Positions 1 through 64,000 of a DNA stretch of 64,000 nucleotides are shown here, in pieces; position 1 is the first letter of the stretch, and each line of letters begins with the position of its first letter. A program made the translations under genes and the position numbers. Below the pieces are notes generated by a model that was not told where the DNA came from, searched no databases, and saw only the letters and a program-made list of their open reading frames with translations. The stretch is from Truepera sp. (GTDB lineage: Bacteria; Deinococcota; Deinococci; Deinococcales; Trueperaceae). Where the stretch lies: positions 768,001-832,000 of the forward strand of contig CBDCKW010000009.1 in NCBI GenBank assembly GCA_965218435.1. The letters are read 5' to 3'.

Positions 1-3000
1 CCTATTTGGTTGGCATGAACGCCACGGCCTCGTTTGTGGGTTTGACCAGCAAGGCCCTGCACGCGCTGGGCAGCCGCTCGGCACGGTACAGCTCTACGCC
101 GACTATCTGCGTACCCACCGCTGGTTCGGCGCACCTGGCAGCGACCACCACGGAGACAGCAAAATTCACAGTTCGCTCGCGCACCTCTACAACCGTGAAC
201 GCGTCTGGATCGAGTCGTTTCACAGCAGCGGTTGGGGTGGGACGCTCGAGGAGACCTTCGACTGGCTGCTGCCGTGGCTCGGCGCAGGTGCGACGCTCTA
301 CGACCCGCACGCGGTCTACTACAGCACTTGGGGCGGCTGGTGGGAGTGGGCACCCCCCTCGACCTGCTGGCGGCAACCCTACTGGCGGCACTATCCCGTT
401 TTCGCCGCGGCGGTAGGCCGACTGTCGTACCTGCTCAGCCAGGGGCGACACGTTTGCGACATCGGCGTCCTCCACCCGACTACCACCGTTCAGGCCAATC
501 TCACCGCTGAAGGTCAGACCCTCGCCCCGGAACTCACCGAAGCAGGCTCGGCCTATAGCAAGAGCTTTAAGCGCACCGCCACAAACCGCGCTCAACTCGC
601 CAACGACGTGTACGAGGCACTGGTCGGCAGCATGATGTTTCTGGCCTCCGAAGCGGGGGTGCTGAGGCGCGACCGGCGCGACTTCGATGTGCTCGACGAC
701 GCTTCGGTGCAGCGGGGTAAGGTCACGGACGGCGGGCTCGAGGTAGCCGACGAACACTTTCGGGTCATCGTGTTGCCCGCTTGCAGTACGCTCGAGGCCG
801 CCACTGCCGAACAACTCATCGCGTTTGTAGAGGGGGGTGGTGCGCTCATCGCCGTCGCAGAGCGCCCCCAACATGTGCTGGGCAGTCCTGAAACCTTAGC
901 GCGGCTTACCGCACTTTTTGAACAGGGGCAGGCTACACTGATTCCGAGCGCCGACGACTTACCGCAGCACTTGCAGGGGCTCGAGCGCCGCGTCGATGCG
1001 CCCGTACCTGTTTTGCACCGTCGCATCGGTGAACACGAGGTTCTTTTCATCCCCGCAGTCTACCCACACGCGTCGCAATCCGAAGACGAAAACGCAAGCT
1101 GGCTCAGAGCTGACTACTCGTTCGACCCGGCACGTTACGCGCGCAAAATAGAGGTGACAGTTAGAGGGTTTGAAGGTACACCGGAGCTGTGGGACGCGCT
1201 GAGCGGCGAACGTGTCCCGGTGGCGCACACCCGCGACGGCGACCGAACCATGCTCACCGTACCCTTTGACCGCTCCCCCGCTGCGCTGCTCGTTTGGTCA
1301 GACACTCACAACACCGCACCTATGCCGGAGAAGACGTACGAAACCGTCTTGCAAACACTGCCCGATACGTGGCATTTTAGCCTCGAGCCCACCCTTGACA
1401 ACCGCTACGGTGATTTCGACAAGCCGGATTTTGCGGGTGCGCCGCCCGTGCAAACGTGGGCTTTTAGCCACAGCACCGGTGAAGACACCCCGGAGAAAAC
1501 CGTGCAGGCGACCTTCGGCTGTTACGGCTTCTGGTTTGGTCCTGGGGTTAAGGCGAGACTGCCGGAACCAACTACAAGTATTGTCGTGCCGCTCGCTGAG
1601 GGTTGGCAAGAAGCAGTCTACTCGCTGGAGCGCGGTATCTACAAAGACGCCCTCCACGTCCCGACGCTCGGCCCCAAAGGACACGTGCCCGAGGAGTTTT
1701 TAGCCTTCGGCAGGGTTGCTGCGGGCGAAGGGGTGCAGTTTTGCACAGTGCTTCACCTCGAGCACGAGACGACGCTGCAGTTGGCGCTCGGCGCGGCGGC
1801 CTACAAACAGGTGTGGCTGAACGGTTCGGAGTTACCGGAAGATGCGGGCGGCTACCTGCAGCTCTACCCTGTCACGCTTAGAGCGGGGGCAAATCTGCTC
1901 GAGTTTCGCCTCGTCGCCCAAACCGACACCGAGTTGCGCGCCTACTACGCCCTGGTGAGAGACCCCGAAGCGTTTCGTCGTCCCGAGCGGCTGACGCTCT
2001 CCGGTTCGCAGCAAAAGGATTCACGCGTCGTTTTTTCGCACACTTTTGAGATACCATTTCTACCCTTGAGCTTGCGCGTTCAAGTCGCCGCCGACGCCGC
2101 CTGCGCCGTGCGCTTAAACGGGCTCGAGCTGGGGCGGCAGGGCGGTTTCGACCCCTACTACAGTCTGGCCCGCGTGCAACCTTACAGCACCGAGCAGGTG
2201 AACCAAGGCGCGAATACGCTCGAGGTCGAGCTTCAGGATACTGGCAGGCCTTTCTCCGTGCTGATAGATGGCCTCGTAAGCGCTGCCGATGGAACCACTC
2301 AGAGCTTCATCAGCAATGAGTCGTGGCACGTCAAGCGCGATGATGGGAAGGCGCAACCCGTCACGCTTGTTCGGCAACCGCTGGGCGACCCGGCGTTTGC
2401 CCTGCTATGGCGGCGACCGCCACCGCTTCCCGGTACGCTATGGTTGGAGGGCGAACCCGCCGACGAAACCGTTCTGCCGCTCGTTCCGGCTGTACAAGCA
2501 GGCCGCACTGCGCCCGAACGCTTCCGCTGGACGCTGCCGGTCGGTGCGACGCAGCTGCATCTCGCAGTCGCCGGAAAGGTTCGCCTTTGGGTGAACGGTG
2601 AAGCACTCTCCGGGGACGGTCCTAGTTTCATGCTCCCCAACGCCGAAAAATCTCACCGTACCGCGCTTCTGGAGGTCGTTCCCGAACGGGGGCGCACGGG
2701 TGGGAGCGTATTTACCGGCCCCATCACTTACGACATTTCAGGCGGCACCACCCGGCTCGGCGCGTGGGCTGAGCAGGGTTTAGAAACCTATTCGGGTGGC
2801 GTCCGTTATCGGCATACGTTCGTACTAGACACGTTACCGGACGGCCTGCTTATTCTCGACCTTGGACGGGTGCGCGGTACAGCGGAAGTGCAGCTTAACG
2901 CGCAGACCGCCGGGGTCCGTATCCTCTCGCCTTACCGCTTCGACCTTACGCCCCTCGCGACCGTCGGGGAAAACCAGCTCGAGGTCTTGGTACTCAACAC

Positions 3001-3115
3001 TTTAGCTCCGTATCTAAATGCCGTCAGCCCTACCCATTACGTGCGTCCGGGTCAAGACGTTTCCGGACTCTTTGGCCCCATTAGCCTCCTGACCTATAAA
3101 GAAGGTCCCCGATGA
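1..3115 (+). CDS. Large glycoside hydrolase (GH106/alpha-L-rhamnosidase-like, C-terminal sugar-binding beta-sandwich); 5'-truncated by window edge
   Basis: The frame of ORF 608..3115 is open back to position 2 (…ERVWIESFHSSGWGGT…WWEWAPPS…QPYW…GRHVCDIGVLHP). C-terminal LDLGRVRGTAEVQLN…GENQLEVLVLNT…SGLFGP is typical of the GH106/GH2 jelly-roll. Stop overlaps the GH78 start. Confidence 0.75.
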   Translation, partial: LFGWHERHGLVCGFDQQGPARAGQPLGTVQLYADYLRTHRWFGAPGSDHHGDSKIHSSLAHLYNRERVWIESFHSSGWGGTLEETFDWLLPWLGAGATLYDPHAVYYSTWGGWWEWAPPSTCWRQPYWRHYPVFAAAVGRLSYLLSQGRHVCDIGVLHPTTTVQANLTAEGQTLAPELTEAGSAYSKSFKRTATNRAQLANDVYEALVGSMMFLASEAGVLRRDRRDFDVLDDASVQRGKVTDGGLEVADEHFRVIVLPACSTLEAATAEQLIAFVEGGGALIAVAERPQHVLGSPETLARLTALFEQGQATLIPSADDLPQHLQGLERRVDAPVPVLHRRIGEHEVLFIPAVYPHASQSEDENASWLRADYSFDPARYARKIEVTVRGFEGTPELWDALSGERVPVAHTRDGDRTMLTVPFDRSPAALLVWSDTHNTAPMPEKTYETVLQTLPDTWHFSLEPTLDNRYGDFDKPDFAGAPPVQTWAFSHSTGEDTPEKTVQATFGCYGFWFGPGVKARLPEPTTSIVVPLAEGWQEAVYSLERGIYKDALHVPTLGPKGHVPEEFLAFGRVAAGEGVQFCTVLHLEHETTLQLALGAAAYKQVWLNGSELPEDAGGYLQLYPVTLRAGANLLEFRLVAQTDTELRAYYALVRDPEAFRRPERLTLSGSQQKDSRVVFSHTFEIPFLPLSLRVQVAADAACAVRLNGLELGRQGGFDPYYSLARVQPYSTEQVNQGANTLEVELQDTGRPFSVLIDGLVSAADGTTQSFISNESWHVKRDDGKAQPVTLVRQPLGDPAFALLWRRPPPLPGTLWLEGEPADETVLPLVPAVQAGRTAPERFRWTLPVGATQLHLAVAGKVRLWVNGEALSGDGPSFMLPNAEKSHRTALLEVVPERGRTGGSVFTGPITYDISGGTTRLGAWAEQGLETYSGGVRYRHTFVLDTLPDGLLILDLGRVRGTAEVQLNAQTAGVRILSPYRFDLTPLATVGENQLEVLVLNTLAPYLNAVSPTHYVRPGQDVSGLFGPISLLTYKEGPR

Positions 3116-5844
3116 TCCGAATTGTCAACCCGACCTGTGAATACCGCACCAACCCTCTAGGTATCGATGTGACGCAGCCACGCCTGAGCTGGCAGTTGGG
3201 GACATCCCGGCAGGGTGCGCGGCAGACGGCTTACCAAGTTTTGGCCTCGAGCAGCCGCGAAACGCTCGAGGGAGGCAACGCCGAGCTATGGGACAGCGGC
3301 AAAATCGAGTCCGATAAATCGGTTCATGTACCTTATGGGGGCGACGCGCTCCGCTCACGCCAGCGGGTGTACTGGCGCGTGACGGTGTGGGACGAAACCG
3401 GCGCAGCGGCAGAGAGCGACATCAACTGGTTTGAAATGGGCCTGCTGTCCCGTGACGACTGGCAAGCCTCATGGGTCGGCGCAGCACTGACCGGCGGCGC
3501 ACGCTCCTCTGTCCCCGTTCCTTTTTTACGCACATCTTTCGAGCTGCCCGTTGAGGTCGTGTCCGCTCGGCTTTACGTTACGGCGCTCGGACTGTATGAG
3601 TGTCGCATCAACGGTGTGCGTGTCGGCGAAGACATCTTTGCGCCGGGGTGGACGGACTATCAAAAGCGTGTGCGTTACCAGACCTACGACGTGACCGGAC
3701 TGCTACATGAAGGCGAAAACGCGCTCGGAGCAATTTTGGGTGACGGCTGGGCGGTGGGGTTTATCGGTCTAGGGCAGCGCCAGCGTTACTACGACCAGCC
3801 TCGGCTGCTGGCGCAACTCGAGCTGACCTTTCCCGACGGACGGCGGCAGATTATCGTCAGCGACGAGAACTGGACGCACCAGTTCGGCCCCTTGATTGAA
3901 AGCGACATGTTTATGGGTGAAGCTTACGACGCACGGCTCGAGCTGCCGGGTTGGGACACGCCCGAATACGCCGAGGATGAGGCGCAGAGCTGGTTGCCCG
4001 TCCGGGTTTTTAGCGACCCTGGTATTCAGTTGAAGGCAACTAACGGGCCAGCCATCCGGAAGATTGAAGAGCTGAAACCTATTTCTAAACCTGTTGACGT
4101 GAGCGACTTTATCCGGCGGCGCTTTATCTTCGATTTGGGTCAAAACATGGTCGGTTGGGTTCGGTTTCAGGGCAGCGCACCTGCGGGTACGACGGTTGTC
4201 CTCCGCTTCGCTGAGGTTCTAAACCCCGAGGGCAGCCTCTACACCACTAACTTGCGCGACGCGCGCGCGACCGACGTGTACACCTTTAAGGGTGAGGGGG
4301 AGGAAGTCTGGGAACCGCGCTTTACCTTTCACGGCTTTCGCTACGTCGAGCTGACGGGCTACCCCGGCGAGGTGAACGCCGACACTCTTACCGGCGTCGT
4401 GCTGCACTCTGAGATGGCGCAGACCGGACACTTTGAATGCTCGAGCGACATTATCAACCAGCTCCAGCACAACATCCTCTGGGGTCAAAAGGGAAACTTC
4501 CTCGACGTACCAACCGATTGCCCGCAGCGCGATGAGCGCCTGGGCTGGACGGGAGACATTCAGGTCTTTGCGCGCACGGCGGCATTCAACATGCACGTCG
4601 CCGGGTTTATGACCAAATGGTTGCAGGACGTTGCCGACGCGCAGAGTGACGCGGGGGCCGTCCCGCCGGTCGTCCCGTCGGTGATGGGAGGTTTCGACGA
4701 CGGTGGGCCTGCCTGGGCCGATGCCGCCGTCATCTGTCCCTGGACGATTTACCTCTGCTACGGCGACACGCGTGTTTTGGAAGAAAACTACGCGGTTATG
4801 ACCCGCTTTATGGACTTTTTACGGGATACCAGTCCCGGCTTGGTGCGTTGCGCCCCCGATTATGAGGGCTGGCAGGGGTTTGGCGACTGGTTATCTATCA
4901 ATGCCGACACGCCCCGCGACCTCATCGGGACAGCTCTTTACGCCTATGACACGTACCTTATGGGGGACATCGCCGAGGTTCTAGGACGTGCCGACGACGC
5001 CCAAAAGTACCGCGCCCTTTACGGCGAGATAAAAGACGTGTTTCAGGCGCGCTTTCTCAAGGGGGGAAGCCAGACGGACGCGGCGAAAGCCTCGAGACCC
5101 GACCTCAGCCAAGCCGACGCCATCTCACGGGGGAACCTCGAGGTCATCGACTACGGCCCGGTCAGCTCAGAAGTCTTCGACACAGAGCTATTCACCCCGA
5201 CGCAGACCGCTTACGTGCTGGCGCTCCACTTCGGCCTCTTGCCGGACGCCCTGCAACCTCTCGCCGCTGACGAACTCGTCGCCGACATCGAACGCCGTGA
5301 CCTGCACCTGTCAACCGGCTTTGTCGGCGCACCGTACCTGCCGCATGTGCTGAGCGCCCACGGCAAAACGGAGACGGCTTTTAAGCTTTTGGCGCAGACG
5401 ACCTGGCCCTCGTGGGTTTACTCCGTCACGCAGGGTGCGACGACCATCTGGGAGCGCTGGGACGGCTGGACGGAGGAGCGCGGGTTTCAGGATGCGGGCA
5501 TGAACTCGTTTAACCACTACGCTTACGGTTCTATCGGGGCGTGGCTTTACCAGACTGTGGCGGGGCTCGAGCCCGCTCTACCCAGTTACAAACATATTTT
5601 GGTTAAGCCTCAACCGGGGGGTGGTTTGACCTGGGCTCGAGCCTCATTCGCTTCTCCCTATGGGCAAATTGCGGTGTCGTGGCGTTTAGAGGCTGAGATG
5701 CTGCAGCTCGAGGTCACAGTTCCACCGAACACCACAGCGACGCTCATACTCCCTGAGGGTTACAGGTTTGTAGAGGGAAAGAGGGCAGAACTCGAGGCTG
5801 GAAACCAAACTTTTGTCGCCCATCAAGAGTCTGAGTTCTTCTGA
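3112..5844 (+). CDS. Alpha-L-rhamnosidase, GH78
   Basis: Motifs CEYRTNPLGID..PRLSW, FDLGQNMVG, FTFHGFRYVE, PTDCPQRDERLGWTGD, GATTIWERW, MNSFNHYAYG. Confidence 0.95.
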   Translation: MIRIVNPTCEYRTNPLGIDVTQPRLSWQLGTSRQGARQTAYQVLASSSRETLEGGNAELWDSGKIESDKSVHVPYGGDALRSRQRVYWRVTVWDETGAAAESDINWFEMGLLSRDDWQASWVGAALTGGARSSVPVPFLRTSFELPVEVVSARLYVTALGLYECRINGVRVGEDIFAPGWTDYQKRVRYQTYDVTGLLHEGENALGAILGDGWAVGFIGLGQRQRYYDQPRLLAQLELTFPDGRRQIIVSDENWTHQFGPLIESDMFMGEAYDARLELPGWDTPEYAEDEAQSWLPVRVFSDPGIQLKATNGPAIRKIEELKPISKPVDVSDFIRRRFIFDLGQNMVGWVRFQGSAPAGTTVVLRFAEVLNPEGSLYTTNLRDARATDVYTFKGEGEEVWEPRFTFHGFRYVELTGYPGEVNADTLTGVVLHSEMAQTGHFECSSDIINQLQHNILWGQKGNFLDVPTDCPQRDERLGWTGDIQVFARTAAFNMHVAGFMTKWLQDVADAQSDAGAVPPVVPSVMGGFDDGGPAWADAAVICPWTIYLCYGDTRVLEENYAVMTRFMDFLRDTSPGLVRCAPDYEGWQGFGDWLSINADTPRDLIGTALYAYDTYLMGDIAEVLGRADDAQKYRALYGEIKDVFQARFLKGGSQTDAAKASRPDLSQADAISRGNLEVIDYGPVSSEVFDTELFTPTQTAYVLALHFGLLPDALQPLAADELVADIERRDLHLSTGFVGAPYLPHVLSAHGKTETAFKLLAQTTWPSWVYSVTQGATTIWERWDGWTEERGFQDAGMNSFNHYAYGSIGAWLYQTVAGLEPALPSYKHILVKPQPGGGLTWARASFASPYGQIAVSWRLEAEMLQLEVTVPPNTTATLILPEGYRFVEGKRAELEAGNQTFVAHQESEFF

Positions 5845-6357
5845 CATCTACCTCAAGCAGATGCGTGTAGGAGCAAGATTGAGGGACTTAAGAAGTTGTA
5901 GATAAGCTGGCAGATATCCGTATATTGAAGAAAGGCGAGGTGTTGCCCAGCAAATATGAGCTTTAGAGCCGACAGATGAACTGCCCACCTCGCTTACTAC
6001 GCCACAGTTGCCTGATGTGAAGAAGCTAGTCAGCTACACTTTACTGTGTGAAACAGGCAATCCAGTCTCTAATCGCTTTAGGTAAATACATCTTGTTAAG
6101 ACGTTCGTAAACCGTCCGCTAAAGCTGATTGTCGGACAGGATAATTTCTTTGGAGGTGCAGATGGGCGTATAGCAAATAGGCGCGCGCCAACCGTAAATT
6201 TTTGACCTACTTGTACAGGTTGTTTACAGGTTACGCTGCGAGACGCCATAACACCATACGGTATACAATGAAAACTAAAGCGTTAAGAACTCTATCCCTG
6301 ACGGTCTTTCAAAACGGGACGAAACAGCGTAATACGCTGCGAAATACAAGTTGCCTT

Positions 6358-6403
6358 TTTTGCAAGCAGGGGGTCATCAGTTCAAATCTGATAGGCTCCA
6401 CCA
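6358..6403 (+). tRNA. 3' half of tRNA-Ala(TGC): att-site duplication, not a complete tRNA
   Basis: tt-TGC-aa-gcagg-gggtc-ATCAG-TTCAAAT-CTGAT-aggctcc-a-CCA: anticodon loop, perfect 5-bp T-arm, U70/A73 Ala identity, CCA. No D-arm or 5' acceptor strand upstream. About 100 bp from the integrase stop. Confidence 0.9.
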
Positions 6404-6425
6404 CTAGAAACACCGTGCAGCACGC

Positions 6426-6453
6426 AAAAAAGAAGCCCCGCCAAGTGCGGGGC
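6426..6453 (-). terminator. Intrinsic terminator between the att fragment and the integrase 3' end
   Basis: gccccgc-caagt-gcggggc stem with an A-tract on the left (U-tract on minus). Confidence 0.65.
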
Positions 6454-7355
6454 CGTTGTTTTACGGAATAGTTTGCACCTTATTTTGCACCTACAGGGTT
6501 CAGTTTGCCGTGTCAGGGTCGCCTTTGGGAAGCATATCCAAGAGGCTCACCGCTGCCCCTCTTCTATCGTCGTCAAACAGGTGTGTGTAGAGCCGAGTCG
6601 TAAAGGCGGGGTCGGTGTGGCCTATCTGGTCGGCTATCAGCTTAGCGTCTTGTCCTAACTTGCGCCGCATGGAAACGTTGAGGTGTCTAAGGTCATGTAA
6701 GCGGACGTGCGGCAAAAGCTTACCGCTCTCGAGCCCCTTTACCGTAGCCCCGTCACCCGCTTCCCTTGCGGCTGTCAGCCACGCGGCGCGGGCGCTGTCT
6801 TGTAAGGCGCACCAGGTGCCGCTCGAGGTTCCGAGGGTAGAGCAGCGTGCCGGTCTCTGAAGGAAGTACGAAATCGTTAGCGACCGCGGTTAGCTCGAGC
6901 GTCTTATCACGCTGCTGATACACGTTGACACGCTCAGGCCACGCCGGGGCGGGCACGTTCGGCTACTGTCAGCGACCGGTGCATCTCTAGGGCGTCAAGT
7001 ACATCTGGGGTAACAGGGATAGTCCGCTGACCTTTATGTGTCTTAGGGGCGCTCAGCACAAGCTTGTCAGCGACCGGCACGAGTGTTTGCCGCACCTTAA
7101 GAGCGTCGCCCTCGAGGTCTCGTCAGCGTAGCCCCAAAAACTCACCCGCCTCATCCCGGTAGACAAAGCAAGGTAGACAGGGCAAAAAGGCGGTGAGGTC
7201 TAGCGACCGCTAAGAACCGGATAACCTCTTCAGGCGACCATAAGACTATCTCCTTAGTCGTCTCCTTCAGCGGGTCTACTGCCTCAACCGGGTTGCGGTT
7301 AAGCAGCTCCCAACGAATCGCCTGTTTAAGTGCGCTAAAAAGCACTGTCCGGCTC

Positions 7356-9764
7356 ATCGGGTAAGGAGACGGCATCACTGCCGCCCCCTCCCCTCAGAAC
7401 CGGACGTGCCTCTCTCAAGGCATCCGGCTCAAGCAGAAAATGAAGCATCAAAGGAGTAATTCTCTCGTAGCTCGGGGAAGATTATCTTTCACCGAGCCGT
7501 GGACTTGTTGGTGACAGGTTAGATGCAGTATCCGCTGTTTTGCAAAGTCATGCCGTGCTAAATTCTTTTGGTCAGTAATCAAGTGATGACGATGCAGTGG
7601 CTCACCGTTATTCAGCGAACCAAAACACACGGGGCAGATAAAGTCGTGTTGCTTAGCCACCTCATAGTGAAGACCTGAGAGACCGGAGTACTTTCGACTT
7701 CTCTTTGCCCAATAGTTTTTCTGCAAGGCGTCATCGGGTGCAGCAAGGTTGAATACCAACCGATGCCGCGTGATTTTGAACCAAGCGAGCTTCGCCAGAT
7801 AAGTGTTGCCGTCGGGGTCGCCAAAGACCCACCGAGCTTTTCTTAAGTGATGATGCTGCCCAAAGTATTTAGCTACGCGCCAGCCAACCGATTTTGTCGG
7901 GTGTTGCCATCTTATCCACTTGACCAGCTTTTGGAAGAGCCAAGAGTCAAGCGAGGCAAACACCTTTGCTGACGAAACGGGTTGAAAATAACGCGCCCAA
8001 CCACGTAAAACGGGGTTGAGATGGTGGATGAGCACCTGAGCATTGTGCCCCCTTAAGCGCACAAACATCTCGGTAAGCTTTTTCTTGAACCTTGCGATTG
8101 AAGCGTTGCTGGGTTTGACAAGCCCGACGACCTTTTCTGGGTTATCTCTCCGCTGATAAAGCCGGAAATTACACCCAAGAAAGTCAAAACCTCCCGTGAG
8201 ATGCCTGATCTGGGTTTTAGCCTCGTTGAACACGAGTCCCCGATCTGCAAACCACGTTCTCAGCTTTGTGCGAGCTTGTTCTGCTTCCTCACGAGTCTTG
8301 CAGAAAACGATAAAGTCGTCTGCATATCTCACGAGACCATAGCGGTTCTTACTGGATGTCTGACCATTGGCATAACGAGCAATACCAAGGGTCGTTTCCA
8401 TGCCGTGAAACGCTATGTTAGCCAGCAAGGGACTAATAACACCTCCCTGCGGAGTACCCGCAGGCGTATCGTGCTTGACGGTACCGTCCATGAAGCCTGC
8501 CTTTAGCCACTGTTTAATCAGTTCCTTGGCGGGAAACTGACCGATGGCCTGCAACAGGTGGGTATGGTCGATATTGTCAAATGCCCCTTGGATGTCTGCA
8601 TCCAGTATCCACTGCTTAGTAGCGCGTGCCCTGCAATAGCTATAGGTCATACTCAGGGCGTCGTGGGTACTTCGCCCTGGTCTAAAACCGTAGCTACTTG
8701 GCTCAAAGCGAGCCTCCCACTCAGGTTCCAACGCATTTTTGACGCGTGCTTGATGAGCCCGGTCGCCAATGGTTGGTATCCCAAGCGGGCGTTTAGCACC
8801 ACTTTGCTTCGGGATATAAATCCTGCGCGCAGGTTTGACATGCCAAGGTTGGGACTCTAGCAATTTGTCTACTAGAGCGGCCTTGGCTTTCGAGGTTAAG
8901 GCAACCTCTTTATCCACCCCTGCGGTTTTTCCACCCGCATTGTCCACAGTGACGCGACGGACGCTAACAACAGTGTTGGCGTAACTCCGTAGCATCAGCT
9001 TTTGGAGAGAACGAACCTTTTTAAGGTTCCCTTCCTTTGATGCCCTAAAGATTCTCTGTCTCAAGTTGCGTACCTGCCGATTGGCGCTACGCCAGTCAAT
9101 GACCTGCCAATCGGTCGGGCTTTTGGTTCCGTTTGCTAAGCTTGGCGCTTGCATCTAACTTGCACCTCAATTCGCAACTTTCACGTTGGTCTTTAGGATT
9201 TCCACCAGTCCCGCGTCAGCTCCCTTTCAGGATGGGTATGCCCGTCATACGGCCCTATCCGGTGGGTTATGAATTCCCCGTGCCTTTCGGCTACCGGCTT
9301 TCGCTTTTCGGGACTTCTTGTTCCCGCTGGAGGGTTGTGCCTCGCTTGCGCTTGGCCTACCACTTGTGTGGACTCCATCGGGGTTTCCACGTTCCGCACG
9401 TAAGAGATGTGATCGGTTGCGGATGCCTTTTGTACCCCGGGTTCTTGGTGCCCTTGCATGAGCGCTATGCACCCATGACGCCGCGCAGCTTGAACACAGA
9501 GCTACGCCTTGAACCATGATCGTTTTGCTGTCGTCCAGCGATCTTTCTACCTTACGAGGCTTACAAAGGTTCACTTTCGTTCATCCTTCCGATCTTCTCC
9601 TTGCCTGTGGCCTTTTGACGACTAACGGCTCTTGGGCTTTCATTCGGGCTTCGCACCCTGTCGTTACCAACAACGCACGCCGAATGTGGAGATAGGCTTC
9701 AGGCACTCGCCTAGTTCAACCCTATGAGGGTTGAACACTCTTACTGTGCGACTTCGTGTCGCAC
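7356..9764 (-). mobile_element. Group II intron (probably IIB/chloroplast-like class), 2409 nt
   Basis: 5' end GTGCGACACG at 9764. Domain V GAGCCGGATGCCTTGAGAGAGGCACGTCCGGTTC, domain VI ending ..TTACCCGAT at 7356. Removal restores the integrase frame (…ACC GCG AAC AT|G AGC CGG ACA… = TANMSRT). EBS1 GUGUUC (9492-9497) sits in a stem-loop and pairs with exon IBS1 GAACAU. Confidence 0.96.
7448..9154 (-). CDS. ltrA: Group II intron reverse transcriptase/maturase with HNH endonuclease
   Basis: RT N-terminal W..IDW..A.RQV..L..RI, RPLGIPTIGDR, GTPQGGVISPLLAN, YADD, maturase LNPVLRGWARYF, C-terminal CPVC…HRHH…HLTCHQQVH. Confidence 0.96.
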   Translation of the reverse strand: MQAPSLANGTKSPTDWQVIDWRSANRQVRNLRQRIFRASKEGNLKKVRSLQKLMLRSYANTVVSVRRVTVDNAGGKTAGVDKEVALTSKAKAALVDKLLESQPWHVKPARRIYIPKQSGAKRPLGIPTIGDRAHQARVKNALEPEWEARFEPSSYGFRPGRSTHDALSMTYSYCRARATKQWILDADIQGAFDNIDHTHLLQAIGQFPAKELIKQWLKAGFMDGTVKHDTPAGTPQGGVISPLLANIAFHGMETTLGIARYANGQTSSKNRYGLVRYADDFIVFCKTREEAEQARTKLRTWFADRGLVFNEAKTQIRHLTGGFDFLGCNFRLYQRRDNPEKVVGLVKPSNASIARFKKKLTEMFVRLRGHNAQVLIHHLNPVLRGWARYFQPVSSAKVFASLDSWLFQKLVKWIRWQHPTKSVGWRVAKYFGQHHHLRKARWVFGDPDGNTYLAKLAWFKITRHRLVFNLAAPDDALQKNYWAKRSRKYSGLSGLHYEVAKQHDFICPVCFGSLNNGEPLHRHHLITDQKNLARHDFAKQRILHLTCHQQVHGSVKDNLPRATRELLL

Positions 9765-10184
9765 ATGTTCGCGGTACATGTCCCGGAAACAGACGCGATA
9801 CTCGAGACCATCTCTTGCACGTCGAGTGGGGTAAGCCGGTCTAGTTTCTTACGTCCGATACTTGGAATGATGTGTTTGACGACGGCGTGCTGATGGGCTT
9901 CAGCGGTGCGTGGTTTGACCTGCCCCTGTTTATGCTCGAGCCATCTTTCCGGTAGTCCCCTACCGTCAGCTTGGTATCGGTATAGGTGCCGTTTGAAAGC
10001 CGCTGCTTTATCTCTGTTACTTTAGCCAGCACTTCACCCTGCGTTTTGCCCGGTACCCACCTAAACTTTTGCTTACCTTCATTGTTATAACCGACTGCGA
10101 CCTTGCCTCGCCACGTACCATCGGGCCGTTCAAAGATAGAGCCCTCACCCTTACCGCGTCTCGTGCTACGTCTGCGTGCCACCT

Positions 10185-10493
10185 TTACCCTTTTCCTAAC
10201 CTTTTGCTCGCTACTCGGTACACGTCTTTCTTATCGCCTTCTTTGCGGATACCCACCACCACGACTGTCACCACACCCTCGAGACTCGCTATCTGATACA
10301 CCACTCGGTAACGTTGCCCTGCGGCCCTCACAACCCGGTAATCGCCTAAGTCTTTGCCTAGCGCCTTGCCTTGCTTGTCGGGTTCGGTGTCGAGGTCGAG
10401 AGCTTTACGAATGACCGCGTTCCGGGTTCGCACGTCGGTAATCGCCTCCAAGTTACGATCTACCTCATCGGTAAAGATGACCTCATAGGTCAA
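10185..10493 (-). CDS. RelE/ParE-family toxin
   Basis: 102 aa; YEVIFT…GKALGKDLGDYR…YRVVYQI…VTVVVVGIRK..DVY. Confidence 0.88.
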   Translation of the reverse strand: MTYEVIFTDEVDRNLEAITDVRTRNAVIRKALDLDTEPDKQGKALGKDLGDYRVVRAAGQRYRVVYQIASLEGVVTVVVVGIRKEGDKKDVYRVASKRLGKG

Positions 10494-10828
10494 CGCTTGA
10501 CGCCGTATTTAGCGGCGATGTCCGCAGCCGGAATAAGCTTTACTTCACCCCGCTCAAAGCGTTCTATACGTTCCCGAATGTCTGAAGGGACTTCATCCGG
10601 AAACTCGTATTCATCATCTTCACGCTCGAGTACGTCGCCCAGCTCTGCCCGCTCACCTGTCAATTTGTCGAGGGCATCTAAAACAGTCTGAAGCGTATCT
10701 AAGCTGATACGTTGCGCCTCACCTCGTGCCAGCGGATAAACAGTATTCACACTCAGCCCGGTAGCTTTGGCAAGCTGATAGGGCGTCACCTCATGGCGGT
10801 TTAAGTAGTCTTTCAAAACCCATTTCAC
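10490..10828 (-). CDS. Xre/Cro HTH regulator with acidic antitoxin-like tail
   Basis: LKDYL…TPYQLAKATGLSVNTVYPLARG…ISLDTL HTH. Acidic C-terminus ending RGEVKLIP. 4-bp overlap with the toxin. Confidence 0.8.
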   Translation of the reverse strand: MKWVLKDYLNRHEVTPYQLAKATGLSVNTVYPLARGEAQRISLDTLQTVLDALDKLTGERAELGDVLEREDDEYEFPDEVPSDIRERIERFERGEVKLIPAADIAAKYGVKR

Positions 10829-10838
10829 ACACGTAGCT

Positions 10839-10891
10839 TAGCATATACTTTGTTACATCGTACCTGTCGCATTATTAGCAGGTATATGCTA
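10839..10891. promoter_or_regulatory. Divergent promoter region with inverted-repeat operator candidate
   Basis: TAGCATATAC (10839-10848) and GTATATGCTA (10882-10891) form a 10-bp inverted repeat, with an inner TACCTG/CAGGTA pair. It abuts the TAAGCT -10 box of the Xre gene. Confidence 0.55.
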
Positions 10892-10955
10892 TTATAAGGG
10901 CAGTTAGAGGCAGACCCTCGAAAAGTACAGCCCCTAGCTAGAAACGGAGTTCTAC

Positions 10956-11410
10956 ATAAACCATACTATTACCCTTCACAAGCAAGACGGCGCAAGTTAC
11001 CGCACCCCCGTTAAGGCGTATAACCTCGAGCGCAACGGTGTGACGGTCGGCACGCTTCAGACTTGGGGCACCGTCTGGGAGGTTTTAGACGTTATCTTGA
11101 TGTCTGCGGCATTGAGGGCGATATTGAACACAACGGGCTGCATCTGTGTTACGAGCACTGGGCTGTAGCAGATCGGCTCGAGAAGCTCACAGCCGCGCAA
11201 ACAGACAGCGCCGTAAACCTTAACGGCTTTCGTTCTCACGGGCCGCGAGACGACTACGAAGGCGGGCATAAACGCCCCTTTGCCGTCGTCCCGGATAACA
11301 GCCTCGAGCACGTTTCTAGGGATGTAACCGTCACATTTGACGAGGTGTCGTTCTGGGCTGTCGAGCACCTTTTTCACCGCGTCCATACTGAGCTGGGCAA
11401 GCCTGACCTA
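10956..11410 (+). pseudogene. Decayed phage/element hypothetical gene, truncated by IS630
   Basis: GGAG RBS followed by ATA (probably a mutated ATG). An open frame shifts into ORF 11063..11440 and is cut at the IS630 end (CTAG 11408-11411). Confidence 0.4.
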
Positions 11411-12350
11411 GTGCTCCATCAACCGCTTACATCAGGGTAGAGCCTCTTGAGCTTGAAACGGGCGTTCGGGGTTGTGAATTGCCAGTCGATGGTCACAGCA
11501 CGCTCGCGGCGGTTTTCGAGCCAGCTTTTCACCACCTGCTCCAAACGTTGTTTATCTCCAGGTCGCTCGCCTAGAGCTTGGCGTTCTAACACCGACCACT
11601 CCGACGCTTGGACGTTTACCCAAGAACCATGCTTGGGCGTGAAATGAAACTCGAAGTGCTTGGCAAGACGATGCGCCTCGTGAGGCTCGAGGGCTTCATA
11701 TAAAGAGGCTTTCTTGTGGGCGTTGAGATTGTCCTGCACGATGACGATGATTTGGGTTTCGGGAAAAGCTTCTGAAACGCGCTTCAAGGCGTGCGCGTAG
11801 TCAACAGCCGTGCGGCGCTCGGTGACCCACACCCAAACGCTTGCTTGTTAACGGTTCGGTCCAGCCGAACAAGTTGGCTGTGCCATGCCGCTCGTATCTG
11901 AATCCACCCGCTTGACCCTGCCCGGTTTTGGAGGTACCAAGATCAAGATATCACCAACAAGCTGACAAGGCTTCTCATCAAAACCGATAACCGGATGTCT
12001 CTCATCGAGGGGCCGCTCGTACACGTCTAGCACCTCTTCCACCGCATAGACAAAAGCAGCACTCTTCTCAGGCGGGATGTGCCACTGCTTCTTCAGGTGA
12101 GGCCGGAGCGCAGTTTTTTAGAACTTGACGTACCTTCTCCCGCGAGATGCTCTCTCCCAGCTCGAGCTTGACCACGCGTAAGGACAGGGTCCAGACGGGT
12201 TCTTTGTTGGGCGTGTCCGAACAAGCTAGAGCGATGATATGCGCTTCAACCCGACCACCGACCTTTACTGGGACGCCTTTGTCCTTACGGGTTTTGCGTT
12301 CGACCGTACACTGTACGCCCTCCTCCAGATAGCGTCTGCGGTGTTGTAGA
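11409..12350 (-). mobile_element. IS630-family transposase remnant
   Basis: HTH part (EAHIIALACS..P…WTL), AAAAAAC slip site then LRPHLKKQWHIP, DEKPCQL, QDNLNAH, FTPKHGSWVN, WQFTT..AR.KLKRLYP. Several frameshifts, 5' end missing. Confidence 0.9.
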
Positions 12351-12384
12351 CCGTCGCTTCGCTAGCGAAAGCAGTATGCAATAG

Positions 12385-12615
12385 ACCTAAAGGACGAATT
12401 AAGAAACGGCTGTACTTGGCAAGACTTGTCCGGTGATTTTCCCCCGCAGGTTAGGGTCACTAGACCCTTCGGCTAGAGCCGACGACCTAGGCAGAGCGTG
12501 TACTACCACTTTGCCAAGTGGCGAGACGAAGGCTTGTGGCGCAAGCTCAATAAGCACTTGCGGCGCAAGTTAAGAAAGCGACTTAGACGGGATGAAGAAC
12601 CGAGCGCCGGGAACT
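12385..12615 (+). mobile_element. IS5-family transposase N-terminal fragment
   Basis: NGCTWQDLSGDFPP…QSVYYHFAKWRDEGLW…LR…R.EEPSAG, with a 42-nt insertion at 12447-12488. Confidence 0.8.
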
Positions 12616-12669
12616 AGGCCCGCTAGGTGCGCGGAGGCACTCCCTAGGGTCGCCGGGCTTTGCCCGTTC

Positions 12670-13166
12670 TAGGGTGCGCCAGATAAAGAAGGGGGCGAGA
12701 GGCACAAGCACTTGGCTACAGTCGTGGCGGCGTCTTGGACAAGATGGTACCTCCTGGGCCTGTCCGCTTCAGCAGCAAAATCCACGTCACCGTAGACGCT
12801 CTGGGCAACCCCTTACGTCTGCTCCTTAGTGCTGGACAAGCGCACCGCCCTACGCGACAGCGTTACTAGCAGGCTACGAGGTTGACTACGTGTTAGGTGA
12901 CAAAGCCTATGATGCTGAACCTATCCTCACGACGATTGCTGAAATGCAGGCGCAAGTAGTCATCCCGCCTAAATCAAACCGCAAAGAGCAACGCGACTAC
13001 GATGACGGGCTTTACCAAGAACGTCACCTCGTAGAATGCTTTTTCAACAAGCTTAAACAGTATAGACGCTGTTTTTCTCGCTTCGACAAGCTCGCCGTAA
13101 CGACCTCAGCTTCTTACACTTCGCCGCCGCTCTCATCTGGCTTAGGTGAAATGTCAACAAGCTTAG
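12670..13166 (+). mobile_element. Second IS5-family (IS427-like) transposase C-terminal fragment
   Basis: ALGYSRGG…SSKIHVTVDALGNPL, GDKAYD, VIPPKSNRK, Y.ERHLVECFFNKLKQYRR..SRFDK. Frameshifted; ends near AATGTCAACAAGCTTAG. Confidence 0.85.
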
Positions 13167-13172
13167 CAAATA

Positions 13173-13769
13173 TTACAGATAAGGCAAACGCGCGGCGGTC
13201 TGCGCGATGGCGTCGTCAGCTTCCAAAAGTTCGGCAATGGGGTCCCAACGTCCGGCTAACAGGGCGTCTTGGGCGCTCTCGCGGATGGTCACTTCAAACG
13301 CTTTATCGCCGACGGTCAAGGTGCCGAGCGCCACGTCTAAGGTCACTTCGGTGTTGGGGTCGGCGTCTATGGTGGCCGCCATCTCTGCAAGCTGCTCAGC
13401 GGTCGCTTCAGCGCAGGGTATCCCCAGCGTGGTGCTGTTGCCGAAGAAAATCTCGGCGAAACTTTCCGCAATTACCGCGCGGATGCCGTAGCGGTACATC
13501 GCCTGCGGCGCGTGCTCGCGGGACGAACCACAGCCAAAGTTCTCACCCGATAAGAGGATGCTGGCCCCGGCAAAACGCGGGTCGTTTAAGGGGTGAGCTT
13601 TTTCGCCTCCGTCCTCGCCAAACCGCACGTCGTAAAACATGTACTGCCCCAGGTCGTCAAAGGTCACGCACTTCATAAACCGCGCCGGGATGATGCGGTC
13701 GGTATCAATGTCGTCGCCGGGGACGACAACGCCGCGTCCGGTTACTGAGGTGATTTTTTCTAAAGCCAT
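13173..13769 (-). CDS. leuD: 3-isopropylmalate dehydratase small subunit
   Basis: DIDTDRIIPARF, NFGCGSSREHAP, SFAEIFFGN. Confidence 0.97.
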   Translation of the reverse strand: MALEKITSVTGRGVVVPGDDIDTDRIIPARFMKCVTFDDLGQYMFYDVRFGEDGGEKAHPLNDPRFAGASILLSGENFGCGSSREHAPQAMYRYGIRAVIAESFAEIFFGNSTTLGIPCAEATAEQLAEMAATIDADPNTEVTLDVALGTLTVGDKAFEVTIRESAQDALLAGRWDPIAELLEADDAIAQTAARLPYL

Positions 13770-13796
13770 CGTGATGCTCCTTTTCTATGTACGTTT

Positions 13797-14372
13797 TTAT
13801 GCACATTTTGCGCAGACCATAAGACCGGTAGACCAGTCCAAACGGGTAGCGAGGAAGTCGGCTCGAGCCCCTAACACCTCCATCAGTGTCCGCTGACCTT
13901 GCCAGACAGTAAGCAAGTAACTATCCATATCTACGAGCTCAGCTTCATCCGTCCAACCGAGGTTCATATCATCCACCACATAAAACCCGCCCGGCACAAC
14001 TAAATCTAAAGCTAGTTCAGGGTGGTTGATTTTTCCGGGTTTGGTATCGGCGAAGATAAAGTCGAACAGGGTAGAGGTGTGGCGGAGGTACTCGAGTCCG
14101 TCTCCCACCCAAAAGCTGATCCGTGGGTCGTGGCCCAAATATTTGCGAGCTACGTCAACCTGCTCGGCGTTTTGTTCAACGGTTATAAGGCTCGAGGCTT
14201 TGTCCATCCCCCGTAAAAGCCACGCGCTCCCCGCGCCGACACCCGTCCCGAGTTCTAAAAACCGGCCGCCGGGTTTGCTCGCCGCGAGTGTTGCCAAAAA
14301 GCCACCCGTGAGGTCATCTGAGCTTTGGGTAAAACCCAACTCTTGAGCGGCCTCACGAATTGCCCCGGTCAT
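13797..14372 (-). CDS. SAM-dependent O-methyltransferase
   Basis: LELGTGVGAG motif I, FDFIFAD, PGGFYVVDD. Confidence 0.88.
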   Translation of the reverse strand: MTGAIREAAQELGFTQSSDDLTGGFLATLAASKPGGRFLELGTGVGAGSAWLLRGMDKASSLITVEQNAEQVDVARKYLGHDPRISFWVGDGLEYLRHTSTLFDFIFADTKPGKINHPELALDLVVPGGFYVVDDMNLGWTDEAELVDMDSYLLTVWQGQRTLMEVLGARADFLATRLDWSTGLMVCAKCA

Positions 14373-14373
14373 C

Positions 14374-15816
14374 TTAAGCAGAAACCGTTGACGCGTCGGT
14401 TTTGAACACGTCTCTCGCGTCGCTCACTCTGCCCGTGACCGCTGCCGCCATCACCATCACCGGACTCATCAGTACGGTGCGGCCCGTGACGCTGCCCTGT
14501 CGCCCCTTAAAATTGCGGTTCGAGGACGACGCGCAGAGTTGGTCGCCGACGAGCTTGTCGGGGTTCATCGCCAGACACATGCTGCAGCCCGCGTCGCGCC
14601 ACTCGAAGCCCGCGTCACGAAAAACCTGATCAATCCCGAGTTCTTCGCACTGATATTTAACGATTTGCGAGCCCGGTACGGCGATGGCTTTTACATCGGG
14701 TGAAACCTGATGCCCTTTGAGATATTTGGCCGCTTCGGTAAAGTCCGACATCCGCCCGTTTGTACACGACCCGAAAAAAGCCACGTCAATCTTGGTTCCG
14801 GCAATCGGGGCACCGGGGGTCAGCTTCATGTGCTCCAACGCCTCGGCAATATTGGCTTTTTCACCCTCGGGCGCGTCCTCGACAGTTGGAATAGTTTCAC
14901 CGATAAAGATGGCTTGTCCCGGATTGATACCCCACGTGACCGTCGGCGCGATGTCTTCGGCGCGGATGTTTACGGTGTCGTCGTAGCTGCAGCCTTCGTC
15001 CGAAGCGAGCGCCAGCCAGCGTTCACCTGCTGCTGCCCACTCACTCTCTTTCGGCGCGTAAGGACGGCCCTCGATATAGTCCACCGTCGTCTGATCAGGG
15101 TTGACATACCCGCACCGTGCGCCGCCTTCGATACTCATATTACAGACCGTCATCCGCTCTTCCATGCTCATGGTGTCAAACACGCTGCCGCCGTACTCGT
15201 AGGCGTAACCGATGCCGCCCTTGACGCCGAGGGTACGGATAATATGCAAAATCACGTCTTTGGCGTAAACCCCCGGCCCGAGCTTGCCGTCTACATTGAT
15301 CCGCCGCACTTTGGGTTTGCTCATCGTGATGGTCTGGGTCGCCAGTACGTCGCGGACCTGCGAGGTGCCAATCCCAAAGGCGATGGCCCCGAACGCGCCG
15401 TGCGTCGAAGTGTGCGAGTCGCCGCACGCGACCGTCATCCCCGGTTGGGTGATGCCTTGTTCCGGCCCGACCATATGAACGATGCCCTGTTTGCCGCTCC
15501 CCGTGTCGAACATCGTCACGCCGAACTCGGCGCAGTTTTTGCGCAGTTCGCGGATCATCTCGTCGGCCAAGGGGTCGGCGAAAGGCTCTTCACGTGTATC
15601 GGTCGGGACGATGTGGTCTACGGTGGCAAAGGTGCGTTCGGGATGGCGCACTTTGAGGTTCAGGTCACGGAGCATCCCAAAAGCCTGCGGGCTGGTTACT
15701 TCGTGAATCAAGTGGGTACCGATAAACAGCTGGGTTTGACCGTTGCCTAAGGTTTTAACGGCGTGGGCGTGCCAGACCTTTTCAAACAGGTTTTGGGGGT
15801 GCGGCTCGGATGACAT
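14374..15816 (-). CDS. leuC: 3-isopropylmalate dehydratase large subunit
   Basis: [48 protein letters not shown]. Confidence 0.98.
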
Positions 15817-15851
15817 AAGTTCCTCTCTGATTCCTATTCGCGGACAAAACG

Positions 15852-15876
15852 AAAAAACCCTCGGATTTCCCGAGGG
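15852..15876 (-). terminator. leu attenuator terminator
   Basis: CCCTCGG-GAAAT-CCGAGGG-TTTTTT on the minus strand, between the leader and leuC. Confidence 0.88.
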
Positions 15877-15898
15877 CGCTTTGGGCTAGGCGCGTAAC

Positions 15899-15979
15899 TT
15901 ACGCAGCAGCGACCTCGAGCCAACAGGCTAGACCGACTAGGCTTAGGGCTAGCTGTGTAGAAGGCGCGGCTGTTGACAT
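15899..15979 (-). CDS. leuL: Leu leader peptide MSTAAPSTQLALSLVGLACWLEVAAA
   Basis: 26-aa ORF with four CTA Leu codons plus one CTC. Upstream TTGACA-N18-TATACT; downstream terminator; antiterminator CGAGGTCGCT/AGCGCCCTCG. Confidence 0.82.
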   Translation of the reverse strand: MSTAAPSTQLALSLVGLACWLEVAAA

Positions 15980-15988
15980 CTAGGGCTG

Positions 15989-16018
15989 AGTATACGTGCT
16001 CTCTAAAGGACCTGTCAA
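15989..16018 (-). promoter_or_regulatory. sigma70-type promoter of the leu operon
   Basis: TTGACA (16018-16013), 18-nt spacer, TATACT (15994-15989). Confidence 0.75.
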
Positions 16019-16042
16019 CGTAAAGCTCACACCTTATGTCGG

Positions 16043-16073
16043 AACCAAAGCCGGACGGTTTACAGCGTCCGGC
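16043..16073 (-). terminator. Terminator after the DUF3618 operon
   Basis: GCCGGACG/CGTCCGGC 8-bp stem followed by TTTGGTT on minus. Confidence 0.6.
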
Positions 16074-16096
16074 CGGTTGTGAGTAACCGCTAAAAG

Positions 16097-17116
16097 CTAG
16101 CTGGGTTTTTGCTTGTTCGACTCGTTTTTAGCGGTTTCTTTAGCGTCGTCGGCAACCTTTTTGGCGGCGTCTTTACCTTCTTCTACTATATTTTTGCCCT
16201 CGGTTTTTACGTCGTCGGCGACTTGGCTAAACTCTTGCTTGGCGGTTTCTTTAGCGTCGTCAAAGGTTTTTTGGGCTACGTGACGGGCGCGTTCGGCGGC
16301 GTCTTTGGCTTGGTCAGCTAAGTGATCGCGGGCGTCGCCCATCAGCTTGTCTTCTTGGCGGGTACCGGGGAGTGAGAGCCCGATCAGCGCACCTAAAATC
16401 GCGGTGATCAGTCCGGCGACGAGCGGTTGGGACTCGATAAACCCGGCGAGACCGCGTTCGGCTTCTCTGGTCTTCGCTTTCGTCTGACTGGCGGCGCTGC
16501 TTGCGCGGTCACGCAGGTCATTGCCCTCGTCTTGCAGCCAGCTCCCAGCGCTCGAGCTACCCGTACTGGAACCGCCCGTGCTGGAACCGCTCCCACTCGT
16601 CCCGGCGTTGTCGTAAGCGCCGTAATCGTACCCTTGTCCGGAAAGCCCGCGCGTCTGATAGTCAGACTGATAGCTGGACTGTGTGTCGCCGTAACCGGGG
16701 CGCACATAACCCGTGTAGTCGCCCTCGCCGTAACCGTAACGGGTGCCGTAGCCGGTATAGCCTTCATCGTCGTCGTCGCCAGCACGTCTGATACCGACGC
16801 CGCCCCCGGCGACGAGTAGGAGTACACCTGCGCTCAGGAGCGCCGTCGGCAAAGGGTGACGGCGGACCATATCGAAAAAGCTCGTCCCGGCCTCTTGTGC
16901 CCGCTGGGTTACGTTGTCGGTTACTTCGTGTACGGTGTCCATAATGACCTCCTGTGCGCCTCTAAGCGTCTGCTCAGTCTGCGTTTTGAATGTGTTGCGG
17001 TAGCGTTCAGGGCTCAGTTTGTCGGCTAGGGCCTCGATGTCTCGTCCGAGGCTCTGCCGGGTGCGGGCAACGTCGTCCTCGAGCCGCCCTACCTCAACTT
17101 TATTGTCTTGGCTCAT
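16097..17116 (-). CDS. DUF3618-domain, LEA-like membrane-anchored protein
   Basis: LEDDVARTRQSLGRDIEALADKLSP N-terminus, HPLPTALL and QPLVAGL helices, LPGTRQEDKLMGDARD, K/A/D-rich tail. Confidence 0.75.
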   Translation of the reverse strand: MSQDNKVEVGRLEDDVARTRQSLGRDIEALADKLSPERYRNTFKTQTEQTLRGAQEVIMDTVHEVTDNVTQRAQEAGTSFFDMVRRHPLPTALLSAGVLLLVAGGGVGIRRAGDDDDEGYTGYGTRYGYGEGDYTGYVRPGYGDTQSSYQSDYQTRGLSGQGYDYGAYDNAGTSGSGSSTGGSSTGSSSAGSWLQDEGNDLRDRASSAASQTKAKTREAERGLAGFIESQPLVAGLITAILGALIGLSLPGTRQEDKLMGDARDHLADQAKDAAERARHVAQKTFDDAKETAKQEFSQVADDVKTEGKNIVEEGKDAAKKVADDAKETAKNESNKQKPS

Positions 17117-17526
17117 CCGACTTTCTCCCGGACCATCGCTACGTCATCTTTAAGCGTTTGTGCGGTGCGTTCAGGGATCAGTTTAAGTTTGCGCATCCGG
17201 TTGACGCCGATTAAGGCGAACACCGCGCCCAAGATTAAAAAGACGACGCCGACAATTAAAGCCGCCGCCCAGTGCGGCATTACGAGAGCGAGCGCCAAAA
17301 CGATCGACGTTAAAACGGCGATCAGGCCCACCGACGCTAAAATACCGCCGACCGCCAGCACGACCACACCGACTACTGCCTGCGCCAAAGCTCCTTGAAA
17401 CTCTTTTTTAGCGAGCGCCACCTCTTGTTGGATCAAAAGCCCGATGTCGCTCATCAATCCGGAAAAAAGGGTGCTAAACGAGCGGTTCTCGCCGGGGGCG
17501 TCTCCTGCCGAGGTTTCACCTATCAT
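17113..17526 (-). CDS. Phage holin family (DUF1469/YqjE-like) membrane protein
   Basis: LIQQEVALAKKE, two TM helices, PERTAQTLKDD. Confidence 0.8.
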   Translation of the reverse strand: MIGETSAGDAPGENRSFSTLFSGLMSDIGLLIQQEVALAKKEFQGALAQAVVGVVVLAVGGILASVGLIAVLTSIVLALALVMPHWAAALIVGVVFLILGAVFALIGVNRMRKLKLIPERTAQTLKDDVAMVREKVG

Positions 17527-17580
17527 CGTTCACCTGCCATCGTTCGCTCATCACAGATCACCTGTCACCTTGCGCCGCCC

Positions 17581-18156
17581 CTAACGGTTCTGTGTGTCTG
17601 AATGGGAACCACTCGAGCGTAAAAACCGGGCGGCAAAGAGACCTACCACGAGCGCACCGCCGACAAACAGACCGGGCCGCTGCCGCGCAAAGCTTTCGGC
17701 GTCTCCTAACATGTCGCGCAGGTCTTTGCCCTCGAGGTAGCCCGACACCTTCTCAACCTGGTCGGCGATACGCTCGGTATACCCGGCCAAGTCACCTTGG
17801 TCTTCTTCACGGAGCTGTTCGCCGGTTTTGCGAAACGCCTCTGCGACGCTGCTAACTTGCGAGGCAACCTGTCCCTTACCCTGCTTAAAGCCTTTTTCAG
17901 CCTCTGCTTGGGCGCGCCGCCGCGCATGTTGAGCTTGTGACTTCACCTGATCTTTGACGTCCCCGGCGCGGTCTTTGACCTCTTGGGTGGCGTCTTGCGC
18001 CTGCTCCTTGACCTCTTTTGCAGCGGCATCTGCCTGCTGCTGAGCGTCTTTGGCTCCCTGCTCGGCTTTTTGCGACGCCTGTTTCGCCGCGTCCTCGGCT
18101 TTTTCCGTGGCTTTCTCGGGACTGCTTTTATCGCCCTGCTGTTTTTGGTCTGACAT
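17581..18156 (-). CDS. Tail-anchored helical protein (YqjD/ElaB/LEA-like)
   Basis: Q/K/A-rich repeats and FARQRPGLFVGGALVVGLFAARFLRSS tail. Start taken at the ATG after a GGAG RBS. Confidence 0.7.
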   Translation of the reverse strand: MSDQKQQGDKSSPEKATEKAEDAAKQASQKAEQGAKDAQQQADAAAKEVKEQAQDATQEVKDRAGDVKDQVKSQAQHARRRAQAEAEKGFKQGKGQVASQVSSVAEAFRKTGEQLREEDQGDLAGYTERIADQVEKVSGYLEGKDLRDMLGDAESFARQRPGLFVGGALVVGLFAARFLRSSGSHSDTQNR

Positions 18157-18532
18157 TATGCTCCGTTCCCGCACCCTTGTGGGCTGCTTGTCACCGTACA
18201 AAAGCCCGGTGGTGAAGTTTTCTCGGCTGGTTCTGTCCGGCTGCTACTGCCACGCCTCCCTAATTGTGTTGAACCATACTACCCCGTGAAAGTACCTGTT
18301 CTTACAAATTTCCGCAAAAGTCGGCGTGATTGGGGCGTTTTGCCTTCATACTCATCCCAGCGGGCAGCTGTCAGAAGTTGCGTAAAGGGTGCTTTTACCA
18401 AAATGAAAGTCGCGCTTGGCGCGTCTTCTTTAAGGCGTCTTTCTCGAGACGGCAGGTGGTAGATGCAAAGCTTTTACAGCTCGGCGTTGTTGGCGTGGCC
18501 CAAAACCCGGCCCGGTGACCAGGCTCGAGGGC

Positions 18533-18605
18533 AAACCCAGCGTAAACCAGTGTAAAGACCCGAGGTAAAAACCTAGCGTAAAGACCTAGCGTAAAAACCT
18601 AGACA
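18533..18605. repeat. Degenerate 13-bp tandem repeat downstream of pilT
   Basis: cagtgtaaagacc/cgaggtaaaaacc/tagcgtaaagacc/tagcgtaaaaacc/tagac. Confidence 0.7.
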
Positions 18606-18615
18606 AAGCCGCCGC

Positions 18616-19773
18616 CTAGCCGCGCCCCCCACGGCCAAAGGTTGTCTGCGTCGGCAACGGCGCAGGAGCTTGGCGCATGGCTCCGCCAGCTTGGGACGCT
18701 GCGCCGGACACGCCGCCCGTACTGACCAAGCGGGCAAACTCTTTGGCGTCAACGGCCCGAGAAATCCCCGTTTCATACGAAATGGTGCGTTTAAGGTGCA
18801 GCTCGGCTAAACACGCGTCCATCGTCTGCATCCCGTGTTGCCCACCCATCTGAATAGCGGACAAGATCTGATAGGTTTTCCCCTCACGGATGAGGTTGCG
18901 AACGGCGGGCGTAGCGAGCAAAAACTCGTAGGCTAGGGCGCGGCCACCGCCCTGTTTGGGAACGAGCTGCTGCGTCAAAATCGCCTGCAAGTTGTTCGCG
19001 AGCTGGACCCGGACCTGCGCCTGTTGCGCCTCGGGAAATACGTCAATGATGCGGTCAACGGCTTCGGGTGCGGAGTTGGTGTGCAGCGTGCCCATGACCA
19101 GGTGGCCGGTTTCAGCGGCGGTTACGGCCGCGCCGATGGTTTCAAAGTCGCGCATCTCGCCGACTAAAATCACGTCCGGGGCCTGCCGCAGCACTGCCCG
19201 GAGCGCCCGCTCAAAACTTTTGGTGTCGTCGCCGAGTTCGCGCTGATTGATAATCGAGCGTTTATGCGTATGAAAAAACTCGATGGGGTCTTCGATGGTC
19301 ATGATGTGTTTGTGCGTTTCAGCATTGACCATATCGAGCATCGCCGCGAGCGTGGTAGATTTACCCGATCCGGTCGGGCCGGTGACGAGCACCAAACCTC
19401 GAGGCGCTTTGGCCACGTCGCCGACGATGCCGGGCAAGCCCATCTTGTCAAATCCTAAAATCTCACTGGGAATCGTGCGCAGCACGCCGCCGATCGAGCC
19501 GCGCTGAAAAAATGCGTTGACGCGGAAGCGGCCGTGCCCGGTTAGGGAAAATGAAAAGTCGAGTTCGCGGTGCTCTTCAAAGTCGCGCTGCTTTTTTTCG
19601 TCCATCATGGTGTATAAGAGGCGGCGGGTGTCGCTCGCGCCCAGCACGTCTAACTCGGTCGGTTGCCACTCGCCGTCGAGCCGGAGCATCGGCGGCAAGC
19701 CGACGGTGACGATTAGGTCCGAAGCGCGGCGTTCGCTGGTCAACTTTAACAGGTCGACGATGTCGGTTTGCAT
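18616..19773 (-). CDS. pilT: Type IV pilus retraction ATPase
   Basis: GPTGSGKSTT, TIEDPIE, PDVILVGEMRD, AAETGHLV.GTLHT, AVRNLIREGK. Confidence 0.97.
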   Translation of the reverse strand: MQTDIVDLLKLTSERRASDLIVTVGLPPMLRLDGEWQPTELDVLGASDTRRLLYTMMDEKKQRDFEEHRELDFSFSLTGHGRFRVNAFFQRGSIGGVLRTIPSEILGFDKMGLPGIVGDVAKAPRGLVLVTGPTGSGKSTTLAAMLDMVNAETHKHIMTIEDPIEFFHTHKRSIINQRELGDDTKSFERALRAVLRQAPDVILVGEMRDFETIGAAVTAAETGHLVMGTLHTNSAPEAVDRIIDVFPEAQQAQVRVQLANNLQAILTQQLVPKQGGGRALAYEFLLATPAVRNLIREGKTYQILSAIQMGGQHGMQTMDACLAELHLKRTISYETGISRAVDAKEFARLVSTGGVSGAASQAGGAMRQAPAPLPTQTTFGRGGRG

Positions 19774-19861
19774 AACGTTCTCCTTTTTTAGGTACCGCTT
19801 GGTGACGCACTTAACGAAAATTCAGCTGCGTCAGACGGTGCTGCCGGGCTTCATAAAACTG

Positions 19862-22513
19862 TTAGTCGGTCGTTTTTGCCAACACTTCTTCCAAGGTCGT
19901 CAACCCTGAAAACGCCTTAAACACCCCGTCGTCGCGGAGCGTTTTCATCCCACCTTGAACGGCGATCTCTTTAATATCAGTTGACGATTTGCCCTGCACG
20001 ATCGCTGTTTCAACCCCGTCTGCGACGCTTAGGAGTTCGTGAATGGCGGCGCGGCCGTTGTAGCCGGTGCCGTTACACTTGTCGCAGCCGACGCCGCGAA
20101 AAAGACTCGCGCCCGCGAGCTGCTTTTCGTCCAGGTCTAAGCGCCGTAAAATGTCGGGGTCGGGCGTATAGGCGACGCGGCACTCGTTACAGACTCGGCG
20201 AACGAGGCGCTGCGCGAGGACGCCGAGCAGCGACGCGGAGATATTAAACGGTTCAACACCCATCTCCTCCAAACGGGTCACGGCCCCGGCGGAGTCGTTC
20301 GTGTGCAAGGTGGCGATGACCAGGTGGCCGGTCAGGGCCGCTTCGACCGCGATTTTGGCGGTTTCGGTGTCACGAATCTCACCGATCATAATGACGTCGG
20401 GGTCTTGGCGTAAAAACGAGCGTAGGGCGCTCGCAAAGGTCAGACCCGCTTTGACGTTCACCTGCGTCTGGTTGATGCCCGGAATCTCATATTCTACCGG
20501 GTCTTCCACGGTTGTCACGTTCACGTCCGGCGTAGCGATACGTTTCAAGATCGAAAAGGTGGTAAACGACTTGCCTGAACCGGTGGGGCCGGTGATGAGA
20601 AAAATCCCGTAGGGTTTTTGGATGGTGTCGGTAAAGCGCTCGAGGTTATAGTCGGCAAACCCGAGCTGCTCGATTTCCGGGATCGAGGTCGCTTTTTTTA
20701 AGATACGCATCACGGCCTTTTCGCCGTAAACCGTCGGCAGGGTTGACAACCGCAGGTCAACCTCCATGTTTTTGTCCTTAAACCGCACGCGGCCGTCTTG
20801 GGGCAATCGGCGTTCAGCGATATTTAAGCGGCCCATGATCTTGATGCGCGCTGACATCGCGCCCGCGACGCCTTTGGGCATCGTCATGTATTCGCGGAGC
20901 GCACCGTCTTTACGGACCCTTACGACTACTTTATCGGGGCGTGGTTCGATGTGAATATCCGAAATATCGTTTAACACCGACTCGCGGATGATGTTGTTGA
21001 CCACCTTGACGAGCGCCGTGTCGTCTAAGTTCGAGTCGTCGCTGATCTCTTCTTTATCGCCGATCTCTTCTAACGCGGCCTTAGCCAGGTCTTCCATCGA
21101 ATCGCCGGAGCGGTAGTAGCGGTTGATCAGCCGAATGAGCGTCTCTTCGGTGGCCACCGCCGGACGGATCTCACGGCCGGTAATCAGCCGAATGTCGTCG
21201 AGTGCGAAGATGTGGCGAGGGTCTTTCATGGCCAGCACGACGGCGCTGCCCTCGAGTCGTAGCGGCATCACGTTGTAGCGGCGAATCGTGCCTTCAGGGA
21301 CGAGCGTCACGACAAACGGGTCAACCGGGACGTTCTCTTCGACAAACTCGTACCCGAGCTGCATGGCGAGGCTGCGGGCGAGCATTTCGGGGCTGATTTT
21401 GCCCGATTGGACGAGCGTATCTTCTAACCGGCCACCCCCGATACGCTGCTTTGACAGCGCATTTTGCACGTCTTCACGCGTCACGTAGCCGAGGTCTACC
21501 AAGATTTCGCCGAGCGGTTTGACGCGGCCGAGTTTGTTTTGTTTAGCTAACGCCTCGCGGAGCTGTTCGCGGCGGAGTTTGTTACTTGCCATCAGCGTTT
21601 CACCCAAACGGCCCTTGTCGGCGTCGTAAAGCCGTTCGGTCAGCCGCTGCACCTGGCTTTCGGGCGCAACGACAAAGGTCACCGGACGTGGGATAATTTC
21701 GGCGACTTCGGTACCTTTACGCGGGTCGGCTAAAGCGACGACCAGCACGCCGTCATCTTCTCTAAAGGGCACGGCGCGGTACTGCAGGGCGTCTACGCGC
21801 AGGAGGCTCGAGGCGATCTTTTCGCTGACCTTAAGGCCCTCGAGCTTAGCGACAAACGGGAGTTCGGCCTGCTCCGCCAACAGTTCGGCGAGCTGAACTT
21901 CGCTTAAAAACCCCTGCTCGAGCAAGATGTGCCCCAACAGTCCGCCCGTACGCCCCTGCTGCTCCAAAGCGTTTTTAAGCTGTTCGTCGGTGATCAGACC
22001 CAAACTTTTGGCGAGGTCGCCGACGCGCTGCCCCAGCTGCGGATTGACCTCGGCGGGGGGCGTCAGGCCGAGTTCGGGGTAGTAGGTCGCCAAGGCCCAC
22101 GCGAGTTCCGCCGAGAGCGCCTGATACGGTTCGATGATACAGTCCGAGACGTCCTCGAGTTCTTCGACTGCGAGCGCGTCGAGCGGGTCAACAAAGGCGA
22201 CGCGTAAGCGGTTATTCGTCACGTGAAAGGGGAAGGCGCGCAACTCTAGGGCTGTCTCCGCCGGAACTTTGTTCAACGCTTCGGGGTCAACTTGGGCGCG
22301 CGGCAACGCCACGAGCGGAATTCCGATGGCTTCTTCGATGGCGCGGGCAATCCGCTGCTCCGAGACGACACCTAAACCCACGAGCACCTCGGCCAAACGT
22401 CCGCCCATTTCGGCGTGGCGGCCGATCGCGCGTTGCAAGCCGTCATCAGACACGAAGCCACGTTCTAAGAGCATCGCGCCGAGGCGTTTGTCGCCTATGG
22501 ACAAAACGGGCAC
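19862..22513 (-). CDS. pilB: Type IV pilus assembly ATPase with multiple N-terminal GSPII/MshEN domains (Thermus PilF-type)
   Basis: Repeated RLGxxL…LxxALxxQ motifs, ERRLPQDGR, GPTGSGKS, LRQDPD, CNEC…CDKC zinc motif. Confidence 0.96.
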   Translation of the reverse strand: MPVLSIGDKRLGAMLLERGFVSDDGLQRAIGRHAEMGGRLAEVLVGLGVVSEQRIARAIEEAIGIPLVALPRAQVDPEALNKVPAETALELRAFPFHVTNNRLRVAFVDPLDALAVEELEDVSDCIIEPYQALSAELAWALATYYPELGLTPPAEVNPQLGQRVGDLAKSLGLITDEQLKNALEQQGRTGGLLGHILLEQGFLSEVQLAELLAEQAELPFVAKLEGLKVSEKIASSLLRVDALQYRAVPFREDDGVLVVALADPRKGTEVAEIIPRPVTFVVAPESQVQRLTERLYDADKGRLGETLMASNKLRREQLREALAKQNKLGRVKPLGEILVDLGYVTREDVQNALSKQRIGGGRLEDTLVQSGKISPEMLARSLAMQLGYEFVEENVPVDPFVVTLVPEGTIRRYNVMPLRLEGSAVVLAMKDPRHIFALDDIRLITGREIRPAVATEETLIRLINRYYRSGDSMEDLAKAALEEIGDKEEISDDSNLDDTALVKVVNNIIRESVLNDISDIHIEPRPDKVVVRVRKDGALREYMTMPKGVAGAMSARIKIMGRLNIAERRLPQDGRVRFKDKNMEVDLRLSTLPTVYGEKAVMRILKKATSIPEIEQLGFADYNLERFTDTIQKPYGIFLITGPTGSGKSFTTFSILKRIATPDVNVTTVEDPVEYEIPGINQTQVNVKAGLTFASALRSFLRQDPDVIMIGEIRDTETAKIAVEAALTGHLVIATLHTNDSAGAVTRLEEMGVEPFNISASLLGVLAQRLVRRVCNECRVAYTPDPDILRRLDLDEKQLAGASLFRGVGCDKCNGTGYNGRAAIHELLSVADGVETAIVQGKSSTDIKEIAVQGGMKTLRDDGVFKAFSGLTTLEEVLAKTTD

Positions 22514-23031
22514 GCGGCACCTCCTATACGGCGAGCAGTGTGGGGTCGCCTGGCAAATCTTTTGAGTAAGAACGTCTCGAGGTACCGTAAAACGCGGGTG
22601 TGGGGCAGCTTGCCGGGGGAGAGGGGTGTGACTAAAACCGAAACCATTCCGGCACGGTTGGCCCCGAGCACATCGGTAAAAAGCTGATCGCCGACCATCG
22701 CCGTTTCACGGGCGGGCGTCCCGAGTTTTTCGAGTCCCCGCCGGAAGGCGCGGCCCCGTGGTTTGCCGGTCAAAGGCAGGCCCTCGAGCCCCAGCTCCGC
22801 CGCCCAACGTGCGACCCGGATACGCGTCCCGTTACTTAAAATGGCGACCGGAATCTGCGCCAGCCGGAGGGACTCGAGCCACACCTTAAAAAGCGGCTCT
22901 AACAGGTCGCTCCCGGCGGCGAGCAGGGTGTCGTCTAGGTCAACAAGTACCGCACGCACACCGAGCGCGTGTAAAAAGTCCGGGGTCACCTCGGTAACTG
23001 AAATGACCACGGCGTCGGGGCGTAACATCAT
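22495..23031 (-). CDS. YqeG-family HAD IIIA phosphatase
   Basis: VDLDDTL, LSN, KP, VGDQLFTDVLGANRAG. Confidence 0.92.
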   Translation of the reverse strand: MMLRPDAVVISVTEVTPDFLHALGVRAVLVDLDDTLLAAGSDLLEPLFKVWLESLRLAQIPVAILSNGTRIRVARWAAELGLEGLPLTGKPRGRAFRRGLEKLGTPARETAMVGDQLFTDVLGANRAGMVSVLVTPLSPGKLPHTRVLRYLETFLLKRFARRPHTARRIGGAACPFCP

Positions 23032-23123
23032 AGCGGCAATTTATCATGAGGTGTCCGGCGCACTTAGCACGAAACTTCACGGCGTACTAAACCCTCGTTA
23101 AAGATTTTGCTACGCTTTCGCTA

Positions 23124-23221
23124 CCTCAACCTCTCTGCTGAGCCGAAATTCGTTGTCTGCTACGGCGACTTTGTGTAAGTCGCACGGTCAACGTTTAGGT
23201 CTCTGTCGGGTGAGATTGAGG
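23124..23221 (+). ncRNA. Candidate rod-shaped small RNA or long hairpin
   Basis: Nested pairings cctcaacctc/gagattgagg, tctgctgag/ctctgtcggg, ccgaaa/tttagg, cgttg/caacg, gcgactt/aagtcgc. Extended -10 TGcTACGCT at 23108-23116. Confidence 0.45.
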
Positions 23222-23266
23222 ATTACTCAGGAGCCTAGCTTCACACCCGGTTCGAGAAAAGCGCGT

Positions 23267-24199
23267 TTACGACGCTTTTGCTGGAACCAGCATCGCCTGC
23301 GTTACGGTCTCACCGAACGCTTCGGGGTCGTCTAACCAAGGATAATGTGCGGTTTCTAACAAACTGACGAGCGCCTGCGGCAGGGCGCTTAAGACCAGCT
23401 CGGCTTGGCGCGGATAACAGCTGCCGTCTTCACGTCCGACGATGACCACAGTCGAAACCTCACGGAGCGGCGTAAGGTCGGCGGTCAGCTCCCAGATGTC
23501 TTGCCAACCGGTCAACACGCTCTCTTGCAACTCGGTAAATAGTTCGGCGTCGGTGTGCTCGAGCCTCATTCGGCTGCCGGTGCTTGAAAAAAAGAGCGAA
23601 TCGAATAAGCCTTTACCGCCCGCACTCTGAGCCGCTTCGGAGACGCGCTCGGCGGGCGGCAGCTCAGCGAGGTCGTCTTCACTGACCTCACGGCCTGAGA
23701 GTCGCGCCGAGGCGAGCTGCACGGTTTTGGCGAGTTCTGGCATATCTACCCAAGGATTGACTAACACGACGCGTTCGACGCGCTCAGGCGACCTTTTTAC
23801 TACCGCCGCTGCAATCAGCGCCCCGAAACCGTGTGCGAGCAGCGTCACACGCTCCACTCTGAGCGCGTCTAAAATAGCGAACACGTCCCCCGCTAACGCC
23901 TCAACGCCGAGGTCGGCCCCGGTGTCGGCGAGGCTCCGGCCCGCACCGCGTTGGTCGGCGTAGATCGTCCGAAAGCTGCGCAGCTCATCTTCAGCCAGTT
24001 CACGAAACGAATGGCTGTTGTAGCCGGGGCCGCTGTGCAAGTAAAAAATCACCGGCGCATCGGCCGGACCGACCAACTCAAAATACAATTCGGCGTCGAG
24101 CGTGTCTAAGCGGTACATCTCGTCGAAGATATCTGAACTATAGCCTGCGCTGTAATCTAATGCGTCTGCTACGTTGCTGTCTGTATCATCTCTATCCAT
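23267..24199 (-). CDS. Alpha/beta hydrolase fold protein (proline iminopeptidase-like)
   Basis: LHSGPG, DQRGAGRS, and AHGFGA at the nucleophile elbow (Ser replaced by Gly). Confidence 0.85.
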   Translation of the reverse strand: MDRDDTDSNVADALDYSAGYSSDIFDEMYRLDTLDAELYFELVGPADAPVIFYLHSGPGYNSHSFRELAEDELRSFRTIYADQRGAGRSLADTGADLGVEALAGDVFAILDALRVERVTLLAHGFGALIAAAVVKRSPERVERVVLVNPWVDMPELAKTVQLASARLSGREVSEDDLAELPPAERVSEAAQSAGGKGLFDSLFFSSTGSRMRLEHTDAELFTELQESVLTGWQDIWELTADLTPLREVSTVVIVGREDGSCYPRQAELVLSALPQALVSLLETAHYPWLDDPEAFGETVTQAMLVPAKAS

Positions 24200-24210
24200 A
24201 TTTCCGCCTA

Positions 24211-24417
24211 CTAGCTAACTCGTCTGAACTGCCAGACCTTCGCACCTTGGGGAACTGTAACGGAAGGTGCGTCGTCGGTATAACAGACGAGCAAGAAAAG
24301 TCTAGCTTGAGTTTGGCTCTCGAGCAGTTCCGCCTTGATTCCTGTCCTGAGAAGCGTCTCTGCCAACGCCCCCAACTGCGCCTTGGCGTCCGCTCCGGCA
24401 AGTTCATAAAACGTCAC
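24211..24417 (-). CDS. Small hypothetical protein
   Basis: 68 aa; TACACT box 7 nt before GTG; directly upstream of the hydrolase. Confidence 0.6.
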   Translation of the reverse strand: MTFYELAGADAKAQLGALAETLLRTGIKAELLESQTQARLFLLVCYTDDAPSVTVPQGAKVWQFRRVS

Positions 24418-24572
24418 GCGTCCCAGTGTAACGCGTCTTAAGGCGAGATGAAGAAATTTAGCTTTTTCTTGCGGCCGAATATGCTAACGTAAATTTATGT
24501 AACAGTTTATTGTTCCCCTTCGCCTACGGGCCTGACCAGCATCTACACTTCAGCTCGCTCAGGAGGAACATC

Positions 24573-25010
24573 ATGACCTCTTTTCCAAAATCTAACGATT
24601 CTATAAAACAGTACCGGCGGCTACGCGTCCGCACACTTGATGACTTGCAACCGCTGATTCAAGACGGGCGTTACCGCGTCGGACCGCACGCGCTGCGCCA
24701 CGCCGCCTGTGAAGGGTTTTCTGAAAAAGATATGGTGGCGTCCGCGCTTTACGGTCAAGAACTGGTGCGTTACTTAGAGGATGAACGGCTTTTGGCGCTC
24801 GGTTACATCTGTCCGAGTCCGGCGGTTAGGATTCCGCTCCACGTCGTGTTAGAGTACGCCCGCCCGCGTTGGGTAGACATCGTTACGGCGTATATTCCGG
24901 TCAAAGCGCACAGCCCGGTCTCGAGAACGCGGCTCGCTGAACTTTTACGGTATGACCAGGCTCCGACACGGCGGCAGGCGCTCAAGGGGGTGCGTTGGGG
25001 TGGGACCTGA
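24573..25010 (+). CDS. DUF4258-like protein
   Basis: AGGAGG RBS; HALRHA..EGF, PLHVVLEY, DIVTAYIP. Confidence 0.7.
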   Translation: MTSFPKSNDSIKQYRRLRVRTLDDLQPLIQDGRYRVGPHALRHAACEGFSEKDMVASALYGQELVRYLEDERLLALGYICPSPAVRIPLHVVLEYARPRWVDIVTAYIPVKAHSPVSRTRLAELLRYDQAPTRRQALKGVRWGGT

Positions 25011-25020
25011 AGGGTTTTAA

Positions 25021-25515
25021 GTGCCAACCCTTATCTTTGTTAGCGGTTTGATCAATTCGGGTAAAACAACGGTTAGTCAGTGCTTGACCGAACGCCTAAC
25101 ACGTGTTGCTCACGTACAGGGCGACGCGCTACGTCACTTTGTAACTCGGTTGTCACTCGAGGACGCGTTACCTGTCACGTTTGCAAACATCAGGGTGGTG
25201 TCAAATAATTTTCTCTTGGCAGGTTTTGACGTCGTAGTTGATTATCCACTTTCCCAGCCTAGCTATAAAGAGCTTTGTAATGCACTTTCCAAATCTGCGT
25301 CAGCTACCTATGCCTTCGTCTTGTCTCCATCTCTGGAGGTGGCTCAGAGCAGACGCGGCGACCGGGTACTGAGCCTACATGAAGTCGAAAAGATTGCCGT
25401 TCATTACAGCACGAACCTGCACAATCCCGGATTTGGCGTCCGTATCGATAACTCTGAACAGACGCCGCGAGAAACTACTGAAGTAATTCTGCAGCACATT
25501 GGCAAGTATTATTAG
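25021..25515 (+). CDS. P-loop nucleotide kinase (AAA_33-like)
   Basis: GLINSGKTT, DVVVDY, IDNSEQTP.ET. Confidence 0.8.
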   Translation: MPTLIFVSGLINSGKTTVSQCLTERLTRVAHVQGDALRHFVTRLSLEDALPVTFANIRVVSNNFLLAGFDVVVDYPLSQPSYKELCNALSKSASATYAFVLSPSLEVAQSRRGDRVLSLHEVEKIAVHYSTNLHNPGFGVRIDNSEQTPRETTEVILQHIGKYY

Positions 25516-26270
25516 TTGGGTAATGTATATACGGTGTGCGCGTTGGCGTCTAAGGTGGGCTCGAGCCCACCTAAACTCGTCCCGCGCAGCTCAGCTAAAA
25601 ATGCTGCGGTGTAGCGCACCCTAGCAGGTACGTTCGGCCTACCACGTTTAGGTTCAGGGGATAAGTAGGGGCTGTCAGTCTCGACCAAAAGCCGGTCTTC
25701 GGGAATCTTTCGCGCCGCAGCTTGCAAGTTCTTGGCACTTTTATAGGTCAAATTACCGGCAAACGAAACGTACCAGCCTAGCCCCAGGCCAGCTTCTAAA
25801 AGCCCTTCGTGACCGTTAAAACAGTGCAAAATACCCTGCGTGTGACCGGCTCTCAAAAGTGCGTCCCTGGCGGCTAATGAGGCAGTTTCTTGACCCTGCT
25901 TATCACGCACATGCAAGACGAGCGGTTTATAGGTCCGCGCCGCAAGCTCGGCGTGCCAGAAGAAAACGTCCCTTTGCACCGCTAAGGGGACCGCGTCCCA
26001 GTAGGTATCAAAGCCGGTTTCACCGATGCCGACGACTTTCGGGTGTTCGGCCAACCTTTCGATCTCGGCTCTGACTTCCGGGGTGGCTTCATCGGCGCTG
26101 TTTGGGTGAACGCCCAGCACAGCCCAAACATTTTGGAACCTATCAGCGAGCTCCAAGGTGCGGTGACAGCTCGCCTCGTCGGTACCGACGCTGATGATGG
26201 CGGCTAAGCTGGGGTCGGCAGCCTCAGTTGGGTCGTCACACGCGTCTAGGTGGCAGTGCGTATCAATCAT
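25512..26270 (-). CDS. tatD: TatD-family DNase
   Basis: MIDTHCHLD, GVHP, GETGFD, LHCF, ETDSPYL. Start follows a TATGCT box. Confidence 0.95.
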   Translation of the reverse strand: MIDTHCHLDACDDPTEAADPSLAAIISVGTDEASCHRTLELADRFQNVWAVLGVHPNSADEATPEVRAEIERLAEHPKVVGIGETGFDTYWDAVPLAVQRDVFFWHAELAARTYKPLVLHVRDKQGQETASLAARDALLRAGHTQGILHCFNGHEGLLEAGLGLGWYVSFAGNLTYKSAKNLQAAARKIPEDRLLVETDSPYLSPEPKRGRPNVPARVRYTAAFLAELRGTSLGGLEPTLDANAHTVYTLPN

Positions 26271-26529
26271 TCCATAAGCATAACGGTAGGCCGCTGCAAC
26301 ACACTGGGCTGACAGACACCGCTTAAACTCACCGCAAGTCCGCCGCAAGGTGCGCTTTTTACCCTACCTTTATGACACCGGCTAAGGCATCCCGACTCGT
26401 CCGTCCTGCTGAGACTATGCTCCCCCAAAGCCCCGTCCTGCCCCGCCGCCTTAAGCTGCGCTTAAGGTTGAGCCCAAATAGTGCAATACGAGGAGGCGCG
26501 TTTTGCGTTTGTCAAGTGCAGGTGACCCG

Positions 26530-26931
26530 ATGATCTACCGTTCACGTTATCTCGACCGTATGCTCTTTTCGCCGCTCGGCTACCGGCACGACGCTCGCCC
26601 GCCGCACGCGAAACGGACTCGTTCACCTACCCAGTCACGTGCCCAAGTGCAACCACAAGCTCAGCCTTGTAGCGAACAGCCCCTTAGCTCTGGTTACCCA
26701 CAACTGGGTTATCCACAACCTGGTTATCCACAACCGAGCTATCAACAGCCTTTAGCACAACCTACTTATCAGCAGACAGGTCATTTGGGTGAACGCGCGT
26801 CTTATCTCTCGAGCCGCGAACTCCGTTTAATTGTTGGGCGCTGCGAAGAGACGATTAAGGGTGGACGGGCACAGATTGAAGATTACGAAGCGTTTGTGAT
26901 CTGTCAGCAAGAACTCAGCAGCCGGGCGTAA
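26530..26931 (+). CDS. Hypothetical protein with GYPQP repeats
   Basis: AGGTG RBS, Q/P-rich 15-bp repeats at 26692-26751, short helical C-terminus. Confidence 0.55.
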   Translation: MIYRSRYLDRMLFSPLGYRHDARPPHAKRTRSPTQSRAQVQPQAQPCSEQPLSSGYPQLGYPQPGYPQPSYQQPLAQPTYQQTGHLGERASYLSSRELRLIVGRCEETIKGGRAQIEDYEAFVICQQELSSRA

Positions 26932-26939
26932 ACTAGGCG

Positions 26940-27572
26940 ATGCGCCGCACATCTGCTCGCAAAGTATTTAGCTTATCTGCTCTGCTGTTACTGCTATATC
27001 TACTGAGCGCCTGTGCGCCCGGTCTCAGCCGGGTACCCAACGCCGAAGAAGGTACAGCGTCGTGGTACGGCCCCGGTTTTGACGGCAAACTGACCGCGAA
27101 CGGCGAAATCTTTGACACCACCAAACTGACGGCGGCGCATCAGACCTTACCCTTTGACACGTTGGTGCGTGTGACGAACCTGGGAAACAACCGGGTCGTT
27201 GTGGTGCGGGTCAATGACCGTGGACCTTTCGTCGGCGGGCGTATCTTGGACCTCTCACAAGCAGCAGCGGAAAAGCTCGATATGATCGGGAGCGGAACGG
27301 CGCGGGTGAGGCTCGAGCTGCTTTCAGAGATGCCCGCCGCGAGCTGGCGCGTCGGCTTATCCCCTGAAGTTACGGGGTATGACGCGCTCTCGAGGCTGCA
27401 CCGCCCCGGTGAACTGCTGCTCTTAAAAAGCGCCGGAGAATCGGTGCTCCTGCGTGTGGTCGGCGGTCTACCCGAAACGGCTGAGACCGACTTACTGCTT
27501 TCTCAGCCGGTGTACGACTCGCTCGACTTGGGTTCGCTGATGGTTGAACCGGTGTCGGTGTCGGGGCCGTAA
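26940..27572 (+). CDS. rlpA: Septal ring lytic transglycosylase RlpA lipoprotein
   Basis: Lipobox LSAC, ASWYG, TANGE, AAHQTLPF, VNDRGPF, DLS.AAA. Confidence 0.93.
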   Translation: MRRTSARKVFSLSALLLLLYLLSACAPGLSRVPNAEEGTASWYGPGFDGKLTANGEIFDTTKLTAAHQTLPFDTLVRVTNLGNNRVVVVRVNDRGPFVGGRILDLSQAAAEKLDMIGSGTARVRLELLSEMPAASWRVGLSPEVTGYDALSRLHRPGELLLLKSAGESVLLRVVGGLPETAETDLLLSQPVYDSLDLGSLMVEPVSVSGP

Positions 27573-27710
27573 ATCCCGTCAATAGCACTTCCAAGAAAGT
27601 TTGCACCAAACATCATCCTAGAATCTTAGAATGTACGTGTTGGTCAGCAAAACTTAGACGGAGAGCGTTGCCAACCAGATAATACCTGCTGAGAAAACAA
27701 ACTAAACCGT

Positions 27711-27743
27711 AAAAAATAGCCGTGAGCGTCTTTACCTCACGGC
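27711..27743 (-). terminator. trpA terminator
   Basis: GCCGTGAG/CTCACGGC stem plus T-tract on minus. Confidence 0.7.
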
Positions 27744-27769
27744 GGTTAGATGATTGGCTAAAGCTACCT

Positions 27770-28570
27770 CTAAAATGATCTTTGGGCGACAGGTTTACGG
27801 CACGCCGAGGCGATCTCTTGAGCTAACGCATCCACATCTTTCCCTTCAGCAATCGCGCTAATCAGGGCTGAACCGACCACTACACCGTCGGCAACGGCGG
27901 CAACCGGTTGAGCAGTCTCTGCGCTCGAGACCCCGAAGCCCACCGCGACCGGCAACGAACTCACCTCTTTAACACGCCGTACCAGTTCAGGAACTTCGTG
28001 CGGCAACGCAGTCCGGGCACCCGTCACGCCCGTGACCGAGACGGCGTAGATAAAGCCGCGGCACGCGGCGGTCACGGTCTCGAGCCTTTCCCGCGTTGAG
28101 GTCGGGGCGACCAAAAAGACTGTATCGAAGTCAAGCTCACGCGCCGCCGGAATCAAGGTTTCGGCTTCTTCCGGGGGCAAATCGGGCAAAATCACGCCGT
28201 CCGCTCCGGCTTTTTGCAGGTCTCTCAAGAACTCAGCTTCGCCACCTTGGTAACAGTAGATCGGATTGTAATAGGTCATTAAAACGATGGCTTTGTCGCT
28301 CGTCTCGCGCAGTTTGGCGATCAGCTCAAACGTTTTCTTGGTCGTCATGCCTTGACGCAACACCTGTTCGGACGACCGCTGAATCGTCGGGCCGTCGCCT
28401 AACGGGTCGGAATAGGGAAGACCGACCTCGAGCACATCGGCCACTTCTAATAAAGTCTTTGCCTGCTCTGAAAATCCGGCCTCATCGGGAAAACCTGCCG
28501 TCAGATACGGCACGAACGCGGCCCGATCCTCTTCTCGAGCTTTCGCAAATGCCTCTTTAATTCTGCTCAC
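27770..28570 (-). CDS. trpA: Tryptophan synthase alpha chain
   Basis: [36 protein letters not shown]. Confidence 0.97.
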
Positions 28571-29783
28571 GATTCTCCTCCTGCATTTTTAAGACGCGCA
28601 TCGCTTCTGAAACGTCCTTGTCGCCGCGCCCGGAGAGGTTGACGACGATAAGCTCTTCGGGTTTCATCTCGGGCGCTAGGTTGACGGCGTAAGAGACGGC
28701 GTGGGCGGTCTCGAGCGCCGGGATAATCCCTTCAATTCGGCTCAGCAGCCCAAACGCCTCGAGCGCCTGCGTATCGTCTACGCCGATATATTCCGCAACC
28801 CCGGCGTCCGCATAATACGAATGTTCCGGTCCCACACCCGGATAATCGAGCCCTGCCGAAACCGAGTGCGCCGGGGTAATCTGGCCGTCGTCATCTGACA
28901 TCAAGTACATGAGCGCCCCGTGCAGCACACCTTTTTTCCCTGCAGTGATACTGGCAGCGTGTGCACCCGAATCCATCCCGTGCCCCGCCGCTTCGACCCC
29001 AATCATCCGGGGCCGCTCGTTTTCAGGCAGATATGCATACGGCGCGAAGAGCCCGATGGCGTTTGAGCCGCCGCCGACACACGCGACGATAGCGTCGGGG
29101 ACGCGGCGACCTTCAAGTTCCTCCAACTGCGCCATCGTTTCAAACCCGATCACGCTCTGAAAATCGCGCACCATCATCGGGTACGGGTGCGGCCCGACGA
29201 CCGAGCCGATGATGTAAAACGTGTCCCGCACATTCGTGACCCAATCACGAATAGCCTCGTTCGTCGCGTCTTTAAGCGTTTTCGTCCCGCTCGTGACCTC
29301 ACGCACCTCAGCACCCAAGAGCTTCATCCGAAAGACGTTCAGCGCCTGCCGCCGGATGTCCTCCGCGCCCATATAGACGACGCAACTTAAGCCAAAGAGC
29401 GCCGCCGCCGTCGCTGTCGCAACCCCGTGCTGTCCCGCACCCGTCTCGGCAATGACGCGCTGTTTCCCCATCCGTTTCGCTAAGAGTGCCTGCCCAATGG
29501 TGTTGTTGATCTTATGCGCGCCCGTATGGTTTAAGTCTTCACGCTTGAGATAAATCTTTGCGCCGCCCGCGTGCCTGGTCAGGTTTTCGGCGAAGTAGAG
29601 TGTGCTAGGTCTGCCGACAAACGTTTTCAGATAGAACTCGAAAGTTTTCTTAAACTCCGGGTCGTTCATCGCTTCGGTATAGGCAGCGGTCAAATTGTCG
29701 AGGGCCGGAATCAGCATTTCGGGGACGAAGCGCCCGCCGTATTCGCCGAAACGACCTCGAGCGTTAGGTAGTGGAAAAAGCAT
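28557..29783 (-). CDS. trpB: Tryptophan synthase beta chain
   Basis: [48 protein letters not shown]. Confidence 0.98.
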
Positions 29784-29834
29784 AAAGCCTCCAAAAAAGG
29801 TAGATTTTTAGGTAAGGGAAAGGTCAGAACAAGA

Positions 29835-29933
29835 CTAAGGACGCCACCAGCGTTGGTGGTGCCATTTGAAGCTGCGCGGCGTACGGCTTCGCCTCGGTAG
29901 CGAGCTGACGCGGATGCGCGAAAGTGGCTTCAT
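29835..29933 (-). CDS. trpL: Trp leader peptide MKPLSRIRVSSLPRRSRTPRSFKWHHQRWWRP
   Basis: 32-aa ORF ending W..RWWRP, about 50 nt upstream of trpB; TAGACT box 6 nt before the ATG. Confidence 0.85.
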   Translation of the reverse strand: MKPLSRIRVSSLPRRSRTPRSFKWHHQRWWRP

Positions 29934-29976
29934 AAGGAGAGTCTAATAGCTATCAGCAGGGATTGTCCACTGTTCG

Positions 29977-30060
29977 TTAGTTCAAAAGCATATTTTTCAG
30001 TTCGGCAATAGACCGTACGGGTTGAAACCTATAAATTACGGCATGACAGTTCGGGCAAGC
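29977..30060 (-). pseudogene. C-terminal remnant of an HNH (McrA-like) endonuclease
   Basis: An alternative frame reads ACPNCHAVIYRFQPVRSIAELKNMLLN*. Confidence 0.6.
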
Positions 30061-30257
30061 TGAAGGTGCTGCCACGCTTCATCCTCTTCTTCGCGCTCCC
30101 AATCTTCAGCAAGCGCCGCTTCACTAAGGAGCGCGGTATCATTTGCATCGCCCTCGAGCACCGTGACGAGCGCGCGGGCCGGGTGCGAAAGAGTTAGCGG
30201 TTCTAAAAGCCGAATCTGCCCATCTGCGTCAATAATGGCCTCTACCGTTTTGTGCAT
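30036..30257 (-). CDS. Orphan antitoxin-like protein (DUF104-like)
   Basis: TVEAIID..G.IRLLEP…LSEAALAEDW..EEDEAWQHL; no toxin follows. Confidence 0.65.
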   Translation of the reverse strand: MHKTVEAIIDADGQIRLLEPLTLSHPARALVTVLEGDANDTALLSEAALAEDWEREEEDEAWQHLQLARTVMP

Positions 30258-30269
30258 CTGCTCTTCTCC

Positions 30270-30986
30270 TTAATTTTCTTGTGCTCCGATTATATCCCAC
30301 CGCGTCACAATCCCGAGCAGTGCTTGATGCTCTTTGCCCGCCTCGGTAATCAGCGCCGCTTCTAACAGCGGGTTTTTCTCGAATAGGTAAACCACCTCGT
30401 CAAGCGTTTCGTTGCGCCCGACAAACACGTAATTGCTACGCTTTTGTTCGGTCTCGAGCAAATCTTTAACTTCAAAGTCGCCTAGTTCAACCAAAGATTC
30501 ATGATCTTGCACATACTGCGACAGCCACCGCGTGATGCCGTTTTCGGTGAGCAACCCGGCAAATCTGTTCTGCTCGTAAACGGGAAACTGCGAAAAATCG
30601 TGCTTGTGAATCAGTCCCAAAACAGCTTCGACGGCTGTACCTGTAGAGATTTTGACGACTTCGTTTTGCCGCGACTCTGAATAGGCCGTTTCGGGTGAGG
30701 TCAGCCGCTGGTAGATGGCTTCAATTCGGTCAACGACTTCGGGCGTAGGAATGGCGGCGTAGCGGTAAGCCGACACTTTGTCATGAACGATGACGTTGCG
30801 GAGTTTGGAGAGCCGTTTAAGTTCTGCGCCGTCGCGCCAGCTGCGGGTACGCTCTTCATAGCGGTACAAGATAGAGCTGAACGTGCCGTCTAGGTCAGTA
30901 CGCTCGCGTAGTTCGCGGTCAATGCGGTTGTAAGCGGCTTCAAAACGCTCGAGTAAGCTCTGCTCATCGTCTGAAAGTTTGTACAC
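30270..30986 (-). CDS. HEPN-like (RNxxxH) domain fused to a CBS pair
   Basis: N-terminal helical domain with LRNVIVH; C-terminal FSQFPVY…GLLTE and LLGIVTRWDI CBS repeats; GAGG RBS before GTG 30986. Confidence 0.75.
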   Translation of the reverse strand: MYKLSDDEQSLLERFEAAYNRIDRELRERTDLDGTFSSILYRYEERTRSWRDGAELKRLSKLRNVIVHDKVSAYRYAAIPTPEVVDRIEAIYQRLTSPETAYSESRQNEVVKISTGTAVEAVLGLIHKHDFSQFPVYEQNRFAGLLTENGITRWLSQYVQDHESLVELGDFEVKDLLETEQKRSNYVFVGRNETLDEVVYLFEKNPLLEAALITEAGKEHQALLGIVTRWDIIGAQEN

Positions 30987-30987
30987 G

Positions 30988-31542
30988 CTAAGATTCCTCA
31001 AAGATTTCAGCCAAAGGCAAAACCCAACCGGGAATGACGTCTGCACCCTCGAGCCGCCCTTCATCCCGAACCATACGGATATTGTCTAAACTTCGGTAAA
31101 CCGTCGCCGTGCGCGTCTGCGGATTTATCGTCACGACCATCCGAACACCGTAAAAAAGCCACATCTCAACTTTTTCTTCAACTTCGCTGAAGCGGTCGTT
31201 CGGTGAGACGATTTCAACGGCGAGGTCGGGTGGGCCGGGGAAGTAACCGGTATCGGGGAGATTCTCGAGCCTACTTGCCGCAACAAACGCCACGTCAGGC
31301 GCACGTACCGTATCCGGGTCTTCGGTAAGCTTAAAACCTGTTTCGGCAGCGTAAACTCCGCCTAGCTTGTTGGCCTTGACATGTAGACCTAAAGATAAAG
31401 CGATTTCATGAGCAACGTGTCCGTGTTGGTGTCCGGCTGGGGCCATCTCTTTTAATTCTCCTTGGACGAGTTCGCGGCGCAGCTGACCCCGTGGCAGCTC
31501 GAGCAACGCTTCAGCACTCATCAACTTTGGTTGGGTGGTCAT
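30988..31542 (-). CDS. Uma2-family PD-(D/E)xK endonuclease
   Basis: ELVQGEL, RAPDVAFV, PDLAVEIVSP, V.EK…GV. Confidence 0.92.
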   Translation of the reverse strand: MTTQPKLMSAEALLELPRGQLRRELVQGELKEMAPAGHQHGHVAHEIALSLGLHVKANKLGGVYAAETGFKLTEDPDTVRAPDVAFVAASRLENLPDTGYFPGPPDLAVEIVSPNDRFSEVEEKVEMWLFYGVRMVVTINPQTRTATVYRSLDNIRMVRDEGRLEGADVIPGWVLPLAEIFEES

Positions 31543-31557
31543 AAGCCAGTATAGAGC

Positions 31558-32454
31558 TTACAAATATCGCTCGAGCCCCCGCGCCACCGCCAAAGCCCGC
31601 ACTTCCCAATCCCCGCTCATCTCCGCGTCCCAGCACGCGGATAAGACCATATGAACAAAGCCCCACGTAGCGAGTTCTTGCCGGTCTAGGTTGAGCATTT
31701 CGCTGAAGGTCTCGAGGCGACTCGGCAAAAGTGCAATCAGTTCTTCGGCGTTGGCCTGCATGGGGTTGTGGAAGTATGTCCCTACGTCGTAGCCCTTTGC
31801 GCCAACGATGCCTTTGGGGTCAATCGCTAAAAAAGGCTCTTTCGTCGCCGTGAGAATGTTGCCGTGATGCAAGTCGGCGTGAAGTAAAACGGGGTCTTTA
31901 TCGGGGCCAAGCTCGAGCAGCAACTTCTGCGCTCGTTTTTGCAAATCAGCCGGAATGCTTTCATAGTCTTCCCAAAGCGCCTGTGCCCAGCTCGTCAGCG
32001 TGCGAAACGGATTGGGTGCTGTTACCGGACGCCAAAGCCGCCGCATCAGCTCCGCCGCTATGCGGGTATGGGTTTCGTCTTCTTCCGGTGTCCAGAGTTC
32101 TTGCAGCGAAACACCGGGTGTGATGCGCTCTAAAAGCAACGCACTCACACTGTCATCTCGTTCTAAAAGCCGACAGATACCGTCGCCGTTGTAATAATTT
32201 AGAGCTTCGCCTTCACGAATCATTTCGTCAGTGGGTGGGCTCAGTTTGAGGATGCAAGGGATTTTATCAGCACGCTCGGCATAAGCCACGATGTTGTAAG
32301 AGAGTTGCGGGACGAGGCCGGTGACGCGGATATGCCAGCGGGACTCGAGCCCCGCTAAAATCTCAGGCAGCGTTTCTAACCACACGTCAGCGTCGTCGTG
32401 AATATCCCGTAGCGCCTGAACTAAATTGGGCGGCAGCGTCAAAGAGTCAGCCAT
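31558..32454 (-). CDS. APH(6)/hydroxyurea-resistance-like kinase
   Basis: LLLERITPG, LLHADLHHGNIL, AIDPKG. Confidence 0.88.
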   Translation of the reverse strand: MADSLTLPPNLVQALRDIHDDADVWLETLPEILAGLESRWHIRVTGLVPQLSYNIVAYAERADKIPCILKLSPPTDEMIREGEALNYYNGDGICRLLERDDSVSALLLERITPGVSLQELWTPEEDETHTRIAAELMRRLWRPVTAPNPFRTLTSWAQALWEDYESIPADLQKRAQKLLLELGPDKDPVLLHADLHHGNILTATKEPFLAIDPKGIVGAKGYDVGTYFHNPMQANAEELIALLPSRLETFSEMLNLDRQELATWGFVHMVLSACWDAEMSGDWEVRALAVARGLERYL

Positions 32455-33412
32455 AAAGCCACGCTAACAGGTCGTCAGTCAGCCTGAAGGGTTTTTTACG
32501 AATCAAACTAAGGTCAAACGCCTCGGTGAAATCGTTGACGTGAGCCTCAGCTGGTTTTTCGGTAAGCCCCGCTGTGAAAGCCAAAAGTCCGATAACCCGC
32601 TCCGGTTTTACGCCCGCTTCTTTAAGTGAGGTCAGCGTCAGTGAACCTCTGCGTTTGGCGAGCCTCGAGCCGTCTGTATCTAGTAAAAGTGGCACATGTG
32701 CGAACGTCGGCGGCTCAGCGTCCAACGCTTTATAAAGCAAAAGCTGCGCCCCGGTGCTCGGTAATAAGTCGTCACCGCGCAGGACGTGGGTGATGTCCAT
32801 TGCGATGTCGTCCACCACAACTGCCAGCTGATACGCCCACTCGCCGTCGGCGCGGCGCACGATGAAGTCGCCGGTGTCCTGGGCCGGATTTAAGGTGACG
32901 TTGCCCAACACTTCGTCATAAAAGGTCAGGGTTTGCGGTTTTATGGCGAACCGTGAGCTGGGCGTTTTGCCTTCACGCTGTTTCTGCTCTTTGACCCGTT
33001 CATTCAGCTCTCTTTGCGACTCGCCGTAAACAAAACCTACACCGTGCGGCGCACTGGCGATATTCTGCAAATCTTCCCGTAAATCTTTGCGTGAAAGGTA
33101 GCATTCAAAAAGGTGGCCCGAAGCTTGAAGTGTCGTAAGCGCCTCTTGATAAAGCCCAAACCGCTCGCTCTGCCGGTACGGGGCATAAGGCCCGCCGACA
33201 TCCGGCCCTTCGTCCCAGCTAAGCCCTAACCAACGCAACTCGTCCAAATTGGCCTGAACGAACTCCGGGCGGCTCCGCTGTGAGTCTAAATCTTCAACCC
33301 GCATGACAAACTGACCGTTTCGTGCCTTGGCCTGCCAATAGGCTAACAGCGCGGTGCGGGCGTTGCCCAAATGAAGCTGTCCGGTAGGGGAGGGAGCGTA
33401 ACGTCCGCGCAC
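32447..33412 (-). CDS. gluQ: Glutamyl-Q tRNA(Asp) synthetase
   Basis: GRYAPSPTGQLHLGN, YQLAVVVDD, RGDDLL, RLAKR; no anticodon-binding domain. Confidence 0.93.
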   Translation of the reverse strand: MRGRYAPSPTGQLHLGNARTALLAYWQAKARNGQFVMRVEDLDSQRSRPEFVQANLDELRWLGLSWDEGPDVGGPYAPYRQSERFGLYQEALTTLQASGHLFECYLSRKDLREDLQNIASAPHGVGFVYGESQRELNERVKEQKQREGKTPSSRFAIKPQTLTFYDEVLGNVTLNPAQDTGDFIVRRADGEWAYQLAVVVDDIAMDITHVLRGDDLLPSTGAQLLLYKALDAEPPTFAHVPLLLDTDGSRLAKRRGSLTLTSLKEAGVKPERVIGLLAFTAGLTEKPAEAHVNDFTEAFDLSLIRKKPFRLTDDLLAWLYG

Positions 33413-33417
33413 GAGCG

Positions 33418-35463
33418 TTAGCTCCCCAATACGCTCTGTAAAAAGCTCCAGATGTCGGTCTGTTCTTCAATCAGGATTTTGGTCGGTTTGCCCTGACCGT
33501 GCCCTGCTTTGGTCTGAATCCGAATGAGCGCGGGGTTGTCGCAACGCTGCACAGCTTGGAGCGCAGCGGCAAACTTGAACGAGTGGGCCGGGACTACACG
33601 GTCGTCAAAATCGCCGGTCGTAATTAAAGTCGGCGGATAACATTGAGGCTCGAGGTTATGCAGCGGCGAATAGGCGTAGAGTGCCGGAAACTCACTTTCT
33701 ACCTCTGCCGACCCGTAATCCGACGTCCACGCCCAACCGATGGTAAAACGGTGAAACCGGAGCATATCGAGCACGCCGACAGCCGGAAGGCACGCGCCGA
33801 ACAGCTCGGGCCGCTGCGTCATACACGCGCCGACCAAGAGCCCGCCGTTCGACCCGCCCTGAATAGCGAGTTTGGGGCTCGAGGTCACTCCCTCAGCAAT
33901 TAAGTGTTCAGCGCAGGCGATAAAATCGTCGAAGACGTTTTGTTTGCGTTCTTTCGTCCCGGCTTCGTGCCAGCCGGTGCCGTATTCGCCGCCCCCGCGC
34001 AAGTTCGCCACTGCCAGCACACCGCCGTGCTCCAACCACACCAACCGGCTGACCGAAAACTCAGGCGTCAGCGAGATGTTAAAGCCGCCGTAACCGTAAA
34101 GTAGCGTCGGGTTTTGGCCGTCGTGCTCGAGCCCCTTTTGATGGACTAAAAACAGCGGGACGCGGGTGCCGTCTTTGCTGGTCGCAAAGGTTTGCCGGAC
34201 GGTATAAGCGTCGGCGTCGAAGTTCAAAGTCGGAGAGCCCAGCTTTTGTGATTCGCCGGTGCTCAGCTCGAAATGGAAATTCTGGGATGGTTCTAAAAAG
34301 CTCGTAAAGCTATAAAACAGCTCGGTGCCGCTGCGTTCAGCGTTCAGCGCCTCGACCGAACCGAGACCGGGCAGCTCGATTTTGCCTAAAGCCGTACCAT
34401 CCGTGCGGTAACGCCCGAGCCGGTGGCTGGCGTCGTGTAGATAAAGGCAGATGAACTCGTCTTGGAGCATGGCAGTTTGCTCGAGGGTGTCCGCCGCTTC
34501 CGGCACGACTTCCGTCCAATTCGCCGGGTCGGGGTTCTCCAGGTCAACCGCAACAATCCGCCCTTGGTCGGCCCCGTCGTCGGTCTGCAAATAGAACGTC
34601 TCGCCGTCGTTCCCCAAAAACAGATACTCAGCCCGAAACTCGCCAATGAGTTCGGTAAACGCATCTTCAGAGCCGAGTTCACGAATGAACAGCAAGTTTT
34701 TGTTGAGTGTTCCCAGACCGATATGCAAGATTAAGTAGCGGTCATCGTCGCTGACGATAGGATAAAAGCTCCACTCGGGCCTGTCGGGTCGGCTGTAGAC
34801 GAGCGGGTCGTCCTCTAGCGGCGTACCCAGCGTGTGCAAAAAAAGCTCCGGGGCTTCGTTTTTCGTCACGAATGCGTCGTCCGCTTGAGGCTCCGTGTAA
34901 CGTTTGTACAGAAAGCTCGAGCTGTCCGGTAGCCACGTGGCCCCGGAAAACTTGCTCCACGGCAGTACGTCGGCAAGGTCTTCGCCCGTTTCGATGTCCT
35001 TGACAAACCACGTCTGCCAGTCCGACCCGCTCTGCGACGTGGCGTAGGCGAGGTGCCGCCCGTCCGGACTAACTGAAAGCATCCGCAACGAGACGGTGCC
35101 GTCGTCTGACAGTGTATTGGGGTCGAGCAGCACGCGGCCCTCGGCTGCGGGTACGTCCATCACGAAGAGCACGTCTTGGTTTTGCAACCCGGTATTGCGA
35201 AACTGAAAGTAGCGCCCACCTTTGGAGAACGGCGCGTACTGTTTCGGATAGTTCCACAGCTCGGTCAGACGGGCTTTGATTGCTTCACGCTCGGGGATAG
35301 CTGCTAAGTAACTCTCAGTCAGGGCATTTTGCGCTTCGATCCACGTGCGGACTTCAGGCGTGCTGGCGGGTTGCTCGAGCCACCGGTAAGGGTCACGAAC
35401 CGTCACGCCGTGGTAATCATCAGTTTGTTCGACCGTTTTGGTTTCGGGATAACTAGGCTTCAT
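33418..35463 (-). CDS. Prolyl oligopeptidase (S9A)
   Basis: DPYRWLE, YGYGGF, GGSNGGLL, DDRVVPAHS, AGHG. Confidence 0.96.
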   Translation of the reverse strand: MKPSYPETKTVEQTDDYHGVTVRDPYRWLEQPASTPEVRTWIEAQNALTESYLAAIPEREAIKARLTELWNYPKQYAPFSKGGRYFQFRNTGLQNQDVLFVMDVPAAEGRVLLDPNTLSDDGTVSLRMLSVSPDGRHLAYATSQSGSDWQTWFVKDIETGEDLADVLPWSKFSGATWLPDSSSFLYKRYTEPQADDAFVTKNEAPELFLHTLGTPLEDDPLVYSRPDRPEWSFYPIVSDDDRYLILHIGLGTLNKNLLFIRELGSEDAFTELIGEFRAEYLFLGNDGETFYLQTDDGADQGRIVAVDLENPDPANWTEVVPEAADTLEQTAMLQDEFICLYLHDASHRLGRYRTDGTALGKIELPGLGSVEALNAERSGTELFYSFTSFLEPSQNFHFELSTGESQKLGSPTLNFDADAYTVRQTFATSKDGTRVPLFLVHQKGLEHDGQNPTLLYGYGGFNISLTPEFSVSRLVWLEHGGVLAVANLRGGGEYGTGWHEAGTKERKQNVFDDFIACAEHLIAEGVTSSPKLAIQGGSNGGLLVGACMTQRPELFGACLPAVGVLDMLRFHRFTIGWAWTSDYGSAEVESEFPALYAYSPLHNLEPQCYPPTLITTGDFDDRVVPAHSFKFAAALQAVQRCDNPALIRIQTKAGHGQGKPTKILIEEQTDIWSFLQSVLGS

Positions 35464-35493
35464 GGCCCAAGGTATCACGGGTTTTGGCGTGCG

Positions 35494-36135
35494 TTAGTGG
35501 GTTGTCCCGGCTGCGAGTTTGAGGTCGGGCGACGGGTCACAACTCAGAGCCAAACAGATTTCTACAGCCTGTACCAGCAGCTCTAAACCGAGGCTTGGCG
35601 CACTGTGCCGCGCGGCTTGTTCGGGCAAAAAAGGGACGTGAACGAATCCGCCTCTAGTTTTAGGATAGTGAAGCGCCAACGTATGCAACAGCCCGTACAT
35701 CACATGATTACAGACAAACGTTCCGGCACTCTGGCTGACATGTGCGGGAATCCCGGCGTCTAAAAGAGCTTTAAGGGTTCGTTTGAGCGGCAAGGTACTG
35801 AAATACGCGGCCGCTGCGCCTTTGATAACCGGCGTATCCATGGGTTGCTGACCGGCGTTGTCAGGGATGCGGGCATCATTCAAGTTGAGGGCGACGCGCT
35901 CGAGCGACACCAGTGCCCGCCCACCGGCTTGTCCGAGTCCCAGCACAATATCTGGCTTAAACATTTCCAAAGCTTGCTCGAGTAAGCGTAACGACTCCCC
36001 GAAGACGACCGGCAAGACGAGGCGCTCGAGCTGTACCCCAGGTGGCGGCGAAAGATGCTCCAAAATCCGCATCGTCGGATTGATGGTTTCACCGCCAAAC
36101 GGCTCAAACGCGGTGACGAGAGCGCGGGTGGTCAC
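35494..36135 (-). CDS. pcp: Pyroglutamyl-peptidase I
   Basis: FEPFGGE..NP, ERVALN, AGTFVCN, GFVHVP. Confidence 0.95.
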   Translation of the reverse strand: MTTRALVTAFEPFGGETINPTMRILEHLSPPPGVQLERLVLPVVFGESLRLLEQALEMFKPDIVLGLGQAGGRALVSLERVALNLNDARIPDNAGQQPMDTPVIKGAAAAYFSTLPLKRTLKALLDAGIPAHVSQSAGTFVCNHVMYGLLHTLALHYPKTRGGFVHVPFLPEQAARHSAPSLGLELLVQAVEICLALSCDPSPDLKLAAGTTH

Positions 36136-36935
36136 GCCTTATCCTTTTGGAGCAGCTGAATAAGGGCCGAGAGGTCGTCCAATACATAGTCGGGCGAGGT
36201 CTCGCCGATGTCGTCACGGGTAGAGACGCCGGTCAGGACGAGGGCCGTTTGCAGACCTGCTTTGTAAGCCCCGTCAATGTCGGTCTCGAGGCGGTCCCCC
36301 ACCATCAGCGTTTCCGAAGGCTCTGTCCCCAAACGGCGCACCGCTTCCTCGAACATTGCCGGGTGAGGTTTACCGATAACGGTCGGCGTGACGCCCGTCG
36401 CCTGCGTGATGACTGAAAGCACCGCGCCTGCACCGGGCAGCTGTCCAAGTTCTGAGGGGTAAGTGGCGTCGTAGTTCGTTGCCACAAACGCTGCGCCCTG
36501 CCGGACGAGGAGTGCCCCCATCGCCAAGAGGTCGTAACTGAGGCTTTCTCTAACGAGACCGCCAACCACGACGGGCGCGGTTTTCTGCGCCTTCACCTCG
36601 TCCGGGCCGATGAGCTGAAACCCGGCGTCCGTCAGAGCTTGCCGTAAGCCAAGCTCACCTACGGCGTAAACCGTCGTCCCCTCCGGGTAATGCTGCTTTA
36701 AGTAGCCGACAGTAGCAACCGGCGAGGTGAGAACCTGCTCAGGCGTGACTGTTACGCCGAAGCGCCCTAATTTTTGAACGTACTGCTCAGGGGTGTTGGT
36801 GGCGTTGTTGGTCGCTAAGATGAAGGGAAGCTCGAGGTCTGCTAGCGCGTCAAACAACTCTCTCAGGCCGGGAAGCGGCGTGTTGCCGTGCCAGAGCACG
36901 CCGTCCATATCGAGCACGAGGCTGCGGATGGTCAT
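36132..36935 (-). CDS. HAD-IIA (NagD-like) phosphatase
   Basis: DMDGVL, TNN, GKP, GDRLETDI, VLTGV. Confidence 0.92.
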   Translation of the reverse strand: MTIRSLVLDMDGVLWHGNTPLPGLRELFDALADLELPFILATNNATNTPEQYVQKLGRFGVTVTPEQVLTSPVATVGYLKQHYPEGTTVYAVGELGLRQALTDAGFQLIGPDEVKAQKTAPVVVGGLVRESLSYDLLAMGALLVRQGAAFVATNYDATYPSELGQLPGAGAVLSVITQATGVTPTVIGKPHPAMFEEAVRRLGTEPSETLMVGDRLETDIDGAYKAGLQTALVLTGVSTRDDIGETSPDYVLDDLSALIQLLQKDKA

Positions 36936-37046
36936 AGGGCTGAGTCTACCTTGACAGGTAACGCCAGGTTAGGGTTTTTGAGGTTGAGGTAAGAGCCCAA
37001 GCTACTTTCGCCGGACAACGAATGTTTGACGCTGTACTAGAGGTGG

Positions 37047-37284
37047 TCAAGCGTAAAAAAGTCGCCCTTTGGGTTGCGGTATATCGCGCCCTACTTCTTC
37101 AGCTGTCTCGAGCCACTCCTGAATAACGACTTCGGCATTACTCACAGCTTCGGTGTAAGTTGCGCCGTTGCTTCGCAAACTTCGTACCTGCCGCACAACC
37201 CGGCAACTCTGGAACTTCAGCGATAAACGCGCTATCTTCTTCGCTCCAGTAGATGATGAGTTCGTACCGCAAAGGTTCAGTCAT
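37047..37284 (-). pseudogene. hicB: HicB-family antitoxin frameshifted by a 19-nt insertion
   Basis: YELIIYWSEED.AFIAEVPELPGCAA|xGATY.EAV.NAEVVIQEWLE…IPQPKGRL. Removing 19 nt near 37169-37188 gives a 72-aa ORF. Confidence 0.85.
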
Positions 37285-37631
37285 TAAGTTCCGCTCCTAC
37301 GAGACAAGCTGAGGAAAGCAAGTTCTGCATCTGCGCCAAAAGCCTCAATCATTTGAGTATGGTGTCGGAGAAGCAACTCAACTTCTGCCGTCGAACAGTT
37401 GCCCAAGCGTATCCCAATCACTTTAGGTGGGGCTCCGAAAACAAAGCTCCGCTGATGAAAGTCGATGTCTTTTGAGACGATTGCAAAGCCGTATTTTTTG
37501 GCATAGTCCCACACCACAGTGTCAGCTGCTTCTTTAAGTCCTACGTCCCTTACATGTAACGAACCGGGGAAGAGGTCGCGGAGCGTTTGTGCAAGCCGGT
37601 GCGAAAGGTTTTGGTCAAACAGTAATTTCAC
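37284..37631 (-). CDS. DUF5615 PIN-like toxin
   Basis: MKLLFDQNLS, D..VWDYA, SKDIDF, PPKVI.IRLGN. Confidence 0.88.
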   Translation of the reverse strand: MKLLFDQNLSHRLAQTLRDLFPGSLHVRDVGLKEAADTVVWDYAKKYGFAIVSKDIDFHQRSFVFGAPPKVIGIRLGNCSTAEVELLLRHHTQMIEAFGADAELAFLSLSRRSGT

Positions 37632-37639
37632 CCCGTGCT

Positions 37640-37870
37640 TTATGCTGCTGGAGGAATGACCGCAAGTCGCCGCTCACGCTCGGCTGCAAAGGCGATGCAC
37701 GCTTTGAAGTCTTCGCGTGTCAAATCGGGAAAGTCTGCCAAGATTTCGTCTTCGGTCATCTCAGAAGCTAGATAATCGAGTACTTCGTAAACTGTGATTC
37801 GCAACCCCCGCACGCACGGTTTACCGCCGCGTTTGTTGGGATCAATCGTGATGTAGTCCTGATAGTTCAT
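37640..37870 (-). CDS. DUF433 antitoxin
   Basis: GGKPCVRGLRITV, EILADFPDLTRED. Confidence 0.92.
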   Translation of the reverse strand: MNYQDYITIDPNKRGGKPCVRGLRITVYEVLDYLASEMTEDEILADFPDLTREDFKACIAFAAERERRLAVIPPAA

Positions 37871-37969
37871 GGGTAAAGCTTAGGCTTGGCGTTTGTAGAG
37901 GTCAAGTTGGGAGACGTCTCGAGCACCCCCCGAACCTGAGTTTCGGTGGTACCGGGAAACCACTCGAGA

Positions 37970-38359
37970 CTATTTACCACCGAGCTTCAAACTTTCAACT
38001 GCGCCAAAATGCCCGTCACGGCTGATAAGAATAAGACCAAACTGTATGGTAATCGCAGAAATCCAAATATCGTTTTCGGGAATGGGTGTTCCGCCAACCT
38101 TAAGTTGACGCTTGATCTGCCCGTAATGCTTGACCGTGCTGTCGTCACAACGTAAAACGGTATTGCTTTCAGCAAATGCTGCTATACGTGCAACGTTTTC
38201 TTCAACTCGGGCCGAGTTGTGCGCTCCAAAATAAAGTTCGCCCAGAACGATGGAGGGGACGAACACCTCTTCAGTTTCAGCGAGCTTTTCGGTAACAGCC
38301 GGGTCTCCGGCAAATAACGCAATGACGATATTTGTATCGAGCAGAACGCTACCACTCAT
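37970..38359 (-). CDS. vapC: VapC PIN-domain toxin
   Basis: LLDTNIVI, IVLGELYFG, IPENDIWI, LISRDGHF. The ATG at 38359 overlaps the antitoxin end. Confidence 0.92.
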   Translation of the reverse strand: MSGSVLLDTNIVIALFAGDPAVTEKLAETEEVFVPSIVLGELYFGAHNSARVEENVARIAAFAESNTVLRCDDSTVKHYGQIKRQLKVGGTPIPENDIWISAITIQFGLILISRDGHFGAVESLKLGGK

Positions 38360-38570
38360 CGGGGTTGATACGCTCACACCCGTCTTTAACAGCCTCTTGC
38401 ATCTGTTCAAGCTCAGCAGGGGAGATGCTTCCGGCAAAGGTCAATAGAGATGCCCCTTTAACCCCTTTAGGCTGATTTAGCGAACGCGCAAACGCCAGGA
38501 CTTTCTGCTGCTCCTCGAGCGGCAGTTCGTTTAACTCAGCAAAGATTTTGGCGGTTATTTGAGTTGCCAT
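38349..38570 (-). CDS. Antitoxin (DUF2281-like) of VapC
   Basis: LPLEEQQKVLAFARSL; coupled to vapC. Confidence 0.78.
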   Translation of the reverse strand: MATQITAKIFAELNELPLEEQQKVLAFARSLNQPKGVKGASLLTFAGSISPAELEQMQEAVKDGCERINPDEW

Positions 38571-38653
38571 TAGTTATCTCCCACGCAAGCCTAGCAAATA
38601 GGAGCTCGAGCCTCCCGAACAGCTCTACCGGCTTTAGATAATAAGCTTAAAAG

Positions 38654-39013
38654 CTATCCCAACCCCAAGAATGTCAAGCTTAGCAATACTACGAGAATGA
38701 CGCCTCGAATGAGGTGATGACTAAAGGTTGGACGGCCGTGTATCCAGAAACCGTTGGCTATAGCAAGTAGCCATATACCAGTTGCTCCTACAGTGATGAT
38801 TGCTGCATTTTCTGCGGTGTGCGAAATAAGGTAAGCAACTGACCCAACTAGGGTGATCAGAGACAGGAGCAGCCACAGAAACCGCGCCCAGACAGGAACG
38901 GCTTCAAACGCTTGAGACTTCTGGGAAGTCTCGGACTTTCTTAGCTGAGCCAAAGAAGGGCCACCATGAAGTGCTGCGAACAAGATACCCACCACTCCGG
39001 CTACAACGTTCAT
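38654..39013 (-). CDS. Small four-TM membrane protein
   Basis: GGAGG RBS, four hydrophobic segments, HGRPTFSHH motif. Confidence 0.7.
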   Translation of the reverse strand: MNVVAGVVGILFAALHGGPSLAQLRKSETSQKSQAFEAVPVWARFLWLLLSLITLVGSVAYLISHTAENAAIITVGATGIWLLAIANGFWIHGRPTFSHHLIRGVILVVLLSLTFLGLG

Positions 39014-39042
39014 GGCAACCTCCGACTAGAAGTTATAAGCTA

Positions 39043-39261
39043 TCAAATCAACAGTTGTGTCATGCATTTATGGCGTATCGCTGCCTGAACCTGCGTTTTA
39101 GAGATGCCGGGAAACGGCTCGAGAAACTTATCTACGGTTGCACCATCTTCCAGGTTTTCAAAAAGGGCTCTGACCGGAACCCTCGAGCCCTTAAACATCC
39201 AAGCCCCACTGACTTTTTGAAGGTCGCGTTCTACTGCAGAGCAGCTTGACCAATCGAGCAT
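39043..39261 (-). CDS. Second DUF433 protein (orphan)
   Basis: DWSSC.AVER…VSGAW.F.GSRVPV.ALFENLEDGA. Confidence 0.85.
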   Translation of the reverse strand: MLDWSSCSAVERDLQKVSGAWMFKGSRVPVRALFENLEDGATVDKFLEPFPGISKTQVQAAIRHKCMTQLLI

Positions 39262-39356
39262 GTCGTCACCAACCTCGAGAAATAGTATAGGACGGGGAAA
39301 GGGGCTCGAGCCTTTTGAATTTGTCGTGGGGTGACACCTAGAAGTTACTGGGGCAT

Positions 39357-41137
39357 CTATATCTGTTTGGTTCTGAACGCTTCAAGTTCAGATAACAATT
39401 CAAGTAAATCTTGTGGTATCTCGTTTCTATGCATTGCCTCAACTATTCTAGCATTGGTGAGAGATATACCGAACTCTTGATATTTGGTGCGTAGTTCAGC
39501 CAGGACTTCTTTCCCTGATACAAGTTTCATACGTGTATCTAGGTCTTCCCACTGGGCATCAACTTTCTCAAGGGTTTCCTGATGAATAGTTGAAGAGTCT
39601 TTTTTGTTGGATCGAAAATAGTTTTCACGTTCTTTGAGCAGCTGAGCAACGACATGATTTTTTTGGAGTCTGTGATGTTGCGGAGTAAATCCTGCATGTC
39701 AGGAACTGGCTGGAGTTCCTCGTTAGCTCGAGCAGCACGTTCAGCTACAGCTCGTTTAACTGCTCTATCAAGTACGGAAGGGATAAGTAGATAGTTCTCG
39801 ATTTCCTTGCGTTCATGAACGTGCGCTACCACAAGATTCTTTTTGAGAGAAGAGCTTATGTGTTCGATTTCTTCGTCACAATGAAAGTCTTTATCGTAGA
39901 TGGCTCCGATATGTAACTTCGTTCCTAATGCATCCTCGATACCTTCGGCAAGTGTAGTCACTTTTTGCCATGAGCCGAATCCTCCAGATTCGAGCGCAGT
40001 GATACCAAGTCCAGAGGAAAGTTCTGTAAGCCCAATTTTCTTTGCAATACGTCGCAGCAGACGAAAATCGCTATCGCCTTCAATAAACAAAATTTTCCTG
40101 TTTCGTGCCAGTGCTGTCAGAGTGATGTTTTGAATCGAACCTACTGTAGCTAGTGCTCTCTGAACTCCTGTAATATCACGTAAGCGTTCTGCACGTTGTT
40201 TCTTTTTGTCAATTAGTAAAATTTCGGTGGGGTCAGCTTCAGCCATAATTTCTGTCGAATGTGTGGCTAGTAAGATATCTGGCCCAGCTTCACGAAGCAA
40301 ACCTAACAGTTGTCTTTGGACATCTGGATGCAAGTAAACTTCGGGCTCGTCAACAATAAGTAATGAACTATGCCTTGATCGAGACACGTGAGTAAGTAAT
40401 TGACACCAAACTTGAAAACCAAAACCGGCCCAATAGAGTTCACGTGTGATACGGTTCTCGAGGCAAAACATCGCTAGTTCACCGTTGATTGGGTCTGCAA
40501 GTTCGGGCGGCTGAATTTCCATTCCAGGCCAGGTAGTTGCAACTAAGTCGGCAAACTCAGAGAATCCTTGGGGAAAGTGATTCCAATAGCTTCTGAAGTG
40601 GCGAGAAGCTCTGTGTGTGCTAAGACCGGCAACAACAGTGTCTTTCTCGCGCTGCTTTTCTCTATGCTCTACAGGACCAAGTACGGGCACTACTGTTATG
40701 TCCAAAGGAAAGTGTTTTCGGAAGCTGCTAGGAGACGTGACAAGTGAACCATCCCTACTTTTTGGGATTAGATAGCAACCTCCAGTTCGAGGAAAAATCA
40801 ATTTCAGACGTGAGCCATTACTGAGATTGAAGCTGATAAAAGTATCTGCGTTTGAGTAATCAGTGTGAACGTTTTCAAGAGAAATCGGAAGGAGTTCGTT
40901 CTTGATAATATATCCACTAAGAATTTCTTCGTCAGATACGCGAACTCTTTCGGCAGATTTAGATCGAGCGACGCGAAGCCCAGCCGCAAGAGTCCGAAAA
41001 GCGCCCAGTATTGTTGATTTACCAGAGTTGTTAGGGCCAACTAGCAAATTTATACGATCAAGAGAAAGCGTGTAGTTTGCGAATGCTTTGAACTGACTAA
41101 ATGTTACTGTTGTCAATCGGGCGTTTACTTCGGGCAC
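39357..41137 (-). pseudogene. ABC-ATPase + TOPRIM nuclease (OLD or fused PARIS-like), frameshifted at an A7 tract
   Basis: GPNNSGKST, GFGFQ signature, IVDEPEVYLHP, ATHS, FIEGDSD, YDKD, KEIENYL. The frame continues after one added A at 39658-39664 (…VSGKEVLAEL…) to a stop at 39357. AT-richer than flanks. Confidence 0.8.
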
Positions 41138-41229
41138 GTACTAGTTTACCTGCTCCGAATTGTATAGATGGCATAATTTTCTTACCAAAGCGGTATGCCA
41201 TCCATCCTGTACAGCGTGAAATTTAGTCT

Positions 41230-42164
41230 CTAGGCTAACTCTCTATTCTTCATCGCTCCCATCATCGCCGCCCCCATATCCGTCGGCGTCGGCGCAACCA
41301 CCACCCCGGCGTCTTTTAAGGCCGCCATCTTATCGGCAGCCGTCCCTTTCCCACCCGAGATAATCGCCCCGGCGTGCCCCATACGTTTGCCCGGTGGGGC
41401 CGTCGTCCCGGCGATAAAGCCCGCCACGGGTTTGGTCATGTTGGCTTTGATCCAGGCGGCGGCTTCTTCCTCGGCGGTGCCGCCGATTTCACCGATCATC
41501 ACCACGCCTTCGGTTTCCGGGTCGTCGTTAAACATTTTCAAGACGTCTACAAAGTTGGTGCCGTTTACGGGGTCGCCGCCGATACCCACAGCGGTCGTCT
41601 GGCCGAGACCGTTTTGGGTGAGCTGATGCACCGCTTCGTAGGTCAGCGTACCCGAGCGCGAGACGACGCCGATTTTACCTGCCTGATGGATGTATCCGGG
41701 CATAATCCCAATTTTGCATTCGTGCGGGGTAATGACGCCGGGACAATTTGGCCCGATGAGGCGGACATGTTTGTCCTCTAAATATCTTTTGACCCGGACC
41801 ATATCCATAATGGGAATGAGTTCAGTTATACAAACGATAAGTGGAATTTCGCTTTCTGCAGCTTCCATAATAGCGTCAGCAGCAAAAGCTGGGGGAACAT
41901 AGATAGCCGAGGCATTTGCACCCGTCGCTTCTACAGCTTCTCTAACGGTATCAAAGCTAGGTACATCTACATCGTACGTGTCGCTGCGGCCAGGTACGCC
42001 GCTGTGGTCAGTTTCACCCTCGAAGTGGACTGTCTGTCCCCCCTTACCGGGCCGAACCGCGCCGACAACCTGTGTACCGTATGCAATCGCTTTGTCTGTG
42101 TGAAAAGTTCCTGCTTCGCCGAGACCTTGGACGATAACTTTTGTATCTCTATTAACTAAAATGC

Positions 42165-42168
<4 letters not shown>
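41230..42168 (-). CDS. sucD: Succinyl-CoA synthetase alpha subunit
   Basis: [28 protein letters not shown]. Confidence 0.98.
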
Positions 42169-43391
<1,223 letters not shown>

Positions 43392-43531
43392 CTTTGCCTC
43401 CAGTGGTATCGGTATAAGTGAGCTGTTCTCATCCGCTTTAGCCTACCGCGTCGCGTGGACGGCTGCCACACGCCCGCTTCCCTTCTGTACACATCAAGAC
43501 TCGAGCTTGAGCGGCGGGTATGCTGTTGGCT

Positions 43532-44029
43532 ATGATTCGGACTGCCATTTTAACGGTAAGTGATAAGGGTGCGGCAGGTCAACGAGGCGACACCACGGTT
43601 GACGGGGTTCGTGCGCTCCTGCAAGACGGCTTTGCTGAAACTGATTACAAGGTCGTCCCGGATGAGCCGGAGAAGATAAGGGCACAGCTCGAGACGTGGG
43701 CCGATTCGGGCGAGGTTGACCTGATTGTAACGACCGGCGGCACCGGACTCGCGCCGCGTGACCGGACGCCCGAAGCAACGAGGGCCGTCTTAGATTTTGA
43801 AGTTCTCGGTCTAGCCGAGGTGATGCGGGCCGAAGGTGTCAAGAAGAACCCAAAAGCGGCGTTGTCGCGGGGACTCGTCGGTGCGCGGAAGGAGACGTTA
43901 ATTGTCAACCTGCCGGGGAGTCCGAAGGGAGCTAAAGAGTCGTTAGAGGCAATTTTGGAGGTTCTCCCGCATGCGGTTGACACCTTAAAAGCCGAGAAAG
44001 AAAATGCGCCCGAAGATTGGCACCAGTAG
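43532..44029 (+). CDS. mog: Molybdopterin adenylyltransferase (MogA/MoaB family)
   Basis: LTVSD, TTGGTG..PRD.TPEAT, NLPGSP. Confidence 0.92.
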   Translation: MIRTAILTVSDKGAAGQRGDTTVDGVRALLQDGFAETDYKVVPDEPEKIRAQLETWADSGEVDLIVTTGGTGLAPRDRTPEATRAVLDFEVLGLAEVMRAEGVKKNPKAALSRGLVGARKETLIVNLPGSPKGAKESLEAILEVLPHAVDTLKAEKENAPEDWHQ

Positions 44030-44055
44030 GTGAGGTCAGGTCAGCTAGCTCCGTG

Positions 44056-44240
44056 CCTCTTGAGGCACCTCTACACGCCTAAGCCCTAGCGTAGCGATCA
44101 TCCTAATCACGACTGCAAACCAAAGCGTCGCAAGTCGCAAAAGGAGTGTCGCTGCGCCCGCATCGGTTACACCCGCACCGGTCACGCCGAGCAGCAAGAT
44201 CATCGCCACTGCGGTGCCGCCCAGACCGCCGGATAAAGAT
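44056..44240 (-). pseudogene. C-terminal remnant of an LPG-synthase-TM/flippase-like membrane protein
   Basis: A minus frame reads SGGLGGTAVAMILLLGV…AATLLLRLATLWFAVVI…*; no start or upstream part. Confidence 0.6.
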
Positions 44241-44339
44241 GGCTGTATCTGAAAATTACGAGGAGGGGCAGCTCGAGCCCATTACCCGTGCTCTGTACAA
44301 ACGCGTTGACATAGTTCCTAAACACAGACTACCCAACGT

Positions 44340-45233
44340 CTAAACCCCGCTGGTCTCTTGGTAGGGCTCAGCGTAGACGCCGCGCAGATCATTAAGCCGG
44401 ATTTCAAAAAGTTCCCGTGTCATTGCCAGCGGCGAGAGCAGAGGATTGATGCGACTTTCGTTCATGTGCCGACAGACGACGCCTACCTCACGCGTCCGGC
44501 AACCGTATTTGTTGGCTAAGTAGATGATCTCGGTGTCAAAACCGAATCCGTCAATTCTGGCGAGCGCGAACAAGCGCCTGGCAACGTCGCCGTGAAACGC
44601 CTTAAAGCCGCTTTGCGTATCCCGAATATCGGTACGGATGACGGTTTGCACGAGTTTATTAAAGGTGCGTCCCATCAGCTCCCGGTACCACGGCTGATGC
44701 GCTGAATCCGACTCGGGCAGTGCGCGTGAAGCGAGGGCGATGTCACAGTCACCACGCATAATAGGCGGCAGCAGTTTTTCCATCTCTTCAACCGGATAAC
44801 TCAGGTCGGCGTCGGTAAAAAGCACCTCGCGCCCAACCGAAGCGAGGACGCCTTGCCTTACCGCGAAGCCTTTGCCCCGGTTGACGGGCCGGTTTTTGTC
44901 ATCGTTGTAGTGTACGACACGCACCCACGCCTTATCCCGTGCAAACTCCTTAGCGACCTCGCGCGTCGCGTCGCGCGAGCCGTCATCTACGATTAAAAGC
45001 TCAGCTGAGAGACCCTGCGCACACCGATATTCAGCGATACGCTCGAGCGTGGCCGGCAACCGCTTCGCTTCATTAAAGGCGGGTACGACGAGCGAAAGAG
45101 CATACGAGGTACAGGCGGCGGGCGTGATAACGTGCGTGACCGGTTTGCCGTGCTCGCCCCGACGCGTCTCGGCTCGCCCTGCGGAATGTTTGGGCCGTAA
45201 AGAGACCGGCGAGGTGACGGAAGTGCGTTTCAC
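44340..45233 (-). CDS. GT2 polyprenol-phosphate glycosyltransferase
   Basis: VVPAFNE, VDDGSRD, NRGKG.AVRQG, DADLS, DTQSGFK, GFGFDTE. Confidence 0.92.
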   Translation of the reverse strand: MKRTSVTSPVSLRPKHSAGRAETRRGEHGKPVTHVITPAACTSYALSLVVPAFNEAKRLPATLERIAEYRCAQGLSAELLIVDDGSRDATREVAKEFARDKAWVRVVHYNDDKNRPVNRGKGFAVRQGVLASVGREVLFTDADLSYPVEEMEKLLPPIMRGDCDIALASRALPESDSAHQPWYRELMGRTFNKLVQTVIRTDIRDTQSGFKAFHGDVARRLFALARIDGFGFDTEIIYLANKYGCRTREVGVVCRHMNESRINPLLSPLAMTRELFEIRLNDLRGVYAEPYQETSGV

Positions 45234-45566
45234 GGTTTTTAATCTATCATAAGGTGCTGCTCTAAAAGTATGAGCCTGGAACTAAGCCATTACGGACCGT
45301 GAAACAGCCTACCGAAGTTTATCAAAGGTGGATTGTCTTTAAGTAAGCATAATGAAGAGGAAAACACGCGCACCACAAGGCTGGGCAGTTGCCCCTTCCA
45401 AACTACGCCTTTCAAAAGCGCGGAGAGCTTGACTGAAAGCGCGGCAGGTGGCAACGCCCAAAGCTCGAGCTGATCAAATCTGCGTTACCATATGCTTGTG
45501 TAAAGATAAGTGTGGCGGAGTTTTTAACTCTTACCAACCTGAAAAACCTGATATTTAAGAGGTTAT

Positions 45567-47762
45567 ATGCGTATGAAACCCCTACCTGCCACGTCTAAGG
45601 CTACAGCGCCACGCCGATTATCCCTGCCGCTCGTTCTAATCGCGCTGCTAGGCGCTGCGTTTGCCCTCTACCGTTTTGGTCTCCACGTCCTTAATCCAGA
45701 AAATATCTCTTGGTTTCGGGGCGATTCGGTAGGGCACTTTTTGGCGTGGCACTTTTTCCGGCGTGAGCCCTGGAGGTTTCCCCCCGGTGAGATTAGCGGC
45801 CTGCTCGCACCGCTCGGCACAAGTATCGGCAGCGCCGACGGTCTGCCACTGTTTGCTTTCCCGTTCAAGCTTTTTAGCGCCGCGTTGCCCCCCGACTTTC
45901 AGTATCTAGGTCTGTGGCTGTTTATCTCTTATGCACTTCAGGCTGTGTTTGGCTATCTGCTGCTGCGAACCTTTTGCCGGAGCCGCTGGCTGGCGCTTTT
46001 AGCCGGACTCTTTTTTCTCGTCAGCCCTATTATGATCTTCCGCGCCGGACACATCGCGCTCTCCGGCCACTGGATCCTTTTGTTTGCGCTCTGGCACTAC
46101 TTTAAGACAGCTCAGGAGCCGAGCTTTCGGCTTCGCCGCTACGCCGGGGTATGGCTTCTCATCGTCGCCCTCGTCGGCCTGATTCACCCCTACTTAGCGG
46201 CGATGGTTTTTCCGATCGCGTTCGCGTCGCTGCTACGTGAGCGGCTTCGCAAAAAGCTGACGCTCGTCTCTGCGTTTGGTCTGCTGCTGGGGATGAGCGG
46301 CGTGCTGGCGCTCGAGTGGTGGTTGTCGGGTCTGCTAGGAACCGGGCAAGAGTTGGGGAAATGGGGGTTTGATTACTTCTCAATGAACCTCAACGCGCTC
46401 TTTAACCCAATGACCCATTCCCGGCTGTTACCGACGCTGCCTACCGGTGGCGGGCAGTACGAAGGTCTCGCCTATCTGGGGCTCGGGATGATCATCCTCA
46501 GCCTCGTTGCCCTTACCTTGCTCTTTCGCAGCTCGGCCTTCACTGCGCCTCAGCGCGTCTTCAAACGCCTCCGCGCGTCCGGTCATCTACCGCTCGCTGT
46601 TATCGCCTTCTGCTTCGCCCTCTACTCGCTCGGCAAATTCGTAACGTTCGGCGACGCCAAGCTGTTCGAGTTCGGTTTTTTCGCTAACTTCAGAACGTTA
46701 ACCGGGACGTTTCGCGCCCCCGGACGTTTTTTTTGGCCCACCTACTACCTTATCTACCTCGTCGTCTTGGTCTATCTCGTGCGGCGGCTGCCCCGCAGCG
46801 TTGCGGCGCTCGTGCTGAGCGCAGGCCTACTCTTGCAAGTAGGCGATTTGAAGATCAATCTACCCTTTAGAGACGGGCAACAGACCTTTACCAGAAACCT
46901 TGAGGACAACAGGTGGGCGCAGCTGATAGGGCCGTTTAAGACGCTTGCCCTGATTCCTGCTTTTGAGCGCAAGACCGCGAACCGAGACGATTACCTGGCG
47001 TTTGCCTACCTCGCTGCAAGTCAGGGAAAACAGGTCACGACCGGGGCCGTAGCGAGGCTGCCGCTAGAGCTGTCTAACGCCAGGGACAGGTTAAGGGTGG
47101 AGGCCCTTGCGGGACCGAGGAGCCTCAATAGGTTGTATATTTTTAGTGCTGTCGCCTTCGCCCAACGTTACGCTCCTGAAATCGCTCCCGGTCTGCGCTG
47201 CTACAAACTTAACGCCTACGTCGCCTGCTACAACGACAAAGTCGAAAAGGTGGGCGGGATGGGGCCGGAAATCAACGTTCCTAGCTACATTCCGCAGGGG
47301 TACAAACGTGTCGAGCTAGCCGATTACCTCGAGACCTACCGCAAGCAAATCATCGTGATCGTGGCAAAAAAAGGTATTGGAGACCTTTCGGCCCGTGCGA
47401 GCCGCGCCCTTTTTAGAGGTGCGAGCACCCCGCCCGTGCCCCGTGACGGCTCCTACGCCGCTGTGATTCATCAGGGTTACGTGTCGTTTGAAGAGGTAAG
47501 CGAAGATAAAATTGCGCAAGAAACGTGGCACGAGGGCGACGTATTGGGGACCGGCACCGAAGCGTTCCGCGTCCCAAAAACTCTCAAGGTCTATTCGGTC
47601 GGGACGCCCGCTGCACGCGCGGCCAACGTCTTTTTAGACGGCAAGATGTTACTCGAGCCAGGGCGTGGCCTCAACATTGTCGTCCTCGACAAGAATTTTA
47701 GAGTCGTCTCTAAAGCACTTTTTGATACGTTCATTACTGACGAAGCAGTTGTTAAAAAGTGA
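45567..47762 (+). CDS. Multi-TM GT-C-like protein (DUF6311-like) with C-terminal ILEI-like domain
   Basis: About 11 TM segments, W.FFR.EPW.FP, YEG.AYLGLG, FRAPGRFFWP; C-terminal GRGLNIVVLD…FDT. Confidence 0.7.
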   Translation: MRMKPLPATSKATAPRRLSLPLVLIALLGAAFALYRFGLHVLNPENISWFRGDSVGHFLAWHFFRREPWRFPPGEISGLLAPLGTSIGSADGLPLFAFPFKLFSAALPPDFQYLGLWLFISYALQAVFGYLLLRTFCRSRWLALLAGLFFLVSPIMIFRAGHIALSGHWILLFALWHYFKTAQEPSFRLRRYAGVWLLIVALVGLIHPYLAAMVFPIAFASLLRERLRKKLTLVSAFGLLLGMSGVLALEWWLSGLLGTGQELGKWGFDYFSMNLNALFNPMTHSRLLPTLPTGGGQYEGLAYLGLGMIILSLVALTLLFRSSAFTAPQRVFKRLRASGHLPLAVIAFCFALYSLGKFVTFGDAKLFEFGFFANFRTLTGTFRAPGRFFWPTYYLIYLVVLVYLVRRLPRSVAALVLSAGLLLQVGDLKINLPFRDGQQTFTRNLEDNRWAQLIGPFKTLALIPAFERKTANRDDYLAFAYLAASQGKQVTTGAVARLPLELSNARDRLRVEALAGPRSLNRLYIFSAVAFAQRYAPEIAPGLRCYKLNAYVACYNDKVEKVGGMGPEINVPSYIPQGYKRVELADYLETYRKQIIVIVAKKGIGDLSARASRALFRGASTPPVPRDGSYAAVIHQGYVSFEEVSEDKIAQETWHEGDVLGTGTEAFRVPKTLKVYSVGTPAARAANVFLDGKMLLEPGRGLNIVVLDKNFRVVSKALFDTFITDEAVVKK

Positions 47763-47770
47763 CGAGGTTG

Positions 47771-49300
47771 TCACAGTCCTTCCGGTGACTCATCCTCGGC
47801 TTCACGGCAGGTTTCCGCCGCGCACGCCTGGAGCCGTGCAGCGTGGTCTGAATACGCCTTGAGGACTCCCGGGTCCGTGCGAGAATAGAGATTATCTAGT
47901 TCAAAGGGGTCGTTTTGCAGGTCGTAAAGCTCACCCTCTTGGGTGCCGTCCTGATAGCTGTATTCGACAAACAAATGTCGTTTGCTCCGCACAGCGCGGT
48001 ATTTGGGAACCGGCCCTATAGGATAGTTTTCCTCTAACACGCTCCGAGGCCAAAACTCGGTTCCCACCGTCTGCCGCCACGGGACCGCGGCACTGTCGGC
48101 ACTGTTTCCACCGTCCCAAAGGGGTTTAAGCGACCGCCCATCAACGAATGCCGGGACGTTTGCACCGACCAGTCCGGCCAGCGTCGGCGCGAGGTCGGTG
48201 TTAAGCACTAACTCGCCTTTGGTCTGTCCTGTAGGAATTCCCGGCCCCCGGATAATCAGCGGAATCTGACTCGCGGCGGCGTAAGGGGTCAGCTTCATCC
48301 GCATCAAACGGTGCTCGCCGGAGTGAAAGCCTTGATCCGAGGTAAAGACGATATAGGTATTTTGCAGCTCACCCGCTGCTGCAAGGGTGTCTATCAGTCT
48401 GCCGACCATTTCGTCAACGGCCAAGAGCATTTCGGCTTGTTTACGGTAAGTCTCATCTTCGCCCGCGATTTGCGCTGCGTTCATCGGCAGGCGTTCCCTG
48501 ACCCAGCGCGGTTTATCGGAGACGTCGGCCTCGTTAAAGGCGGGTGACCGGGGCACTTGCAAGCCCAAGAGTTTATCTTTGTGCCGCTCAGCGGGAATAA
48601 CCGGCAGGTGCGGCGCGGTCGGGGCTAGGTAGAGAAAAAAAGGTTTGCTGCTCCGCCGGTTGCGCTGGATGAAGTTCACCGCTTGGTCTGAAAGCACATC
48701 GGTCTGGTAGTCGCTGGCTTTGCTGCCGTACCAGACGGCTCGGCCCCCCTCGTTGACGCGGTAGTTGTACATCTGATAGGGCCGGTTGTCGGGTGCATCA
48801 AAAAAGCCGAACCACTCGTTCCAACCCGGCGGGATGTAGCTGCGCCGGGGTTCCCGGTAGTTGGGCGGATTGTCTTCAGGTGGGCCGAACGGATACGAGT
48901 TTAAGTATTTGCCCATCAGCGCCGTTTCGTAGCCTTTGTCTTGTAACCACGTTGCCAAGGTCGAGGCTTCATAGCCGGTCTGGTAGAACTTCGGAAAGCC
49001 CCCCTGCGGCCCCCCGTTGGAATAGACCGTATGGTTGTGAACATATTGTCCTCGTAAAACCGTGGTGCGGGCCGGGCAGCAGAGGCTGGTCGTCGCAAAG
49101 GCGCTGCTAAACGTGACCCCTTGAGCGGCCAAGAGGCGCTGAACGTTGGGCATCACGGCGGTGAGTTCGGCGGGTTGGTCGTCGGTCATGAGATAGACGA
49201 TGTTCGGCCCGGTTTTTACGGGTACGGTGCAAGAAGACAGGGCGAGGAGTAGGCTCAGAGCAGCGGTGAGATAGCTAATTCGCACAGCCGATGCTAACAC
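47771..49300 (-). CDS. Sulfatase lipoprotein (N-acetylglucosamine-6-sulfatase-like)
   Basis: Lipobox LSSC, PNIV..MTDD, CCPAR formylglycine motif, GKYLN, APH, ELYDL..DP.EL.N. Start uncertain. Confidence 0.92.
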   Translation of the reverse strand: MLASAVRISYLTAALSLLLALSSCTVPVKTGPNIVYLMTDDQPAELTAVMPNVQRLLAAQGVTFSSAFATTSLCCPARTTVLRGQYVHNHTVYSNGGPQGGFPKFYQTGYEASTLATWLQDKGYETALMGKYLNSYPFGPPEDNPPNYREPRRSYIPPGWNEWFGFFDAPDNRPYQMYNYRVNEGGRAVWYGSKASDYQTDVLSDQAVNFIQRNRRSSKPFFLYLAPTAPHLPVIPAERHKDKLLGLQVPRSPAFNEADVSDKPRWVRERLPMNAAQIAGEDETYRKQAEMLLAVDEMVGRLIDTLAAAGELQNTYIVFTSDQGFHSGEHRLMRMKLTPYAAASQIPLIIRGPGIPTGQTKGELVLNTDLAPTLAGLVGANVPAFVDGRSLKPLWDGGNSADSAAVPWRQTVGTEFWPRSVLEENYPIGPVPKYRAVRSKRHLFVEYSYQDGTQEGELYDLQNDPFELDNLYSRTDPGVLKAYSDHAARLQACAAETCREAEDESPEGL

Positions 49301-49392
49301 GCAGGTGCTGACGCGTAAGGGAGGCTCGAGCCGCCTTTTCCGGCCTACCGCTGGCTCAGAGAGCTTTACTGTTGCGCCCGTATGATGCCCTG

Positions 49393-49875
49393 ATGACGAC
49401 GCTGATTTTGGCCGGGTTGGTCTTTACGCTTTTTTATCTGGTCGGTGTTTTAAGCGTCGTGCTGCCTGCCTTGCCGGGAGTGCCGGTGGTCGCTGTCGGC
49501 GCACTTTTAGCCGCTTGGATAGGCGGGTTTCACACGCTGACCTGGACCACGGTGCTGATCGTCGCGGCGCTCGCGGCGTTCGCCTGGCTGCTCGACTACC
49601 TGGCGGCGGTTTTGGGGGCTAGGCAGTTCGGCTCGAGCCCAGCCGGTCTTTGGGGCAGCATCATCGGGTCTATCGTCGGCATTTTTTTCCCACCTTTGGG
49701 CTTTATCGTTGGGGCGCTCGTCGGCGCGGTCATTGCCGAACTTTTTGTCGGACGGCCCTTCGGCGAGGCGTTTCGGGCCGGTATCGGCGCGTTTGTCGGG
49801 ACGCTCGGGGGTATCGTCGCCAAAATCATCATCCTGGTCAGTATCGCCTTCGTGGTGTACCCGAAGTTTTTTTAA
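49393..49875 (+). CDS. DUF456 membrane protein
   Basis: P.LPG, GA..FG.S..G.WG..IG; TATGAT box 6 nt before the ATG. Confidence 0.85.
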   Translation: MTTLILAGLVFTLFYLVGVLSVVLPALPGVPVVAVGALLAAWIGGFHTLTWTTVLIVAALAAFAWLLDYLAAVLGARQFGSSPAGLWGSIIGSIVGIFFPPLGFIVGALVGAVIAELFVGRPFGEAFRAGIGAFVGTLGGIVAKIIILVSIAFVVYPKFF

Positions 49876-49952
49876 CGTTTATACTAGAGCGCATTTGTCT
49901 TGACGTTGCCCCTTCCTATATTCGGGCGGCGCGTCATCTGAAAGAGGTTTAG

Positions 49953-50873
49953 ATGGACCCCATTATGTTGCAACTCGGGCCGCTGGCGCTGCGCTGGTAC
50001 GGTTTTTTTATCGCGCTGGGCGTACTGATCGGCTCGAATTGGACGCTTTATGAAGCCAAAAAACGTGGGCTTGACACCGACAAGCTGCTCGACATGACGC
50101 TCTGGCTGGTGATCGCCGGACTTGTCGGCGCACGCCTCGTCTACGTCTTGACGAGTCCGGCGGCCTACTTTGGACCCGGCGGGAACCCGTGGAACGCCGT
50201 GGCCATCTGGCAGGGCGGCGGCAGCATTCACGGTGGCGTGTTGGGTATTTTTGTCGCCGTCTGGCTTTACTCACGTATCCATAAGCTCAACATGTGGTCA
50301 TACCTAGACGTGTTGACGCCGGTCGGCGCGTTCGGCGTCATCGGCGGGCGCTTGGGCAACTTTATGAACGGTTCGGACACGACCGGACGGGTGACGGGCT
50401 GGCCTATCGGTTTTACCTGGCCTGAACCGGGAACGCAGACCTTCGGCGCAGTGGGGCGCTTTATCTTCGGCGACGACCTCTGGGCCAACTCGCCGCAGGT
50501 CATTGTCAACGGTCAGGTCGCTTACGGGCCGGTTCACCTGACGCAAGGGTACGGTGTGCTGATCGGCATTGCACTTATTTTTATCTTGTTGTGGGCGTTT
50601 CGGCGGAGCCGCGCACCGGGATTTGTCTGGTGGCAGTTTGTCTTGTGGTATTCGGTGCTCCGGTCGGTGTTTGAAGAGACGTTTCGTAACAATCCGCTCT
50701 TTTGGAATGTGTATTTGCGTGAGGGTGTCAACTCGCCCGGTATCGGACTTTTTACGCTGACGCAGCTTGTCAGTGTGCCGCTGATTTTGGTGTCACTTTA
50801 CTTTTTGCTGACGTTAAACCCCGACCAACCGGTCAAACGCGACACGCTGACCCGGAAGGCCAGGGGACGTTAG
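49953..50873 (+). CDS. lgt: Prolipoprotein diacylglyceryl transferase
   Basis: LRWYG, GARLVYV, IWQGGGSIHGG, GRLGNFMN, H.TQ.Y, E.FR. Confidence 0.95.
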   Translation: MDPIMLQLGPLALRWYGFFIALGVLIGSNWTLYEAKKRGLDTDKLLDMTLWLVIAGLVGARLVYVLTSPAAYFGPGGNPWNAVAIWQGGGSIHGGVLGIFVAVWLYSRIHKLNMWSYLDVLTPVGAFGVIGGRLGNFMNGSDTTGRVTGWPIGFTWPEPGTQTFGAVGRFIFGDDLWANSPQVIVNGQVAYGPVHLTQGYGVLIGIALIFILLWAFRRSRAPGFVWWQFVLWYSVLRSVFEETFRNNPLFWNVYLREGVNSPGIGLFTLTQLVSVPLILVSLYFLLTLNPDQPVKRDTLTRKARGR

Positions 50874-51625
50874 TGCTGGGGGTGGTCATCTTGGCAGCGG
50901 GGCAAGGAACACGGATGCGTTCACCGCTCCCGAAGGTGCTCCACGAAGCGGCCGGAAAGCCGCTGTTAGAACATGTGTTGGGCGCGGTAGCACCCCTCGA
51001 GCCCGCCCAAACTGTCGTCATCGTCGGGCACGAGGCCGAGCAGGTCGAGGCGCGTTTTGCCGACTACCTTGTTCATGGCCACCCCTTGACCTTTGTACGG
51101 CAAGACTTTTCGCAGGGGTACGGCACAGGTGCAGCACTTAAGCAAGCTGAGGACGCTTTTGCTAACTTTGGGGACAACATCATGGTGCTAAGTGGTGACG
51201 TTCCTTTAGTTCGTACAGCGACGCTCCGTGCGCTTGCCCAAAGGCAAGCTGCTCAGGCTGAAGGCATGACCTTTTTGACGTGTATGATGGAAAACCCTCA
51301 CGGGATGGGACGCATTATCCGTGCGGGGGACGGCAGCGTCTCCCGTATCGTTGAAGAAAAAGACCTGACGCCTGCAGAACGAGAGATTCACGAGATGAAC
51401 CCTGCGCTCTACGTGTTTGACCGGCACGTGTTTGACTTGGCAGCTGAGCTTAAAAACGACAATGCGGCGGGTGAATACTACCTCACCGATCTCGTAGACC
51501 TCTATCTGCGTGCCCATCGCCCGGTGCAGACCGTTTTAGGCGATGACGAGACCGAGATTTTGGGTGTCAACGACCAAAAGCAGTTGGCGCACGTTGACCG
51601 GTTGCTCAGGGCTAGAACGGCCTAG
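50873..51625 (+). CDS. GlmU-like uridyltransferase domain only
   Basis: ILAAGQGTRMRS.LPKVLH, GTG.A, GDVPL, IVEEKD, N..GEYYLTD, GVND. Stops at 250 aa, before the hexapeptide domain. Confidence 0.88.
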   Translation: MLGVVILAAGQGTRMRSPLPKVLHEAAGKPLLEHVLGAVAPLEPAQTVVIVGHEAEQVEARFADYLVHGHPLTFVRQDFSQGYGTGAALKQAEDAFANFGDNIMVLSGDVPLVRTATLRALAQRQAAQAEGMTFLTCMMENPHGMGRIIRAGDGSVSRIVEEKDLTPAEREIHEMNPALYVFDRHVFDLAAELKNDNAAGEYYLTDLVDLYLRAHRPVQTVLGDDETEILGVNDQKQLAHVDRLLRARTA

Positions 51626-51685
51626 CAATTCAAACGCCTGGATGGTCTCCGGGCGCTCAGCTGAAGTAAAGCAAGTTGGCGTGAG

Positions 51686-52525
51686 TTAGTCGCGCAAAAA
51701 GTCCAGCAGCAACTGATTAAACTTTTCGGTGTGGGTCAAGACTAAACCGTGCGGCGCACCTTCAAACACCTCGAGCCTACTCCCTGAAACGAGTTTATGC
51801 GCCTCTTGTGCACTGACCTCTAAGGGCACAATCTGGTCGGCGTCGCCGTGAACGAACATCGTCGGCACGTCAATTTTGGCCATATCAGGGCGGAAGTCGG
51901 TTTCGCCAAACGCCGTGATGCAGTCTAAGGTTCCTTTAGGTGACGCGTAAGAAGCGATGCTTAGGGTGTAACCGAGTGCCGGGTCACTGACCGCTGTACC
52001 GTCCGGCCCAACTCCTTTATCGTGGTTGACGAACATCTTGTTAAAGCCTTCCAAAAAGCCGATCCGGTCTGTTTTAACGTTTTGCTTAAACTCATCGAAG
52101 ACGCTTCTATCAACGCCGCTGGGATTGTCGTCAGTTTTAAGCATGTACGGCGTCACGGCGCTGACGAAGACTGCCTTAGACACACGCTCAGAACCGTACT
52201 GTCCAAAGTAACGCGCCACTTCGCCGCCGCCCATCGAAAAGCCGACCAACGTGGCGTCCTGGAGCTCGAGCGCACTAAGGAGCGCCTGTAAATCCGCTGA
52301 CATCGTGTTGTAGTCGTAACCGTCCCACGGTTTGTCCGAATCGCCAAAACCGCGCCGGTCGTAAGACACCACGCGGTAGCCCGCCTCGACGAGCGGCTGC
52401 ACCTGATACTCCCACATGCGGTGACTTAGCGGCCAGCCGTGGATCAGCACGACTGGTTTTCCCTGCCCGTAGTCTTCAAAGTAAAGGCTGACGGTCCCTT
52501 GTCCTTCGATCTTGAGAAAAGGCAT
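51686..52525 (-). CDS. Alpha/beta hydrolase (non-heme haloperoxidase/arylesterase)
   Basis: HGWPLS, YDRRGFG.S, GFSMGG, HGDADQIVP, GAPHG. Confidence 0.92.
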   Translation of the reverse strand: MPFLKIEGQGTVSLYFEDYGQGKPVVLIHGWPLSHRMWEYQVQPLVEAGYRVVSYDRRGFGDSDKPWDGYDYNTMSADLQALLSALELQDATLVGFSMGGGEVARYFGQYGSERVSKAVFVSAVTPYMLKTDDNPSGVDRSVFDEFKQNVKTDRIGFLEGFNKMFVNHDKGVGPDGTAVSDPALGYTLSIASYASPKGTLDCITAFGETDFRPDMAKIDVPTMFVHGDADQIVPLEVSAQEAHKLVSGSRLEVFEGAPHGLVLTHTEKFNQLLLDFLRD

Positions 52526-52868
52526 AGGTGTACACTCCTTTGGGGTAATATTTACGCCGTCCCCCGGCTTGCACAGCGGTAGTTATGACTATCGAACAAA
52601 ACGTTCGGACAAACAATGGTGCGGACTACAAGCGTCACGGGTGCGTCTTTATTGAGCAGGTATCATCGGGGCGGCAACGCTCACTATACAAGCCTTGCTG
52701 ACGAGCACGCACGTTTGGACGTGATTTTGGTCGCAACTTTTTGTGGAAACGTTGTTAGCCGAGCGCAAAGCCGACGAAGAGAAAAAAACCTCCTCTTCGT
52801 CCCTGGGGCCGAGTAAAGGTGTTTTTCGTCAAAAGCTTGCAGTTGGTACTGAACGCCTGAGCGTCAGC

Positions 52869-53456
52869 TTAGCTGCGTTTATAGATGTAACGCCCCAGCC
52901 ACGTACCCGCCAGCAAACCCGGTACCGCTAACGCGACGTAGAGCGGATTGGGGGCCGATGACGCACCCTCGAGCGGCGGCAGTTGCGGAAATCCGAGCTG
53001 CGGCAAGAGCGCCTTAAGCCCTTCGACGCCGAGTGCTAAGCCAAAACCGGCTAAAAGCGTGATGGTAAGCGCCTGCGTGACCCCACGGCGGTAAAGCCAC
53101 AGCACGAAGAAGTAGCCCAGGATCAGGTAGATAAATACGTGTGTCACGAACGAAAGCGTGGTCGTCTGCTGGGGTACGAACGCCTGCGAGACGATGACGG
53201 TGGTGGTAAAGAGCAGGTACGCCGTATTAAACACCGAGCGGCCCATCCCAGGTGCCGGACGCTCGTTTTGGCCCGAGTTACCCCCCTCACCCTTCTTCGT
53301 CCCCGTCGTTTTGGTCTCTGCCGTTTTCGCTGGTGAAGCACGTTTGGTCTGCGCTACCCGCACACGGTTCGTGCGGCGCAGCTCTTTACGCCGCTCCTGC
53401 TCGCGTTCACGCTTTTTGTCGGATTTTTCGTTTGCCCGTTTAAGTTGCCTGTTCAC
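52869..53456 (-). CDS. Hypothetical membrane protein with basic N-terminus
   Basis: K/R-rich N-terminus, four TM helices; TAGGCT box 6 nt before GTG. Confidence 0.7.
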   Translation of the reverse strand: MNRQLKRANEKSDKKREREQERRKELRRTNRVRVAQTKRASPAKTAETKTTGTKKGEGGNSGQNERPAPGMGRSVFNTAYLLFTTTVIVSQAFVPQQTTTLSFVTHVFIYLILGYFFVLWLYRRGVTQALTITLLAGFGLALGVEGLKALLPQLGFPQLPPLEGASSAPNPLYVALAVPGLLAGTWLGRYIYKRS

Positions 53457-53505
53457 CCGTTCAGCCTACCGCATCCGTTTGAGGTCACGCATCCCTCCTT
53501 GTCCC

Positions 53506-54846
53506 TTATCCGAGCGCCACATTCGCTGCGACCAAGAGAGGGTCCCAGGCACTGCTAAAAGGCGGCGCGTAGGCGAGGTCCAGGTCAGCGAGGTCTCGCA
53601 GCGTCCCTCGCTGAAAAAGCAGCGCCGCGAGGACGTCAATACGTTTTACGGCGTCGCCGTACCCGACAATCTGCCCGCCCAAAAGTCGCTCCGAACCCTG
53701 TTCCCAAACGAGCGTGACGCTCAGCGGCCGGTTGTCCGGATAATACCCGGCGTGGTCGGTCGTGCTGATGTCCTTGCTGCAGGCGTCGAACCCGGCGTCT
53801 TGCGCCGCTTTGAGCGTCAAGCCGGTGGTAGCGAACGCCCGCTCAAAAACTTTGGTGATGGCGGTTCCGGCGACGCCCCGAAAACGCCCCGGTTGCCCGC
53901 CCAAAAGCTTGCCCAACACACGGCCTTGCTTGTTGGCCACGTCACCGAGCGGTAACCAGGTGGGTTCACCGGTGACCACATGATGCACCGCCGTAAGGTC
54001 ACCGACGGCGTAAATGTCGGAGCGGCTGGTGCGGAGCTGATCGTCGGTCAGTACGGCGTTTGCGGGGCCGAGCTCGAGTTCTAACGCTTTCGCCAGGGCG
54101 TTGCTTGGCCGTGCGCCGACTGCGACCACCACCAAATCAGCGGAGAAACGTTCGTCTTCGGTCACGACCTCTCTGACCTGCGTGTCGCCCCCCAACCCCG
54201 TGACCTTTGCGCCCAAATGCACGCTGACACCGTTTTTTTGCACCTCTTCAAGTGCAGTCTTTGACGGCACCGGCCCAAAATTGCCCAAGAGCACGTCCCG
54301 CTGCTCTAAGACCCGCACCCTCAGACCCGCCGCTACCAAAGCTTCAGCGAGCTCGAGGCCGATATAGCTGCCCCCGATAATCACTGCTTCTTTCGCACCG
54401 CTTTGTACTGTTTTCTGAATCTCGGCGGCGTCTTCCACGATCCGCAAGACGTGAACGCCGCCTAAGTCAATCCCCGGCAGCGGCGGTTTGACCGGCACCG
54501 CTCCGGTGGCCAAGACGAGCTTGTCATAAGGTTCGGCAAACCTCTCACCGTTACTCAAGTTTTTTACGGTGACGGTTTTGGCGTCCGGGTCAACTTCGGT
54601 GACCTCGTGCCGCACCTTGACCGTGACGCCTTGTTCGGCCATGTCCTCAGGGGTACGCGCGATCAGCTTGTCTAAACTTTTGACGACGCCCCCGATGGCG
54701 TAGGGGAGGCCACACGCGCCGTATGAGATATAGTGACTTTTTTCAAAAACGGTGATGTCCAGCTCCGGACAGCTGCGTTTGGCTTTCGAGGCGGTGCTCA
54801 TCCCGGCGGCAACGCCGCCCACAACGACAATTTTGGGTTGCTTCAT
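53506..54846 (-). CDS. CoA-disulfide reductase/NADH oxidase family flavoprotein
   Basis: GGVAAG, SYGACGLPY, LATGA, YAVGD, DLAYAPPFS..WD. Confidence 0.92.
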   Translation of the reverse strand: MKQPKIVVVGGVAAGMSTASKAKRSCPELDITVFEKSHYISYGACGLPYAIGGVVKSLDKLIARTPEDMAEQGVTVKVRHEVTEVDPDAKTVTVKNLSNGERFAEPYDKLVLATGAVPVKPPLPGIDLGGVHVLRIVEDAAEIQKTVQSGAKEAVIIGGSYIGLELAEALVAAGLRVRVLEQRDVLLGNFGPVPSKTALEEVQKNGVSVHLGAKVTGLGGDTQVREVVTEDERFSADLVVVAVGARPSNALAKALELELGPANAVLTDDQLRTSRSDIYAVGDLTAVHHVVTGEPTWLPLGDVANKQGRVLGKLLGGQPGRFRGVAGTAITKVFERAFATTGLTLKAAQDAGFDACSKDISTTDHAGYYPDNRPLSVTLVWEQGSERLLGGQIVGYGDAVKRIDVLAALLFQRGTLRDLADLDLAYAPPFSSAWDPLLVAANVALG

Positions 54847-54979
54847 TCCACTAGTTTAGCGGTTAGACCGCGCGGTAAAGCCAGCCTCCGACACGGCGAC
54901 GACGTGATGACGGTGTGTAAACGCCCCAAGTCGCGGCGCAGCTGAACACAGCGTAGCGTGGACGTTTTACGATACAGGC

Positions 54980-56158
54980 ATGACGCACGCTCCACCTCAA
55001 CTTTTACCGACTACCGACGCGCTGCTGGGGGACGCCGCCGTCCGTTTCGGTACGCCCCTCTATCTTTACGACCTGGACACCATCACCTCCCAAGTTGTGC
55101 AGGCACGAAAAGCCCTTCCCACGGCTGAGCTATTTTTTGCCGTAAAAGCCAATCCTTGCGGCGCGGTGCTGCGTCACTTGGCCCATCTAGGGCTCGGTGC
55201 GGAGGTCATCAGCGAAGGTGAACTGGCCCGCGCCCTCCGCGCCGGAATTTCCAAAGAGCGTATCCTGTTGGGCGGCCCCCGCCAAGATGCGCGGCTCGTG
55301 GCGGCGGCTCGTGCTGCCCGAATCGGTTGGGTCAGCCTCGATAGCCTGTCTCAAGCTGAAGCTTGGGCGCAACACGCTGACGAGATCAAGTTTTTAGTTC
55401 GTCTCAACCCGGCGCTCGACCCCCGCACGCATGAACACTTGGCGACGGGCGCGGCTACGTCAAAGTTCGGGATGACCTTTGATGAGACAATTCACGTCGC
55501 TGAGCGGTTAGGGGAGAGGCTGGCCGGTTTTCACATTCATATCGGTTCGCAGATTACGGAACTTGCGGTTTATGACGAGGTGTTCCGTCAGCTGGCAAGC
55601 TTACTCGAGCGTTTTCCCCAGGTCACGACGCTTGACTTAGGCGGCGGCTTCGCCGTGCCGGATTTCCCGCTGGGGGCGTTTGCCGAAAAGGTCACGCCGT
55701 TTGTCGGGGCGCGGAGGCTCTTGCTCGAGCCCGGACGTTTTCTCGTCGCGGAGAGCGGGACGCTGGTGACTCGAGTCTTACACGTCAAAAACGGCCCCGT
55801 AAAGCATGTGATCTGCGACGCAGGCATGGCCGACCTTTTGCGCCCGGCGCTCTACGGTGCGCGTCACCCGGTTCGTGCGCTTGGCAAAAACATGAGTAAA
55901 GACGGTCCTCTGCAAACGGTAGATGTTGACGGCCCCTTGTGCGAAAACGCCGACCGTTTGGGGCGCGGCGTACAGCTCCCTGACGTTCAACCTGGTGACC
56001 TCTTGGCAGTGTCCGAAGCGGGCGCTTACGGCCTGAGCATGAGTTTGCACTACGCGTCGTCGTTACGGCCAGCCGAGGCGATTATCGAACACGGTCAGCT
56101 GCGGCTCGTCACAAAACGCGAAACGGTAGAAGAGTTGTGGAGGCTCGAGCGTGAGTAA
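54980..56158 (+). CDS. lysA: Diaminopimelate decarboxylase family (group IV PLP decarboxylase)
   Basis: FAVKAN, SKFG, HIHIGSQ, DLGGG, EPGR, RPALYGA.H, GPLCE..D, GAYG.SM. Confidence 0.85.
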   Translation: MTHAPPQLLPTTDALLGDAAVRFGTPLYLYDLDTITSQVVQARKALPTAELFFAVKANPCGAVLRHLAHLGLGAEVISEGELARALRAGISKERILLGGPRQDARLVAAARAARIGWVSLDSLSQAEAWAQHADEIKFLVRLNPALDPRTHEHLATGAATSKFGMTFDETIHVAERLGERLAGFHIHIGSQITELAVYDEVFRQLASLLERFPQVTTLDLGGGFAVPDFPLGAFAEKVTPFVGARRLLLEPGRFLVAESGTLVTRVLHVKNGPVKHVICDAGMADLLRPALYGARHPVRALGKNMSKDGPLQTVDVDGPLCENADRLGRGVQLPDVQPGDLLAVSEAGAYGLSMSLHYASSLRPAEAIIEHGQLRLVTKRETVEELWRLERE

Positions 56159-57002
56159 AGACGATTTTGGGGCAGAACTGACTCCGCTTTTTAAGACGTT
56201 TTCCGGCGAGGTGAGCGTCGCCTATGCACGCTTAGACGGCGCTGAAAGCTACACCTACCGCGCTACCGAACCGACCTCAGCTGCGAGCCTGATCAAGCTG
56301 CCGATTTTGCTCACGGTTTTAGAGCGCGTTTCTCAGGAAAAACTAAAGCTGGATGAACGTACCTCGCTGAAAGCTACCGATCAGGTCGGTGGCTCCGGCA
56401 TCTTGCACACGTTGCAGGCCGGTCTCGAGCCGACGCTCCACGACCTCTTAACCTTGATGATGATTGTGAGCGACAACACCGCGACGAATATCCTGATTGG
56501 GCGTGTGGGGCAAGACGCCATCAATACCTTTTGTCAGCAGCACGGCCTCAGCGGGACGAAGCTCGTCGGTAAATTGCAACTCCCGGAAATTGGGCAAAAC
56601 GAGGCGCAGCGGCGCGGTGAGCGCAACACGACCTGCGCCGCCGATATGTTGGGCTTGCTGCTAGGTCTAGTCCGTGGCGATCTGTTACCCCCAGCTGAGA
56701 CCGAACTCGCGCTAGACATCCTCAAAAAACAGCAATATACCGAGGCGTTGGCCCGCTACCTCCCGACCGACCCGGAGCTCGACACGCCTTATATTGAGGT
56801 CGCCTCAAAAAGTGGGTGCTTGAGCGGCGTGTGGCACGACGCCGGAATCGTCTTTTCGGAGGGGCAACCGCTTTACGCGCTTGTCGTGATGACCAGTGGG
56901 TCTCGAGACCGGCGCTTTCATTTTGAGCAAGAAGGGATGCTGCTGATTGGCGAGGTCTCGAGGCGTATCTACGGGCGCGTCGCCGCTCCCGAAGCCACTT
57001 GA
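56151..57002 (+). CDS. Class A beta-lactamase-like serine hydrolase
   Basis: SLIK, SDN and KSG motifs; no signal peptide. Confidence 0.85.
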   Translation: MSKDDFGAELTPLFKTFSGEVSVAYARLDGAESYTYRATEPTSAASLIKLPILLTVLERVSQEKLKLDERTSLKATDQVGGSGILHTLQAGLEPTLHDLLTLMMIVSDNTATNILIGRVGQDAINTFCQQHGLSGTKLVGKLQLPEIGQNEAQRRGERNTTCAADMLGLLLGLVRGDLLPPAETELALDILKKQQYTEALARYLPTDPELDTPYIEVASKSGCLSGVWHDAGIVFSEGQPLYALVVMTSGSRDRRFHFEQEGMLLIGEVSRRIYGRVAAPEAT

Positions 57003-57088
57003 GGTATGTGTAAGCTACCTGCCGGTACGCGTCTCCATCCTATTTTAGGGTAGTAATAGTAAAAACAGATCATCACCTGGAGGTTGAT

Positions 57089-58102
57089 ATGCTGTTTGTC
57101 ACCAAACGTCCCCTGTTGTCTCTGAGTACCGCACTTTTACTATTTACCGCTGCGTGTAACCGAAATGAAATTCCAGTGCTGCCCGCACCGCCCACGACGC
57201 CTGCGCCCCCGACAACGCCCGCACCGCCCACAACCCCGACGCCTCCTGCCGCGCCCGCAACGATTGCCCTGCCGAACGGCTTTCAACCTGAAGGCATCGC
57301 TGCCGGTACAGGGACGACGCTCTACGCCGGCTCACTGGCAGATGGGGCGGTCTACCAGCTTGACGTCGCTACGGGTGAGGGAAGTTTCCTCGTTAAAGGC
57401 AAAGACGGACGCGTCAACGTCGGTCTGACCTTTGATAGCCGTACCGGTTACCTCTTCGCCGCTGGTGGCCCAACGGGTAAAGCTCAAGTCTACGACACCA
57501 AAGCCGGAAAGTTGCTGCAAACCTATACCCTTAACAGCAACGGGACGTTTGTCAACGACGCTGTTCTGAGCGGCAATAATGTCTACTTTACGAACTCGAA
57601 TCGGTCGGTCTTTTACCGTTTAGCACTCGGTGAAGAGGGCGCACTTCCTAAAAAGAACAGCGGCGTGACCGAACTGCCGCTTACCGGCGCGTTTACGTTA
57701 GCGCCGGACCCGGCGGCGCTCAACGCCAACGGCATTGCCGCAGCTGACGACGGCACCCTAATTATCGTCAAGAGTGCGACCGGGCAGCTCTTTAAGGTCA
57801 ATCCGGAGACCGGCGAAGCGGTAGAGATTGATTTAGGAGACGCTAACGTCACCAACGGCGACGGCCTTTTACTTAATGGCAACACGCTCTACGTCGTGCA
57901 AAACCGGGATAACCAGATCGCGGTAGTAGATTTGTCGGCGGACCTTGCAAGCGGCACCATCAGCAACACGCTGACCAATCCTGCGTTTGACGTACCGACG
58001 ACGCTGGCCGCTGTAGACGGCACACTTTACGCGGTCAACGCCCGGTTTGGCACTGATCCGACGCCGGATACAGAGTACGCAGTCGTCAAAGTCGAGCAGT
58101 AA
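57089..58102 (+). CDS. Beta-propeller lipoprotein (SMP-30/gluconolactonase-like) with Pro/Thr linker
   Basis: Lipobox TAAC, (PAPPTT)x3, LPNGFQPEGI, FVND, ANGI, GDGL, PTT..VNARF. Confidence 0.8.
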   Translation: MLFVTKRPLLSLSTALLLFTAACNRNEIPVLPAPPTTPAPPTTPAPPTTPTPPAAPATIALPNGFQPEGIAAGTGTTLYAGSLADGAVYQLDVATGEGSFLVKGKDGRVNVGLTFDSRTGYLFAAGGPTGKAQVYDTKAGKLLQTYTLNSNGTFVNDAVLSGNNVYFTNSNRSVFYRLALGEEGALPKKNSGVTELPLTGAFTLAPDPAALNANGIAAADDGTLIIVKSATGQLFKVNPETGEAVEIDLGDANVTNGDGLLLNGNTLYVVQNRDNQIAVVDLSADLASGTISNTLTNPAFDVPTTLAAVDGTLYAVNARFGTDPTPDTEYAVVKVEQ

Positions 58103-58137
58103 AGCGTCCTTCGCGGCGTTGGCATAGCCTAGTTCAA

Positions 58138-58184
58138 CTAAAAAGCTACGGACTTTGCTGCTTACAAAGTCCGTAGCTTTTTAG
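58138..58184. terminator. Bidirectional intrinsic terminator
   Basis: Perfect 20-bp inverted repeat CTAAAAAGCTACGGACTTTG/CAAAGTCCGTAGCTTTTTAG. Confidence 0.85.
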
Positions 58185-58672
58185 GGTGCGCTCAAACTAG
58201 AGTTCGGCGATAAGTACAACTTCACCTGACTTCACAGCCTTTTACCTAGCGTTAACCAGCAGCTATTAAAATCGGTAGCGACTTGCAGATGAGTCGGAGG
58301 GAGAAGGTTTTGGTGGGAAAAACCACAAGCAGCTGACGAGCGCGGCGCACCGATTCTAAGTAGCCAGCGTACCAGAGACCTCAACCCCGCTGCCTCAAAG
58401 CTGTGAGCTGTCAAGGTAGTGCTGAGTTGGTAGTACTACCTAGCGCATCTATAGCTGACACCTCACAGATAACGCCAGCGAGTTGACCCAAAAATATCTC
58501 CATCTATGTAATTAGGTGCGGTCTTGGGAGGCAGATCAGAAAAGCAACAAAGCATACAAACACAGCACTAACATCTGCACCAAGCTCACTGAGTACGTGT
58601 TGGCGAATAGGGCAAAACGGCTTCTCCCTCCACCCACTGCCGAGAGCGAAACTAGAAACGGAGATAAAACCC

Positions 58673-61024
58673 ATGACGACATCTGCAAAAGATCACCCTG
58701 ACATGACTAACGGCGGCCATGACACGACCACGAAGGTCACGGGCCGCGCGGCAACTACGGGCGCTTGCCCATTCCGCGGCACCCGTATCGGCGGCGCTAT
58801 CGGTTCGGAACCGCAGCTCGATACCTGGTGGCCGAACCGCCTCAAGGTCGAACTCTTGCATCAGAACCCGCCTCAGGCCAACCCGCTCCGGGATGTCAAC
58901 TACGCGGAAGCGTTCTCGCAGCTTGATTACCACGCGCTCAAAGCCGACATCAAGGCGCTCCTCCAGTCTTCTGTAGACTGGTGGCCGTCGGACTACGGCA
59001 ACTACGGGCCGCAGATGATCCGGATGGCGTGGCACTCGGCGGGTACCTACCGCATCGCCGACGGGCGTGGCGGCGCGGGGCAGGGGATGCAGCGCTTTGC
59101 GCCGATTAACTCGTGGTGGGACAACGGCAACACCGATAAGTCGCGTCGGCTCTTAGCGCCCATCAAGCAGAAGTACGGCGCGGCGCTCAGCTGGGCCGAC
59201 CTGCTGATCTTGACTGGTAATGTCGCCTTAGAGGAGATGGGCTTTCCGACTTTCGGCTTCGGCGGTGGCCGCCTTGACGCTTGGGCGGCCGACACCGCTA
59301 CCTACTGGGGTCCCGAAGGCTGGGAGGGTAAGGAGCACGTAGGCCACCCCGACGAGATGGTCAACTTGGGCAAACGCTGGCAGGGCAACCCTAAACAGGA
59401 CTATTGGGACCTCGAGAACCCGGTCGCAGCGTCGCACCAGGCGCTGATCTACGTCAACCCGGAGGGTCCGGATAAAAATGGCGACCCGCTGGACAGTGCG
59501 CGCGAAATCCGCGAGAGCTTCGCGCGGATGGCGATGAACGACGAGGAGACCGTCGCGCTGATCGCCGGGGGTCACGCTTTCGGCAAGTCGCACGGGATGG
59601 TCGCGCCGGACAAAATCGGCCCCGCACCGGAGGCGGCTACCATGTCGCTCCAGGGTCTCGGCTGGCACAATCCCGAGGGCAGCGGCAACGCCGAGCACAC
59701 GATGACCAACGGCATCGAGGGCTCGTGGACACCGAACCCGACGATGTGGGACAACGCCTACCTTACGAACCTCTTCAAGTATGAGTGGGAGCAGACGAAG
59801 AGTCCCGCAGGTGCGCTTCAGTGGACACCGGTTGACCCGGACGCGCCCAAGACGCCTGACGCTCATATAGGGGGCCAGCAGAACGACCTGATGATGATGA
59901 CAACCGACATCGCGCTGAAGCGGGACCCGGCGTATCACGAGGTCTGCCAGCGGTTCCTGGGCGACTTTGACTACTTCACCGACGCCTTCTCGCGGGCCTG
60001 GTACAAGCTGACCCACCGCGACATGGGGCCGATAGACCGTTACGTCGGCCCGGAGGTGCCGGAGGTGGTCCTCCCCTGGCAGGACCCGATTCCAGCGCTC
60101 GAACACGAGGTCGTGAATGACGCGGACATCGCCCAGCTCAAGGGGACGATCTTAGACAGCGGTCTGTCGGTGTCGGCGTTGGTGTCGGCGGCTTGGGCCT
60201 CGGCCTCGAGCTACCGCGACAGCGACAAACGCGGCGGCGCGAACGGCGCACGTGTGCGGCTCGAGCCGCAAAAGGACTGGGCGGTCAACCACCCCGACCA
60301 ACTGGCAGAAACGCTTCAAACGCTCGGGGGCGTTCAGTCTAACTTTAACAGTGCCCAGTCAGGTGGCAAAAAGGTGTCTATGGCTGACCTGATCGTCCTC
60401 GGCGGTGTCGCCGCGGTTGAGCAGGCGGCCAAGGACGCGGGCGTTGAGGTGAGCGTCCCCTTTGTGCCGGGCCGGATGGACACGACCCAGGAGCTGACCG
60501 ACGGTGAGAGCTTCGAGTGGCTTAAACCCGTTGTGGACGGTTTCCGCAACTACGTCAACGAAGAGGTTAAATACAACGTCGCGCCCGAGCATCTCTTCCT
60601 CGACAAGGCGCAGCTGTTGACCCTGACCGCCCCCGAGTGGACGGCCCTGGCGGGCGGCCTCAAAGTCTTGGGTATCAACTACGACAGCTCTGAGCACGGC
60701 TTGTTCACTGACCGGCCGGGCGTCCTGACCAACGACTTTTTCAAGGTGCTGACCTCGATGGACTACGCGTGGAAGCCGCAAGACGGGCGCGAGCTGACGT
60801 TTGACATCACCGACCGCAAGACCGGCGAGACTAAGTTCACGGCTACACGTTGCGACTTGGTGTTCGGCGCGAACGCGCAGCTGCGCCAAATCGCCGAGGT
60901 CTACGCTGCAAACGACGGCCACGAGCGGCTGGTCAAAGACTTCGCTAAAGCTTGGCACAAAGTGATGATGCTCGACCGTTACGACGTGCCGGAAGCGCAC
61001 GCCGAAGCCACCTCAACTTGCTGA
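58673..61024 (+). CDS. katG: Catalase-peroxidase
   Basis: [60 protein letters not shown]. Confidence 0.98.
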
Positions 61025-61050
61025 CTGATAGAACGAGGCGATAACAGAGT

Positions 61051-61077
61051 GGGTCTGCTTTGGCAGGCCCCTTTTTT
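61051..61077 (+). terminator. katG terminator
   Basis: GGGTCTGC-TTTG-GCAGGCCC followed by TTTTTT. Confidence 0.8.
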
Positions 61078-61410
61078 GTGTGCATCCGATTTTATGTGCA
61101 TCCGACCGGGGATGTCCCAGGAAGACGTGACCTGTTTTGAGCTGAGTTCGGACCCATAACGCAGAATCTCCCAAGCTGGCGTTGAAAACCTATCAAGGCG
61201 ATACGGTTATGGGTTCACTCGAGCTATTTTGTTGAAGTAACCCATTTTTACCGGGAGTTTGAGCTGGGGGTTGGTCTTTAACAGTTGCCGAGTGTCCACC
61301 ATGCGACGCTGCGACCCCACGTTTCAGCGAACCGCCGCGTACACAGCGTGACGTTGGCTTGCACCAGCCCGCTGCCTAAGCGTGCGCCCTGATTACGGCT
61401 ACGCGCACCC

Positions 61411-63012
61411 CTACTCGAGCGTCAACACAAACGCGTACAGCTCGGGGCTACCGGCGTGCAACTCGAGCTCGAGCCCGTCAAACTGTTCGGCGAGCTGTTT
61501 ATGAAGCGCCTCGGCCCGTTCGCGGCCTACCGCTGAACTGTAAAAAAGCACGCCCAACTCGTAGTCCGCCGCGACGTTTTCGACGAGCTCGCTCATGCAC
61601 GTTTCGGGTGACGCTGCCGCAGCCTTGAGCTGACCGTTTTGCAACCCGATAAACTCGCCTTCGGTGACCGCAACGCCTTCAACCACGGCCGTACGGCTCG
61701 CCTTGGTGACCTCGAGGGTACAAGCGTGCTCGGCAGCCTCTTGCAGCTTACCGTAAAGCTCGTCTACCTCGCTGTTTTCATCGAATAAGACGGCCGCGGC
61801 CAGACCTTCACCGAGAGTTCGCGTCGGCAGCACCCGGATGTGCTTCTCGGGAATGAGTTCGCCGACCCGCTCGGCGGCCATGATGATGTTTTTGTTGTTC
61901 GGCATGATGATCACATCAGTGGCCCCGACGCTCCGCACTGCGTCGGCGATGTCTTGCACGCTCGGGTTGTTCGTCTGACCGCCCCCGACCACGCGTGCGC
62001 CGAGGCTGCGAAACACTTTGGTAACGCCAAACCCCGCACTGACCGCGACGAGCGCCGTTTTCGGCGGCGTAATCCCGCTCGGGTCGGCACCGGCCAGAAT
62101 CTCCTGGTGCTGCTCGCTCATGTCTTCGACTTTGGTCCTGACGACTGTACCGTAACGCGCGACGAGGGCGAGGAGTTGTTCGGGTTCTTCGGTGTGAATA
62201 TGGCCTTTGACGTACCCTTCTGCGCCGACGACGAGGAGCGAATTGCCAAAGCTCTCAACCTCGGCCTGAATCTCTTCGGTCGGTACCGTCACATCGGAAA
62301 GCAAGAATTCAGTACAAAACCCGAACTCCTGCTCTGCAAACGCCTCTTGTGCGTGCTTGGTGACGGTGGGGGGCGGTGGCAGCTCGCGCCCTTCAAACGA
62401 CGCGATAATGCCCTCGAGCACGCGTAAAAACCCTAAACCACCCGAATCTACGACGCCCGCTTGCTTGAGCATTGGAAGCTGGTCGGGCGTGCCTTGGAGC
62501 GCCTTATCCCCGGCTTTTAGGGCGTCACGGAGCACCTCTAAAGGAGACACCGATGCTGCGCCCTCAGCACCCTCCGCCGCTGAGCGCACCACGGTTAAAA
62601 TCGTGCCTTCGACGGGTTTCATTACGGCAGCGTAGGCACTCTTCGACGCACTTTTAAGTGCCTCAACCACCGCTTTACTCCCAAGCGTCCTTTGGCCTTT
62701 GATGCTTTCGGCAAAGCCTTTAAGGATTTGACTTAAAATCACGCCCGAGTTGCCACGTGCGCCGAGCAGCGAGCCGTAAGAGAGGGCGTGCGCGAGTTCG
62801 CCCATCGTTTTAGGGGCGGCGTTACTGAGCTGCTGCCGTACCGACTGCATCGTCAGGTGCATGTTGGTCCCGGTATCGCCGTCAGGGACAGGGTAGACGT
62901 TGAGCGCGTTGACCTCTTCGACGTAGACGCCGAGCCAGTCGGTCGCGTAGGCGAAGGCGCACGCTAAAGCCGGAGCCTCGAGCAGCGGTTCGACCGGAGC
63001 GACCTGAGTCAC
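61411..63012 (-). CDS. fakA: DAK2-domain fatty acid kinase subunit A (YloV family)
   Basis: LNVYPVPDGDTGTNM, GARGNSGVILSQ, PVEGTILTV, VDSGG.G, GGQTNNPS, PNNKNI. Start taken at GTG 63012. Confidence 0.93.
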   Translation of the reverse strand: MTQVAPVEPLLEAPALACAFAYATDWLGVYVEEVNALNVYPVPDGDTGTNMHLTMQSVRQQLSNAAPKTMGELAHALSYGSLLGARGNSGVILSQILKGFAESIKGQRTLGSKAVVEALKSASKSAYAAVMKPVEGTILTVVRSAAEGAEGAASVSPLEVLRDALKAGDKALQGTPDQLPMLKQAGVVDSGGLGFLRVLEGIIASFEGRELPPPPTVTKHAQEAFAEQEFGFCTEFLLSDVTVPTEEIQAEVESFGNSLLVVGAEGYVKGHIHTEEPEQLLALVARYGTVVRTKVEDMSEQHQEILAGADPSGITPPKTALVAVSAGFGVTKVFRSLGARVVGGGQTNNPSVQDIADAVRSVGATDVIIMPNNKNIIMAAERVGELIPEKHIRVLPTRTLGEGLAAAVLFDENSEVDELYGKLQEAAEHACTLEVTKASRTAVVEGVAVTEGEFIGLQNGQLKAAAASPETCMSELVENVAADYELGVLFYSSAVGRERAEALHKQLAEQFDGLELELHAGSPELYAFVLTLE

Positions 63013-63438
63013 TGTACTGTCCCCTGTGCTGCCTCTAAACCGGTAATGTGCCCTGAAGCTGAGCGGGTTGTAAACCACAAGTTCATGATTCTCCCTAGCG
63101 CCGAGTGATATACACCAAGGCTTGATAGGGCAATCTTACCGCATCTGTAAATAAACTGAGTAATAAACCCCGTATTAGACGTTCATCTACGGCTTTTTAG
63201 GCGGTTGCTGGTGGCTCGAGCCTGTCACGAAGTTTTTCCTACGGGACTTCTTTCAGCTTGGGGCCAACATCGTTTAAGTTGCCGTAAGCGGTGTGCCTTG
63301 TCCTTCCGGATCAGTAAAGAGAAATACACTAAATCTAAATCTTCGGGTAACACGTTGCAATCGTCGCCTAAACACAATTTTCGGTGTGTTTCAAGTTTGA
63401 TTGGGACGCGAAAGAAGGTAGATTTGCGCTGCTCAACC

Positions 63439-63750
63439 CTATAGTGAATCCCACAGTTCGACCTCGAGCCGACTCTCGGTCACCCTGTACTCGCCCTGCG
63501 CCGCCACAAACGCTTCGATACGGTGCAAGAGTGTCTCGAGTCCCACCCTGTCGCTGCTGATGACGCTGACGCCGATCTCTTCCCAAGTGTGCTCATCTGC
63601 GCCGCCAAGCCGCGCCGCCGACACCGAAAAACGTACCTTGAGTTTTTCAACGACCGGTTTCACAAGTCCGCGTTTCTCTTTTAACGAGCGTACCCAGGGC
63701 ATCTCGAGGCGGGCTTGGTACACTCCGACATAGACATTGGTATCTCTCAC
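63439..63750 (-). CDS. DUF503 (YlxP-like) protein
   Basis: SLKEKR..VK….LK.RF.VS.A; start taken at GTG 63750. Confidence 0.85.
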   Translation of the reverse strand: MRDTNVYVGVYQARLEMPWVRSLKEKRGLVKPVVEKLKVRFSVSAARLGGADEHTWEEIGVSVISSDRVGLETLLHRIEAFVAAQGEYRVTESRLEVELWDSL

Positions 63751-63760
63751 AAGGGTTCTT

Positions 63761-64000
63761 TCATCCAGAGTTCTTTTGGCCTCTCGAGCCCAACACTCGC
63801 CCATAGATGTGTTCAGGGCGCAGCGCGTAGTCTTTGGTAGCTAACGCCAGCGCCGCACCGTCGTCAGCGTCGGGAACTTGTACCTGCAGGTCGTAAACAG
63901 CGGCGTCGTAGGCACTTTTGGTCACGGCTTCTAACAAGGCTGCCCTCGCCTCGGTGTCAGCCTCAACATTTTCAGTCTCGGGGACGCTCAGGCGGTTGAC
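63761..64000 (-). CDS. 3' end of a hypothetical protein starting beyond the window
   Basis: Open minus frame VNRLSVPETE…YDLQVQVPD…KDYALRPEHIYGRVLGSRGQKNSG*. Confidence 0.55.
   Translation of the reverse strand, partial: VNRLSVPETENVEADTEARAALLEAVTKSAYDAAVYDLQVQVPDADDGAALALATKDYALRPEHIYGRVLGSRGQKNSG

Follow-up and report, generated by a model that had tools for sequence, protein, structure and literature searches.

CTCGAG is a highly iterated palindrome of Deinococcota, with AddAB and three methyltransferase families as candidate readers

Introduction

HIP1 (GCGATCGC), the highly iterated palindrome (HIP) of cyanobacteria, has to our knowledge had no agreed function for three decades. Like the alternate HIPs of cyanobacteria, it is a single palindrome dispersed through all reading frames and intergenic DNA, and it is conserved beyond controls, has a methyltransferase-type hexamer core, occurs in lineage-specific hexamer and octamer variants, and is associated with orphan methyltransferases (accessible sections of PMC4390886 and PMC5861425). 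HIP1 proper is also characterized by a periodic distribution at 10 to 90 kb. The model of Elhai invokes a cytosine enzyme. In the available part of a study of Synechococcus PCC 7002, the HIP1 effect persisted after deletion of the addAB homologue (bioRxiv 10.1101/2024.09.10.611283).

Several other systems are close enough for comparison. Known Chi sites, which are recombination-hotspot signals, are strand-skewed. The DNA uptake sequences of Neisseriaceae and Pasteurellaceae are 9 to 10 bp long, non-palindromic, recognized by a known receptor, and linked to terminators; they are dense, driven motifs that override codon choice and shift dipeptide use. Restriction sites, in turn, are usually avoided. 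The Chi word of Bacillus subtilis AddAB is short and over-represented genome-wide, and its pocket in AddB includes D41, Q42, T44, F68, R70, W73, and F210 (partial text of PMC4614115). Known Chi sites are described as neither palindromic nor methylated in the part of the Synechococcus preprint cited here (bioRxiv 10.1101/2024.09.10.611283). In Nocardia, CTCGAG itself is the target of a conserved orphan methyltransferase, and the motif clusters at oriC (Blow et al. 2016, partial text of PMC4752239).

Here, we report that CTCGAG of Deinococcota is a second HIP, in a phylum other than the cyanobacteria. A search of mainly openly accessible literature turned up no account of excess CTCGAG in Deinococcota.

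Results

The window analyzed here is a 64-kb stretch of the genome of a Truepera species. A sequence-only reading of this stretch had proposed that CTCGAG is HIP1-like and actively generated or retained, having noted about 20 copies in the first 5.9 kb, where about 2 would be expected, further copies in several frames and between genes, and extended forms at four places. We counted 21 copies in this 5.9-kb stretch, for which base composition predicts about 2, and 143 in the whole window (2.2/kb), in all frames and intergenic DNA; 37 of the 143 were the octamer GCTCGAGC and 9 were the decamer GGCTCGAGCC. All four places carried GCTCGAGC, and two of them carried GGCTCGAGCC. A decayed integrase credited with about 6 copies had exactly 6 (4 plus 2), and the intron that interrupts it had none, as had been described. 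The window features were as follows.

245..63788, no strand: 143 CTCGAG copies, 37 as GCTCGAGC (motif count)
1..5900, no strand: dense stretch, 21 sites in two long coding regions (motif count and gene calls)
6500..7355, minus strand: decayed integrase, 3' part, 4 sites (boundaries approximate)
7356..9764, minus strand: group II intron with RT/maturase ORF (7448-9154), 0 sites (Rfam and Pfam)
9765..10170, minus strand: decayed integrase, 5' part, 2 sites (boundary approximate)
38604..38611, no strand: GCTCGAGC site cited in the sequence-only reading
39303..39312, no strand: GGCTCGAGCC site cited in the sequence-only reading
39539..41137, minus strand: AAA-ATPase gene, low GC (44%), 2 sites in 1.6 kb
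45463..45470, no strand: GCTCGAGC site cited in the sequence-only reading
63213..63222, no strand: GGCTCGAGCC site cited in the sequence-only reading

The intron was identified by Rfam matches to RF00029 (7356-7432) and RF02012 (9628-9714) and by Pfam matches of its ORF to RVT_1 and GIIM. Its lack of sites had a P value of 0.006 at genome density and 0.52 at unenriched background, which marks the intron as DNA that simply lacks the enrichment. The low-GC AAA-ATPase gene is likely to be a recent arrival.

Across the whole 4.81-Mb genome (G000), CTCGAG was the most frequent hexamer, with 9,883 copies (2.1/kb, one per ~490 bases), which is 5 to 7 times expectation, and its density was flat along the chromosome. 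The observed/expected ratio (O/E) was 6.7, 6.1, 5.2, and 3.4 at Markov orders 0, 1, 2, and 3, respectively, and 1.24 at order 4, where the expectation is set by the motif's own 5-mers. It was the sole enriched palindromic hexamer among the 64 scored. The runner-up had an O/E of 1.13 at order 2 and most palindromes were avoided, which rules out a general enrichment of palindromes, an outcome that the sequence-only reading had named as a refutation. The motif is not HIP1 proper, as CGATCG was avoided (O/E, 0.15) and the host belongs to Deinococcota rather than cyanobacteria.

We then compared the coding copies with synonymous shuffles within 4,093 predicted genes, called with an in-house script. 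The observed counts in frames 0, 1, and 2 were 6337, 500, and 1310, versus 2000, 74, and 260 expected, giving excesses of 3.2-fold, 6.8-fold, and 5.0-fold. CTCGAG ranked 1st among hexamers in frames 1 and 2, 8th in frame 0, and 2nd overall, behind the non-palindromic TTTAGA, and in short intergenic DNA its O/E was 6.5. The enrichment therefore survived the codon-preserving check that had been suggested for it. A codon, dicodon, or protein-level taste for Leu-Glu written as CTC GAG might seem to suit the 6,337 of 8,147 coding copies that lie in frame 0 and the Leu-Glu dipeptide O/E of 1.26, but we give this explanation next to no credence; the excess was greater out of frame and between genes, which refutes a codon or dicodon cause.

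The Glu codon was GAG in 95% of cases after CTC, compared to 36 to 57% after 14 of the 15 other C-ending codons; after TTC it was GAG in 87% of cases, and TTCGAA was avoided. One-step neighbors were drained, CTCGAA about 7-fold and CTT, CTA, or CTG followed by GAG about 2.4-fold relative to the TTA and TTG codons. A pseudo-likelihood codon model was used for the direction of effects alone, as it was unconverged at 150 iterations and shared its signal with 4-mer terms.

Between-species retention was measured on 225 gene pairs from 400 kb of a related genome (G005) and G000. CTCGAG had a retention of 0.81, which placed it at the top of 102 dicodons (median, 0.455) and beyond matched controls. 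Retention climbed with G/C flanks (0.53, 0.60, and 0.66). Sites also repelled each other within about 240 bp when the protein sequence was held fixed: Leu-Glu was spelled CTCGAG in 45% of cases at most 60 bp from another site, compared to 59 to 65% beyond 240 bp, and the control was flat. Spacing was evener than that of all 121 control hexamers (gap coefficient of variation, 0.954 versus a control minimum of 0.999). The bases flanking the motif on its 5' and 3' sides acted independently in G000, G012, and G017 and were not fully independent in G009 and G022. A mobile short repeat is an unlikely source of the motif, as the flank information ended after the first two bases. Paralogous repeats showed greater retention of CTCGAG, but these data were pseudo-replicated and were given no weight.

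Small plasmids carried 5.2 and 3.2 sites/kb, compared to 2.1/kb for the chromosome (2.4-fold more in one plasmid), and plasmid C6 had 4.9/kb even in its non-coding DNA. Recent multi-copy elements had 0.21/kb, 10-fold below the genome. The suggestion that site density dates foreign DNA fits these elements and the intron, but density is no clock because the small plasmids exceed the chromosome. Convergent intergenic regions were mildly richer (2.45 versus 1.9/kb). We detected no significant short-range helical or kilobase periodicity and no significant period from 5 to 200 kb; the strongest peak in the latter range was at 72 kb (P=0.115), in a simplified spectrum that differs from the published HIP1 method. 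At the dnaA-dnaN origin, where 11 DnaA-box matches lie, there was no CTCGAG and no cluster, and the 5'-flank variants showed no replichore skew (split of 0.49 to 0.51). Taken together, the retention, repulsion, plasmid excess, and all-frame enrichment point to selection or drive on DNA rather than codon bias.

To compare relatives, we used an index defined as the CTCGAG count divided by the mean of the CACGAG and CTCGTG counts. CTCGAG was over-abundant in many genomes of the phylum, and the trait was strong in part of its own family (Trueperaceae), in the Meiothermus group, and in one uncultured family (5 to 6/kb); the four richest genomes had indices of 89 to 94. Deinococcaceae lacked the trait (index of 0.1 to 0.8 in 9 of 10 genomes). 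The octamer GCTCGAGC made up 59 to 90% of sites in G009, G017, G022, and G023. In samples of a Thermus-like genus, other TCGA hexamers stood at 0.01 to 0.17 of expectation and CTCGAG stood at 0.5 to 0.9. In a quick tree, the low-index genomes of the own family fell into three groups on long branches, possibly a single lineage. With this phylum-wide pattern, the top retention, and the local repulsion at fixed protein sequence, the proposed HIP1-like character and active retention held up.

An AddAB pair was located outside the window (G000:C9:3359875-3365677). The 768-residue protein is AddB: its profile matched B. subtilis AddB (3u44_B; E 1.9e-10), and its five best Foldseek matches were all AddAB chain B. 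The neighboring protein had AddA/RecB family matches, all under family cut-offs. AddB of this type was found in 55 of 57 genomes outside Deinococcaceae and in 0 of 23 Deinococcaceae. The two misses were G032, which has AddA, and G007, which is unenriched, and some Deinococcaceae (G033 and G092) encode a different AddAB-like pair. Such a presence pattern could be common to many other genes. The Chi-pocket residues of B. subtilis aligned to this AddB with high posterior, and a Chi-binding pocket is predicted there by the alignment.

CTCGAG resembles the Chi of B. subtilis AddAB in being a short word over-represented along the chromosome of a genome whose cognate AddAB has alignable Chi helices and a predicted pocket (compared to partial text of PMC4614115). 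Unlike known Chi sites, which are non-palindromic and replication-polarised, CTCGAG is palindromic and cannot be skewed, and its flanks were unskewed. A search of the genome for skewed, over-represented, non-palindromic words gave no conspicuous Chi candidate. The enrichment (index of up to ~90 in relatives) seems much stronger than is normal for Chi.

AddB position 44, which adjoins the T44 equivalent, was Y or F in 17 of the 18 genomes that had AddB data and an index of at least 8. Within the own family, leaving out G016 (alignment failure), it was Y or F in 9 of 11 genomes with an index above 4.5 versus 1 of 17 below. No other of the 99 conserved columns was as degraded as this position, and pocket segments, which hold 19 of the 99, accounted for 6 of the 10 columns with the greatest degradation. 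A metagenome sample (80 loci fetched, 42 dereplicated loci of at least 3 kb, 28 used) had a median CTCGAG O/E of 4.9 with Y/F44 versus 1.8 without it. This signal is confounded by ancestry and GC, and its p-values are overstated, because the low-index genomes may be one lineage and all 13 metagenome loci without Y/F44 have a GC content of at least 68%. There were also exceptions: G012 had D44 with an index of 16, G010 had Y44 with an index of 2.5, and G009 and G022 lacked Y44 yet were octamer-rich. Thermus-like genomes kept the pocket at indices of 2 to 6, and the richest family had the most divergent AddB (~31% identity). AddAB presence is insufficient for the trait, since 8 sampled own-family genomes and G026 have AddAB with little or no codon-level enrichment. 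What is new here is that the AddAB pair tracks the CTCGAG trait and that the predicted pocket appears to degenerate where enrichment was lost, with the confounding described above.

Three unrelated adenine methyltransferase families also followed the trait. Family A (P0001; G000:C9:3672240-3673922, 560 aa), which presumably resembles mycobacterial MamA, lies among housekeeping genes with no adjoining restriction gene, and a search for solved relatives found none. Family B is 64% identical to an annotated paeR7IM, and the third family is TaqI-type (M.TaqI match, E 1e-208). In genus g26 (inferred to be Meiothermus), 13 of 17 genomes had A and the other 4 had B, never both and never neither. The TaqI-type enzyme was present in 10 of 10 Thermus-like genomes, and in the own family, A or B occurred in 15 of 16 high-index versus 7 of 19 low-index genomes. 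Outside the phylum, family A, whose link to CTCGAG is putative, usually adjoins a restriction-like gene, and CTCGAG there was neither enriched nor clearly avoided (0.89). One of 19 such neighbors had an XhoI match, a faint one (E 0.038).

The sequence-only reading had linked the motif to methyltransferases, and this stood in part: candidates exist and replace one another, but the genome's own enzyme is putative, and at least one of the three families was found in just 21 of the 31 rich genomes (index of at least 8). The 10 genomes with none of them included the four richest and each of the four g33 genomes. A C5 enzyme was sought in 2 g33 genomes and a D12 enzyme in G059, G095, and G017, with no match in either case. 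Searches for the Eco57I, N6_N4, C5, N6, and D12 families and with three protein queries did not find a single universal methyltransferase. Vsr and MutH were not found in the genome, although positive controls for both were detected; an XhoI-family nuclease was not found either, in a weak test that missed its control as well. Separately, a beta-class methyltransferase was conserved in the Meiothermus group and had no orthologue in G000.

Discussion

CTCGAG differs from HIP1 in sequence and phylum, in having adenine methyltransferases of three families as candidates rather than the cytosine enzyme of Elhai's model, in showing no significant kilobase-scale period in the simplified spectrum, and in co-varying with an AddAB pocket, whereas the HIP1 effect survived addAB deletion in the account cited above. 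It shares its hexamer with the Nocardia enzyme; the motif clusters at oriC there, but here the origin has no site and enrichment is genome-wide. It shares its site or TCGA core with the XhoI/PaeR7I and TaqI systems, of which PaeR7I-like and TaqI-type methyltransferases occur in relatives, but it is not avoided as restriction sites and most palindromes in this genome are. With uptake sequences it shares the density and the override of codon and dipeptide use.

What drives the motif may be a Chi function: CTCGAG as the Chi signal of the genome's AddAB, spread by biased break repair. We place this tentative reading, which is well short of probable and was not among the proposals of the sequence-only reading, only slightly ahead of a methylation-coupled one. 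In the latter, which we also regard as doubtful, the adenine in (C)TCGA(G) would carry a methyl group, and a factor of mismatch repair, recombination, or transformation would favor the methylated strand or molecule, so that emerging sites would spread to fixation and existing ones would be shielded, as in Elhai's HIP1 ratchet or a methylated-HIP1 self mark. The three families that follow the trait, their exchange in g26, and the MutS and MutL-like genes of G000 suit such a factor, as does local saturation, which Elhai's model predicts (accessible part of PMC4390886). A published abstract reports that methylated HIP1 raised transformation >100-fold, and the Nocardia enzyme (PMC4752239, in part) is a precedent for an orphan CTCGAG methyltransferase. 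The 10 rich genomes without any of the families argue against methylation, as do G001, with A and B and an index of 4.0, G013, with A and no codon-level enrichment, the usual restriction-like neighbors of family A elsewhere, and the octamer-dominated genomes, since a hexamer enzyme does not define GCTCGAGC.

It is unlikely that CTCGAG is a sequence for uptake or self-recognition that a probably dimeric protein (a competence receptor or other site-specific binder) reads on double-stranded DNA and that biased uptake and recombination drive. The palindrome and its symmetric octamer variants suit a dimer, the plasmid excess, even spread, and retention fit, the window encodes a type II/IV secretion ATPase (PilB-like), and a HIP1-uptake link has been argued (PMC13756078, in part). 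However, no candidate receptor was identified, the AddB pocket pattern is left unexplained, convergent intergenic regions were just mildly richer, unlike terminator-linked uptake sequences, and Deinococcus is naturally transformable (according to reference titles) yet avoids CTCGAG. An architecture signal bound by a nucleoid protein, as Xu, Lawrence and Durand proposed for HIP1, would account for the even spacing and retention, but the flat density, the richer plasmids, and the absence of an oriC cluster and of a significant 5- to 200-kb period make it very unlikely, and the chromosome-organising role raised in the sequence-only reading found no support in these tests. No more credible is neutral context-dependent mutation or very-short-patch repair that turns near-matches into functionless CTCGAG. 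It would drain one-step neighbors, as observed, but other neighbors showed no enriched halo, no Vsr was found, retention rose with G/C flanks, the plasmid was richer than the least constrained chromosomal DNA, and site use varied with the distance to the next site.

Under the Chi reading, AddAB would degrade a broken end until it met CTCGAG, best with a 5' G, reading strand by strand; the independent flank effects in G000, G012, and G017 are as this per-strand reading predicts. The AddB pocket pattern, the local repulsion, the plasmid excess, and the persistence of CTCGAG in the Thermus-like genus beside depleted TCGA hexamers also speak for it. Against it stand the non-palindromic, unmethylated nature of known Chi sites, the HIP1 result in Synechococcus, the AddAB-bearing genomes with little enrichment, the partly dependent flanks in G009 and G022, and the confounding and exceptions of the pocket signal. 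Because CTCGAG is palindromic, one site would serve ends from both sides. Polyploidy is a known trait of this phylum. In a cell with several chromosome or plasmid copies, resection would run past the position in a copy that lacks the site, and repair would replace the lost stretch with the sequence of a site-bearing copy, which would itself keep the site. Biased repair would thus act like positive selection on each one-step mutation that creates a site, with a smaller gain beside an existing one. The adenine methyltransferases would have a secondary role, either protecting the thousands of sites against restriction of the XhoI/PaeR7I/TaqI type or strengthening a self mark. In its full form, which we offer as a conjecture more apt to fail than to hold, CTCGAG would be a palindromic Chi in most Deinococcota that stops AddAB from both directions, is driven by repair to one site per 160 to 500 bases, rewrites proteins, drifts in its flanks with AddB (from the hexamer to GCTCGAGC), and decays when the pocket or AddAB is lost.

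A HIP in a second phylum, with gains, losses, hexamer and octamer variants, and culturable, transformable members, turns the HIP problem into a comparative and experimental question with two concrete candidate readers, AddAB and the three methyltransferase families. Thermus AddAB limits plasmid transformation ~100-fold (PMC9751324, in part), and the accessible parts of two papers give no Thermus Chi sequence. If the AddAB link were true, it would provide the enzyme family studied in Thermus with a Chi, break the rule that Chi is non-palindromic, and reveal a repair-driven molecular drive strong enough to alter codons and dipeptides. If the palindromic-Chi reading were true, no iterated palindrome before CTCGAG would have had its reader identified, and the Thermus-group enzyme would have its missing Chi. 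Adding CTCGAG to DNA may also make it easier to deliver into hosts of the Meiothermus and Truepera type.

CTCGAG abundance in the window and the genome

The window is part of a 3.94-Mb contig, and the whole genome measures 4.81 Mb. The window contained 143 copies of CTCGAG, including 21 in the first 5.9 kb. The sequence-only reading that the hexamer is frequent here was therefore correct, and its extended forms were recovered in a recount of the window. Genome-wide, CTCGAG was found 9,883 times, and no hexamer was commoner. The observed/expected ratio (O/E) ranged from 6.7 down to 3.4 across Markov orders 0 to 3, and none of the remaining 63 of the 64 palindromic hexamers exceeded 1.2 at order 2, which answered the concern that other palindromes might be equally enriched. 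The excess also persisted in the suggested codon-preserving check, as synonymous within-gene shuffles of 4,093 predicted genes yielded excesses of 3.2-, 6.8-, and 5.0-fold in the three frames and an overall rank of second among all hexamers, behind TTTAGA. The excess in short intergenic DNA was 6.5-fold. The over-abundance is real and acts at the DNA level.

Two elements in the window differed in CTCGAG content, as had been noticed by eye:
6500-10170, decayed tyrosine-integrase remnant, intron-interrupted, with six CTCGAG
7356-9764, complete-looking group II intron with RT/maturase, with no CTCGAG

Several other features were observed. Near the intron-bearing integrase, a tRNA-like sequence (identified by eye) is located just upstream, at about 6350-6410. 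Genome-wide, CTCGAG was about 2-fold commoner in the last 30 nt of genes, immediately ahead of the stop codon, where 10-bp bins had 141 and 110 copies vs about 70. GGCGCC, GGGCCC, and TTTAAA were extremely avoided genome-wide (O/E 0.02-0.04), as were AGGCCT, GCCGGC, and GCATGC to a lesser degree (O/E about 0.1), and the genome carries two C5 methyltransferase genes, one adjoining a restriction-like gene. The most replichore-skewed 7-mer on the contig was GGGGAGA (311 vs 109), which switches strand near the terminus and origin and has four copies in the window, all on the + strand; AGGGGAGA was split 124 vs 15. The skew recalls KOPS, and we take GGGGAGA to be a candidate KOPS-like, FtsK-orienting word.

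Retention, spacing, and replicon density

A comparison of 225 orthologous gene pairs between this genome and its congener G005, with an identity of 0.53 at fourfold sites, showed that 0.81 of the Leu-Glu pairs written as CTCGAG were kept, the highest retention among 102 dicodons (median 0.455). Retention was higher with G/C flanks, and one-step neighbors of CTCGAG were depleted relative to TTA/TTG spellings. Gaps between sites were more regular than those of all 121 control hexamers, and pairs closer than about 240 bp were under-represented. With the protein fixed, Leu-Glu was spelled CTCGAG 45% of the time near another site vs about 60% far away; the control was flat. Density along the chromosome was flat, with no significant periodicity, no replichore skew, and no CTCGAG at the replication origin.

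Density depended on the replicon. Near-identical multi-copy elements had 0.21 CTCGAG/kb, and plasmid C6 had 5.2/kb (4.9/kb in its non-coding DNA; Leu-Glu O/E 2.1). C6 and a second small plasmid, C8, were assembled as tandem repeats with units of 13 kb and 9-10 kb, respectively, and the closest plasmid relatives of the C6 integrase were in Deinococcus.

Distribution across Deinococcota

CTCGAG was counted in 161 + 22 genomes, and 80 of these were normalized by the composition-matched CACGAG/CTCGTG to give an index. We infer that family f2 is Deinococcaceae and that genera g23 and g26 are Thermus and Meiothermus.

CTCGAG index by group
Truepera sp. (G000): 8.5
Its own family: 1.6-18.7
f5 (uncultured family): 89-94 (5-6 sites/kb)
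g26: 8-27
g33: 17-20
g34: 13-15
f3: 4-8
g23: 2-6
f2: 0.1-0.8 in 9/10 genomes

Codon-aware tests on fetched samples upheld strong enrichment in G000, G005, G008, G017, G046, G123, g33, G030, and f5, and showed little or no enrichment in G026 and nine own-family genomes (eight high-GC genomes and G007). In the same kind of sample, f2 avoided CTCGAG, and g23 spared it while every other TCGA word was nearly missing. Three f5 genomes (G032, G036, and G040) combined their extreme CTCGAG excess with an equally striking avoidance of GAGCTC and GAGCAC/GTGCTC, of which each genome had just 4-29 copies. Among 80 loci, L049 alone was clearly enriched outside Deinococcota; it is titled Myxococcota, carries a family A methyltransferase homologue, and has 45 CTCGAG vs 6 expected, and it may reflect a binning error or represent a second lineage.

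The octamer GCTCGAGC was the main form of the motif (59-90%) in four own-family genomes (G009, G017, G022, and G023), which echoes the hexamer core and octamer of HIP1. CCTCGAGG was nearly missing (2 copies in G009 and 3 in G017). The two flanks acted independently of each other in G000, G012, and G017, and their independence was weaker in G009, G022, and G023.

Adenine methyltransferases

G000 encodes one stand-alone gamma-class adenine methyltransferase, P0001, amid housekeeping genes, together with type I/III-like, Dam-like, and the two C5 genes; neither Vsr nor MutH was found in this genome. The phylum was partitioned between three families: A (P0001), B (PaeR7I-like), and TaqI-type. Family A was present in 13 g26 genomes and family B in the other 4, family B was present in g34, and the TaqI-type was present in 10/10 sampled g23 genomes, G094, and G030. 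Its presence in every Thermus-like genome searched suggests a conserved role beyond sporadic restriction, and convergence of three families argues that methylation of the CTCGAG adenine is valued. A restriction-like ORF, without a Pfam match, adjoins the family A enzyme at L014:869-1585 (G005) and at the Meiothermus locus L038:11599-12264; thus, family A enzymes are not always orphans. At L038, some 5 kb separate the family A gene from the dnaA-dnaN origin, and the gene adjoins pyk and eno.

The proposed link to methyltransferases held in part. The three families tracked enrichment, but none was found in 10 of the 31 genomes with an index of at least 8, including the four richest, and G001 has two families yet is only moderately enriched. 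CTCGAG is a candidate target of family A, given the restriction-like ORFs beside two of its members. Methylation thus correlates with enrichment but does not look necessary, as judged from these queries and from incomplete genomes.

AddAB and its predicted Chi pocket

G000 encodes an AddA/AddB pair, with AddB identity backed by profile and fold. According to the available portion of PMC9751324, Thermus AddAB has been published and addAB is missing from Deinococcus; the portions of the Thermus AddAB literature available to us gave no Chi sequence. G000-type AddB was present in 55/57 genomes outside f2 and 0/23 in f2, although some f2 genomes carry a different AddAB-like pair (L375/L383 in G033; L376 in G092). 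The unenriched G007 lacked G000-type AddB and a full AddA match.

We located the predicted pocket by mapping the B. subtilis Chi helices (PMC4614115, available in part) onto the AddB alignment. The pocket co-varied with enrichment: it was conserved in enriched genomes across families and degenerate in unenriched own-family genomes, and metagenome loci showed the same trend. Of 99 conserved columns, position 44 was degraded the most, with several different residues in unenriched own-family genomes, which in the alignment looks like relaxed constraint.

Possible origins of the enrichment

Spacing and replicon dependence fit selection or drive with diminishing local returns and do not readily fit a context-only mutation bias. 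Neutral bias is improbable as the source of CTCGAG, a nucleoid signal hardly less so, and codon effects, given the shuffles, are very improbable. The explanation we favor, tentatively, is that CTCGAG is read by AddAB as a Chi-like signal and spread by repair. The enrichment, its retention and spacing, the plasmid excess, and the pocket co-variation are observations; reading by AddAB and the drive are inferred from them. AddAB would resect a broken end as far as CTCGAG, and with several genome copies, the allele bearing the site would win repair, whichever side the break came from. The gain from a site would be smaller beside an existing site and larger on multi-copy plasmids. Pocket conservation is consistent with this, but the signal is confounded by shared ancestry and GC, it has exceptions (G012, G009, G022, G010, and g23), and an addAB test was negative for HIP1 in a cyanobacterium (bioRxiv 10.1101/2024.09.10.611283, available in part). 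Moreover, CTCGAG is palindromic, whereas classical Chi is non-palindromic and polarized, so filing CTCGAG as a Chi site would be premature without an assay.

A methylation-coupled origin, with three families tracking enrichment and ten rich genomes in which none was found, is a near-equal rival and is likewise only possible. The two may be combined, by analogy with methylated HIP1 in transformation (available portion of the same preprint). Recognition of CTCGAG by some other, putative reader of duplex DNA is rather doubtful.

The HIP1-like character that had been proposed was upheld, as CTCGAG showed both of the features that define the HIP class and could be tested; it works like HIP1 but is not HIP1. 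No account of CTCGAG over-abundance in Deinococcota was found in the literature searched, although one may exist in subscription journals, in REBASE, or in one supplement. The motif is real and strong, and it is apparently an undescribed form of iterated palindrome, a known yet unexplained kind. What is new is that an iterated palindrome now has named candidate readers, AddAB and adenine methyltransferases.
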